64,000 nt of DNA from Nemertoderma westbladi (taxonomy: Eukaryota > Animalia > Xenacoelomorpha): NCBI GenBank assembly GCA_032718475.1, contig JAUCBJ010000109.1, positions 1-64,000 of the forward strand, read 5' to 3'. The notes beneath the pieces are model-generated. The model searched no databases and was not told where the DNA came from. It saw nothing but the letters and a program-made list of their open reading frames with translations. Positions 1-64,000 of the stretch are shown here, piece after piece (the first letter of the stretch is position 1; the number at the start of each line of letters is the position of its first letter). The position numbers were made by a program, and so were the translations under genes.

Positions 1-149
1 ACACTGGGGGATAAATTCGGTTGGGGATAGTACTCGAATGTTACAATCCTCCTACTGAGATCTTATTTCTGAATATTTCAGAATGCGAAATAGTTTTTCC
101 TCTGCTCTACCATCGCTGTCGGAGAACATATTAGGCATACAATGGGAAC

Positions 150-1925
150 ATGGAGAACATTCCATACCCTTTCGTTGATACTCAGCTGATTGCTCCTTGG
201 GCCGAAGGCCGAGGTTTCTTTCGCACTATGTATGCCAATACACCCAGCGGCATTACTAAAGTACAACGGACATCCATCGGACATCTTGCCTTTCAAGAAT
301 ATGGTTGGAATTTCAAAGTTGGAAATCCTATAAATTACCAGCAAGTATATGGAGATCATTACTCTCGTTTATATTTTGATGGACCATTAACTGCGCCTGG
401 TGCCGTATATAGCTTTATGAGTGTTCCCCTTCGCCCTTCCTTAGCTATATACACGATCTTTGAAAACGCAGCACTTGCCGGTTGGCTAGCCGATGTGTGC
501 AGTCGTACCATACGCGCTCATCCGTTAATACTTGGAACTAAACTCGCCAAGTTAGATGAACATAATAAGTTCATACGTTTCGAATGTTTCCGGCGCTTTC
601 TGACTCCGTTCCGTAACGTCGATAGTCAGTTCAAGGACCGCGCGCTGACCAAGCTCAGTCTTAGAGACTCAGCTGCGGAGAAACTGAGTAGCGCTGGATT
701 TGCCGTCTTTCAAGACGTTTGTATACAGAACCTACATTCATCCGTTATACAAAGACCCCGAATATCTACAGGTTATTCTGTCGTGGAAATACAGACAGTG
801 GGTCCACTTACGGAAACCGACGCACCCACTTCGTCTATACAGCTGGAGGATGAACCAGTATGCTTGGAATCAGAAGCGATTCAACCTACGGCTTCCCGGA
901 GCAGTGACAATGATTATGTCATAGAGTGGTATCAAGGTCCACAGCGTCTCACAGCGTACGATTATCGACACGCCAATTACGTTTCCCGAAAACGTTGTCG
1001 ATTATGCGCATCGAGAGACCACTTCACTCCTCTAGACTCGAGCGTACCTTGTTCCTATTTCCTCGAACAACCGATGATGGAAATATATTGTGCTTATTGC
1101 CGGCTTAATAACTCTCATATATTTGCCGTCTGCCCACAATTTATGACTCAATGTCACTACTGCCAACTTAAAGGACACGAAAGTTACAATTGTCCCTTTA
1201 ATCGCGATTTAGAGAGCGTAGACGAGATGATCACCCTGCGATACATCCGAGCTTGGGAAGCGAACGCAGATTTACATTGCGAATCCAGACATCGCTATTA
1301 CCCTGGACGAGCTTACGAGGGAGTTTACGCGTTCCATCCTTACCTATTCGCGTCGATTGAACAGAAAACACGCGTACCAAGTTACGAGTTAATAAAGCGT
1401 GTTGGTGAGTGTATTTCCACCAAGTTTGTCAGGAAATACCTTAGAAACGTTAACCCTAATGATATAACCACATATCACCTGATCAATTTTATCCGTCAGG
1501 ACCCTGAGTATGGCGACATTTTCGTGAACTCGCATCCTGAACTCCAGGAAGTATCTCGGCGCCCATATGAATATCGAACCCGAGAACGCGAGCTGGAGAG
1601 AACCATTAAACCGAGAAAGTTCCTCACCACTCACGGTCCACCCACCGCTAGTGTCCAGACGACCCGTCAAGGACCCGTAGGAGCTGCTGTCCTGAGACGC
1701 GCTCTAAAGGCCGTTAGATCTCGCTCCACTGAGGTTGATATTAATCAACCAGGTACTTCGACCGGCGGGTATACCGATCGTAACCCTGCACCTTCTGATG
1801 CAATTATATTGCACCCTTCGCCTAGGAGCTACAGCCCTCCTCGTAAAGTGGCTCGCCCCAAAGAGAAAATGACTCTTGCTAGCTTTAAAAAACTGCGTAA
1901 ACGCCATCCGCGCAAGAAAGACTAA
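150..1925 (+). CDS. 591-aa extra ORF just upstream of the 3' LTR; cluster of CCHC zinc knuckles and a basic NLS-like C-terminus; function unknown
   Basis: Uninterrupted non-repetitive ORF. Motifs CRLC-x4-H-x9-C, CAYC-x5-H-x4-C and CHYC-x4-H-x4-C; tail KKLRKRHPRKKD. No obvious signal peptide or transmembrane helix. Confidence 0.75.
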   Translation: MENIPYPFVDTQLIAPWAEGRGFFRTMYANTPSGITKVQRTSIGHLAFQEYGWNFKVGNPINYQQVYGDHYSRLYFDGPLTAPGAVYSFMSVPLRPSLAIYTIFENAALAGWLADVCSRTIRAHPLILGTKLAKLDEHNKFIRFECFRRFLTPFRNVDSQFKDRALTKLSLRDSAAEKLSSAGFAVFQDVCIQNLHSSVIQRPRISTGYSVVEIQTVGPLTETDAPTSSIQLEDEPVCLESEAIQPTASRSSDNDYVIEWYQGPQRLTAYDYRHANYVSRKRCRLCASRDHFTPLDSSVPCSYFLEQPMMEIYCAYCRLNNSHIFAVCPQFMTQCHYCQLKGHESYNCPFNRDLESVDEMITLRYIRAWEANADLHCESRHRYYPGRAYEGVYAFHPYLFASIEQKTRVPSYELIKRVGECISTKFVRKYLRNVNPNDITTYHLINFIRQDPEYGDIFVNSHPELQEVSRRPYEYRTRERELERTIKPRKFLTTHGPPTASVQTTRQGPVGAAVLRRALKAVRSRSTEVDINQPGTSTGGYTDRNPAPSDAIILHPSPRSYSPPRKVARPKEKMTLASFKKLRKRHPRKKD

Positions 1926-2003
1926 CTGTTTAGAGTATTTTTATATTTTAGAAACTGTGATTTTGTATATTTTATAGACTTAAATCCCATTTTCTGGGAG
2001 CGG

Positions 2004-3216
2004 TGTAAAAGCTTTTGTGGGATAACTGATTCGTTTGCCTTGTTGGCCAGTTCCCCCCCGGTCGCTAGAATACTCTCAAGGGGATCTATAGCTAAAATAG
2101 TGCAAGCTACCAGCTTATTGGCTGATTTGCTGTACGCAGGTATCTGGGCTCTGTTTAATCGGCCAACCAGCCTAGGAAGGTTGCGTCATAGCCTTGTTTT
2201 TGTATCTCCCAATAGAATTTGAGTTAGCCTTGATTTTGACCTATCACAGAGCTACTGAACTGAAATTTTCCTATCTCACTGCTCTTTCTCTGTGTTGAAC
2301 GGGAGCTTCGTGGAATAAGGGTAGTTGGTATCCTCGTATAGAGTAGTAGTCACGAGTTTTTCAAAGCCACGAAAGAACGGCTTTGTAGTGTTTTATGTTT
2401 TCTGCTTTTTAGCTCAACACTAGTAGGTTTAATTATAAGGACATATATCCTTTAACGCATTTGACACACCGTACCACACCACACACGGCTTTTAATAACT
2501 GACGTATAACTGCTGAAACTGCTAAAATTACCTGCTCAATCGATACTGTATACTGCTATTTGTTGTCGGTTATTCATTATATTTGTTGATGAATTATTAT
2601 ATTGGAATAACGAGAAATAACCCCGAAAACCCAATATTCTTGATATACCGAAGGTAAGAGAGAAAGGTTACCAATAACGATTGTGACTTATGTTAAAGTG
2701 GTTTGAAGTGAATCTAATGTTATTTGATAGACCCTACATGAGTCAGTCTGTGTTCCTTTTATATGTGACTAAAATCAGTGAAGATTGGCAGATTAGTGTG
2801 CAGTATTGTGCAGCATTGTGTATGAGTGAGTCTGTTAAAGAAGCATTTCCTAAAGAATGCGCCATATATGTGAATTATAATTAAGCCATATCGTTGTGAG
2901 TAGTTTAAGTCATAACTCTGTTTATATAAATAAAGCGCCACGTCCTAAAGGAACTGTTAATATTCCCTAAGGTGAATAATATTGTCAGAGATTATATAAT
3001 ACTGTCAGTCGAATAATACATTAGGCTTACATAGCAATAAAATTAAACCGTCGAACCCAATCTCCCGGGAATATCCAGCGGGTGAATGATCGCGCACAGA
3101 TTGGTTTCGACTAGTGTAGTGAATCAAATACTTGTCATAGGCTAAAAAGCGATTTAATATCTAGAAGACATCTTAATTTGGCGGGTTAAACTGCCAAAGG
3201 TCTGAAAGCGCGAACA
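2004..3216 (+). repeat. 3' LTR of copy A (1213 bp, TGT...ACA)
   Basis: Same termini as the LTRs at 13614 and 23844. Strong similarity from about 2190 onward; the first ~180 bp after the terminal 14 nt differ. Confidence 0.92.
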
Positions 3217-5755
3217 TACACCACCTTTCCATTATAGAATAATACCCATGGTACACCCCCTTTTAATATCCATGGTACACCCCCTTTCCATTATAGAATA
3301 ATAATACCCATGGTACACCCCCTTTCCATTATAGAATAATAATACCCATGGTACACCCCCTTTTAATATCCATGGTACACCCCCTTTCCATTATAGAATA
3401 ATAATACCCATGGTACACCCCCTTTCCATTATAGAATAATAATACCCATGGTAAACCCCCTTTCCATTATAGAATAATAATACCTATGGTACACCCCCTT
3501 TTAATATCCATGGTACACCCCCTTTTAATATCCATGGTACACCCCCTTTTAATATCCATGGTACACCCCCTTTTAATATCCATGGTACACACCATTTCCA
3601 TTATAGAATAATAATACCCATGGTACACCCCCTTTTAATATCCATGGTAAACCCCCTTTCCATTATAGAATAATAATACCCATGGTACACCCCCTTTCCA
3701 TTATAGAATAATAATATCCATGGTAAACCCCCTTTTAATATCCATGGTACACACCATTTCCATTATAGAATAATAATATCCATGGTACACCCCCTTTCCA
3801 TTATAGAATAATAATACCCATGGTAAACCCCCTTTCCATTATAGAATAATAATACCCATGGTACACCCCCTTTCCATTATAGAATAATAATACCCATGGT
3901 AAACCCCCTTTTAATATCCATGGTACACACCATTTCCATTATAGAATAATAATATCCATGGTACGCCCCCTTTCCATTATAGAATAATAATATCCATGGT
4001 ACACCCCCTTTCCATTATAGAATAATAATATCCATGGTAAACCCCCTTTCCATTATAGAATAATAATACCCATGGTAAACCCCCTTTCCATTATAGAATA
4101 ATAATACCCATGGTAAACCCCCTTTCCATTATAGAATAATAATACCCATGGTACACCCCCTTTTAATATCCATGGTAAACCCCCTTTCCATTATAGAATA
4201 ATAATACCCATGGTAAACCCCCTTTCCATTATAGAATAATAATACCAATGGTACACCCCCTTTTAATATCCATGGTAAACCCCCTTTCCATTATAGAATA
4301 ATAATACCCATGGTAAACCCCCTTTCCATTATAGAATAATAATACCCATGGTACACCCCCTTTCCATTATAGAATAATAATACCCATGGTAAACCCCCTT
4401 TCCATTATAGAATAATAATACCCATGGTACACCCCCTTTTAATATCCATGGTAAACCCCCTTTCCATTATAGAATAATAATACCCATGGTAAACCCCCTT
4501 TCCATTATAGAATAATAATACCCATGGTACACCCCCTTTTAATATCCATGGTAAACCCCCTTTCCATTATAGAATAATAATACCCATGGTAAACCCCCTT
4601 TCCATTATAGAATAATAATACCCATGGTAAACCCCCTTTCCATTATAGAATAATAATACCCATGGTACACCCCCTTTTAATATCCATGGTAAACCCCCTT
4701 TCCATTATAGAATAATAATACCCATGGTAAACCCCCTTTCCATTATAGAATAATAATACCCATGGTACACCCCCTTTTAATATCCATGGTACACCCCCTT
4801 TCCATTATAGAATAATAATACCCATGGTAAACCCCCTTTCCATTATAGAATAATAATACCCATGGTACACCCCCTTTTAATATCCATGGTAAACCCCCTT
4901 TCCATTATAGAATAATAATACCCATGGTAAACCCCCTTTCCATTATAGAATAATAATACCCATGGTAAACCCCCTTTCCATTATAGAATAATAATACCCA
5001 TGGTACACCCCCTTTTAATATCCATGGTAAACCCCCTTTCCATTATAGAATAATAATACCCATGGTAAACCCCCTTTCCATTATAGAATAATAATACCCA
5101 TGGTACACCCCCTTTTAATATCCATGGTACACCCCCTTTCCATTATAGAATAATAATACCCATGGTAAACCCCCTTTCCATTATAGAATAATAATACCCA
5201 TGGTACACCCCCTTTTAATATCCATGGTACACCCCCTTTCCATTATAGAATAATAATACCCATGGTAAACCCCCTTTCCATTATAGAATAATAATACCCA
5301 TGGTACACCCCCTTTTAATATCCATGGTACACACCATTTCCATTATAGAATAATAATACCCATGGTACACCCCCTTTCCATTATAGAATAATAATATCCA
5401 TGGTAAACCCCCTTTCCATTATAGAATAATAATACCAATGGTACACCCCCTTTTAATATCCATGGTACACCCCCTTTTAATATCCATGGTACACCCCCTT
5501 TTAATATCCATGGTACACCCCCTTTCCATTATAGAATAATAATATCCATGGTAAACCCCCTTTCCATTATAGAATAATATTACCCATGGTACACCCCCTT
5601 TCCATTATAGAATAATAATATCCATGGTAAACCCCCTTTCCATTATAGAATAATAATACCCATGGTACAGCCCCTTTCCATTATAGAATAATAATACCCA
5701 TGGTACACCCCCTTTCCATTATAGAATAATAATATCCATGGTAAACCCCCTTTCC
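3217..5755. repeat. Satellite 1: 38-bp unit CCATGGTACACCCCCTTTCCATTATAGAATAATAATAC mixed with a 23-24-bp deletion variant
   Basis: Directly visible tandem array. Confidence 0.97.
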
Positions 5756-6207
5756 TTGTGTCTGGTTTGTAATTCAGGGGCAATAGAAGATGAACTAAAT
5801 TTTTTATTGATATGTCCGGCTTACAGAGAACTCAGATCAGATAGAATATATAAAACGGTATTTCCACATAATCCCGACCGAATACAAATTTCGTAAACTA
5901 CTTTTATCTCAGTCCAGACTTGAAATCAAAAATCTATATATTTTCACATATAAGGGATTTAAACTTCGTAATAACTTATTGGCGTAGATCTTTTCAAATT
6001 ATGTACTGTTATCGTTACTTTACAATCTTTTAGACAATCATTACTTTATTTCGGCGCTGGAGTTACAAACTGTAAATATGTTTAATAATTTGGTGTTCCA
6101 TGTATCCTCCATGTATCAGATGCACTGTGCAGTTATTTATATTATGTATATTCAACTCACAGCCCGAATAGTGCTAGTTGCTTCTATTAAACGAATTATG
6201 TTTGTTG
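5756..6207 (+). mobile_element. 5'-truncated non-LTR retrotransposon (LINE) 3' end inserted in satellite 1
   Basis: Translates as LCLVCNSGAIEDELNFLLICPAYRELR, matching the C-terminal C-x2-C...EDE.HF...CP.Y..LR zinc motif of LINE ORF2 proteins. A frameshifted tail, 3' UTR, ATTAAA and a short TTG-rich tail follow. The satellite resumes at TTCC. Confidence 0.7.
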
Positions 6208-6540
6208 TTCCAATATAGAATAATAATACCCATGGTACACCCCCCTTTCCAATATAGAATAATAATACCCATGGTACACCCCCTTTCCAATATAGAATAA
6301 TAATACCCATGGTACAGCCCCTTTCCATTATAGAATAATACCCATGTTACACCACCTTTCCAATATAGAATAATACCCATGGTACACCCCCTTTTAATAT
6401 CCATGGTACACACAATTTCCAATATAGCATAATAATAATACCCATGGTACACCCCCTTTCCAATATAGCATAATAATATCCGTGGTACACCGCCTTTCCA
6501 ATATATAATAATAATATCCATGGTACACACCATTTCTAAT
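6208..6540. repeat. Satellite 1 continuation (more diverged units)
   Basis: Same CCATGGTACACCCCCTTTCCAATATAG unit. Confidence 0.93.
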
Positions 6541-6710
6541 CCATGTAGCATAACCGCCTACCCATAATTTATTATTGGTTTATTAGAGGGTTGAGCACAG
6601 TGGCAGCAGATGATGGTATTAAACAAATGGGAGGCCACGAGGAGATTAATTGCGGACATACAAGGTATCGGGTAGTATAGTATTTCCAGGTTCTGGTTTA
6701 CCTTTTACCT

Positions 6711-6817
6711 GACCAGCTAGCTGAATGGTTAGAGCGTCAGATTTCCAACCCGGGGGTCTCCAGTTCGATCCCACCTGGATGTCATCTCCGACTTTGCAAA
6801 GCTGGACCCAAAAAAAG
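6711..6817 (+). mobile_element. tRNA-derived SINE head or tRNA pseudogene
   Basis: Pol III A box TAGCTGAATGG and B box GTTCGATCC at tRNA spacing. The anticodon and acceptor stems pair poorly, and a short A-run follows. Confidence 0.6.
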
Positions 6818-7116
6818 TTATAATAATGTGAAACAACTCATTCACCCATAACACCAATAGTAAATTATAAAAATATACCGGACGCATTTCCCTATGCGTG
6901 TTACTGTTCAGCCTAAATTAGTAGTTACTAGAGTGTATAATTAATCATTGTGGCCGCAATGGTTCATGATTAATATACAACACCCTTTCGTTGTACCGAG
7001 TGGTTAAAGACGGCCAAGTAGCCTAGAGTTTAGGATTGAGTACAGTGGCAGCATATGATGATGGTAGTAACTCATGAGGTGGTCAATTGCGGACATACAA
7101 GGTATATAATTAAGAA

Positions 7117-7200
7117 TTCCAATGGTACACCCCCTTTCCAAAATAGAATAATAATACCCTTGGTAGACACCATTTCCATTATAGAATAATAATACCCATG
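7117..7200. repeat. Two further diverged satellite 1 units
   Basis: CCAATGGTACACCCCTTTCC...ATAGAATAATAATACCC. Confidence 0.8.
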
Positions 7201-7811
7201 AAACAGATAATTTGAAAACTTCATAGCTAACCAATGTTGCCATGGGCCCAGATCCTAATGGAAAAATATCGGATAAAATACGCAGGATGAGAAATAAAAT
7301 AAATTTCGCCGACTCGCGAAATAGTTAGTGAACTATTTCAAGTCCTTTTAATCCACTTTTATTAATAACTGCAATTATTGATTACCGATACCACCTTTGA
7401 TTTGTTTCATTTTATACAAATAGATAAGGAAGAGGCAATAAGATAGCTATATTGAGTCTTCGATCATGTTGTATACACACATCGCTTTATTGTCGAAGGG
7501 TTGCCACACTTTATTTACCACTTTTCAATGTTATGTAATTGTTTCACAAAGTTTGCGGATTCTTTAGTCTCTAATTTAAGGAAGCCCTCCATAGGATTTT
7601 TGGCTAATTTGTGTTTATATAACTAACAAGCCGCCAATGGTGCAAACCTTAGAAGTATTGGTATTGGACTGAAATGTGGCTTCTCTGATCCTCGTATGTT
7701 GTCGGTAAATATGTGTAAAAATACAAAATGGTACATTAATGATAATAACATATACCTAATTAATGTGTGTAAGGAGATGCTGAAGTGTAAAACAAATGAA
7801 TTATTCGTGCA

Positions 7812-7922
7812 GGGTTTCTCGGGATTCTCGGGTTTCTCGGGTTTCTCGGGATTCTCGGGTTTCTCGGGTTTCTCGGGTTTCTCGGGATTCTCGGGTTTCT
7901 CGGGATTCTCGGGTTTCTCGGA
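7812..7922. repeat. 9-bp minisatellite GGG(T/A)TTCTC, about 12 copies
   Basis: Directly visible. Confidence 0.95.
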
Positions 7923-7999
7923 CTGAATTGAATTATATGTTAAAATTTGTGTTTGGCACACGGTAATTTTAATTATTGCTTATTGTAAGATTTTTTGTC

Positions 8000-9990
8000 C
8001 AGCACTCGAAAACATTGAAAGATTCGAGAATGAAAGTCAGCACTCGAAAACATTGAAAGATTCGAGAATGAAAGTCAGCACTCGAAAACATTGAAAGATT
8101 CGAGAATGAAAGTCAGCACTCGAAAACATTGAAAGATTCGAGAATGAAAGTCAGCACTCGAAAACATTGAAAGATTCGAGAATGAAAGTCAGCACTCGAA
8201 AACATTGAAAGATTCGAGAATGAAAGTCAGCACTCGAAAACATTGAAAGATTCGAGAATGAAAGTCAGCACTCGAAAACATTGAAAGATTCGAGAATGAA
8301 AGTCAGCACTCGAAAACGTTGAAAGATTCGAGAATGAAAGTCAGCACTCGAAAACATTGAAAGATTCGAGAATGAAAGTCAGCACTCGAAAACATTGAAA
8401 GATTCGAGAATGAAAGTCAGCACTCCAAAACCTTGAAAGGTTCGAGAATGAAAGTCAGCACTCCAAAACCTTGAAAGGTTCGAGAATGAAAGTCAGCACT
8501 CGAAAACATTGAAAGATTCGAGAATGAAAGTCAGCACTCGAAAACATTGAAAGGTTCGAGAATGAAAGTCAGCACTCGAAAACATTGAAAGATTCGAGAA
8601 TGAAAGTCAGCACTCGAAAACATTGAAAGGTTCGAGAATGAAAGTCAGCACTCGAAAACATTGAAAGATTCGAGAATGAAAGTCAGCACTCGAAAACATT
8701 GAAAGGTTCGAGAATGAAAGTCAGCACTCGAAAACATTGAAAGATTCGAGAATGAAAGTCAGCACTCGAAAACATTGAAAGGTTCGAGAATGAAAGTCAG
8801 CACTCGAAAACATTGAAAGATTCGAGAATGAAAGTCAGCACTCGAAAACATTGAAAGATTCGAGAATGAAAGTCAGCACTCGAAAACATTGAAAGATTCG
8901 AGAATGAAAGTCAGCACTCGAAAACATTGAAAGATTCGAGAATGAAAGTCAGCACTCCAAAACCTTGAAAGGTTCGAGAATGAAAGTCAGCACTCCAAAA
9001 CCTTGAAAGGTTCGAGAATGAAAGTCAGCACTCGAAAACATTGAAAGATTCGAGAATGAAAGTCAGCACTCGAAAACATTGAAAGGTTCGAGAATGAAAG
9101 TCAGCACTCGAAAACATTGAAAGATTCGAGAATGAAAGTCAGCACTCGAAAACATTGAAAGATTCGAGAATGAAAGTCAGCACTCGAAAACATTGAAAGA
9201 TTCGAGAATGAAAGTCAGCACTCGAAAACATTGAAAGATTCGAGAATGAAAGTCAGCACTCCAAAACCTTGAAAGGTTCGAGAACACTCCAAAACCTTGA
9301 AAGGTTCGAAACTGAAAGTCAGCACTCCAAAACCTTGAAAGGTTCGAAAATGAAAGTCAGCACTCCAAAACCTTGAAAGGTTCGAGAATGAAAGTCAGCA
9401 CTCCAAAACCTTGAAAGGTTCGAGACTGAAAGTCAGCACTCCAAAACCTTGAAAGGATTGATAATGAAAGTCAGCACTCCAAAACCTTGAAAGGTTCGAG
9501 AATGAAAGTCAGCACTCCAAAACCTTGAAAGGTTCGAGATTGAAAGTCAGCACTCCAAAACCTTGAAAGGTTCGAGACTGAAAGTCAGCACTCCAAAACC
9601 TTGAAAGGATTGATAATGAAAGTCAGCACTCCAAAACCTTGAAAGGATTGATACTGAAAGTCAGCACTCCAAAACCTTGAAAGGATTGATAATGAAAGTC
9701 AGCACTACAAAACCTTGAAAAGTTCGAGAATGAAAGTCAGCACTCCAAAACCTTGAAAGGTTCGCGAATGAAAGTCAGCACTCCAAAACCTTGAAATTGT
9801 TCGAGAATGAAAGTCAGCACTCCAAAACCTTGAAAGGTTCGAGACTTAAAGTCAGGACTCCAAAACCTTGAAATGTTCGAGAATGAAAGTCAGCACTCCA
9901 AAACCTTGAAAGGTTCGAGAATGAAAGTCAGCACTCCAAAACCTTGAAAGGTTCGAGACTGAAAGTCAGCACTCCAAAACCTTGAAAGAT
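8000..9990. repeat. Satellite 2: 38-bp unit CAGCACTCGAAAACATTGAAAGATTCGAGAATGAAAGT, about 52 copies
   Basis: Directly visible. The variant CACTCCAAAACCTTGAAAGGTTCG dominates to the right of about 9260. Confidence 0.97.
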
Positions 9991-10102
9991 TTAAGAACGT
10001 AAGTACTCCACTCTAAGAGATCAAAATCCTCTGAGAAAATCGAGTAACGAAAGGCAGCGAATCCGCGAGAAAATACCAATAAAGTGTACAAGAAGGACTC
10101 AC

Positions 10103-10205
10103 CATTCTGGTTGCTAAGGTAATTAATGTAGGCCAATACGAGGTCTTCCTTAGCTCCGTACTTCTTCATTCCCAGTTCAAATATCTTGAATGTGATTTGG
10201 GGATC
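10103..10205 (-). CDS. CSTF3: CstF-77 exon (DPQITFKIFELGMKKYGAKEDLVLAYINYLSNQN+G)
   Basis: Acceptor tttattgtag|GAT, donor AATG|gtgagt. Matches the CSTF3 segment DKSVAFKIFELGLKKYG...YVLAYIDYLSHLNE as I recall it, and joins the exon at 52408-52551 in phase 0. Confidence 0.93.
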
Positions 10206-10703
10206 CTACAATAAAATAAATTTTAAATTTATTGTGAGACTCGTTCATGTTGCCTTGGTAACTTGACACGAAATACAAAGTACAATCAATGTTTGTAGTC
10301 AAGGAATGACGTTTTGGAATCACTTACCTGCCAATAAATAGCCTTTAGTTAATTTATTTTAAACTTGCTTTGAAGGGCCCATAAACTATTTTCTCTCTAA
10401 AAACTCATTGCACTCAACTTTAAACTTATATACGAACAAACTATACAACTAATTTGACATTACAGGCTTCAGCTGCAGTGGCTTACTTACCTTATTATTT
10501 AAAATAGTATTCCATCTATACCGACACTATATAATATATTAGCTATGAAGATGTACAGCTGATGTAGATGTATACGGCAATGTAGATGTGGTGGCTTACC
10601 TTACTAGTAGTAGTACTTCCATCAAGAGCTATGTAAATGTGGTGGTTTACCTTACTACAGTAGTACTCCATCAACAGCTATGTAGATGTGGTGGTTTACC
10701 TTA

Positions 10704-11798
10704 GGGGTCATCCATAAAAGACGTCCGAGAAAATCCCGAATTTTTGGACCCCCCCCTCCCCCCTGTCCGCGAATGTCCGGTTTTTGACCCCCCCCCCCCC
10801 CCCCTCCCCCTATTCGGACGTCCGAATTTTAGAAAATAAAACAGAAAACAAATACACGAATTGCATAACGAATGCATTGCATTGCACGAATGCATTGCAG
10901 ACTCTATTTCACCTGGCAATGCAGACTCTATGACCTCAGGGGAGGCAGATTCTATGATCTGGGGGGAGGCAGACTCCATGATCTGAGGTGCTGTCAATGC
11001 GATCTGTAAGATGCTGTCAATGCACCTCGTATGGCAGAGGCAGGTTGACCTGTCTCTGCGGATTCTGCAGCACCACATGCGCTGGACTCTGTGGCGCCAA
11101 TCGAATAAGTTTGGAACATATGCCATGCATTTATCTTCGCGGCTGATTGGCGGTGTACCAATTCTTGTAATTGTGATTTCTTGGCCAACAGGGCCGCTTT
11201 ATCTTTTTTGAGCAAGTTCCATTCTTCTTGCCCCTTTCGGAATTGCTTCTCACTAGATAACTCGCTATGCGACTTTCTATATAGTTCGATAAATTTATTG
11301 TATTCCGACATTGCTGGGAGTTATTACCGGTACCGGTAGCCTATTTATCGTGCAGCCTTAGGCCTGCCGGGAGTGGGCACTAGTAAAGAATAGGGGACCG
11401 CAGTACTGACCAGTACATTATCAAACTGAAACTACTTATTAGCCAGTATAATATAGCGTTACGGTACGGGCTTAATACATTGTAATACATGATAAACTTA
11501 ACGTATACTGTACAGTGTACAGGTACACCCATCAAGGGTTAGGTTGGCCGTCTCCCCAGATTCTGAAACTTGAAACGTTTACTTTCACTTTAAATATGCG
11601 GGCCTAGGTGCCCATCCGAAAGTTAAGTTTAGACTACATTTGGCCATATGGGCTGCAACGTTGAAAATAAAAAATTTAAAAACAGACGTCCGAATTTTGC
11701 TACACCCCCCCCCCCCCCCCCCCCCTGTCCGTAAATGTCCGGATTTGGCCGACCCCCCTCCCCCCCCTCTAGCGCGGACGTCTTTTATGGATGACCCC
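10704..11798 (-). mobile_element. 1095-bp non-autonomous DNA transposon, Zator-like (PIF/Harbinger as alternative)
   Basis: Perfect 24-bp TIR GGGGTCATCCATAAAAGACGTCCG. TTA target duplication at 10701-10703 and 11799-11801 inside a satellite unit. Subterminal C-runs. Confidence 0.88.
10994..11311 (-). pseudogene. Probable N-terminal remnant of the TIR element's transposase
   Basis: MSEYNKFIELYRKSH...QEEWNLLK...AKINAW is a helical segment resembling Zator transposase N-termini (from memory). No DDE core is present. Confidence 0.45.
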
Positions 11799-13613
11799 TT
11801 ACTACAGTAGTACTCCATCAACAGCTATGTAGATGTGGTGGTTTACCTTACTACAGTAGTACTCCATCAACAGCTATGTAGATGTGGTGACTTACCTTAC
11901 TACAGTAGTACTCCATCAACAGCTATGTAGATGTGGTGACTTACCTTACTACAGTAGTACTCCATCAACAGCTATGTAGATGTGGTGGCTTACCTTACTA
12001 GTAGTAGTACTTCCATCAAGAGCTATGTAAATGTGGTGGTTTACCTTACTACAGTAGTACTCCATCAACAGCTATGTAGATGTGGTGGTTTAACTTACTA
12101 CAGTAGTACTTCCATCAACAGCTATGTAGATGTGGTGGTTTACCTTACTACAGTAGTACTCCATCAACAGCTATGTAGATGTGGTGACTTACCTTACTAC
12201 AATGTGGTGACTTACCTTACTACAGTAGTACTCCATCAACAGCTATGTAGATGTGGTGGTTTACCTTACTACAGTAGTACTCCATCAACAGCTATGTAGA
12301 TGTGGTGGTTTACCTTACTACAGTAGTACTTCCATCAACAGCTATGTAGATGTGGTGGTTTACCTTACTACATACAGTAGTACTCCATCAACAGCTATGT
12401 AGATGTGGTGACTTACCTTACTACAATGTGGTGACTTACCTTACTACAGTAGTACTCCATCAACAGCTATGTAGATGTGGTGGTTTACCTTACTACAGTA
12501 GTACTCCATCAACAGCTATGTAGATGTGGTGGTTTACCTTACTACAGTAGTACTCCATCAACAGCTATGTAGATGTGGTGACTTACCTTACTACAATGTG
12601 GTGGCTTACCTTACTACAGTAGTACTTCCATCAACAGCTATGTAGATGTGGTGGTTTACCTTACTACAGTAGTACTCCATCAACAGCATGTAGATGTGGT
12701 GACTTACCTTACTACAATGTGGTGGCTTACCTTACTACAGTAGTACTCCATCAACAGCTATGTAGATGTGGTGGTTTAACTTACTACAGTAGTACTCCAT
12801 CAACAGCTATGTAGATGTGGTGACTTACCTTACTACAATGTGGTGACTTACCTTACTACAGTAGTACTCCATCAACAGCTATGTAGATGTGGTGGCTTAC
12901 CTTACTACAGTTGTAGTACTCCATCAACAGCTATGTAGATGTGGTGGCTTACCTTACTACAGTTAGTAGTACTTCCATCAACAGCTATGTAGATGTGGTG
13001 GTTTAACTTACTACAGTAGTACTCCATCAACAGCTATGTAGATGCGGTGGCTTACCTTACCACAGTAGTACTCCATCAACAGCTATGTAGATGTGGTGAC
13101 TTACCTTACTACAGTAGTACTCCATCAACAGCTATGTAGATGTGGTGACTTACCTTACTACAGTAGTACTCCATCAACAGCTATGTAAATGTGGTGATTT
13201 ACCTTACTACAGTAGTACTCCATCAACAGCTATGTAGATGTGGTGACTTACCTTACTACAGTAGTACTCCATCAACAGCTATGTAGATGTGGTGGCTTAC
13301 CTTACTACAGTTAGTAGTACTTCCATCAACAGCTATGTAGATGTGGTGGTTTAACTTACTACAGTAGTACTCCATCAACAGCTATGTAGATGCGGTGGCT
13401 TACCTTACCACAGTAGTACTCCATCAACAACTATGTACTTATGTAGATGTGGTGGCTTACCTTACTACAGTAGTACTCCATCAACAGCTATGTAGATGTG
13501 GTGGTTTACCTTACTACAGTAGTACTCCATCAACAGCATGTAGATGTGGTGACTTACCTTACTACAATGTGGTGGCTTACCTTACTACAGTAGTACTCCA
13601 TCAACAGCTATGT

Positions 13614-14857
13614 TGTAAAAGCTTTTGCGTAATTAGCCGGTTATTATCCCCGTAAAGTACTCTGTGGTTGGTTTACCAGGCATAAAAAGGCCGTGTCCTT
13701 GCTGTACTGGTGTTTTGGAGGACATAAAAGCCATTTCTTCTGTATTTGTACTTTAGAGGACATAATCTGTAATTTCGTGACGTAAAAAGCTCGATACTCT
13801 TGAAAACAGTGTCGCTACCATGACGACGGCTAACGGCTGATATTGCCACGTTGCCCCATAGCCCTGCTTTCTGTATCTGCCAATAGGATTTGAGTTGGCT
13901 TTGATTTTGACATATCACAGAGCTACTGAACTGAATTTTCCTATCTCACTGCTCTTTCTCTGTGTTGGACGGGAGCTTCGTGGAATAAGGGTAGCTGGTA
14001 TTCTTATAGTTATTCTTTTCAGTGTTGTTGGTGATTCTAAGCCAGGAAGAACGGCTTTGGAGTATTTTGTGCTTTTCTGCTTTAGCCCTACACTAGTAGG
14101 CTTAATTATAAGGACATATATCCGTTATCTGCATACTGCAGTACTGCATACACTGCATACTGTGTAACACTGTGCATACTTTTATATTGTTATACTGCTA
14201 TTTACTGTCAGTTCTTCATAATATGGTTGATGAATTATTATATTTGGAATAACGACAAATAACCCCGAAAACCCAATATTCTTGATATACCGAAGGTAAG
14301 AGAGAAGGGTTACAGATAAATGATTGCGACCTATGTTGAGTGGTTTGAAGTGAATCTAATGTTATTTGATAGACCCTACATGATTCGGTCCGTGTTCCTT
14401 TTATATGTGACTAAAATCAGTGAAGATCGGCAGATTAGTGTGCAGTATTGTGCAGCATTGTGTATGAGTGAGACTGATAACGAAGCATTTCCTAAAGAAT
14501 GCGCCATATATGTGAATTGTAACTAAGCCATATCGTTGTGAGTAGTTTAAGTCATAACTCTGTTTATATAGATAGAGCGCCACGTCCTAAAGGAACTGTT
14601 AATATTTCCCGAAGGTGAATAATATTGTCAGAGATTATATAATACTGTCAGTCGAATAATACATTAGGCTTACATAGCAATACGATTAAGCTGTCGAAAT
14701 CAATCTCCCGGGTATATCCAACGGGTGAATGATCGCGCACAGATTGGTTTCAACTAGTGTAGTGAATCAAATACTTGTTAGAGGCTAAAGCGATTTATTA
14801 TCTAGAAGACATCCTAATTTGGCGGGTTAAACTGCCAAAGGTCTGAAAGCGCGAACA
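13614..14857 (+). repeat. 5' LTR of copy B
   Basis: Direct repeat of 23844-25087; I noticed only two substitutions by eye. Confidence 0.97.
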
Positions 14858-15231
14858 ATAACGGATATAGCTTCTTTATTGCAGTAAGCAATAAAGTTGA
14901 AAGTACCGGTCAACCGGTAAACCTGAACGGTACATCTGTAGGTCAGTAGGCCCAACTGCCAGAACCGGTACTGCCGTAGGTCCGTAGGTCCAACTGCCAG
15001 AACCGGTACTTCTGTAGGTCCGTAGGCCCGACTGTCCTAACCGGTACTTCCAGTATAGGTACATTAGTATTATTCGATTTTGATAATTATATACCGGTAG
15101 GCCTTAATAATTAATCAGGGACTGCAGCCCTGGTTTTTTATTGAGATTTTTACTTATTTCTGTCAAGTTTTATTTGTTTGTAGGCCAGTATTGAACAGAA
15201 GGCGTGTAAGCCTGATCAGATTGTACAGACA

Positions 15232-15790
15232 ATTTGTAGGCTGAGCTGTTGTCTGATTGCTGTTAAGTCTGAACGGATTGCAGTGTGTGTAGATCACCTG
15301 TCCGATAAAGAACGGTTAGGAAGTAGGGGCAGCGAATGCTGTAAGGTAAACCCCCAATTAAAGAATAAGTCGTACTACTGGGTTAGAACGCATACTACCT
15401 AATTATTTCGGAGTCTGCATGTCCTGTAGTTTATTTAGGCTTGAGAGTAGTCTGCCATCGTTTAGTCTGTACTTTGTTTGTGTAAGTCTGTACGGGTAGC
15501 GTATAATTTTATTTAGATAATTTGTAGGCTGGATAGTTGTCTGGCTGTTATTAGGTCTGAACGGATTGCAGCGTGTGTAGATCACTTGTCCGATAAAGAA
15601 CGGTTAGGAAGTAGGGGCAGCGAATGCTGTAAGGTAAACCCCCAACTAAAGAATAAGTCGTACTACTGGGTTAGAACGCATACTACCTAATTATTTCGGA
15701 GTCTGCATATACCGTAGTTTGTTTAGGCTTGATAGTAGTCTGTCAGTGTTCGGTCTGCATTTTGTTTGAGTAGTTTGTACGCGTAGCGTA
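15232..15790. repeat. Tandem duplication of about 288 bp in the long 5' leader of copy B
   Basis: TCCGATAAAGAACGGTTAGGAAGTAGGGGCAGCG occurs at 15301 and 15589. Confidence 0.85.
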
Positions 15791-17120
15791 ATATTTATTA
15801 TTCAGAGTTTATGCGATTATCCGCAACATTCATTCCCCAAGTTTGTTCCTACAGTAATTGTGTTTGTTATACATACCGCTATAGTTAAATTAACCCCGGT
15901 ACTACACGGGCTGCTTGGCGTAGGTAAAGACTGGTGATTTTGTGCATCGGTCACTCCAGCAGATGCCGTGGTTCTTTTAACTGTTCAAGTATATTTAACT
16001 ACTGATTATATGTTGTACAAGTACTCGTACCTAATTTAGGGTTTAGTGTACAGTACTTTCCGAAGTAATTAGTGTAGACATTATATTTGTGTTGTAAAGT
16101 GGTTGATAGGCACGTTCGATTAGCTCTATTAACTTCTAGGTAGGAACACTCCGTGATACATAACGTAGTACCTGTAGCGATACGGCTATAGGTCGTCAGG
16201 CGGTGGTATTTTCCTATCTGGACAACGCAGTGTATTTACTACTACTTATTATTTCAAATACCGTAGTACCCTGTCCGTTGTAATAACCAGATTTCTAACC
16301 CTTTGTTAGGCTGGTTCGTAGACTTCTTGTAAAATTACCCTAAAAATTAGTATTTTGTTTTTTTTTGTAAATTTTTGTGTTTATTTAGAGATTGTAATCT
16401 CAACCCGTATCGTACGTAATTTGTAGTATTAAGTAACTTAGGTAAATTAGAATTATTTGTTTTAGTGTCCTATAAGTAACACTTCACTGAAAGCGCACCG
16501 CTTTGTGTAGTGATTACTCCCCAGAAATAATAACATTTATTTCAAACATTGACAAAACCCATTAAAACGGGTATATATATATTATAAATCAACTCAAACG
16601 ATTTATAAATAGTAGGCCTGCCATACAACAATTAGGTCTCAATATCAGTTGGACTACTGCTTAAATAACGGTAATAAAGTAAGTTAAAGTAACCAAGTAA
16701 CCCTTAAAATTCAGAAATTCAATTATTCTAAAATAATTGACATACCGGTATTTACAATAGGCTTATTATATTTATTTCTATAAATTTTAGGTTGAAATCA
16801 TACCGGTATTCTGTAATTAATTCTAGTCTGTAATTATACTTATATATACTGTAAGTGTAAACTGCATACCGGTATCCACGATAGGCCTATTATATATTTA
16901 TATATATTTGTGCTAAAATTATATACCGGTTTCTGTGATAAACTAGTCTGTAATAATACTTATATATACTATAAGCATACCGGTATTCTAATATATTAAA
17001 TATATCACGCTACATTGAGTAGCAGTATCGGTAATTAATTACTAGGCTAACAGTGATACTGAATTACTAGACTTGCTTTAACTGTAATATAGCAGTAGGC
17101 ATTCAACTGTACAATCAAAC

Positions 17121-19001
17121 ATGTCTGACTCACGACAAACACTGTCAGATAGTCTCATAGAAAGTGTTAGAATGACTGTTAGACAGTGTCTTAAAAAGAT
17201 CAGTGACCCAGATCCAAGTATAGAACATCCTAGATCCAAGTCGAAGTCACCTCCTGCTGTAAGAAAGGCCATCCCTACTGTAGTAATCTCAGACCCTAGG
17301 CTAGTCCAACATCGTAGGTCTATCATCGGCACTCGGGCCCCAGTCAAGCGGGATCAAGAAGCAGCTGTCAAACAGCAGCAACATCCTAGCCAAGAACCTA
17401 GTTTTCAGCGGCCTGATAGCTCCAGTAGTTCGGATACTGATGAGCGGACGCCCGAACGCGGAGCGAAGATGGTGGATAAGGTTTATGATGAGCGGCCAAC
17501 CTATGAAGAATCAACCGACGCCACTTCTTCTCAAGAAGAAAGCGAAGGGACAGCGGAGGGGCCGCGAAAGAGAGATGCCATTGACATCTATCTGTCAGAC
17601 TATCAGCGTTTTTTGGGAGATGAAGAGTTGAGGAGAAGGCTAGAGGGACTTAGCCCTAATAGCGAAGGAGCCAAACTTGTGTTAGATGCGATTGATGTGG
17701 ATAGGTTAGCGGCGAACCAAGCTAAATTCGATGAACAACTCCGCATCGCTAGAGAAAAGGAAGAACAAGTAAGGAAAAAACGTATAGAAGACAGAAAGAT
17801 AGCAGCAGTGGCAGAGGCAGAAAGAAAAGCGGCAGCGGCAGAGGCAAAAGCGGCAGCGGCAGAGGCAAAAGCGGCAGCAGTGGCGGAAGCAGAACGAAAA
17901 GCGGCAGCGGCAGAGGCAAAAGCGGCAGTGGCAGAGGCAAAAGCGGCAGCAGTGGCGGAAGCAGAACGAAAAGCGGCAGCGGCAGAGGCAAAAGCGGCAG
18001 TGGCAGAGGCAAAAGCGGCAGCAGTGGCGGAAGTAGAACGAAAGGTGGCTGAAGAGATCATCCAACTGGAGTTGGAAAATCTTCAAGAGAAGCAAGACGA
18101 CTTCAGTAAACAGTTAGCAGCTAGTAATATGCAGATGATGAGTCGATCTACTCCCAAAAGACAGGGGTATACATCATCTGAGGAAGGCGATACCACCGAC
18201 ACTGAAGGCGGAGGAAAGCGATCTCGTCTAAGCCGACGTAAAAGAACATTCCACCGTCAGAAATTGCCTGATTTGCCTCCAGCTGTTAGAAGACAACTAA
18301 ATAACACCAACTTAGGTAGTACAGAACCCACAGACCAAATAATTGAAATAGAAAGACTCCCTACTATAGTAGATGAGCCTGAAATAATTAGGCCTGTTCT
18401 TGAAATCACCCCTACGGTGATAGACACACCTGTGCTCCCTGAAGCTACCTATAAATTCCCTCTGCATAGCACTAAGCTACCTGTGCCCCGTAGAACTGCC
18501 CAAGAGACAGTTCAGGTCCTGGACCCCGAGCGAAGTATTCATGATTTGTCGCCCGTTGTCCCTCATCTGCCCGCTACGACGTTGGCGGATCCCGTTTCGG
18601 CGGTTGATTGGGTAGACGAGAGACGGCGGGGGATGGATATTCTCCTCGGAGAGATGAAGGAGAATCGGATACGCTCCTCCCAACAGGTCCGAGAGTTGGA
18701 AGGGACTGTCCAACATTTAAAGGGAACAGTGAGGGAAAGTAAGTTAGAGTTGCAAGAAGTGCAGCAAATTATCGCGTTAGAACGCGATAAATTAGTAAAC
18801 TTACAAAAGGGTATACCACCACCCTCTGTAACAATGTGTCAACCTGTTAGGTCTGAAGTACCACATGCGCAAGGTGTGGAGCCTACACGCATCTATACTG
18901 CTAGCGAAGTAGAAACTCCTATAGTGAACCCTATTAAGGGTAATTATATACCTGTTGATAATGACATTCCCTATAGAACTGATCATAATCCGAGAAATTG
19001 A
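17121..19001 (+). CDS. N-terminal part of the Gag polyprotein (low complexity, coiled coil with AEAK/AEAERK repeats)
   Basis: 626-aa ORF in the same frame as the downstream ORF and separated from it by a single TGA. Confidence 0.75.
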   Translation: MSDSRQTLSDSLIESVRMTVRQCLKKISDPDPSIEHPRSKSKSPPAVRKAIPTVVISDPRLVQHRRSIIGTRAPVKRDQEAAVKQQQHPSQEPSFQRPDSSSSSDTDERTPERGAKMVDKVYDERPTYEESTDATSSQEESEGTAEGPRKRDAIDIYLSDYQRFLGDEELRRRLEGLSPNSEGAKLVLDAIDVDRLAANQAKFDEQLRIAREKEEQVRKKRIEDRKIAAVAEAERKAAAAEAKAAAAEAKAAAVAEAERKAAAAEAKAAVAEAKAAAVAEAERKAAAAEAKAAVAEAKAAAVAEVERKVAEEIIQLELENLQEKQDDFSKQLAASNMQMMSRSTPKRQGYTSSEEGDTTDTEGGGKRSRLSRRKRTFHRQKLPDLPPAVRRQLNNTNLGSTEPTDQIIEIERLPTIVDEPEIIRPVLEITPTVIDTPVLPEATYKFPLHSTKLPVPRRTAQETVQVLDPERSIHDLSPVVPHLPATTLADPVSAVDWVDERRRGMDILLGEMKENRIRSSQQVRELEGTVQHLKGTVRESKLELQEVQQIIALERDKLVNLQKGIPPPSVTMCQPVRSEVPHAQGVEPTRIYTASEVETPIVNPIKGNYIPVDNDIPYRTDHNPRN

Positions 19002-19031
19002 TATACCGATAACTCGATATTAAATAACACG

Positions 19032-21494
19032 ATGGCCCAAGAAAGTTTTACGCGTCAAATGGCTAGAACCGAAGCCCGGCAAGCGGTAAAGGTGGGAGAG
19101 ATCGTCAAGTTCAATGGAGATGAGATGAAATGGTTACCTTTTAATGAATATTATAAAGATAACATACAGAACTCTGTACTATCTAACGGAGAGAAACTTA
19201 GATTCCTCATCGAATGTTTGGAAGGACCTCCCAAGTCAATGGCGTTAAAATTTATTGGACATCCAGATGGATTAAGACAAGTTTGGGATACACTAAACAT
19301 CAGGTATGGTAATAGGACTAACATAGCTAGGTATTTATATGCGAAATTAATGGCGCCCCGAAAGTTTCTTAGCAGCGGGATTATAGAGTTTTCCGATGAG
19401 ATTCAGGAGATCTGTAGACAACTAGATTGGTTAGGTAAGTCTCATGAATACCAGAATTCTATGGTTGTAGGAGCCTTAGCATCTACTTTGCCCAAGGGTG
19501 GAGTAGGTACACGCTGGGACAAGAAGGTGTTATATATGATGGAACAACAACAACGAGACCCTACCATGGCTGATCTCATGTCATTCTTAGATGGAGAAGT
19601 GAAATTACAGCTCCTAAGACAGTCCAGAGAGAAGACACTGGAAAACAAGGTAAGTGAGAAACCCGTCTCCAGAAGAAAGGTAACACCAGTGTGTTATACC
19701 GACGACGGCGAAAGCCAAGCTTCCCAAGGGGAGGATAGCGGGAAAGACACTGAAAGATCTTATTATGTCAATAAAATGCCTAAAGATCAGGTAAGTAAAT
19801 CCAAGTCTCGACCCAATGACAGAAGGGAACCGGTACAAAAAACCCTTCCTACGTCTCCTAAAAGAATTCAGGTGAGAAAGCCCGAGGAAAGAACAAGTGT
19901 GCACCACATAGCACAGGTTAAAGTAAGTAACATCAAGCCGAAATGTGTGCTGTGCGACGGGCCCCACCGTTTAAATGCGTGTGATAAATTCCTGAGGAAA
20001 TCACTCGAGGATAGACGTGAAGTCATGTGGGATAAGCGGTTGTGTTATAATTGCCTCAGACGAGGACACCAACGGCGAACCTGTTACTCCGACGCAAGGT
20101 GTGCAAAGTGCGGCGCAAAACATCATATCTTGTTGCACACGGAATTCGAACGAAACAGCCCGAGTCAGGTAAGTGAGTCCGAACTACATGTCCAATTCAG
20201 TGATGTGAACGACACTGATCAATCTGAGATGGAAGGATTCTATACGGACGAGTTCTCCGACGAAAACGAATCCTGTTACTTAATAAACACCACCGCAGTG
20301 TATCGAGCACTCATGTATGAGAAAGACACAGACAGCGACCTCACCCTAACTACTTCAGATCAACAACCATCTTGGAAAGCGCCAACTTCCAATATAGGAA
20401 TCCGAGAATTTCCTGTAGTCCAGTTACGGGTCCACGGACCTCAGAAGAGCTATATAGTGAACGCCCTCCTGGACTCCGGTAGCACAGGAACATTCATCGA
20501 TAAAGAACTAGCCGAAGTCATCTTTGCTGGACAACCCAAGTTCCGAACCAAGCTAAACATGTCAGGGATCATGCAGGTTTGGAATTCTACTGTAGCTGCC
20601 GACTATTATATAGGTGAGTTGTCCACTCCACAGGATAAACTAGGAGAATACAGTATAAGGTCAGTAAAAATGGTGGCAATAAAGAACTTCGCTACCACCC
20701 AAGTTGAACCTTATAATTGGGACGAAGATGATCATGTCCAACAACTTAACATCCCTAGATTCGACACCGATTATCCTGGAGTACAAATATTAATCGGTCA
20801 AAACGCGCATGAGGCGCTGGAGACATTAGAGAAACGACCTACTCAACCGCAACCACTTCAGACCTATGCGGTAAGAACTAGAGTAGGTTGGTACCTTACT
20901 GGACCTTCCCGTAGAACGCTCAGGGAAAGACTGCTTCAAGATCGCGTCTGCCAGGTGAGTGAATGGGAAGACGATACTAGTGAGGGAGACGACCCAACTG
21001 AGGGAACACCACACTCCTCAGATAATGACAATCTTAACTCCAATGTAGATCAATGGAGATATTGCCCCAAGACGATGAATACAGCCGACATCTCTTCCAG
21101 AGGAGCAACTCCTCAAGAACTGACAGATACTACAGACCGGTTAGGTGAACCCGACTTCCTGAGTAAGGAGGATGAATGGCCTCCCCATCTTACTCCGACT
21201 GAGATTAGACCAGCCAAGGGAGCGGAGAAAGTCAAACCAAAAACCCGGACGGGTGGAGCGGAGTTATTTGAACCCGGGATAGATCTGTCGGTATTACATA
21301 TTGCCAGGGACGACGCCGTGGATCTGGACCTCCCCACCGCGAGTGGATCGTTCATGAAGATCAGAGAGAGCGATTGGAGCTCTGGAACATCAGACGTCTC
21401 GCAGGGACTCTCAGACAAGTTCTGGAATAAATTGGTGCCCATCTCAAATATTAATTATTTAATATTTGCAAATCTAATAAATCAAAATCTGTAA
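19032..21494 (+). CDS. BEL/Pao Gag (DUF1759-like capsid, 3 zinc knuckles), aspartic protease and a remnant of the RNase H C-terminus; RT and integrase absent
   Basis: Motifs KFNGDEMKWLPF...EKLRFL; CVLCDGPHRLNAC, CYNCLRRGHQRRTC, CAKCGAKHHILLH; ALLDSGS; AVRTRVGWYLTGP; QWRYCPKTMNTADISSRG...PDFL..DEWP. Confidence 0.9.
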   Translation: MAQESFTRQMARTEARQAVKVGEIVKFNGDEMKWLPFNEYYKDNIQNSVLSNGEKLRFLIECLEGPPKSMALKFIGHPDGLRQVWDTLNIRYGNRTNIARYLYAKLMAPRKFLSSGIIEFSDEIQEICRQLDWLGKSHEYQNSMVVGALASTLPKGGVGTRWDKKVLYMMEQQQRDPTMADLMSFLDGEVKLQLLRQSREKTLENKVSEKPVSRRKVTPVCYTDDGESQASQGEDSGKDTERSYYVNKMPKDQVSKSKSRPNDRREPVQKTLPTSPKRIQVRKPEERTSVHHIAQVKVSNIKPKCVLCDGPHRLNACDKFLRKSLEDRREVMWDKRLCYNCLRRGHQRRTCYSDARCAKCGAKHHILLHTEFERNSPSQVSESELHVQFSDVNDTDQSEMEGFYTDEFSDENESCYLINTTAVYRALMYEKDTDSDLTLTTSDQQPSWKAPTSNIGIREFPVVQLRVHGPQKSYIVNALLDSGSTGTFIDKELAEVIFAGQPKFRTKLNMSGIMQVWNSTVAADYYIGELSTPQDKLGEYSIRSVKMVAIKNFATTQVEPYNWDEDDHVQQLNIPRFDTDYPGVQILIGQNAHEALETLEKRPTQPQPLQTYAVRTRVGWYLTGPSRRTLRERLLQDRVCQVSEWEDDTSEGDDPTEGTPHSSDNDNLNSNVDQWRYCPKTMNTADISSRGATPQELTDTTDRLGEPDFLSKEDEWPPHLTPTEIRPAKGAEKVKPKTRTGGAELFEPGIDLSVLHIARDDAVDLDLPTASGSFMKIRESDWSSGTSDVSQGLSDKFWNKLVPISNINYLIFANLINQNL

Positions 21495-22429
21495 AATTCA
21501 GATCCTTCAACAATTCTAGTCAATTAAGATATCGTAGCATTTACCGATATTCTTAAAAAGACAATTGTCATAGAATTAAGGATCTTGTGTCCCCAGACAT
21601 GTTCTAGAATCAAAATATGTCAATTTAATTATCAAATAATAAAATTTCAGGGAATAAATTTAAATTCATGCCTTTTAATGAATTTAATAAATTGCCATTT
21701 TTACGCAATTTATAACATTCCCAAAAATTCCATTAATTAATAGATCAAGGGAGCGGAGATTTATCTTATTATGCGTATGAGAGTGCGAAAGTCTCCCAAA
21801 CATAGTCAATAGCCGATAAAATTCATAAAGTCATGTATAAAACAGGACATTGACTATTAAAGAATTACTATTAAATAACATCCCAGATCTGTATGCATTG
21901 GAATTACCCTAATTCTACCGCTAGCTTTACATAATGTCACCATAGCAACAACCACGCTAGAATTAGAATTGAGTTAAAAGAACAATAGAAAGCTTGTCCC
22001 ATTGAATAGCATAGGGAATAAATAGCGCACTGCTAGTATCCAAGGATACATAATAATACAGTGACATTCTGGAAGGCATTGACTAACAGACAAATGGCCC
22101 GAGTGTGTAATTTGTGACAAGTTGTGTGTGTGGTATTTGTGAGTTTATAGGCGAATGTTACTACTAAGGTGTGTTTACAGTAGCGAGTCGCAATTGTGAA
22201 AGTAACCCTAACTCTCCAGTAAGAACCTGAGGTGTATCTAAGCCTTTGGGACGGACAGTCGAGTGACTTGTGCCGGTTGTCGTTGTCGTTGTGCGGCTAC
22301 GTCGTTGGCGAAAGTACAGCGGCGACGACACATCGGTGCTGAGGATCTCGCACTGTCCGGGGGCTGATTGGGGTAGGCAGCGACGCTCGCTAGCCTAAAT
22401 ATAAACTCATTATAATATTAGTAAACTCA

Positions 22430-23765
22430 TATATAGCAGATATGACGGAGTTGATCGAAGATGGTCTTGGTATCGGGGAGCGATATACTCTACTTTCAAA
22501 CGTTGGTTGATAGCTTGATACGCGGTGATACTAGTCCAACTACTACGAAGGATGATGGTCGTTATATTGAACCTACGATTTCCTGGAAGTAACTTACGCG
22601 TGAATTGGACTATGGAAAATTCACCGCTCGCTACACGCATAGTAATGGTATGTATATGGACTTCTTAACCATTGGCCATTCTATCGATTTACACGATACG
22701 GACTATGTCGAACATATCCTACCCAGAGGAGTTGAAACGATAAACCAAAATTCTAATGCGAAAATCCTATTCGAAATCGACTCGAAAGAAAAGACATTAA
22801 AGAAACAAATAAACGCGGTAACTCCAACATATATTTGGAATTCTTGATCATTGTAACAACAAATAAATATCATCCGCGTTTCCCCTACCTGACGTGCGTC
22901 TTTGGTATTATTACGATAAATGCCCTAGACCCAGCCAATAAACGGAAAGACATAAACATCCACGGAAACGTTGTGTTAAACACCGTTGTGCTCGTTATAT
23001 TTACTGGAGTTTCGAGCGAAACTTGTTTGACGTATCACCTATGCTCACTCAGTTCGAACGATCCTGGAGTAAACCTACGATCAGAGTCCCGGAATACTCG
23101 GTCAAACCTCCTCATTCCTTAGTTGGACCTCAGACCTGCGATCCTGGTGGTGTCGCGGATCCTCGCGGACTGTATTCACTGTTCAAAGATCTAGTGCTAC
23201 CCTAACAATTAATCGGTAACACTCCGACAGTGATTTCTAGCTAGCTGCCCATCTTACTTAGCCGGATTGTGACGCGGACACCTAATATCACTATCCAACC
23301 GTATGGTCGTCCCCGTTTAACGCGATACAACCCTTCATCAAGGTGAAGGAGAGCGTTGTACGAAACGAGTTAAACGCTATTCTATAAAGATCAAAAAAGA
23401 CACCTGCGTTTGTTCAGATAAACGTAAGTTATAACAGTAAGTCCAATCGATAAACGAATTGGCCTTATCTCAGTTCGATTGGGAAATCTCGAATCTCTAA
23501 GAAGATATCAAGCTTAGAAAACCCTATTCTCTGCGAGAGTTTTGGACGAACGTATCCCATGATAAGCGGAGGAAAATCAGCTCGAGGAGAAGCATATCGA
23601 AATGGACGAGACACCGACCGTAAACCCAAACCTTCTAATGCAATCATATTGCACCCTTCACCCAGGAGTTATGGCCCTCCTAGTAAAGTGGCTCCCCCCA
23701 AAGAGAAAAAGACTCTGGCTAACTTTAAAAAACTGCGTAAACGCCGTCCGCGCAAGAAAGACTAA
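22430..23765 (+). pseudogene. Degenerate extra ORF of copy B; only the last ~50 codons are homologous to copy A's extra ORF
   Basis: Chain of coding-like fragments broken by stops and frameshifts (22605-22847, 23023-23205, 23559-23765), ending IILHPSPRSYGPP...KKLRKRRPRKKD. Confidence 0.55.
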
Positions 23766-23835
23766 CTGTTTAGAGTATCTTTATATTTTAGAAACTGTGA
23801 TTTGTTATATTTTATAGACTTAAATCCCATTTTCT

Positions 23836-23843
23836 GGGAGCGG
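23836..23843 (+). promoter_or_regulatory. Short polypurine-tract-like sequence GGGAGCGG abutting the 3' LTR
   Basis: Immediately 5' of TGTAAAA; identical at 1996-2003 in copy A. Confidence 0.65.
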
Positions 23844-25087
23844 TGTAAAAGCTTTTGCGTAATTAGCCGGTTATTATCCCCGTAAAGTACTCTGTGGTTG
23901 GTTTACCAGGCATAAAAAGGCCGTGTCCTTGCTGTACTGGTGTTTTGGAGGACATAAAAGCCATTTCTTCTGTATTTGTACTTTAGAGGACATAATCTGT
24001 AATTTCGTGACGTAAAAAGCTCGATACTCTTGAAAACAGTGTCGCTACCATGACGATGGCTAACGGCTGATATTGCCACGTTGCCCCATAGCCCTGCTTT
24101 CTGTATCTGCCAATAGGATTTGAGTTGGCTTTGATTTTGACCTATCACAGAGCTACTGAACTGAATTTTCCTATCTCACTGCTCTTTCTCTGTGTTGGAC
24201 GGGAGCTTCGTGGAATAAGGGTAGCTGGTATTCTTATAGTTATTCTTTTCAGTGTTGTTGGTGATTCTAAGCCAGGAAGAACGGCTTTGGAGTATTTTGT
24301 GCTTTTCTGCTTTAGCCCTACACTAGTAGGCTTAATTATAAGGACATATATCCGTTATCTGCATACTGCAGTACTGCATACACTGCATACTGTGTAACAC
24401 TGTGCATACTTTTATATTGTTATACTGCTATTTACTGTCAGTTCTTCATAATATGGTTGATGAATTATTATATTTGGAATAACGACAAATAACCCCGAAA
24501 ACCCAATATTCTTGATATACCGAAGGTAAGAGAGAAGGGTTACAGATAAATGATTGCGACCTATGTTGAGTGGTTTGAAGTGAATCTAATGTTATTTGAT
24601 AGACCCTACATGATTCGGTCCGTGTTCCTTTTATATGTGACTAAAATCAGTGAAGATCGGCAGATTAGTGTGCAGTATTGTGCAGCATTGTGTATGAGTG
24701 AGACTGATAACGAAGCATTTCCTAAAGAATGCGCCATATATGTGAATTGTAACTAAGCCATATCGTTGTGAGTAGTTTAAGTCATAACTCTGTTTATATA
24801 GATAGAGCGCCACGTCCTAAAGGAACTGTTAATATTTCCCGAAGGTGAATAATATTGTCAGAGATTATATAATACTGTCAGTCGAATAATACATTAGGCT
24901 TACATAGCAATACGATTAAGCTGTCGAAATCAATCTCCCGGGTATATCCAACGGGTGAATGATCGCGCACAGATTGGTTTCAACTAGTGTAGTGAATCAA
25001 ATACTTGTTAGAGGCTAAAGCGATTTATTATCTAGAAGACATCCTAATTTGGCGGGTTAAACTGCCAAAGGTCTGAAAGCGCGAACA
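23844..25087 (+). repeat. 3' LTR of copy B
   Basis: 1244 bp, near-identical to the 5' LTR. Confidence 0.97.
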
Positions 25088-28000
25088 TATGTAGATGTGG
25101 TGATTTACCTTACTACAGTAGTAATCCATCTAACAGCTATATAGATGTGGTGGCTTACCTTACTACAGTAGTACTCCATCACCAACTATGTAGATGTGGT
25201 GGTTTACCTTACTACAGTAGTACTCCATCAACAGCTATGTAGATGTGGTGGCTTACCTTACTACAGTAGTACTCCATCAACAGCTATGTAGATGTGGTGG
25301 TTTACATTACTACAGTAGTACTCCATCAACAGCTATGTAGATGTGGTGACTTACCTTACTACAGTAGTACTCCATCAACAGCTATGTAGATGTGGTGACT
25401 TACCTTACTACAGTAGTACTCTATCAACAGCTATGTAGATGTGGTGGCTTACCTTACTACAGTAGTACTCCATCAACAACTATGTACTTATGTAGATGTG
25501 GTGGCTTACCTTACTACAGTAGTACTCCATCAACAGCTATGTAGATGTGGTGATTTACCTTACTACAGTAGTACTCCATCTAACAGCTCTATAGATGTGG
25601 TGGCTTACCTTACTACAGTAGTACTCCATCACCAACTATGTAGACGTGGTGGCTTACCTTACTACAGTAGTACTCCATCAACAGCTATGTAGATGTGGTG
25701 GCTTACCTTACTACAGTAGTACTCCATCAACAGCTATGTAGATGTGGTGGTTTACATTACTACAGTAGTACTCCATCAACAGCTATGTAGATGTGGTGGT
25801 TTACCTGACTACAGTAGTACTCCATCACCAGCTATGTAGACGTGGTGGTTTACCTTACTACAGTAGTACTCCATCAACAGCTATGTATAGATGTGGTGAC
25901 TTGCCTTACTACAGTAGTACTCCATCTACAGCTATATGTAGATGTGGTGGTTTACCTTACTACAGTTAGTAGTACTCCACCTACAGCTATATGTAGATGT
26001 GGTGGCTTATCTTACTACAGTAGTACTCCATCAACAGCTATGTAGATGTGGTGGTTTACCTTACTACAGTAGTACTCCATCTACAGCTATATGTAGATGT
26101 GGTGGTTTACCTTACTACAGTAGTACTCCATCAACAGCTATGTAGATGTGGTGACTTACCTTACTACAGTAGTACTCCATCAACAGCTATGTAGATGTGG
26201 TGGCTTACCTTACTACAGTAGTACTCCATCAACAGCTATGTAGATGTGGTGGCTTACCTTACTACAGTAGTACTCCATCAACAGCTATGTAGATGTGGTG
26301 GTTTACCTTACTACAGTAGTACTCCATCAACAGCTATGTAGATGTGGTGGTTTACCTGACTACAGTAGTACTCCATCACCAGCTATGTAGACGTGGTGGT
26401 TTACCTTACTACAGTAGTACTCCATCAACAGCTATGTATAGATGTGGTGACTTGCCTTACTACAGTAGTACTCCATCTACAGCTATATGTAGATGTGGTG
26501 GTTTACCTTACTACAGTTAGTAGTACTCCACCTACAGCTATATGTAGATGTGGTGGCTTATCTTACTACAGTAGTACTCCATCAACAGCTATGTAGATGT
26601 GGTGGTTTACCTTACTACAGTAGTACTCCATCTTCAGCTATATGTAGATGTGGTGGTTTACCTTACTACAGTAGTACTCCATCAACAGCTATGTAGATGT
26701 GGTGACTTACCTTACTACAGTAGTACTCCATCAACAGCTATGTAGATGTGGTGGCTTACCTTACTACAGTAGTACTCCATCAACAGCTATGTAGATGTGG
26801 TGGTTTACCTTACTACAGTAGTACTCCATCAACAGCTATGTAGATGTGGTGGTTTACCTTACTACAGTAGTACTCCATCAACAGCTATGTAGATGTGGTG
26901 GTTTACCTTACTACAGTAGTACTCCATCAACAGCTATGTAGATGTGGTGGTTTACCTTACTACAGTAGTACTCCATCTACAGCTATGTAGATGTGGTGAC
27001 TTACCTTACTACAGTAGTACTCCATCAACAGCTATGTAGATGTGGTGGTTTACCTTACTACAGTAGTACTCCATCAACAGCTATGTAGATGTGGTGGTTT
27101 ACCTTACTACAGTAGTACTCCATCAACAGCTATGTAGATGTGGTGGTTTACCTGACTACAGTAGTACTCCATCACCAGCTATGTAGACGTGATGGTTTAC
27201 CTTACTACAGTAGTACTCCATCAACAGCTATGTATAGATATGGTGACTTGCCTTACTACAGTAGTACTCCATCTACAGCTATATGTAGATGTGGTGGTTT
27301 ACCTTACTACAGTAGTACTCCATCACCAGCTATGTAGACGTGGTGGTTTACCTTACTACAGTAGTACTCCATCAACAGCTATGTATAGATATGGTGACTT
27401 GCCTTACTACAGTAGTACTCCATCTACAGCTATATGTAGATGTGGTGGTTTACCTTACTACAGTAGTACTCCATCACCAGCTATGTAGACGTGGTGGTTT
27501 ACCTTACTACAGTAGTACTCCATCAACAGCTATGTATAGATGTGGTGACTTGCCTTACTACAGTAGTACTCCATCTACAGCTATGTAGATGTGGTGGTTT
27601 ACCTTACTACAGTAGTACTCAATCAACAGCTATGTATAGATGTGGTGACTTGCCTTACTACAGTAGTGCTCCATCTACAGCTATGTAGATGTGGTGGTTT
27701 ACCTTACTACAGTTAGTAGTACTCCACCTACAGCTATATGTAGATGTGGTGGCTTATCTTACTACAGTAGTACTCCATCAACAGCTATGTAGATGTGGTG
27801 GTTTACCTTACTACAGTAGTACTCCATCTACAGCTATATGTAGATGTGGTGGTTTACCTTACTACAGTAGTACTCCATCAACAGCTATGTAGATGTGGTG
27901 ACTTACCTTACTACAGTAGTACTCCATCAACAGCTATGTAGATGTGGTGGCTTACCTTACTACAGTAGTACTCCATCAACAGCTATGTAGATGTGGTGAC

Positions 28001-31000
28001 TTACCTTACTACAGTAGTACTCCATCAACAGCTATGTAGATGTGGTGGTTTACCTTACTACAGTAGTACTCCATCAACAGCTATGTAGATGTGGTGGTTT
28101 ACCTTACTACAGTAGTACTCCATCAACAGCATGTAGATGTGGTGACTTACCTTACTACAATGTGGTGGCTTACCTTACTACAGTAGTACTCCATCTACAG
28201 CTATGTAGATGTGGTGGTTTACCTTACTACAGTTAGTAGTACTCCATCTAAAGCTATATGTAGATGTGGTGGTTTACCCTACTACAGTAGTACTCCATCA
28301 ACAGCTATGTAGATGTGGTGACTTACCTTACTACAGTAGTACTCCATCAACAGCTATGTAGATGTAGTGGTTTACCTTACTACAGTAGTACTCCATCTAC
28401 AGCTATATGTAGATGTGGTGACTTACCTTACTACAGTAGTACTCCATCAACAGCTATGTAGATGTGGTGACTTACCTTACTACAGTAGTACTCCATCAAC
28501 AGCTATGTAGATGTGGTGACTTACCTCACTACAGTAGTACTCCATCAACAGCTATGTAGATGTGGTGGTTTACCTTACTACAGTAGTACTCCATCAACAG
28601 CTATGTAGATGTGGTGGTTTACCTTACTACAGTAGTACTCCATCAACAGCATGTAGATGTGGTGACTTACCTTACTACAATGTGGTGGCTTACCTTACTA
28701 CAGTAGTACTCCATCAACAGCTATGTAGATGTGGTGGTTTACCTTACTACAGTAGTACTCCATCTACAGCTATATGTAGATGTGGTGACTTACCTTACTA
28801 CAGTAGTACTCCATCAACAGCTATGTAGATGTGGTGACTTACCTTACTACAGTAGTACTCCATCAACAGCTATGTAGATGTGGTGGCTTACCTTACTACA
28901 GTAGTACTCCATCAACAGCTATGTAGATGTGGTGGCTTACCTTACTACAGTAGTACTCCATCAACAGCTATGTAGATGTGGTGGTTTACCTTACTACAGT
29001 AGTACTCCATCAACAGCTATGTAGATGTGGTGGTTTACCTGACTACAGTAGTACTCCATCACCAGCTATGTAGACGTGGTGGTTTACCTTACTACAGTAG
29101 TACTCCATCAACAGCTATGTATAGATGTGGTGACTTGCCTTACTACAGTAGTACTCCATCTACAGCTATATGTAGATGTGGTGGTTTACCTTACTACAGT
29201 TAGTAGTACTCCACCTACAGCTATATGTAGATGTGGTGGCTTATCTTACTACAGTAGTACTCCATCAACAGCTATGTAGATGTGGTGGTTTACCTTACTA
29301 CAGTAGTACTCCATCTACAGCTATATGTAGATGTGGTGGTTTACCTTACTACAGTAGTACTCCATCAACAGCTATGTAGATGTGGTGACTTACCTTACTA
29401 CAGTAGTACTCCATCAACAGCTATGTAGATGTGGTGGCTTACCTTACTACAGTAGTACTCCATCAACAGCTATGTAGATGTGGTGGTTTACCTTACTACA
29501 GTAGTACTCCATCAACAGCTATGTAGATGTGGTGGTTTACCTTACTACAGTAGTACTCCATCAACAGCTATGTAGATGTGGTGGTTTACCTTACTACAGT
29601 AGTACTCCATCAACAGCTATGTAGATGTGGTGGTTTACCTTACTACAGTAGTACTCCATCTACAGCTATGTAGATGTGGTGACTTACCTTACTACAGTAG
29701 TACTCCATCAACAGCTATGTAGATGTGGTGGTTTACCTTACTACAGTAGTACTCCATCAACAGCTATGTAGATGTGGTGGTTTACCTTACTACAGTAGTA
29801 CTCCATCAACAGCTATGTAGATGTGGTGGTTTACCTGACTACAGTAGTACTCCATCACCAGCTATGTAGACGTGATGGTTTACCTTACTACAGTAGTACT
29901 CCATCAACAGCTATGTATAGATATGGTGACTTGCCTTACTACAGTAGTACTCCATCTACAGCTATATGTAGATGTGGTGGTTTACCTTACTACAGTAGTA
30001 CTCCATCACCAGCTATGTAGACGTGGTGGTTTACCTTACTACAGTAGTACTCCATCAACAGCTATGTATAGATATGGTGACTTGCCTTACTACAGTAGTA
30101 CTCCATCTACAGCTATATGTAGATGTGGTGGTTTACCTTACTACAGTAGTACTCCATCACCAGCTATGTAGACGTGGTGGTTTACCTTACTACAGTAGTA
30201 CTCCATCAACAGCTATGTATAGATGTGGTGACTTGCCTTACTACAGTAGTACTCCATCTACAGCTATGTAGATGTGGTGGTTTACCTTACTACAGTAGTA
30301 CTCAATCAACAGCTATGTATAGATGTGGTGACTTGCCTTACTACAGTAGTGCTCCATCTACAGCTATGTAGATGTGGTGGTTTACCTTACTACAGTTAGT
30401 AGTACTCCACCTACAGCTATATGTAGATGTGGTGGCTTATCTTACTACAGTAGTACTCCATCAACAGCTATGTAGATGTGGTGGTTTACCTTACTACAGT
30501 AGTACTCCATCTACAGCTATATGTAGATGTGGTGGTTTACCTTACTACAGTAGTACTCCATCAACAGCTATGTAGATGTGGTGACTTACCTTACTACAGT
30601 AGTACTCCATCAACAGCTATGTAGATGTGGTGGCTTACCTTACTACAGTAGTACTCCATCAACAGCTATGTAGATGTGGTGACTTACCTTACTACAGTAG
30701 TACTCCATCAACAGCTATGTAGATGTGGTGGTTTACCTTACTACAGTAGTACTCCATCAACAGCTATGTAGATGTGGTGGTTTACCTTACTACAGTAGTA
30801 CTCCATCAACAGCATGTAGATGTGGTGACTTACCTTACTACAATGTGGTGGCTTACCTTACTACAGTAGTACTCCATCTACAGCTATGTAGATGTGGTGG
30901 TTTACCTTACTACAGTTAGTAGTACTCCATCTAAAGCTATATGTAGATGTGGTGGTTTACCCTACTACAGTAGTACTCCATCAACAGCTATGTAGATGTG

Positions 31001-34000
31001 GTGACTTACCTTACTACAGTAGTACTCCATCAACAGCTATGTAGATGTAGTGGTTTACCTTACTACAGTAGTACTCCATCTACAGCTATATGTAGATGTG
31101 GTGACTTACCTTACTACAGTAGTACTCCATCAACAGCTATGTAGATGTGGTGACTTACCTTACTACAGTAGTACTCCATCAACAGCTATGTAGATGTGGT
31201 GACTTACCTCACTACAGTAGTACTCCATCAACAGCTATGTAGATGTGGTGGTTTACCTTACTACAGTAGTACTCCATCAACAGCTATGTAGATGTGGTGG
31301 TTTACCTTACTACAGTAGTACTCCATCAACAGCATGTAGATGTGGTGACTTACCTTACTACAATGTGGTGGCTTACCTTACTACAGTAGTACTCCATCAA
31401 CAGCTATGTAGATGTGGTGGTTTAACTTACTACAGTAGTACTCCATCAACAGCTATGTAGATGTGGTGACTTACCTTACTACAATGTGGTGACTTACCTT
31501 ACTACAGTAGTACTCCATCAACAGCTATGTAGATGTGGTGGCTTACCTTACTACAGTTGTAGTACTCCATCAACAGCTATGTAGATGTGGTGGCTTACCT
31601 TACTACAGTTAGTAGTACTTCCATCAACAGCTATGTAGATGTGGTGGTTTAACTTACTACAGTAGTACTCCATCAACAGCTATGTAGATGCGGTGGCTTA
31701 CCTTACCACAGTAGTACTCCATCAACAGCTATGTAGATGTGGTGACTTACCTTACTACAGTAGTACTCCATCAACAGCTATGTAGATGTGGTGACTTACC
31801 TTACTACAGTAGTACTCCATCAACAGCTAGGTAGATGTGGTGGCTTACCTTACTACAGTTAGTAGTACTTCCATCAACAGCTATGTAGATGTAGTGGTTT
31901 AACTTACTACAGTAGTACTCCATCAACAGCTATGTAGATGCGGTGGCTTACCTTACCACAGTAGTACTCCATCAACAGCTATGTAGATGTGGTGACTTAC
32001 CTTACTACAGTAGTACTCCATCAACAGCTATGTAGATGTGGTGACTTACCTTACTACAGTAGTACTCCATCAACAGCTATGTAGATGTGGTGACTTACCT
32101 TACTACAGTAGTACTCCATCAACAGCTATGTAAATGTGGTGATTTACCTTACTACAGTAGTACTCCATCACCAGCTATGTAGACGTGGTGGTTTACCTTA
32201 CTACAGTAGTACTCCATCAACAGCTATGTATAGATATGGTGACTTGCCTTACTACAGTAGTACTCCATCTACAGCTATATGTAGATGTGGTGGTTTACCT
32301 TACTACAGTAGTACTCCATCACCAGCTATGTAGACGTGGTGGTTTACCTTACTACAGTAGTACTCCATCAACAGCTATGTATAGATGTGGTGACTTGCCT
32401 TACTACAGTAGTACTCCATCTACAGCTATGTAGATGTGGTGGTTTACCTTACTACAGTAGTACTCCATCAACAGCTATGTATAGATGTGGTGACTTGCCT
32501 TACTACAGTAGTACTCCATCTACAGCTATGTAGATGTGGTGGTTTACCTTACTACAGTTAGTAGTACTCCACCTACAGCTATATGTAGATGTGGTGGCTT
32601 ATCTTACTACAGTAGTACTCCATCAACAGCTATGTAGATGTGGTGGTTTACCTTACTACAGTAGTACTCCATCTACAGCTATATGTAGATGTGGTGGTTT
32701 ACCTTACTACAGTAGTACTCCATCAACAGCTATGTAGATGTGGTGACTTACCTTACTACAGTAGTACTCCATCAACAGCTATGTAGATGTGGTGGCTTAC
32801 CTTACTACAGTAGTACTCCATCAACAGCTATGTAGATGTAGTGACTTACCTTACTACAGTAGTACTCCATCAACAGCTATGTAGATGTGGTGGTTTACCT
32901 TACTACAGTAGTACTCCATCAACAGCTATGTAGATGTGGTGGTTTACCTTACTACAGTAGTACTCCATCAACAGCATGTAGATGTGGTGACTTACCTTAC
33001 TACAATGTGGTGGCTTACCTTACTACAGTAGTACTCCATCTACAGCTATGTAGATGTGGTGGTTTACCTTACTACAGTTAGTAGTACTCCATCTACAGCT
33101 ATATGTAGATGTGGTGGTTTACCCTACTACAGTAGTACTCCATCAACAGCTATGTAGATGTGGTGACTTACCTTACTACAGTAGTACTCCATCAACAGCT
33201 ATGTAGATGTAGTGGTTTACCTTACTACAGTAGTACTCCATCTACAGCTATATGTAGATGTGGTGACTTACCTTACTACAGTAGTACTCCATCAACAGCT
33301 ATGTAGATGTGGTGACTTACCTTACTACAGTAGTACTCCATCAACAGCTATGTAGATGTGGTGACTTACCTCACTACAGTAGTACTCCATCAACAGCTAT
33401 GTAGATGTGGTGGTTTACCTTACTACAGTAGTACTCCATCAACAGCTATGTAGATGTGGTGGTTTACCTTACTACAGTAGTACTCCATCAACAGCATGTA
33501 GATGTGGTGACTTACCTTACTACAATGTGGTGGCTTACCTTACTACAGTAGTACTCCATCAACAGCTATGTAGATGTGGTGGTTTAACTTACTACAGTAG
33601 TACTCCATCAACAGCTATGTAGATGTGGTGACTTACCTTACTACAATGTGGTGACTTACCTTACTACAGTAGTACTCCATCAACAGCTATGTAGATGTGG
33701 TGGCTTACCTTACTACAGTTGTAGTACTCCATCAACAGCTATGTAGATGTGGTGGCTTACCTTACTACAGTTAGTAGTACTTCCATCAACAGCTATGTAG
33801 ATGTGGTTGTTTAACTTACTACAGTAGTACTCCATCAACAGCTATGTAGATGCGGTGGCTTACCTTACCACAGTAGTACTCCATCAACAGCTATGTAGAT
33901 GTGGTGACTTACCTTACTACAGTAGTACTCCATCAACAGCTATGTAGATGTGGTGACGTACCTTACTACAGTAGTACTCCATCAACAGCTATGTAAATGT

Positions 34001-37000
34001 GGTGATTTACCTTACTACAGTAGTACTCCATCAACAGCTATGTAGATGTGGTGACTTACCTTACTACAGTAGTACTCCATCAACAGCTATGTAGATGTGG
34101 TGGCTTACCTTACTACAGTTAGTAGTACTTCCATCAACAGCTATGTAGATGTGGTGGTTTAACTTACTACAGTAGTACTCCATCAACAGCTATGTAGATG
34201 CGGTGGCTTACCTTACCACAGTAGTACTCCATCAACAGCTATGTAGATGTGGTGACTTACCTTACTACAGTAGTACTCCATCAACAGCTATGTAGATGTG
34301 GTGACTTACCTTACTACAGTAGTACTCCATCAACAGCTATGTAAATGTGGTGATTTACCTTACTACAGTAGTACTCCATCAACAGCTATGTAGATGTGGT
34401 GACTTACCTTACTATAGTAGTACTCCAACAACAGCTATGTAGATGCGGTGGCTTACCTTACCACAGTAGTACTCCATCAACAGCTATGTAGATGTGGTGG
34501 CTTACCTTACTACAGTAGTACTCCATCAACAGCTATGTAGATGTGGTGGCTTACCTAACTACAGTAGTACTCCATCAACAGCTATGTACTTATGTAGATG
34601 TCGTGGCTTACCTTACTACAGTAGTACTCCATCAACAGCTATGTAGATGTTGTGACTTACCTTACTACAGTAGTACTCCATCTAACAGCTATGTAGATGT
34701 GGTGGCTTACCTTACTACAGTAGTACTCCATCACCAGCTATGTAGATGTGGTGACTTACCTTACTACAGTAGTACTCCATCAACAGCTATGTAGATGTGG
34801 TGGCTTACCTTACTACAGTAGTACTCCATCAACAGCTATGTAGATGTGGTGACTTACCTTACTACAGTAGTACTCCATCTACAGCTATGTAGATGTGGTG
34901 GTTTACCTTACTACAGTTAGTAGTACTCCATCTACAGCTATATGTAGATGTGGTGGTTTACCCTACTACAGTAGTACTCCATCAACAGCTATGTAGATGT
35001 GGTGACTTACCTTACTACAGTAGTACTCCATCAACAGCTATGTAGATGTAGTGGTTTACCTTACTACAGTAGTACTCCATCTACAGCTATATGTAGATGT
35101 GGTGACTTACCTTACTACAGTAGTACTCCATCAACAGCTATGTAGATGTGGTGACTTACCTTACTACAGTAGTACTCCATCAACAGCTATGTAGATGTGG
35201 TGACTTACCTTACTACAGTAGTACTCCATCAACAGCTATGTAGATGTGGTGACTTACCTCACTACAGTAGTACTCCATCAACAGCTATGTAGATATGGTG
35301 GTTTACCTTACTACAGTAGTACTCCATCAACAGCTATGTAGATGTGGTGGTTTACCTTACTACAGTAGTACTCCATCAACAGCATGTAGATGTGGTGACT
35401 TACCTTACTACAATGTGGTGGCTTACCTTACTACAGTAGTACTCCATCAACAGCTATGTAGATGTGGTGGTTTAACTTACTACAGTAGTACTCCATCAAC
35501 AGCTATGTAGATGTGGTGACTTACCTTACTACAATGTGGTGACTTACCTTACTACAGTAGTACTCCATCAACAGCTATGTAGATGTGGTGGCTTACCTTA
35601 CTACAGTTGTAGTACTCCATCAACAGCTATGTAGATGTGGTGGCTTACCTTACTACAGTTAGTAGTACTTCCATCAACAGCTATGTAGATGTGGTGGTTT
35701 AACTTACTACAGTAGTACTCCATCAACAGCTATGTAGATGCGGTGGCTTACCTTACCACAGTAGTACTCCATCAACAGCTATGTAGATGTGGTGACTTAC
35801 CTTACTACAGTAGTACTCCATCAACAGCTATGTAGATGTGGTGACTTACCTTACTACAGTAGTACTCCATCAACAGCTATGTAAATGTGGTGATTTACCT
35901 TACTACAGTAGTACTCCATCAACAGCTATGTAGATGTGGTGACTTACCTTACTACAGTAGTACTCCATCAACAGCTATGTAGATGTGGTGGCTTACCTTA
36001 CTACAGTTAGTAGTACTTCCATCAACAGCTATGTAGATGTGGTGGTTTAACTTACTACAGTAGTACTCCATCAACAGCTATGTAGATGCGGTGGCTTACC
36101 TTACCACAGTAGTACTCCATCAACAGCTATGTAGATGTGGTGACTTACCTTACTACAGTAGTACTCCATCAACAGCTATGTAGATGTGGTGACTTACCTT
36201 ACTACAGTAGTACTCCATCAACAGCTATGTAAATGTGGTGATTTACCTTACTACAGTAGTACTCCATCAACAGCTATGTAGATGTGGTGACTTACCTTAC
36301 TATAGTAGTACTCCAACAACAGCTATGTCGATGCGGTGGCTTACCTTACCACAGTAGTACTCCATCAACAGCTATGTAGATGTGGTGGCTTACCTTACTA
36401 CAGTAGTACTCCATCAACAGCTATGTAGATGTGGTGGCTTACCTAACTACAGTAGTACTCCATCAACAGCTATGTACTTATGTAGATATCGTGGCTTACC
36501 TTACTACAGTAGTACTCCATCAACAGCTATGTAGATGTTGTGACTTACCTTACTACAGTAGTACTCCATCTAACAGCTATGTAGATGTGGTGGCTTACCT
36601 TACTACAGTAGTACTCCATCACCAGCTATGTAGACGTGGTGGCTTACCTTACTACAGTAGTACTCCATCAACAGCTATGTAGATGTGGTGGTTTACCTTA
36701 ATACAGTAGTACTCCATCACCAACTATGTAGATGTGGTGACTTACCTTACTACAGTAGTACTCCATCAACAGCTATGTAGATGTGGTGGTTTACCTTACT
36801 ACAGTAGTACTCCATCACCAACTATGTAGATGTGGTGACTTACCTTACTACAGTAGCACTCCATCAACAGCTATGTAGATGTGGTGACTTACCTTACTAC
36901 AGTAGTACTCCATCTACAGCTATATGTAGATGTGGTGGTTTACCTTACTACAGTAGTACTCCATCAACAGCTATGTAGATGTGGTGACTTACCTTACTAC

Positions 37001-40000
37001 AGTAGTAGATGTGGTGGTTTACCTTACCACAGTAGTACTCCATCAACAGCTATGTAGGTAGATGTGGTGACTTATCTTACTACAGTAGTACTCCATCAAC
37101 AGCTATGTAGATGTGGTGGCTTACCTTACTACAGTAGTACTCCATCAACAGCTATGTAGATGTGGTGACTTACCTTACTACAGTAGTACTCCATCAACAG
37201 CTATGTAGATGTGGTGGCTTACCTTACTACAGTAGTACTCCATCAACACCTATGTACTTATGTAGATGTGGTGGCTTACCTTACTACAGTAGTACTCCAT
37301 CAACAGCTATGTAGATGTGGTGATTTACCTTACTACAGTAGTAATCCATCTAACAGCTATATAGATGTGGTGGCTTACCTTACTACAGTAGTACTCCATC
37401 ACCAACTATGTAGATGTGGTGATTTACCTTACTACAGTAGTACTCCATCAACAGCTATGTAGATGTGGTGGCTTACCTTACTACAGTAGTACTCCATCAA
37501 CAGCTATGTAGATGTGGTGGTTTACATTACTACAGTAGTACTCCATCAACAGCTATGTAGATGTGGTGACTTACCTTACTACAGTAGTACTCCATCAACA
37601 GCTATGTAGATGTGGTGACTTACCTTACTACAGTAGTACTCTATCAACAGCTATGTAGATGTGGTGGCTTACCTTACTACAGTAGTACTCCATCAACAAC
37701 TATGTACTTATGTAGATGTGGTGGCTTACCTTACTACAGTAGTACTCCATCAACAGCTATGTAGATGTGGTGATTTACCTTACTACAGTAGTACTCCATC
37801 TAACAGCTCTATAGATGTGGTGGCTTACCTTACTACAGTAGTACTCCATCACCAACTATGTAGACGTGGTGGCTTACCTTACTACAGTAGTACTCCATCA
37901 ACAGCTATGTAGATGTGGTGGCTTACCTTACTACAGTAGTACTCCATCAACAGCTATGTAGATGTGGTGGTTTACATTACTACAGTAGTACTCCATCAAC
38001 AGCTATGTAGATGTGGTGGTTTACCTGACTACAGTAGTACTCCATCACCAGCTATGTAGACGTGGTGGTTTACCTTACTACAGTAGTACTCCATCAACAG
38101 CTATGTATAGATGTGGTGACTTGCCTTACTACAGTAGTACTCCATCTACAGCTATATGTAGATGTGGTGGTTTACCTTACTACAGTTAGTAGTACTCCAC
38201 CTACAGCTATATGTAGATGTGGTGGCTTATCTTATTACAGTAGTACTCCATCAACAGCTATGTAGATGTGGTGGTTTACCTTACTACAGTAGTACTCCAT
38301 CTACAGCTATATGTAGATGTGGTGGTTTACCTTACTACAGTAGTACTCCATCAACAGCTATGTAGATGTGGTGACTTACCTTACTACAGTAGTACTCCAT
38401 CAACAGCTATGTAGATGTGGTGGCTTACCTTACTACAGTAGTACTCCATCAACAGCTATGTAGATGTGGTGACTTACCTTACTACAGTAGTACTCCATCA
38501 ACAGCTATGTAGATGTGGTGGTTTACCTTACTACAGTAGTACTCCATCAACAGCTATGTAGATGTGGTGGTTTACCTTACTACAGTAGTACTCCATCAAC
38601 AGCTATGTAGATGTGGTGGTTTACCTTACTACAGTAGTACTCCATCAACAGCTATGTAGATGTGGTGGTTTACCTTACTACAGTAGTACTCCATCTACAG
38701 CTATGTAGATGTGGTGACTTACCTTACTACAGTAGTACTCCATCAACAGCTATGTAGATGTGGTGGTTTACCTTACTACAGTAGTACTCCATCAACAGCT
38801 ATGTAGATGTGGTGGTTTACCTTACTACAGTAGTACTCCATCAACAGCTATGTAGATGTGGTGGTTTACCTGACTACAGTAGTACTCCATCACCAGCTAT
38901 GTAGACGTGGTGGTTTACCTTACTACAGTAGTACGCCATCAACAGCTATGTATAGATATGGTGACTTGCCTTACTACAGTAGTACTCCATCTACAGCTAT
39001 ATGTAGATGTGGTGGTTTACCTTACTACAGTAGTACTCCATCACCAGCTATGTAGACGTGGTGGTTTACCTTACTACAGTAGTACTCCATCAACAGCTAT
39101 GTATAGATATGGTGACTTGCCTTACTACAGTAGTACTCCATCTACAGCTATATGTAGATGTGGTGGTTTACCTTACTACAGTAGTACTCCATCACCAGCT
39201 ATGTAGACGTGGTGGTTTACCTTACTACAGTAGTACTCCATCAACAGCTATGTATAGATGTGGTGACTTGCCTTACTACAGTAGTACTCCATCTACAGCT
39301 ATGTAGATGTGGTGGTTTACCTTACTACAGTAGTACTCCATCAACAGCTATGTATAGATGTGGTGACTTGCCTTACTACAGTAGTACTCCATCTACAGCT
39401 ATGTAGATGTGGTGGTTTACCTTACTACAGTTAGTAGTACTCCACCTACAGCTATATGTAGATGTGGTGGCTTATCTTACTACAGTAGTACTCCATAAAC
39501 AGCTATGTAGATGTGGTGGTTTACCTTACTACAGTAGTACTCCATCTACAGCTATATGTAGATGTGGTGGTTTACCTTACTACAGTAGTACTCCATCAAC
39601 AGCTATGTAGATGTGGTGACTTACCTTACTACAGTAGTACTCCATCAACAGCTATGTAGATGTGGTGGCTTACCTTACTACAGTAGTACTCCATCAACAG
39701 CTATGTAGATGTGGTGACTTACCTTACTACAGTAGTACTCCATCAACAGCTATGTAGATGTGGTGGTTTACCTTACTACAGTAGTAGATGTGGTGGTTTA
39801 CCTTACCACAGTAGTACTCCATCAACAGCTATGTAGGTAGATGTGGTGACTTATCTTACTACAGTAGTACTCCATCAACAGCTATGTAGATGTGGTGGCT
39901 TACCTTACTACAGTAGTACTCCATCAACAGCTATGTAGATGTGGTGACTTACCTTACTACAGTAGTACTCCATCAACAGCTATGTAGATGTGGTGGCTTA

Positions 40001-43000
40001 CCTTACTACAGTAGTACTCCATCAACACCTATGTACTTATGTAGATGTGGTGGCTTACCTTACTACAGTAGTACTCCATCAACAGCTATGTAGATGTGGT
40101 GATTTACCTTACTACAGTAGTAATCCATCTAACAGCTATATAGATGTGGTGGCTTACCTTACTACAGTAGTACTCCATCACCAACTATGTAGATGTGGTG
40201 GTTTACCTTACTACAGTAGTACTCCATCAACAGCTATGTAGATGTGGTGGCTTACCTTACTACAGTAGTACTCCATCAACAGCTATGTAGATGTGGTGGT
40301 TTACATTACTACAGTAGTACTCCATCAACAGCTATGTAGATGTGGTGACTTACCTTACTACAGTAGTACTCCATCAACAGCTATGTAGATGTGGTGACTT
40401 ACCTTACTACAGTAGTACTCTATCAACAGCTATGTAGATGTGGTGGCTTACCTTACTACAGTAGTACTCCATCAACAACTATGTACTTATGTAGATGTGG
40501 TGGCTTACCTTACTACAGTAGTACTCCATCAACAGCTATGTAGATGTGGTGATTTACCTTACTACAGTAGTACTCCATCTAACAGCTCTATAGATGTGGT
40601 GGCTTACCTTACTACAGTAGTACTCCATCACCAACTATGTAGACGTGGTGGCTTACCTTACTACAGTAGTACTCCATCAACAGCTATGTAGATGTGGTGG
40701 CTTACCTTACTACAGTAGTACTCCATCAACAGCTATGTAGATGTGGTGGTTTACATTACTACAGTAGTACTCCATCAACAGCTATGTAGATGTGGTGGTT
40801 TACCTGACTACAGTAGTACTCCATCACCAGCTATGTAGACGTGGTGGTTTACCTTACTACAGTAGTACTCCATCAACAGCTATGTATAGATGTGGTGACT
40901 TGCCTTACTACAGTAGTACTCCATCTACAGCTATATGTAGATGTGGTGGTTTACCTTACTACAGTTAGTAGTACTCCACCTACAGCTATATGTAGATGTG
41001 GTGGCTTATCTTACTACAGTAGTACTCCATCAACAGCTATGTAGATGTGGTGGTTTACCTTACTACAGTAGTACTCCATCTACAGCTATATGTAGATGTG
41101 GTGGTTTACCTTACTACAGTAGTACTCCATCAACAGCTATGTAGATGTGGTGACTTACCTTACTACAGTAGTACTCCATCAACAGCTATGTAGATGTGGT
41201 GGCTTACCTTACTACAGTAGTACTCCATCAACAGCTATGTAGATGTGGTGACTTACCTTACTACAGTAGTACTCCATCAACAGCTATGTAGATGTGGTGG
41301 TTTACCTTACTACAGTAGTACTCCATCAACAGCTATGTAGATGTGGTGGTTTACCTTACTACAGTAGTACTCCATCAACAGCTATGTAGATGTGGTGGTT
41401 TACCTTACTACAGTAGTACTCCATCAACAGCTATGTAGATGTGGTGGTTTACCTTACTACAGTAGTACTCCATCTACAGCTATGTAGATGTGGTGACTTA
41501 CCTTACTACAGTAGTACTCCATCAACAGCTATGTAGATGTGGTGGTTTACCTTACTACAGTAGTACTCCATCAACAGCTATGTAGATGTGGTGGTTTACC
41601 TTACTACAGTAGTACTCCATCAACAGCTATGTAGATGTGGTGGTTTACCTGACTACAGTAGTACTCCATCACCAGCTATGTAGACGTGGTGGTTTACCTT
41701 ACTACAGTAGTACGCCATCAACAGCTATGTATAGATATGGTGACTTGCCTTACTACAGTAGTACTCCATCTACAGCTATATTTAGATGTGGTGGTTTACC
41801 TTACTACAGTAGTACTCCATCACCAGCTATGTAGACGTGGTGGTTTACCTTACTACAGTAGTACTCCATCAACAGCTATGTATAGATATGGTGACTTGCC
41901 TTACTACAGTAGTACTCCATCTACAGCTATATGTAGATGTGGTGGTTTACCTTACTACAGTAGTACTCCATCACCAGCTATGTAGACGTGGTGGTTTACC
42001 TTACTACAGTAGTACTCCATCAACAGCTATGTATAGATGTGGTGACTTGCCTTACTACAGTAGTACTCCATCTACAGCTATGTAGATGTGGTGGTTTACC
42101 TTACTACAGTAGTACTCCATCAACAGCTATGTATAGATGTGGTGACTTGCCTTACTACAGTAGTACTCCATCTACAGCTATGTAGATGTGGTGGTTTACC
42201 TTACTACAGTTAGTAGTACTCCACCTACAGCTATATGTAGATGTGGTGGCTTATCTTACTACAGTAGTACTCCATAAACAGCTATGTAGATGTGGTGGTT
42301 TACCTTACTACAGTAGTACTCCATCTACAGCTATATGTAGATGTGGTGGTTTACCTTACTACAGTAGTACTCCATCAACAGCTATGTAGATGTGGTGACT
42401 TACCTTACTACAGTAGTACTCCATCAACAGCTATGTAGATGTGGTGGCTTACCTTACTACAGTAGTACTCCATCAACAGCTATGTAGATGTGGTGACTTA
42501 CCTTACTACAGTAGTACTCCATCAACAGCTATGTAGATGTGGTGGTTTACCTTACTACAGTAGTACTCCATCAACAGCTATGTAGATGTGGTGGTTTACC
42601 TTACTACAGTAGTACTCCATCAACAGCTATGTAGATGTGGTGGTTTACCTTACTACAGTAGTACTCCATCAACAGCTATGTAGATGTGGTGGTTTACCTT
42701 ACTACAGTAGTACTCCATCTACAGCTATGTAGATGTGGTGACTTACCTTACTACAGTAGTACTCCATCAACAGCTATGTAGATGTGGTGGTTTACCTTAC
42801 TACAGTAGTACTCCATCAACAGCTATGTAGATGTGGTGACTTACCTTACTACAGTAGTACTCCATCAACAGCTATGTAGATGTGGTGGTTTACCTTACTA
42901 CAGTAGTACTCCATCTACAGCTATATGTAGATGTGGTGGCTTACCTTACTACAGTAGTACTCCATCAACAGCTATGTAGATGTGGTGGCTTACCTTACTA

Positions 43001-46000
43001 CAGTAGTACTCCATCTACAGCTATATGTAGATGTGGCGGATTACCTTGCTACAGTAGTACTCCATCTACAGCTATATGTAGATGTGGTGGTTTACCTTAC
43101 TACAGTAGTACTCCATCTACAGCTATATGTAGATGTGGTGGTTTACCTTACTACAGTAGTACTCCATCTACAGCTATATGTAGATGTGGTGGTTTACCTT
43201 ACTACAGTAGTACTCCATCAACAGCTATGTAGATGTGGTGACTTGACTTACTACAGTATTACTCTATCTACAGCTATATGTAGATGTGGTGGTTTACCCT
43301 ACTACAGTAGTACTCCATCAACAGCTATGTAGATGTGGTGACTTACCTTACTACAGTAGTACTCCATCAACAGCTATGTAGATGTGGTGACTTACCTTAC
43401 TACAGTAGTACTCCATCAACAGCTATGTAGATGTGGTGGTTTACCTTACTACAGTAGTACTCCATCAACAGCTATGTAGATGTGGTGGTTTACCTTACTA
43501 CAGTAGTACTCCATCTACAGCTATATGTAGATGTGGTGGTTTACCTTTCTACAGTAGTACTCCATCAACAGCTATGTAGATGTGGTGGTTTACCTTACTA
43601 CAGTAGTACTCCATCTACAGCTATATGTAGATGTGGTGGTTTACCTTACTACAGTAGTACTCCATCAACAGCTATGTAGATGTGGTGACTTGACTTACTA
43701 CAGTAGTACTCCATCAACAGCTATGTAGATGTGGTGGTTTACCTTACTACAGTAGTACTCCATCTACAGCTATATGTAGATGTGGTGGTTTACCTTACTA
43801 CAGTAGTACTCCATCAACAGCTAGTAGATGTGGTGACTTGACTTACTACAGTAGTACTCCATCAACAGCTATATGTAGATGTGGTGGTTTACCCTACTAC
43901 AGTAGTACTCCATCAACAGCTATGTAGATGTGGTGACTTACCGTACTACAGTAGTACTCCATCAACAGCTATGTAGATGTGGTGCCTTACCTTACTACAG
44001 TAGTACTCCATCAACAGCTATGTAGATGTGGTGACTTACCTTACTACAGTAGTACTCCATCACCAGCTATGTAGATGTTGTGACTTACCTTACTACAGTA
44101 GTACTCCATCAACAGCTATGTAGATGTGGTGACTTACCTTACTACAGTAGTACTCCATCAACAGCTATGTAGATGTGGTGGTTTACCTTACTACAGTAGT
44201 ACTCCATCAACAGCTATGTAGATGTGGTGGTTTACCTTACTACAGTAGTACTCCATCACCAGCTATGTAGATGTGGTGACTTACCTTACTACAGTAGTAC
44301 TCCATCAACAGCTATGTAGATGTGGTGGTTTACCTTACTACAGTAGTACTCCATCAACAGCTATGTAGATGTGGTGGTTTACCTTACTACAGTAGTACTC
44401 CATCTACAGCTATGTAGATGTGGTGACTTACCTTACTACAGTAGTACTCCATCAACAGCTATGTAGATGTGGTGGTTTACCTTACTACAGTAGTACTCCA
44501 TCAACAGCTATGTAGATGTGGTGGTTTACCTTACTACAGTAGTACTCCATCAACAGCTATGTAGATGTGGTGGTTTACCTTACTACAGTAGTACTCCATC
44601 TACAGCTATATGTAGATGTGGTGGTTTACCTTACTACAGTAGTACTCCATCAACAGCTATGTAGATGTGGTGACTTGACTTACTACAGTATTACTCCATC
44701 TACAGCTATATGTAGATGTGGTGGTTTACCCTACTACAGTAGTACTCCATCAACAGCTATGTAGATGTGGTGGTTTACCTTACTACAGTAGTACTCCATC
44801 AACAGCTATGTAGATGTGGTGACTTACCTTACTACAGTAGTACTCCATCAACAGCTATGTAGATGTGGTGGTTTACCTTACTACAGTAGTACTCCATCAA
44901 CAGCTATGTAGATGTGGTGACTTACCTTACTACAGTAGTACTCCATCAACAGCTATGTAGATCTGGTGGTTTACCTTACTACAGTAGTACTCCATCAACA
45001 GCTATGTAGATGTGGTGGTTTACCTTACTACAGTAGTACTCCATCAACAGCTATGTAGATGTGGTGGTTTACCTTACTACAGTAGTACTCCATCTACAGC
45101 TATATGTAGATGTGGTGGTTTACCTTACTACAGTAGTACTCCATCAACAGCTATGTAGATGTGGTGGTTTACCTTACTACAGTAGTACTCCATCTACAGC
45201 TATATGTAGATGTGGTGGTTTACCTTACTACAGTAGTACTCCATCAACAGCTATGTAGATGTGGTGACTTGACTTACTACAGTAGTACTCCATCAACAGC
45301 TATGTAGATGTAGTGGTTTACCTTACTACAGTAGTACTCCATCTACAGCTATATGTAGATGTGGTGGGTTACCTTACTACAGTAGTACTCCATCTACAGC
45401 TATATGTAGATGTGGTGGTTTACCTTACTACAGTAGTACTCCATCAACAGCTATGTAGATGTGGTGACTTGACTTACTACAGTAGTACTCCATCAACAGC
45501 TATGTAGATGTGGTGACTTACCTCACTACAGTAGTACTCCATCAACAGCTATGTAGATGTGGTGGTTTACCTTACTACAGTAGTACTCCATCAACAGCTA
45601 TGTAGATGTGGTGACTTACCTTACTACAGTAGTACTCCATCAACAGCTATGTAGATGTGGTGGTTTACCTTACTACAGTAGTACTCCATCTACAGCTATA
45701 TGTAGATGTGGTGGCTTACCTTACTACAGTAGTACTCCATCAACAGCTATGTAGATGTGGTGGCTTACCTTACTACAGTAGTACTCCATCTACAGCTATA
45801 TGTAGATGTGGCGGATTACCTTACTACAGTAGTACTCCATCTACAGCTATATGTAGATGTGGTGGTTTACCTTACTACAGTAGTACTCCATCTACAGCTA
45901 TATGTAGATGTGGTGGGTTACCTTACTACAGTAGTACTCCATCTACAGCTATATGTAGATGTGGTGGTTTACCTTACTACAGTAGTACTCCATCAACAGC

Positions 46001-49000
46001 TATGTAGATGTGGTGACTTGACTTACTACAGTATTACTCTATCTACAGCTATATGTAGATGTGGTGGTTTACCCTACTACAGTAGTATTCCATCAACAGC
46101 TATGTAGATGTGGTGACTTACCTTACTACAGTAGTACTCCATCAACAGCTATGTAGATGTGGTGCCTTACCTTACTACAGTAGTACTCCATCAACAGCTA
46201 TGTAGATGTGGTGACTTACCTTACTACAGTAGTACTCCATCAACAGCTATGTATATGTGGTGGTTTACCTTACTACAGTAGTACTCCATCACCAGCTATG
46301 TAGATGTGGTGACTTACCTTACTACAGTAGTACTCCATCAACAGCTATGTAGATGTGGTGGTTTACCTTACTACAGTAGTACTCCATCAACAGCTATGTA
46401 GATGTGGTGGTTTACCTTACTACAGTAGTACTCCATCTACAGCTATATGTAGATGTGGTGGTTTACCTTACTACAGTAGTACTCCATCAACAGCTATGTA
46501 GATGTGGTGGTTTACCTTACTACAGTAGTACTCCATCAACAGCTATGTAGATGTGGTGACTTGACTTACTACAGTAGTACTCCATCAACAGCTATGTAGA
46601 TGTGGTGGTTTACCTTACTACAGTAGTACTCCATCTACAGCTATATGTAGATGTGGTGGTTTACCTTACTACAGTAGTACTCCATCAACAGCTATGTAGA
46701 TGTGGTGGTTTACCTTACTACAGTAGTACTCCATCAACAGCTATGTAGATGTGGTGACTTACCTTACTACAGTAGTACTCCATCAACAGCTATGTAGATG
46801 TGGTGGTTTACCTTACTACAGTAGTACTCCATCAACAGCTATGTAGATGTGGTGGTTTACCTTACTACAGTAGTACTCCATCTACAGCTATATGTAGATG
46901 TGGTGGTTTACCTTACTACAGTAGTACTCCATCTACAGCTATATGTAGATGTGGTGGTTTACCTTACTACAGTAGTACTCCATCAACAGCTATGTAGATG
47001 TGGTGACTTGACTTACTACAGTAGTACTCCATCAACAGCTATGTAGATGTGGTGGTTTACCTTACTACAGTAGTACTCCATCTACAGCTATATGTAGATG
47101 TGGTGGTTTACCTTACTACAGTAGTACTCCATCAACAGCTATGTAGATGTGGTGACTTGACTTACTACAGTAGTACTCCATCAACAGCTATATGTAGATG
47201 TGGTGGTTTACCCTACTACAGTAGTACTCCATCAACAGCTATGTAGATGTGGTGACTTACCTTACTACAGTAGTACTCCATCAACAGCTATGTAAATGTG
47301 GTGCCTTACCTTACTACAGTAGTACTCCATCAGCATTCAGCAGCTATGTAGATGTGGTGACTTACCTTACTACAGTAGTACTCCATCAACAGCTATGTAG
47401 ATGTGGTGGTTTACCTTACTACAGTAGTACTCCATCACCAGCTATGTAGATGTGGTGACTTACCTTACTACAGTAGTACTCCATCAACAGCTATGTAGAT
47501 GTGGTGGTTTACCTTACTACAGTAGTACTCCATCAACAGCTATGTAGATGTGGTGGTTTACCTTACTACAGTAGTACTCCATCAACAGCTATGTAGATGT
47601 GGTGGTTTACCTTACTACAGTAGTACTCCATCTACAGCTATATGTAGATGTGGTGGTTTACCTTACTACAGTAGTACTCCATCAACAGCTATGTAGATGT
47701 GGTGACTTGACTTACTACAGTATTACTCCATCTACAGCTATATGTAGATGTGGTGGTTTACCTTACTACAGTAGTACTCCATCACCAGCTATGTAGATGT
47801 GGTGACTTACCTTACTACAGTAGTACTCCATCAACAGCTATGTAGATGTGGTGGTTTACCTTACTACAGTAGTACTCCATCAACAGCTATGTAGATGTGG
47901 TGGTTTACCTTACTACAGTAGTACTCCATCAACAGCTATGTAGATGTGGTGGTTTACCTTACTACAGTAGTACTCCATCTACAGCTATGTAGATGTGGTG
48001 GTTTACCTTACTACAGTAGTACTCCATCAACAGCTATGTAGATGTGGTGGTTTACCTTACTACAGTAGTACTCCATCAACAGCTATGTAGATGTGGTGGT
48101 TTACCTTACTACAGTAGTACTCCATCTACAGCTATATGTAGATGTGGTGGTTTACCTTACTACAGTAGTACTCCATCAACAGCTATGTAGATGTGGTGAC
48201 TTGACTTACTACAGTATTACTCCATCTACAGCTATATGTAGATGTGGTGGTTTACCTTACTACAGTAGTACTCCATCACCAGCTATGTAGATGTGGTGAC
48301 TTACCTTACTACAGTAGTACTCCATCAACAGCTATGTAGATGTGGTGGTTTACCTTACTACAGTAGTACTCCATCAACAGCTATGTAGATGTGGTGGTTT
48401 ACCTTACTACAGTAGTACTCCATCAACAGCTATGTAGATGTGGTGGTTTACCTTACTACAGTAGTACTCCATCTACAGCTATGTAGATGTGGTGGTTTAC
48501 CTTACTACAGTAGTACTCCATCAACAGCTATGTAGATGTGGTGGTTTACCTTACTACAGTAGTACTCCATCAACAGCTATGTAGATGTGGTGGTTTACCT
48601 TACTACAGTAGTACTCCATCTACAGCTATATGTAGATGTGGTGGTATACCTTACTACAGTAGTACTCCATCAACAGCTATGTAGATGTGGTGACTTGACT
48701 TACTACAGTATTACTCCATCTACAGCTATATGTAGATGTGGTGGTTTACCCTACTACAGTAGTACTCCATCAACAGCTATGTAGATGTGGTGGTTTACCT
48801 TACTACAGTAGTACTCCATCAACAGCTATGTAGATGTGGTGACTTACCTTACTACAGTAGTACTCCATCAACAGCTATGTAGATGTGGTGGTTTACCTTA
48901 CTACAGTAGTACTCCATCAACAGCTATGTAGATCTGGTGGTTTACCTTACTACAGTAGTACTCCATCAGTAGTACTCCATCTACAGCTATATGTAGATGT

Positions 49001-52000
49001 GGTGGCTTACCTTACTACAGTAGTACTCCGTCAACAACGTAGATGTGGTGGTTTACCTTACTACAGTAGTACTCCATCAACAGCTATGTAGATGTGGTGG
49101 TTTACCTTACTACAGTAGTACTCCATCACCAACAATGTAGACGTGGTGGTTTACCTTACTACAGTAGTACTCCATCAACAGCTATGTAGATGTGGTGACT
49201 TGCCTTACTACAGTAGTACTCCATCTACAGCTATATGTAGATGTGGTGGTTTACCCTACTACAGTAGTACTCCATCAACAGCTATGTAGATGTGGTGACT
49301 TACCTTACTACAGTAGTACTCCATCAACAGCTATGTAGATGTAGTGGTTTACCTTACTACAGTAGTACTCCATCTACAGCTATATGTAGATGTGGTGGTT
49401 TAACTTACTACAGTAGTACTCCATCAACAGCTATGAAGATGTGGTGACTTACCTCACTACAGTAGTACTCCATCAACAGCTATGTAGATGTGGTGGTTTA
49501 CCTTACTACAGTAGTACTCCATCAACAGCTATGTAGATGTAGTGGTTTACCTTACTACAGTAGTACTCCATCTACAGCTATATGTAGATGTGGTGGTTTA
49601 ACTTACTACAGTAGTACTCCATCAACAGCTATGTATGTGGTGGCTTACCTTACTACAGTAGTACTCCATCAACAGCTATGTAGATGTGGTGACTTACCTT
49701 ACTACAGTAGTACTTCCATCAACAGCTATGTAGATGTGGTGACTTACCTTACTACAGTAGTACTCCATCAACAGCTATGTAGATGTAGTGGTTTACCTTA
49801 CTACAGTAGTACTCCATCTACAGCTATATGTAGATGTGGTTAACTTACTACAGTAGTACTCCATCAACAGCTATGTAGATGTGGTGGCTTACCTTACTAC
49901 AGTAGTACTCCATCAACAGCTATGTAGATGTGGTGGCTTACCTTACTACAGTAGTACTCCATCAACAGCTATGTAGATGTGGTGACTTACCTTACTACAG
50001 TAGTACTTCCATCAACAGCTATGTAGATGTGGTGACTTACCTTACTACAGTAGTACTCCATCAACAGCTATGTAGATGTAGTGGTTTACCTTACTACAGT
50101 AGTACTCCATCTACAGCTATATGTAGATGTGGTTAACTTACTACAGTAGTACTCCATCAACAGCTATGAAGATGTGGTGACTTACCTCACTACAGTAGTA
50201 CTCCATCAACAGCTATGTATAGATGTGGTGACTTACCTTACTACAGTAGTACTCCATCAACAGCTATGAAGATGTGGTGACTTACCTCACTACAGTAGTA
50301 CTCCATCAACAGCTATGTATAGATGTGGTGACTTACCTTACTACAGTAGTACTCCATCAACAGCTATGTAGATGTGGTGGTTTACCTTACTACAGTAGTA
50401 CTCCATCAACAGCTATGTAGATGTGGTGGTTTACCTTACTACAGTAGTACTCCATCAACAGCTATGTAGATGTGGTGGTTTACCTTACTACAGTAGTACT
50501 CCATCTACAGCTATATGTAGATGTGGTGGTTTACCTTACTACAGTAGTACTCCATCAACAGCTATGTAGATGTGGTGACTTGACTTACTACAGTATTACT
50601 CCATCTACAGCTATATGTAGATGTGGTGGTTTACCTTACTACAGTAGTACTCCATCACCAGCTATGTAGATGTGGTGACTTACCTTACTACAGTAGTACT
50701 CCATCAACAGCTATGTAGATGTGGTGGTTTACCTTACTACAGTAGTACTCCATCAACAGCTATGTAGATGTGGTGGTTTACCTTACTACAGTAGTACTCC
50801 ATCAACAGCTATGTAGATGTGGTGGTTTACCTTACTACAGTAGTACTCCATCTACAGCTATGTAGATGTGGTGGTTTACCTTACTACAGTAGTACTCCAT
50901 CAACAGCTATGTAGATGTGGTGGTTTACCTTACTACAGTAGTACTCCATCAACAGCTATGTAGATGTGGTGGTTTACCTTACTACAGTAGTACTCCATCT
51001 ACAGCTATATGTAGATGTGGTGGTTTACCTTACTACAGTAGTACTCCATCAACAGCTATGTAGATGTGGTGACTTGACTTACTACAGTATTACTCCATCT
51101 ACAGCTATATGTAGATGTGGTGGTTTACCTTACTACAGTAGTACTCCATCACCAGCTATGTAGATGTGGTGACTTACCTTACTACAGTAGTACTCCATCA
51201 ACAGCTATGTAGATGTGGTGGTTTACCTTACTACAGTAGTACTCCATCAACAGCTATGTAGATGTGGTGGTTTACCTTACTACAGTAGTACTCCATCAAC
51301 AGCTATGTAGATGTGGTGGTTTACCTTACTACAGTAGTACTCCATCTACAGCTATGTAGATGTGGTGGTTTACCTTACTACAGTAGTACTCCATCAACAG
51401 CTATGTAGATGTGGTGGTTTACCTTACTACAGTAGTACTCCATCAACAGCTATGTAGATGTGGTGGTTTACCTTACTACAGTAGTACTCCATCTACAGCT
51501 ATATGTAGATGTGGTGGTATACCTTACTACAGTAGTACTCCATCAACAGCTATGTAGATGTGGTGGTTTACCTTACTACAGTAGTACTTCCATCAACAGC
51601 TATGTAGATGTGGTGACTTACCTTACTACAGTAGTACTCCATCAACAGCTATGTAGATGTAGTGGTTTACCTTACTACAGTAGTACTCCATCTACAGCTA
51701 TATGTAGATGTGGTTAACTTACTACAGTAGTACTCCATCAACAGCTATGTAGATGTGGTGGCTTACCTTACTACAGTAGTACTCCATCAACAGCTATGTA
51801 GATGTGGTGGCTTACCTTACTACAGTAGTACTCCATCAACAGCTATGTAGATGTGGTGACTTACCTTACTACAGTAGTACTTCCATCAACAGCTATGTAG
51901 ATGTGGTGACTTACCTTACTACAGTAGTACTCCATCAACAGCTATGTAGATGTAGTGGTTTACCTTACTACAGTAGTACTCCATCTACAGCTATATGTAG

Positions 52001-52407
52001 ATGTGGTTAACTTACTACAGTAGTACTCCATCAACAGCTATGAAGATGTGGTGGCTTACCTTACTACATTAGTACTCCATCAACAGCTATGTAGATGTGG
52101 TGACTTACCTTACTACAGTAGTACTCCATCAACAGCTATGTAGATGTGGTGGCTTACCTTACTACATTAGTACTCCATCAACAGCTATGTAGATGTGGTG
52201 GTTTACCTTACTACAGTAGTACTCCATCTACAGCTATATGTAGATGTGGTGGTTTAACTTACTACAGTAGTACTCCATCAACAGCTATGAAGATGTGGTG
52301 ACTTACTTTACTACAGTAGTACTCCATCAACAGCTATGTAGATGTGGTGGCTTACCTTACTACAGTTGTAGTACTCCATCAACAGCTATGTAGATGTGGT
52401 GACTTAC
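25088..52407 (-). repeat. Satellite 3, main block (27.3 kb, about 550 units of 49-51 bp) derived from the CstF-77 exon end and its donor site
   Basis: Minus-strand unit GTAAGT-CACCACATCTACATA-GCTG-TTGATGGAGTACTACTGTAGTAAG, compared with exon CACCACATCTACATA-GCCGCGGCT-TTGATGGAGTACTACTGTAGTAAG|GTAAGT. Confidence 0.98.
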
Positions 52408-52551
52408 CTTACTACAGTAGTACTCCATCAAAGCCGCGGCTATGTAGATGTGGTGGCCGCAACGCAAATCATCTCTTGCCTTTTTGAACACAACGCGGGC
52501 CGATTTTATTCCTTCCGCCCTCCTGGCGAATCTCATGTACTGCACGTAGGC
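52408..52551 (-). CDS. CSTF3: CstF-77 exon ([48 protein letters not shown])
   Basis: Acceptor ttatcttag|GCC, donor AAG|gtaagt, 48 codons. Strongly resembles CSTF3 [28 protein letters not shown]...[16 protein letters not shown] (HAT repeats). Confidence 0.97.
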
Positions 52552-52675
52552 CTAAGATAATAAATAGCGAATGCGAGCATATTCTAAACAGTAGAGTTTA
52601 GGTTTTCGGATACATAAAATGTATCCATTAAATGGATACAAAAGTGTATGTGGATACAAAAGTGTATGTGGATAC

Positions 52676-53694
52676 TAGAGTTAAAACAGAGACCTGTTTT
52701 TCTTAATCCTGGTGAACCAGAGCCCTACCTGGAGAATTATTTTGAAAAATACCGGAGACCAGAGCCAGAGATCAGAGACTTGGCTTATTTTTCTACTTAC
52801 AATTTGATTACTCCCCTATAGCACAAACAGGTATACATACGGCCTTAACTATTTTTCTATGGTTCAATTACAGTAAAGTAAATCCAACCCATTTCAACTC
52901 TTACCCATTGTAAGAAAATAAGCGCACGTACAGTTTGGGAGGCTTAATTAATATTAATTTGGTTATTTGTTTATTAATTCGTTCTTATTTTGTTATTGTT
53001 AGTATAATATGTTACATAAATTTGTTTTGCGCCATAGGTACCGGTACTTTGTTTATTAAAGGCAATTATTTTACAATTGTTCAAATCATATACATTTCAA
53101 TACTGTATACTCTAAATTTAGTCATTTACGAATACTTAGTGCACAGGTATAGTACTCTACTCGCCCCATTTACAAGCCTCGTTATGCTCGTTCTCTCCAT
53201 TTGGTCGTCATAGTATCTATCCTATAACAAATTGAATGGAGATCAGCCCTTTCACTTTCAAACATTATAAGTGCTCAAATTAAGCGCCCTTATCCTTAAA
53301 TAAGAATCATCTTTAGGTGCTAATTTAACTTAAAATTAAACGAAACTTAAATGAATTAAATAGAAGATTATTGGTACATTTATTAGAAATAGAAATAGTG
53401 TAAAAGTGAGTATATAATTGTGTTGATTCAACACAATTATATATATTCACTTGAAGCAGTGTATGTAAAATAGTTAAAAATTAAAGAATTAATTGTGAAA
53501 AATAATCTTCATTTCACATTTTGTGTTGTACAGGATCTATTTTTAAATATCTATTTCTAATTTATCAAATCACTGATCTCTGGGTAAAATGTCTGTTTTC
53601 AATACCCGGGAACCAGAGACCTATCCGGAGACCGAAAAATAGCCCGGAGAATCCAGAGATCAGAGAACAGTGACAAGTATCTGTTTCAACTCTA
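52676..53694. mobile_element. 1019-bp hAT-like MITE
   Basis: Imperfect 22-bp TIR (TAGAGTTAAAACAGAGACCTGT vs TAGAGTTGAAACAGATACTTGT). 8-bp TSD GTGGATAC at 52668-52675 and 53695-53702. Subterminal CCAGAG/CCGGAGA motifs at both ends. Confidence 0.88.
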
Positions 53695-54729
53695 GTGGAT
53701 ACATAAGTTTAGATAATTAGTTACAGTAGTTACAATAGTTTAAATAAATCATGCACCATAAGCAGTTGATATGTCTTATTATTATAATTATTAATTATGT
53801 TTTTTTAAAAGATATATTTTGGTTAATTAATACAATATCATTAATTATGTCATGAATTTAAAACTTAAAAGAAACGAAAATGCAATATAATTATAGCAAA
53901 TAAAATAACAAAATATGTTTATCAAAGATACAGTTTTATGGAATTCAGGAATTTGATTTATAAATTTGTTATATGGCTGCATATTTTATCTCAAACTTAT
54001 ATGACTTTTGTTAATTTTGAATAACTATTCTTTTACATAAATTATTATTTTTTGTCCAACTTTTTATCTCTATATTCGAGGAATTGTAAAGGCATATTTT
54101 TTCAGAGGCCAAAGCAAAGGTCAAGGAAAAAATGCTGGAATTAATGAAGAAATAGAATACAACTCAAGTCGCAGATGATAATATTAACTTATTAATATTA
54201 ACCATTTTTAAAAGCGTGAGGGCATTCATTATTTTATAACAACAGCTATAATTTTAGGTCTATCTAGTGGTAGTTGTAATCTGCAATTAATAGCGTAAAT
54301 TGATATAAATGATACAATATTCATGTGATTAATTTATTATTTAGCATTTGCAGTTGTGATAATTTAATGTAAGGTATCAAAATTTCATACTTCGTTTCTT
54401 ATTGAACAAAGCTCGCCCTCTCTCGTTTTGTACAATGATCAGCGGTCATAACTCTGAATTGTGATATTTTCACATAATGACGTTTACTAGTCAGTAAAAA
54501 CAATTTTAATTCATTATTTTTGTGTTATGGTGTAGGTCCGTTATGCAACAACGTGAAATTGATGTTTTATTAAAAATGGAAATGTTTTATCGTAGTAACA
54601 CCCCTATAAACAAACCAAATATATATATAAAGTTATATAGATATACATAACTAATTAAATATTCTTATATCATCAAAATATGTTGTGCATCCATATTACC
54701 AGTCCTACCTATGACTTCCTAATTTGGCT

Positions 54730-57700
54730 AAAAAAGTGTATGTGGATGCAAAAGTGTATGCGGATACAAAAGTGTATGTGGATGCAAAAGTGTATGAGGA
54801 TACAAAAGTGTATGGGGATACAAAAGTGTATGTGGATACAAAAGTGTATGCGGATAAAAAAGTGTATGTGGATGCAAAAGTGTATGAGGATACAAAAGTG
54901 TATGCGGATACAAGAAGTGTATGTGGATACAAAAGTGTATGCGGATAAAAAAGTGTATGTGGATGCAAAAGTGTATGAGGATACAAAAGTGTATGCGGAT
55001 ACAAAAGTGTATGTGGATGCAAAAGTGTATGAGGATACAAAAGTGTATGCGGATACAAAAGTGTATGTGGATGCAAAAGTGTATGAGGATACAAAAGTGT
55101 ATGGGGATACAAAAGTGTATGTGGATACAAAAGTGTATGCGGATAAAAAAGTGTATGTGGATGCAAAAGTGTATGAGGATACAAAAGTGTATGCGGATAC
55201 AAGAAGTGTATGTGGATACAAACAATGTATGTGGATACAAAAGTGTATGTGGATGCAAAGGTGCATGTGGATACAAAAGTGTATGTGGATAAAAAAGTGT
55301 ATGTGGATGCAAAAGTGTATGTGGATAGAAAAACTGTATGTGGATACAATAAGTGTATGTGGATACAAAAGTGTATGTGGATATAAAAAGTGTATGTGGA
55401 TACAAAAGTGTATGTGGATAAAAAAGTGTATGTGGATACAAAAGTGTATGCGGATAAAAAAGTGTATGTGGATGCAAAAGTGTATGTGGATACAAAACGT
55501 GTACGCGGATACAAAAGTGTATGTGGTTACAAAAGTGTATGTGGATACAAAAGTGTATGTGGATGCAAAGGTGCATGTGGATACAAAAAGTGTATGTGGA
55601 TACAATAAGTGTATGTGGATACAAAAGTGTATGTGGATACAAAAAGTGTATGCGGATAAAAAAGTGTATGTGGATACAAAAGTGTATGTGGATACAAAAG
55701 TGTATGTTGATGCAAAAGTGTATGTGGATAAAAAAGTGTATGTGGATACAAAAAGTGTATGTGGATACAAAAGTGTATGCGGATATAAAAGTGTATGTGG
55801 ATACAAAAGTGTATGTGGATACAAAAGTGTATGCGGATACAAGAAGTGTATGTGGATACAAAAGTGTATGCGGATACAAGAAGTGTATGTGGATACAAAC
55901 AATGTATGTGGATACAAAAGTGTATGTGGATGCAAAGGTGCATGTGGATACAAAAGTGTATGAGGATACAAAAGTGTATGCGGATACAATAAGTGTATGT
56001 GGATACAAACAATGTATGTGGATACAAAAGTGTATGTGGATGCAAAGGTGCATGTGGATAAAAAAGTGTATGCGGATACAAAAGTGTATGTGGTTACAAA
56101 AGTGTATGTGGATAAAAAAGTGTATGTGGATGCAAAAGTGTATGTGGATAGAAAAACTGTATGTGGATACAATAAGTGTATGTGGATACAAAAGTGTATG
56201 TGGATACAAAAGTGTATGTGGATACAAAAAGTGTATGCGGATAAAAAAGTGTATGTGGATACAAAAGTGTATGTGGATACAAGTGTGTATGTGGATAAAA
56301 AAGTGTATGCGGATACAAAAGTGTATGTGGATACAAAAGTGTATGTGGATACAAAAAGTGTATGCGGATAAAAAAGTGTATGTGGATACAAAAGTGTATG
56401 TGGATACAAGTGTGTATGTGGATAAAAAAGTGTATGCGGATACAAAAGTGTATGCGGATATAAAAGTGTATGTGGATGCAAAAGTGTATGAGGATACAAA
56501 AGTGTATGCGGATACAAGAAGTGTATGTGGATACAAACAATGTATGTGGATACAAAAGTGTATGTGGATGCAAAGGTGCATGTGGATACAAAAGTGTATG
56601 TGGATAAAAAAGTGTATGTGGATGCAAAAGTGTATGTGGATAGAAAAACTGTATGTGGATACAATAAGTGTATGTGGATACAAAAGTGTATGTGGATATA
56701 AAAAGTGTATGTGGATACAAAAGTGTATGTGGATAAAAAAGTGTATGTGGATACAAAAGTGTATGCGGATAAAAAAGTGTATGTGGATGCAAAAGTGTAT
56801 GTGGATACAAAACGTGTACGCGGATACAAAAGTGTATGTGGTTACAAAAGTGTATGTGGATACAAAAGTGTATGTGGATGAAAAGGTGCATGTGGATACA
56901 AAAAGTGTATGTGGATACAATAAGTGTATGTGGATACAAAAGTGTATGTGGATACAAAAAGTGTATGCGGATAAAAAAGTGTATGTGGATACAAAAGTGT
57001 ATGTGGATACAAAAGTGTATGTTGATGCAAAAGTGTATGTGGATAAAAAAGTGTATGTGGACACAAAAAGTGTATGTGGATACAAAAGTGTATGCGGATA
57101 CAAAAGTGTATGTGGATACAAAAGTGTATGTGGATACAAAAGTGTATGCGGATACAAGAAGTGTATGTGGATACAAAAGTGTATGCGGATACAAGAAGTG
57201 TATGTGGATACAAACAATGTATGTGGATACAAAAGTGTATGTGGATGCAAAGGTGCTTGTGGATACAAAATTGTATGAGGATACAAAAGTGTATGCGGAT
57301 ACAAGAAGTGTATGTGGAGTGGATACAAACAATGTATGTGGATACAAAAGTGTATGTGGATGCAAAGGTGCATGTGGATAAAAAAGTGTATGCGGATACA
57401 AAAGTGTATGTGGTTACAAAAGTGTATGTGGATAAAAAAGTGTATGTGGATGCAAAAGTGTATGTGGATAGAAAAACTGTATGTGGATACAATAAGTGTA
57501 TGTGGATACAAAAGTGTATGTGGATACAAAAGTGTATGTGGATACAAAAAGTGTATGCGGATAAAAAAGTGTATGTGGATACAAAAGTGTATGTGGATAC
57601 AAGTGTGTATGTGGATAAAAAAGTGTATGCGGATACAAAAGTGTATGTGGATACAAAAGTGTATGTGGATACAAAAAGTGTATGCGGATAAAAAAGTGTA

Positions 57701-60700
57701 TGTGGATACACAAGTGTATGTGGATACAAGTGTGTATGTGGATAAAAAACTGTATGCGGATACAAAAGTGTATGTGGATACAAAAGTGTATGTTGATGCA
57801 AAAGTGTATGTGGATACAAAAAGTGTATGTGGATACAAAAGTGTATGTGGATACAAAAGTGTATGTTGATGCAAAAGTGTATGTGGATAAAAAAGTGTAT
57901 GTGGATACAAAAGTGTATGTGGATACAAAAGTGTATGTTGATGCAAAAGTGTATGTGGATACAAAAAGTGTATGTGGATACAAAAGTGTATGTGGATACA
58001 AAAGTGTATGTTGATGCAAAAGTGTATGTGGATAAAAAAGTGTATGTGGATACAAAAGTGGTGGATACAAAAGTGTATGTGGATACAAGTATGTATGTGG
58101 ATAAAAAAGTGTATGCGGATACAAAAGTGTATGTGGATACAAAAGTGTATGTTGATGCAAAAGTGTATGTGGATAAAAAAGTGTATGTGGATACAAAAGT
58201 GTATGTGGATACAAAAGTGTATGTGGTTACAAAAGTGTATGTGGATACAAAAGTGTATGTTGATGCAAAAGTGTATGTGGATACAAAAAGTGTATGCGGA
58301 TAAAAAAGTGTATGTGGATACAAAAAGTGTATGCGGATAAAAAAGTGTATGTGGATACAAAAGTGTATGTGGATACAAGTGTGTATGTGGATAAAAAAGT
58401 GTATGTGGATGCAAAAGTGTATGTGGATACAAAACGTGTACGCGGATACAAAAGTGTATGTGGTTACAAAAGTGTATGTGGATACAAAAGTGTATGTGGA
58501 TACAAAAGTGTATGTTGATGCAAAAGTGTATGTGGATAAAAAAGTGTATGTGGATACAAAAAGTGTATGTGGATACAAGTGTGTATGTGGATAAAAAAGT
58601 GTATGCGGATACAAAAGTGTATGTGGATACAAAAGTGTATGTGGATACAAGTGTGTATGTGGATAAAAAAGTGTATGCGGATACAAAAGTGTATGTTGAT
58701 ACAAAAGTGTATGTTGATGCAAAAGTGTATGTGGATAAAAAAGTGTATGTGGATAAAAAAGTGTATGTGGATACAAGTGTGTATGTGGATAAAAAAGTGT
58801 ATGCGGATACAAAAGTGTATGCGGATAAAAAAGTGTATGTGGATGCAAAAGTGTATGTGGATACAAAACGTGTACGCGGATACAAAAGTGTATGTGGTTA
58901 CAAAAGTGTATGTGGATACAAAAGTGTATGTGGATGCAAAGGTGCATGTGGATACAAAAAGTGTATGTGGATACAATAAGTGTATGTGGATACAAAAGTG
59001 TATGTGGATACAAAAAGTGTATGCGGATAAAAAAGTGTATGTGGATACAAAAGTGTATGTGGATACAAAAGTGTATGTTGATGCAAAAGTGTATGTGGAT
59101 AAAAAAGTGTATGTGGATACAAAAAGTGTATGTGGATACAAAAGTGTATGTGGATACAAAAGTGTATGTGGATACAAAAAGTGTATGCGGATAAAAAAGT
59201 GTATGTGGATACAAAAGTGTATGTGGATACAAAAAGTGTATGTGGATACAAAAGTGTATGTGGATACAAAAAGTGTATGCGGATAAAAAAGTGTATGTGG
59301 ATAAAAAAGTGTATGTGGATACAAAAGTGTATGTGGATACAAAAGTGTATGTGGATACAAAAGTGTATGTGGATACAAAAAGTGTATGCGGATAAAAAAG
59401 TGTATGTGGATACAAAAGTGTATGTGGATACAAGTGTGTATGTGGATAAAAAAGTGTATGTGGATACAAAAGTGTATGTTGATGCAAAAGTGTATGTGGA
59501 TAAAAAAGTGTATGTGGATACAAAAGTGTATGCGGATACAAAAGTGTATGTGGTTACAAAAGTGTATGTGGATACAAAAGTGTATGTTGATGCAAAAGTG
59601 TATGTGGATAAAAAAGTGTATGTGGATACAAAAGTGTATGCGGATACAAAAGTGTATGTGGTTACAAAAGTGTATGTGGATACAAAAGTGTATGTTGATG
59701 CAAAAGTGTATGTGGATACAAAAAGTGTATGCGGATAAAAAAGTGTATGTGGATACAAAAGTGTATGTGGATACAAGTGTGTATGTGGATAAAAAAGTGT
59801 ATGCGGATACAAAAGTGTATGTGGATACAAAAGTGTATGTTGATGCAAAAGTGTATGTGGATAAAAAAGTGTATGTGGATAAAAAAGTGTATGTGGATAC
59901 AAGTGTGTAGGTGGATAAAAAAGTGTGTGCGGATACAAAAGTGTATGTGGATACAAAAGTGTATGTGGATACAAAAGTGTATGTGGATACAAGTGTGTAT
60001 GTGGATAAAAAAGTGTATGCGGATACAAAAGTGTATGTGGATACAAAAGTGTATGTTGATGCAAAAGTGTATGTGGATAAAAAAGTGTATGTGGATACAA
60101 AAGTGTATGTGGATACAAAAGTGTATGTTGATGCAAAAGTGTATGTGGATACAAAAAGTGTATGCGGATAAAAAAGTGTATGTGGATACAAAAGTGTATG
60201 TGGATACAAGTGTGTATGTGGATAAAAAAGTGTATGTGGATACAAAAGTGTATGTGGATACAAAAGTGTATGTTGATGCAAAAGTGTATGTGGATAAAAA
60301 AGTGTATGTGGATACAAAAAGTGTATGTGGATACAAACGTGTATGTGGATACAAGTGTGTATGTGGATAAAAAAGTGTATGCGGATACAAAAGTGTATGT
60401 GGATACAAAAGTATATGTTGATGCAAAAGTGTATGTGGATAAAAAAGTGTATGTGGATACAAAAGTGTATGCGGATACAAAAGTGTATGTGGATGCAAAA
60501 GTGTATGTGGATACAAAAAGTGTATGTGGATACAATAAGTGTATGTGGATACAAAAGTGTATGTGGATACAAAAGTGTATGTGGATACAAAAGTGTATGC
60601 GGATACAAAAGTGTATGTGGATACAAAAGTGTATGTTGATGCAAAAGTGTATGTGGATGCAAAAGTGTATGTGGATACAAAAAGTGTATGTGGATACAAA

Positions 60701-61116
60701 AGTGTATGTGGATACAAAAGTGTATGTGGATACAAAAGTGTATGTTGATGCAAAAGTGTATGTGGATAAAAAGTGTATGTGGATACAAAGTGTATGTGGA
60801 TGCAAAGGTGCATGTGGATAAAAAAGTGTATGTGGATACAAGTGTATGTATGGATACAAAAAGTGTATGTGGATGCAAAAGTGTATGTGGATACAAAAAG
60901 TGTATGTGGATACAATAAGTGTATGTGGATACAAAGAGTGTATGTGGATACAAAGAGTGTATGCGGATAAAAAAGTGTATGCGGATACAATAAGTGTATG
61001 TGGATACAAAAGTGTATGTGGATGCAAAAGTGTATGTGGATAAAAAAGTGTATGTTAATACAAAAGTGTATGTGGATACAAAAGTGTATGTGGATACAAA
61101 AGTGTATGTGGATACA
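54730..61116. repeat. Satellite 4: 18(19)-bp unit GTGTATGTGGATACAAAA, about 350 copies, filling most of an 8.6-kb intron
   Basis: Directly visible. A few separate copies also lie at 52634-52675. Confidence 0.98.
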
Positions 61117-61166
61117 GAAGCGTCTTTGGGTGGGGTGGATCTTACAAACTATAGTTTATATCTTAC

Positions 61167-61358
61167 GAGAGTTGGGTCGATATCATCTTGCTCAATAAGT
61201 TTACAGTAGATCTGATGGACTTTGGTGTACTTTAATCGGCCTTCCTCGTAATCCGCGTACGCGAAGTACATCACGGGATTCCGTTTAAGGACAGTCGTTA
61301 CAGCTCTCTCGTAAACGTTGGCAGCTTCTTCGGAGAATATCTTGGAACTGTTAATGTC
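61167..61358 (-). CDS. CSTF3: CstF-77 exon ([20 protein letters not shown]...[21 protein letters not shown]...DIDPTL)
   Basis: Acceptor ttaacag|GAC, donor CTC|gtaaga; 64 codons, collinear with CSTF3. Confidence 0.96.
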
Positions 61359-61594
61359 CTGTTAATCAATAAACATCGTAACATGTTTACAATTATGAGC
61401 TGAACTCGTAACGTAATAAAAGTTACTTGTTCTAGTATAAAAAATGTCAAGAAATATACTTTTTATTAAAATTGATGTTTATTAAATAATATAACTTAAG
61501 ACCCCCGCAACACTTTGCGGTGTAAATAATTTCTAACCACAGTGTTGCTAAATTATGCCCCAACACAAACCCGATAATATACTGAGCGACTTAC

Positions 61595-61720
61595 CCCTTT
61601 CTCTAGAAGCAGTTTACTTTGTGAGTCTAAGAAGAGGGATGATTCGTACCACAATTCCGGATGGTGTCCCAAACATAACAGCGCTTGCTCATAAGCAAAC
61701 ATTACCCGGTGCGTGAATAC
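61595..61720 (-). CDS. CSTF3: CstF-77 exon ([42 protein letters not shown])
   Basis: Acceptor tacaccag|GTA, donor GGG|gtaagt; 42 codons; [18 protein letters not shown] motif. Confidence 0.96.
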
Positions 61721-62522
61721 CTGGTGTAAAGTACCGCAAATATAGGTGGACATTATTTGTGAATGAATACATGGTGAAAAGTAGACATGATCATATCTTA
61801 ATCACAATAATTACTCTAGCTAGCTACAGGGAAATCTTCTGCAAAGGGGGGGGGGGGGGGGGGGGGTTCACCCCGCCTTTTTCAAATTTTGTGAATTTTT
61901 AGACTGGGGGAACCACCCCCCCGCCCCCTAAACCTCGGAAGAAAAAACTAACAAAAACAACCAAAGACGCTTGCACATTGAAAGCGTTCAACAAGCCAAA
62001 TCAAAGAGCAGCTATGGTTTATAAATGCCTAATGCCTTGTTAAGCGATAAATCTGCATTTCTGGACAAACGAGCTGACTACCTATCAAGGTAAAATCCGA
62101 TTCAGTAGCTGAACGAACGGTAGGCTAGAACTCACATTCAAATTCGAGACTCAACTTCATCGCACATAATGTGCCGGATCTGATATCACCAATGGTGATA
62201 CAAATTCTAGACAATAAAATATATTCTGACCAGCAGTAGGTGTGGGCGTTATAGGTAATAAGTTCGGCAGAAGATCTCCGCGTCCGCAAAGGGATAGTTC
62301 TCCACGTTCTCGAAATCGGAATAAAAGTCCACCTCCAATGAACACATACATAAAGCGGTTGGCCGGTTAATTATTTTCAGTCAAAGGCTGCGGTAGAGGA
62401 TTCGGGACTTGAGAACTCACACTGTACGTTGCTATGGGCACATCCTCTATTTGTTCGTCATCCGTTGCTACGGATAACTACTTACCCTACATGGTCGCCC
62501 GCTGCTATGAATACACCCCTAC

Positions 62523-62669
62523 CTGTTGGTCATCCGTTCGCAAGGGATTGCTCTTCTCCCACGCAATATATTTCTTCCACAGGGCCTTCTGATTGGCCTC
62601 TTCTGGGGTGTTGTTAGGGGGGGTGGAGGGAAGATTGCGGTTGATACCTCTCATATGGGATTCACATTC
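62523..62669 (-). CDS. CSTF3: CstF-77 exon ([49 protein letters not shown])
   Basis: Acceptor tgttacag|GAA, donor CAG|gtaggg; 49 codons; [14 protein letters not shown] motif. Confidence 0.96.
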
Positions 62670-63084
62670 CTGTAACACAAACAACCGATAGATGGAGTAC
62701 TAACTAACCGTTGACTCCTTACGGCCTATCACTATAAGTTCACGAGGAATAACAAACACATTATATTATTGAACTTGCTGTTAACATTGTTAATCGGTTT
62801 ATTACAAGGTTATGCAGATTAGTAAAAGGAACAGGTTACAGACAGAAACCCAAAAAATTCAATTTCGCAAACCAGTTTGCCGCCCTTCGCCACGCAATGA
62901 ATACAGTTACCTACATTAGAGGTACACCGGTATTTGTTGTGGTAACTGTCAGAGTAGATAGATAATAAGTAAATACCTACCTGGTACCCTATCTTGATTT
63001 TGTTGTGCTATATTTACTAATATTATTAATTTAGTTACTCCGACCGGGGGTGTAAAGAAAAAAAAATGTAATTAAATAAGTAAC

Positions 63085-63289
63085 CTTAGAAACTTTTCTC
63101 GAATGATGATATTCTTTAACTCTGTCTTCTAGAACTCGTTTCGCCAGATTTGGGTTAACACTTTCCTCGAAGCTACAATAGTCTTTCCACAACACCTCAA
63201 TGGTAATCATCGGGGTATTAATTCCCCTTTGGTAGATTCGTCGAACAGCCGCTATACGCTGGTTTTCGGCGTAGGATCCAATGGCCTCA
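63085..63289 (-). CDS. CSTF3: CstF-77 exon ([37 protein letters not shown]...[15 protein letters not shown])
   Basis: Acceptor atttacag|T GAG, donor AAG|gttact; [17 protein letters not shown] motif. Confidence 0.95.
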
Positions 63290-64000
63290 CTGTAAATAGT
63301 GAAATAAAGCTAGTATTATTACATCTATTAATACCACGGACTATAATAATTAAGTTATAACGAATGGTTACAATATTACCGCCATCATGACATCCCAGAG
63401 TCGGGGTCATCCTCCTTGGGATCACGCGAGATAAACTCTGCGAGGTATTCATCACGCTCCTACAAGGTGACTCAGATTCTGTTTTAGGTCCATTGTTGTC
63501 AGGAAGAACTCGTATGGCTCGTATAGTTTGTTACTTCATGTGGTAGTTTGTTTGTTAGATGTTTGTTTGGTCAAAGACGCGAATTGTATCACTGGTAAGA
63601 GCCACGGTGTCTTTAAGTTTGCAAAAGATCACATTTTCAAATTACCTGCAGATACTCCACAGAACAATGTACATTACCACTAGGCGAAAGAGTTGCTCAT
63701 TTACTAATTGGCGAGGCGCAGCAACTCGTTCTCGTGAACGGATGAAATAGTTGATGTGGTTCGCGAAGATCCCACCCCCACAACTTAGCAGAATATATAA
63801 ACTTGTATAAGTTATTGTACCAAGTTATGGTATAGTTTTACCGTATTTACGGAATCATAAGCTTTCAAAAATATCGTACGACAATGAAAACGACGACCTC
63901 AAAAAACAGGAGGGGAGTGAGACAGAAAACAACAGAGAACAAAGGACACAAAAGGGAAAACGGGATACAAATAAAATGGGAATTTGTTAACGTACCTATC

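Follow-up and report, generated by a model that had tools for sequence, protein, structure and literature searches.

An intron of the CstF-77 gene of Nemertoderma westbladi carries hundreds of tandem copies of the end of the preceding exon together with its 5′ splice site. The locus raises the question of how such an array arose, which of its many donors is used, and whether it does anything for the host gene. The array is probably a tolerated passenger in an expressed gene that splices from its first donor. New features of the locus are its scale, indications that the exon end underwent copying two times, and a possible erosion of the decoy donors by selection.

A 42-kb intron in a CstF-77 gene

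The window analysed, a stretch of 64 kb, contains six exons of the gene on the minus strand: exon A (63085–63289), exon B (62523–62669), exon C (61595–61720), exon D (61167–61358), exon E (52408–52551) and exon F (10103–10205). All six are matched by Pfam Suf in colinear order (E 2.8e-21 for exon A, which was also identified by tblastn), and a single open reading frame passes through them. They cover approximately residues 157–461 of a 717-residue homologue, with exon A accounting for about 157–224; only that part of the gene lies within the window, in which tblastn detected no CstF-77 exons beyond A–F. Exon E corresponds to human CSTF3 residues 378–424 (E 1e-20), and exon D shows 63–75% identity to Su(f)/CstF-77 proteins, mostly from insects (45 of 50 candidates). 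In the protein search with exon A, none of the full-length matches rose above ∼60% identity. The locus is a CstF-77/Suppressor of forked gene, as an earlier note on this DNA had proposed from the sequence, and it is transcribed and spliced (see below).

The intron between exons E and F is 42,202 bp long, and the junction falls after human residue 424. The true donor of exon E, AAG|GTAAGT at 52408|52407, is strong, matching the U1-complementary 9-mer at eight of nine positions; exon F provides its partner acceptor.

A satellite made from an exon end and its donor

The array starts exactly at the true donor of exon E (52408|52407) and is interrupted by two transposons. Its main part (25088–52407, minus strand) comprises ∼550 units, mostly of 49 bp, with repeated blocks of ∼2.2–2.8 kb. 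A distal segment (11799–13613, minus strand) lies beyond an LTR retroelement, and the far end (10485–10703, minus strand) holds the last intact units, short sub-repeats and a decayed copy of the exon end, after which the intron is unique. TRF reported a 49-bp array of 545.9 copies at 25088–52431 and further pieces at 11797–13589 and 10580–10703. Not counting the transposons, the array consists of 596 units, 49 bp long in 406 cases and 51 bp long in 101; the 592 units of up to 120 bp sum to 29,082 bp, a total taken from the assembly. The extent of ∼29 kb, the ∼600 donor copies and the start of the array at the real donor, all claimed in the earlier note, are confirmed.

Apart from its initial 6 nt, the most frequent unit is identical to the last 48 nt of exon E with GCCGCGGCT replaced by GCTG, and 260 of the 596 units match this exon-end consensus exactly. 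The source of the repeat is the last 48 nt of exon E plus the donor, with 43 of the 49 nt in a unit being exonic. The composition of the monomer had been read correctly before, as had the possibility of tracing the satellite to the exon end.

Downstream of the true donor lie 595 donor-like sites, of which 522 begin with GT. The hexamers are GTAAAC (262), GTAAGT (140), GTAAGC (97), other GT forms (23), GC-type forms (25) and dead, non-GT/GC forms (47, or 48 with one artefact of joining across the DNA transposon), in agreement with the variants, inactivated ones included, that had been listed earlier. The true donor is equalled by 138 of the 595 decoys (8/9 to the U1-complementary 9-mer). The nearest decoy of equal strength is the sixth (52108), and the five that precede it are each weaker than the true donor (chance P ∼0.27). 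Reading beyond the true donor adds the 19 residues previously described and meets a stop at 52362, within the first unit, so that every later donor gives a truncated frame. No proximal-to-distal gradient in donor strength or donor classes was found along the array (12 bins). The lack of a gradient speaks against a simple competition model.

The array contains 105 unit types, 41 of which are single. Stretches up to 42 units long reappear unchanged at a lag of 55 units and are block duplications of ∼2.7 kb. Pairwise difference among the 49-mers outside the donor is 2.2%, by which the array looks young. The head-to-tail units, the first of which spans the boundary, and the donor present in many of them fit an exon-border minisatellite, and so does a homogenised interior that excludes the edge unit (2.2% difference versus 37 of 49 bases identical).

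Both transposons carry clear insertion marks. The LTR retroelement (13614–25087, plus strand) is 11.5 kb long and has 1,244-bp LTRs, a TATGT target duplication and a DUF1759 gag-like ORF; its LTRs differ at two positions, and the element is young. We take it to be of the Bel/Pao type; no Pfam match to reverse transcriptase or integrase was found in its other ORFs. The second insertion (10704–11798, no strand assigned) is a 1.1-kb DNA transposon with terminal inverted repeats and a TTA/TAA target duplication, presumably PIF/Harbinger-like. Beyond the LTR element, 12 of 17 unit types are shared with the main array.

In total, 62.5% of the window is tandem-repeat sequence. The D–E intron holds an 18-mer array of 351 copies, and the intron past exon F holds a 38-mer array of 53 copies and a 38/24-mer array. 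An exonic origin for these three other arrays was considered and rejected, as their local scores were 12–20 versus 123 for a dimer of the 49-mer to exon E and its flanks. The region breeds intronic arrays, one of which was seeded across a donor.

The array is real and the first donor is used

Six sequencing runs from three samples and three studies were listed, none of them recorded as RNA, and four contain the exon A–D stretch. Four of the six were compared, as contigs, to the exon E side of the array (52300–53600). In sample S2 (not the possible source sample), summed depth was 20,889 for the repeat and 14.9 for exon E in run X2, and 1,103 and 3.6 in run X3; these sums show an abundant repeat and are not copy numbers. 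Abundance in a second sample indicates that the array is no invention of the assembly. The repeat was seen in samples S1, S2 and S3, for which contig depths likewise give no copy number. Run X3 showed a single difference in the exon, which is synonymous.

Run X4 behaves as RNA, a status recognised only by its cover of exons alone: it contained 0.23 of the words in the query versus 0.255 expected for exons only, and the unique intron immediately upstream of exon E had a depth of 0. A 376-nt contig of depth 1,684 in this run consists of 129 nt of the 3′ end of exon D, the whole of exon E without a single difference, and exon F; its loose ends are identical to the end of exon D and the start of exon F. 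Since the exon-only GCCGCGGCT adjoins exon F in this contig, the first donor is the one used. A repeat-type contig is also present, at a depth of 22.5 or ∼1.3% of the spliced form. Expression of the CstF-77 gene is thereby shown, with mature mRNA spliced predominantly from the first donor; this result comes from one RNA-like run read as contigs, in which rare variants are dropped, and NMD would hide leaks. The earlier note had offered a spliceosome that picks the first donor as one of its readings and had proposed a search of RNA for the junction of 52408 to 10205. That junction is the one found in X4, and the reading gains support from it.

Excess variation at donor positions

Within the unit, the donor accounts for four of the six most variable positions (+6, 66%; +5, 50%; +1, 8%; +2, 7%), and 51% of derived variation falls at donor +1 to +5. 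Permutation gave P 0.001 for +1 to +6 and 0.010 without +6, the ancestral state of which is unclear. In 120 neutral simulations with block duplication or deletion and uniform mutation, the corresponding values were 0.0002 and 0.003. All these P values derive from ∼5 mutation events at one locus under an assumption of uniform mutation. The excess therefore only suggests weak selection against decoys, with chance or mutation bias about equally probable. RNA folding did not show the decoys to be buried: they were paired at 0.36–0.65 versus 0.87 for the true donor, a weak result from 100-nt windows.

Origin of the unit and an older copy of the exon end

The replacement of GCCGCGGCT by GCTG would be most simply explained by one CpG-type C>T change plus a 5-nt deletion. 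An undeleted 54-nt unit is in frame and free of stops, and the 49-nt unit is out of frame; the deletion may have made growth of the array tolerable.

At ∼10538–10485, a decayed full-length copy of the exon end with its donor is found, in which 37 of 49 aligned bases are identical (∼25% diverged). This relic aligns to the undeleted 54-nt exon end with a score of 51 versus 42 to the 49-mer, and 51 was reached by none of 2,000 shuffles. Were the array and the relic equally old, the relic's divergence would give P ∼8e-5 for no more than one substitution among 43 sites, a figure that is overstated as part of this divergence belongs to the exon. Probably, then, the exon end gave rise to copies on at least two occasions, or is still exchanging with the array.

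Inspection by eye showed that the intron past the relic starts GTAAGTAAGCCAC and shares GCCAC with the exon at the point where the unit begins, and that the deleted exon segment sits within a 10-nt palindrome. The GCCAC match and the palindrome could have helped the duplication.

Comparison with known systems

Minisatellites with the first unit across an exon–intron border are a described class, as far as the available portions of two studies go (Borensztajn et al., 2006, PMC1557585; Ebner et al., 2010, PMC3087553). The earlier note had called the locus a rare case; its readable origin stands, and its architecture belongs to this class already in print. In the available text of PMC1557585, the 37-bp VNTR of F7 intron 7 has 5–9 copies, and 6-16 (IFI6) with 25, CBS with 15–20, LMNB2 with 10–15 and PDGF with 16–18 are also listed. 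In F7, splicing goes to the functional donor furthest upstream even where pseudo-sites are stronger, and only pseudo-sites of perfect consensus compete. LMNB2 and PDGF use the authentic donor only; human 6-16 and CBS additionally splice from the following two pseudo-sites (PMC1557585). The CstF-77 array resembles these cases, as they are presented in that text, in its border-spanning first unit, the donor reiterated down the intron and use of the most upstream donor. It differs in copy number (∼595 versus 5–25), a mostly exonic unit (43/49 nt), a frameshifting deletion, kilobase block duplications, transposon insertions and its place in a housekeeping 3′-end factor gene.

The accessible part of PMC3087553 describes 'mirages' in the Adh3 and globin genes of amphioxus, which leave splicing undisturbed and whose edge units escape homogenisation. 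These are likewise invertebrate tandem duplications at an exon boundary, with splice signals in many units and an interior, not edges, that is homogenised. The globin mirages comprise one duplicate (BflGb9) or 3–6 units (BflGb6) of ∼150–160 bp, whereas the CstF-77 array is satellite-sized. In the latter, unlike the amphioxus mirages as described there, the consensus still matches the present exon, with a far-end copy ∼25% diverged. In the portions available, exon-border arrays in the literature found have 1–25 copies (PMC1557585, PMC3087553). The open-access literature searched contained none with hundreds of copies, which does not prove absence from print. A donor VNTR is also known in human UPF3A, for which that literature gave no match, and nothing specific was found in PMC10078293.

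Satellite-filled introns that are spliced out of expressed genes are known from the gigantic Y-linked introns of Drosophila (PMC11207136, PMC6508621, each available in part). Those introns extend over megabases in germline genes, and the available text of PMC11207136 describes no satellite that derives from a host exon or bears donors.

Human CSTF3, according to the sections available of Luo et al. (2013; PMC3708835), controls its own expression by polyadenylation within an intron; intron size, donor strength and U1 matter for this process, which increases when U1 is inhibited. The likeness lies in the gene family, a large intron and the relevance of U1 and donor strength; with CstF-77 known to be under the control of U1 and the strength of a 5′ splice site in a different intron, regulation of this kind at the gene would be plausible. 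The regulatory intron described there, number 3 of 21, combines a weak donor with a conserved poly(A) site, whereas the array intron follows residue 424 and has a strong donor. The features found here are a strong donor (8/9), a later intron and no poly(A) hexamer in the array.

Passenger or functional array

The earlier note had raised three functional roles, none of which is supported by the present evidence. If copies of the donor loaded U1 along the intron and shielded cryptic poly(A) sites, the 238 AG|GTRAG sites counted across both array segments would be suitable landing sites, and the rise of intronic polyadenylation of human CSTF3 upon U1 inhibition (reported in the available part of PMC3708835) would fit. 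The 29.1 kb of array contain no AATAAA or ATTAAA to be shielded, however; 17 of these hexamers occur in the LTR element, which lacks AG|GTRAG sites, and 16 of the 17 lie >3.4 kb from the nearest upstream strong donor. A U1 landing strip also predicts conserved donors, and donor positions are the least conserved of the unit (P 0.001–0.010 by permutation; 0.0002–0.003 by simulation). We regard this role as highly improbable. Only slightly more credible, and still very unlikely, is a scaffold for stepwise (recursive) splicing, with internal AG|GT sites serving as acceptor and then donor. AG directly precedes the donor-like hexamer at 576 of 595 junctions, and the mature mRNA in X4 would look identical. 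The repeat AGs are AAG in 557 of these 576, in contrast to the CAG or TAG of the six real acceptors, and average 5.9 T in the 17 upstream bases versus 7–10; the contrast is modest and the evidence weak. The 11.5-kb LTR element, moreover, offers no AG|GT sites of this kind.

The array could also tune expression, either through regulated use of decoy donors followed by the stop and decay, or through a 42-kb intron that delays splicing and favours intronic polyadenylation, so that array length or content would set the dose of CstF-77. The stop at 52362 reached from every downstream donor agrees with this, as do the low-depth repeat-type contig in X4, the proximal pseudo-sites used in human 6-16 and CBS (PMC1557585) and the autoregulation of human CSTF3 with its dependence on intron size and donor strength (PMC3708835), the last two as given in the text available. 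On the other side, repeat RNA amounts to only ∼1.3% of spliced depth, though NMD would mask such transcripts; regulation is known from another intron, which has a weak donor (PMC3708835, in part); and the array, apparently young (2.2%), is surrounded by arrays to which it is unrelated. A tuner, including the NMD-coupled form suggested earlier, is unlikely. An assembly artefact or an unexpressed pseudogene had been named as what could overturn the whole account. That the array is real with a length partly in error is conceivable from the identical runs of up to 42 units and the want of a spanning long read. Against it stand 105 unit types (41 single), clean target duplications of the transposons and a repeat depth far above that of the exon in the second sample (X2, X3; not copy numbers). 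A pseudogene is contradicted by a frame open over six exons, the spliced transcript in X4 and the synonymous nature of the one exon difference in X3. We give either possibility very little weight.

The reading of the array as a tolerated passenger is preferred. A 49-bp copy of the exon end and donor would have arisen by short tandem duplication, perhaps aided by the GCCAC match between the exon and the start of the old intron and by an older copy on site. Growth to ∼595 copies would then likely have proceeded by unequal exchange. By a rule carried over from human F7, the first donor reached would likely define the exon; transcripts from later donors would meet the stop, with leaks likely removed by NMD, and weak selection may wear down the decoy donors, on about even terms with chance or mutation bias. 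Counting against the passenger reading are the pseudo-sites used in 6-16 and CBS, the competition from perfect-consensus pseudo-sites in F7 (PMC1557585, in its available part) and the 138 decoys here that equal the true donor.

A joint reading, tentative and on balance doubtful, would go further. The satellite would have been born at least two times from a living coding exon and shaped by the spliceosome; the 5-nt deletion, by turning a 54-nt in-frame unit into one through which every mis-spliced transcript becomes nonsense, would have licensed ∼600 copies, and selection at the level of blocks would erode the U1-binding positions +1, +2, +5 and +6 faster than the rest.

The locus points to no new kind of element, nor, on present evidence, to regulation. 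It does present a satellite with its seed, an older relic and later transposon invasions directly readable, and the surplus of variants among donor bases gives an opportunity, seldom available, to ask whether splicing exerts selection on the sequence of a satellite. If the passenger reading is true, the first-donor rule, known from 5–9 copies in a human minigene, would also cope with ∼600 competitors, 138 of them equally strong, in a 42-kb intron of a core 3′-end factor gene, and the locus would allow models in which the first donor to appear is chosen to be tested, in a natural setting, against models based on donor strength or proximity.

Tandem arrays in the flanking introns

The intron between exons D and E of the minus-strand CstF-77 gene carries an 18-bp array of 351 copies (54732-61120), which starts 46 nt past the exon D donor. 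Stray 18-mers at 52633-52675 are separated from this array by about 2 kb of other sequence. Part of that stretch (52608-53600) is present at very high copy number in the DNA runs and is MITE-like, its inverted ends being judged by eye. The intron after exon F is longer than 10 kb, because the following exon falls outside the window. A 38-bp array of 53 copies (8000-9991) starts 111 nt past the exon F donor; farther along the same intron lies a 38/24-bp higher-order array (3217-5755), and a 9-bp repeat, GGGTTTCTC, occurs in 12 copies at 7812-7921. In three successive cases, an array starts at or near the 5' end of an intron.

An older second relative of the young LTR retroelement found in the exon-E-derived array occupies 1773-3216 and 135-1922. 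The LTRs of the two elements are about 86.5% identical across 1,050 bp, and a 596-codon ORF in the older relative has no clear match in Pfam.

RNA-like contigs at exon F and the first array unit

The spliced contig of the RNA-like run X4, which joins exons D, E, and F, appears from its length to stop at the final base of exon F (10103). This end may mark a branch, either a retained intron or an alternative following exon. A repeat-type contig from the same run (depth 22.5) fits the first array unit (52 nt) without gaps at about 52332-52413, with two differing letters at 52362-52363 that may reflect an allele, a different unit or an error.

Sub-repeats and internal variation of the array unit

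The stretch at 10545-10600, which separates the decayed copy of the exon end and donor from the final intact units, contains 16-19-nt sub-repeats derived from the 5' half of the unit. One of them keeps the exon's GCCG, and the sub-repeats are read as traces of an intermediate repeat. At unit position 27, T is replaced by A in 113 of 577 units. Since this substitution makes an inverted repeat within the unit perfect (CATCTACA...TGTAGATG), a hairpin-templated change is suggested, and mutation across the unit may be non-uniform.
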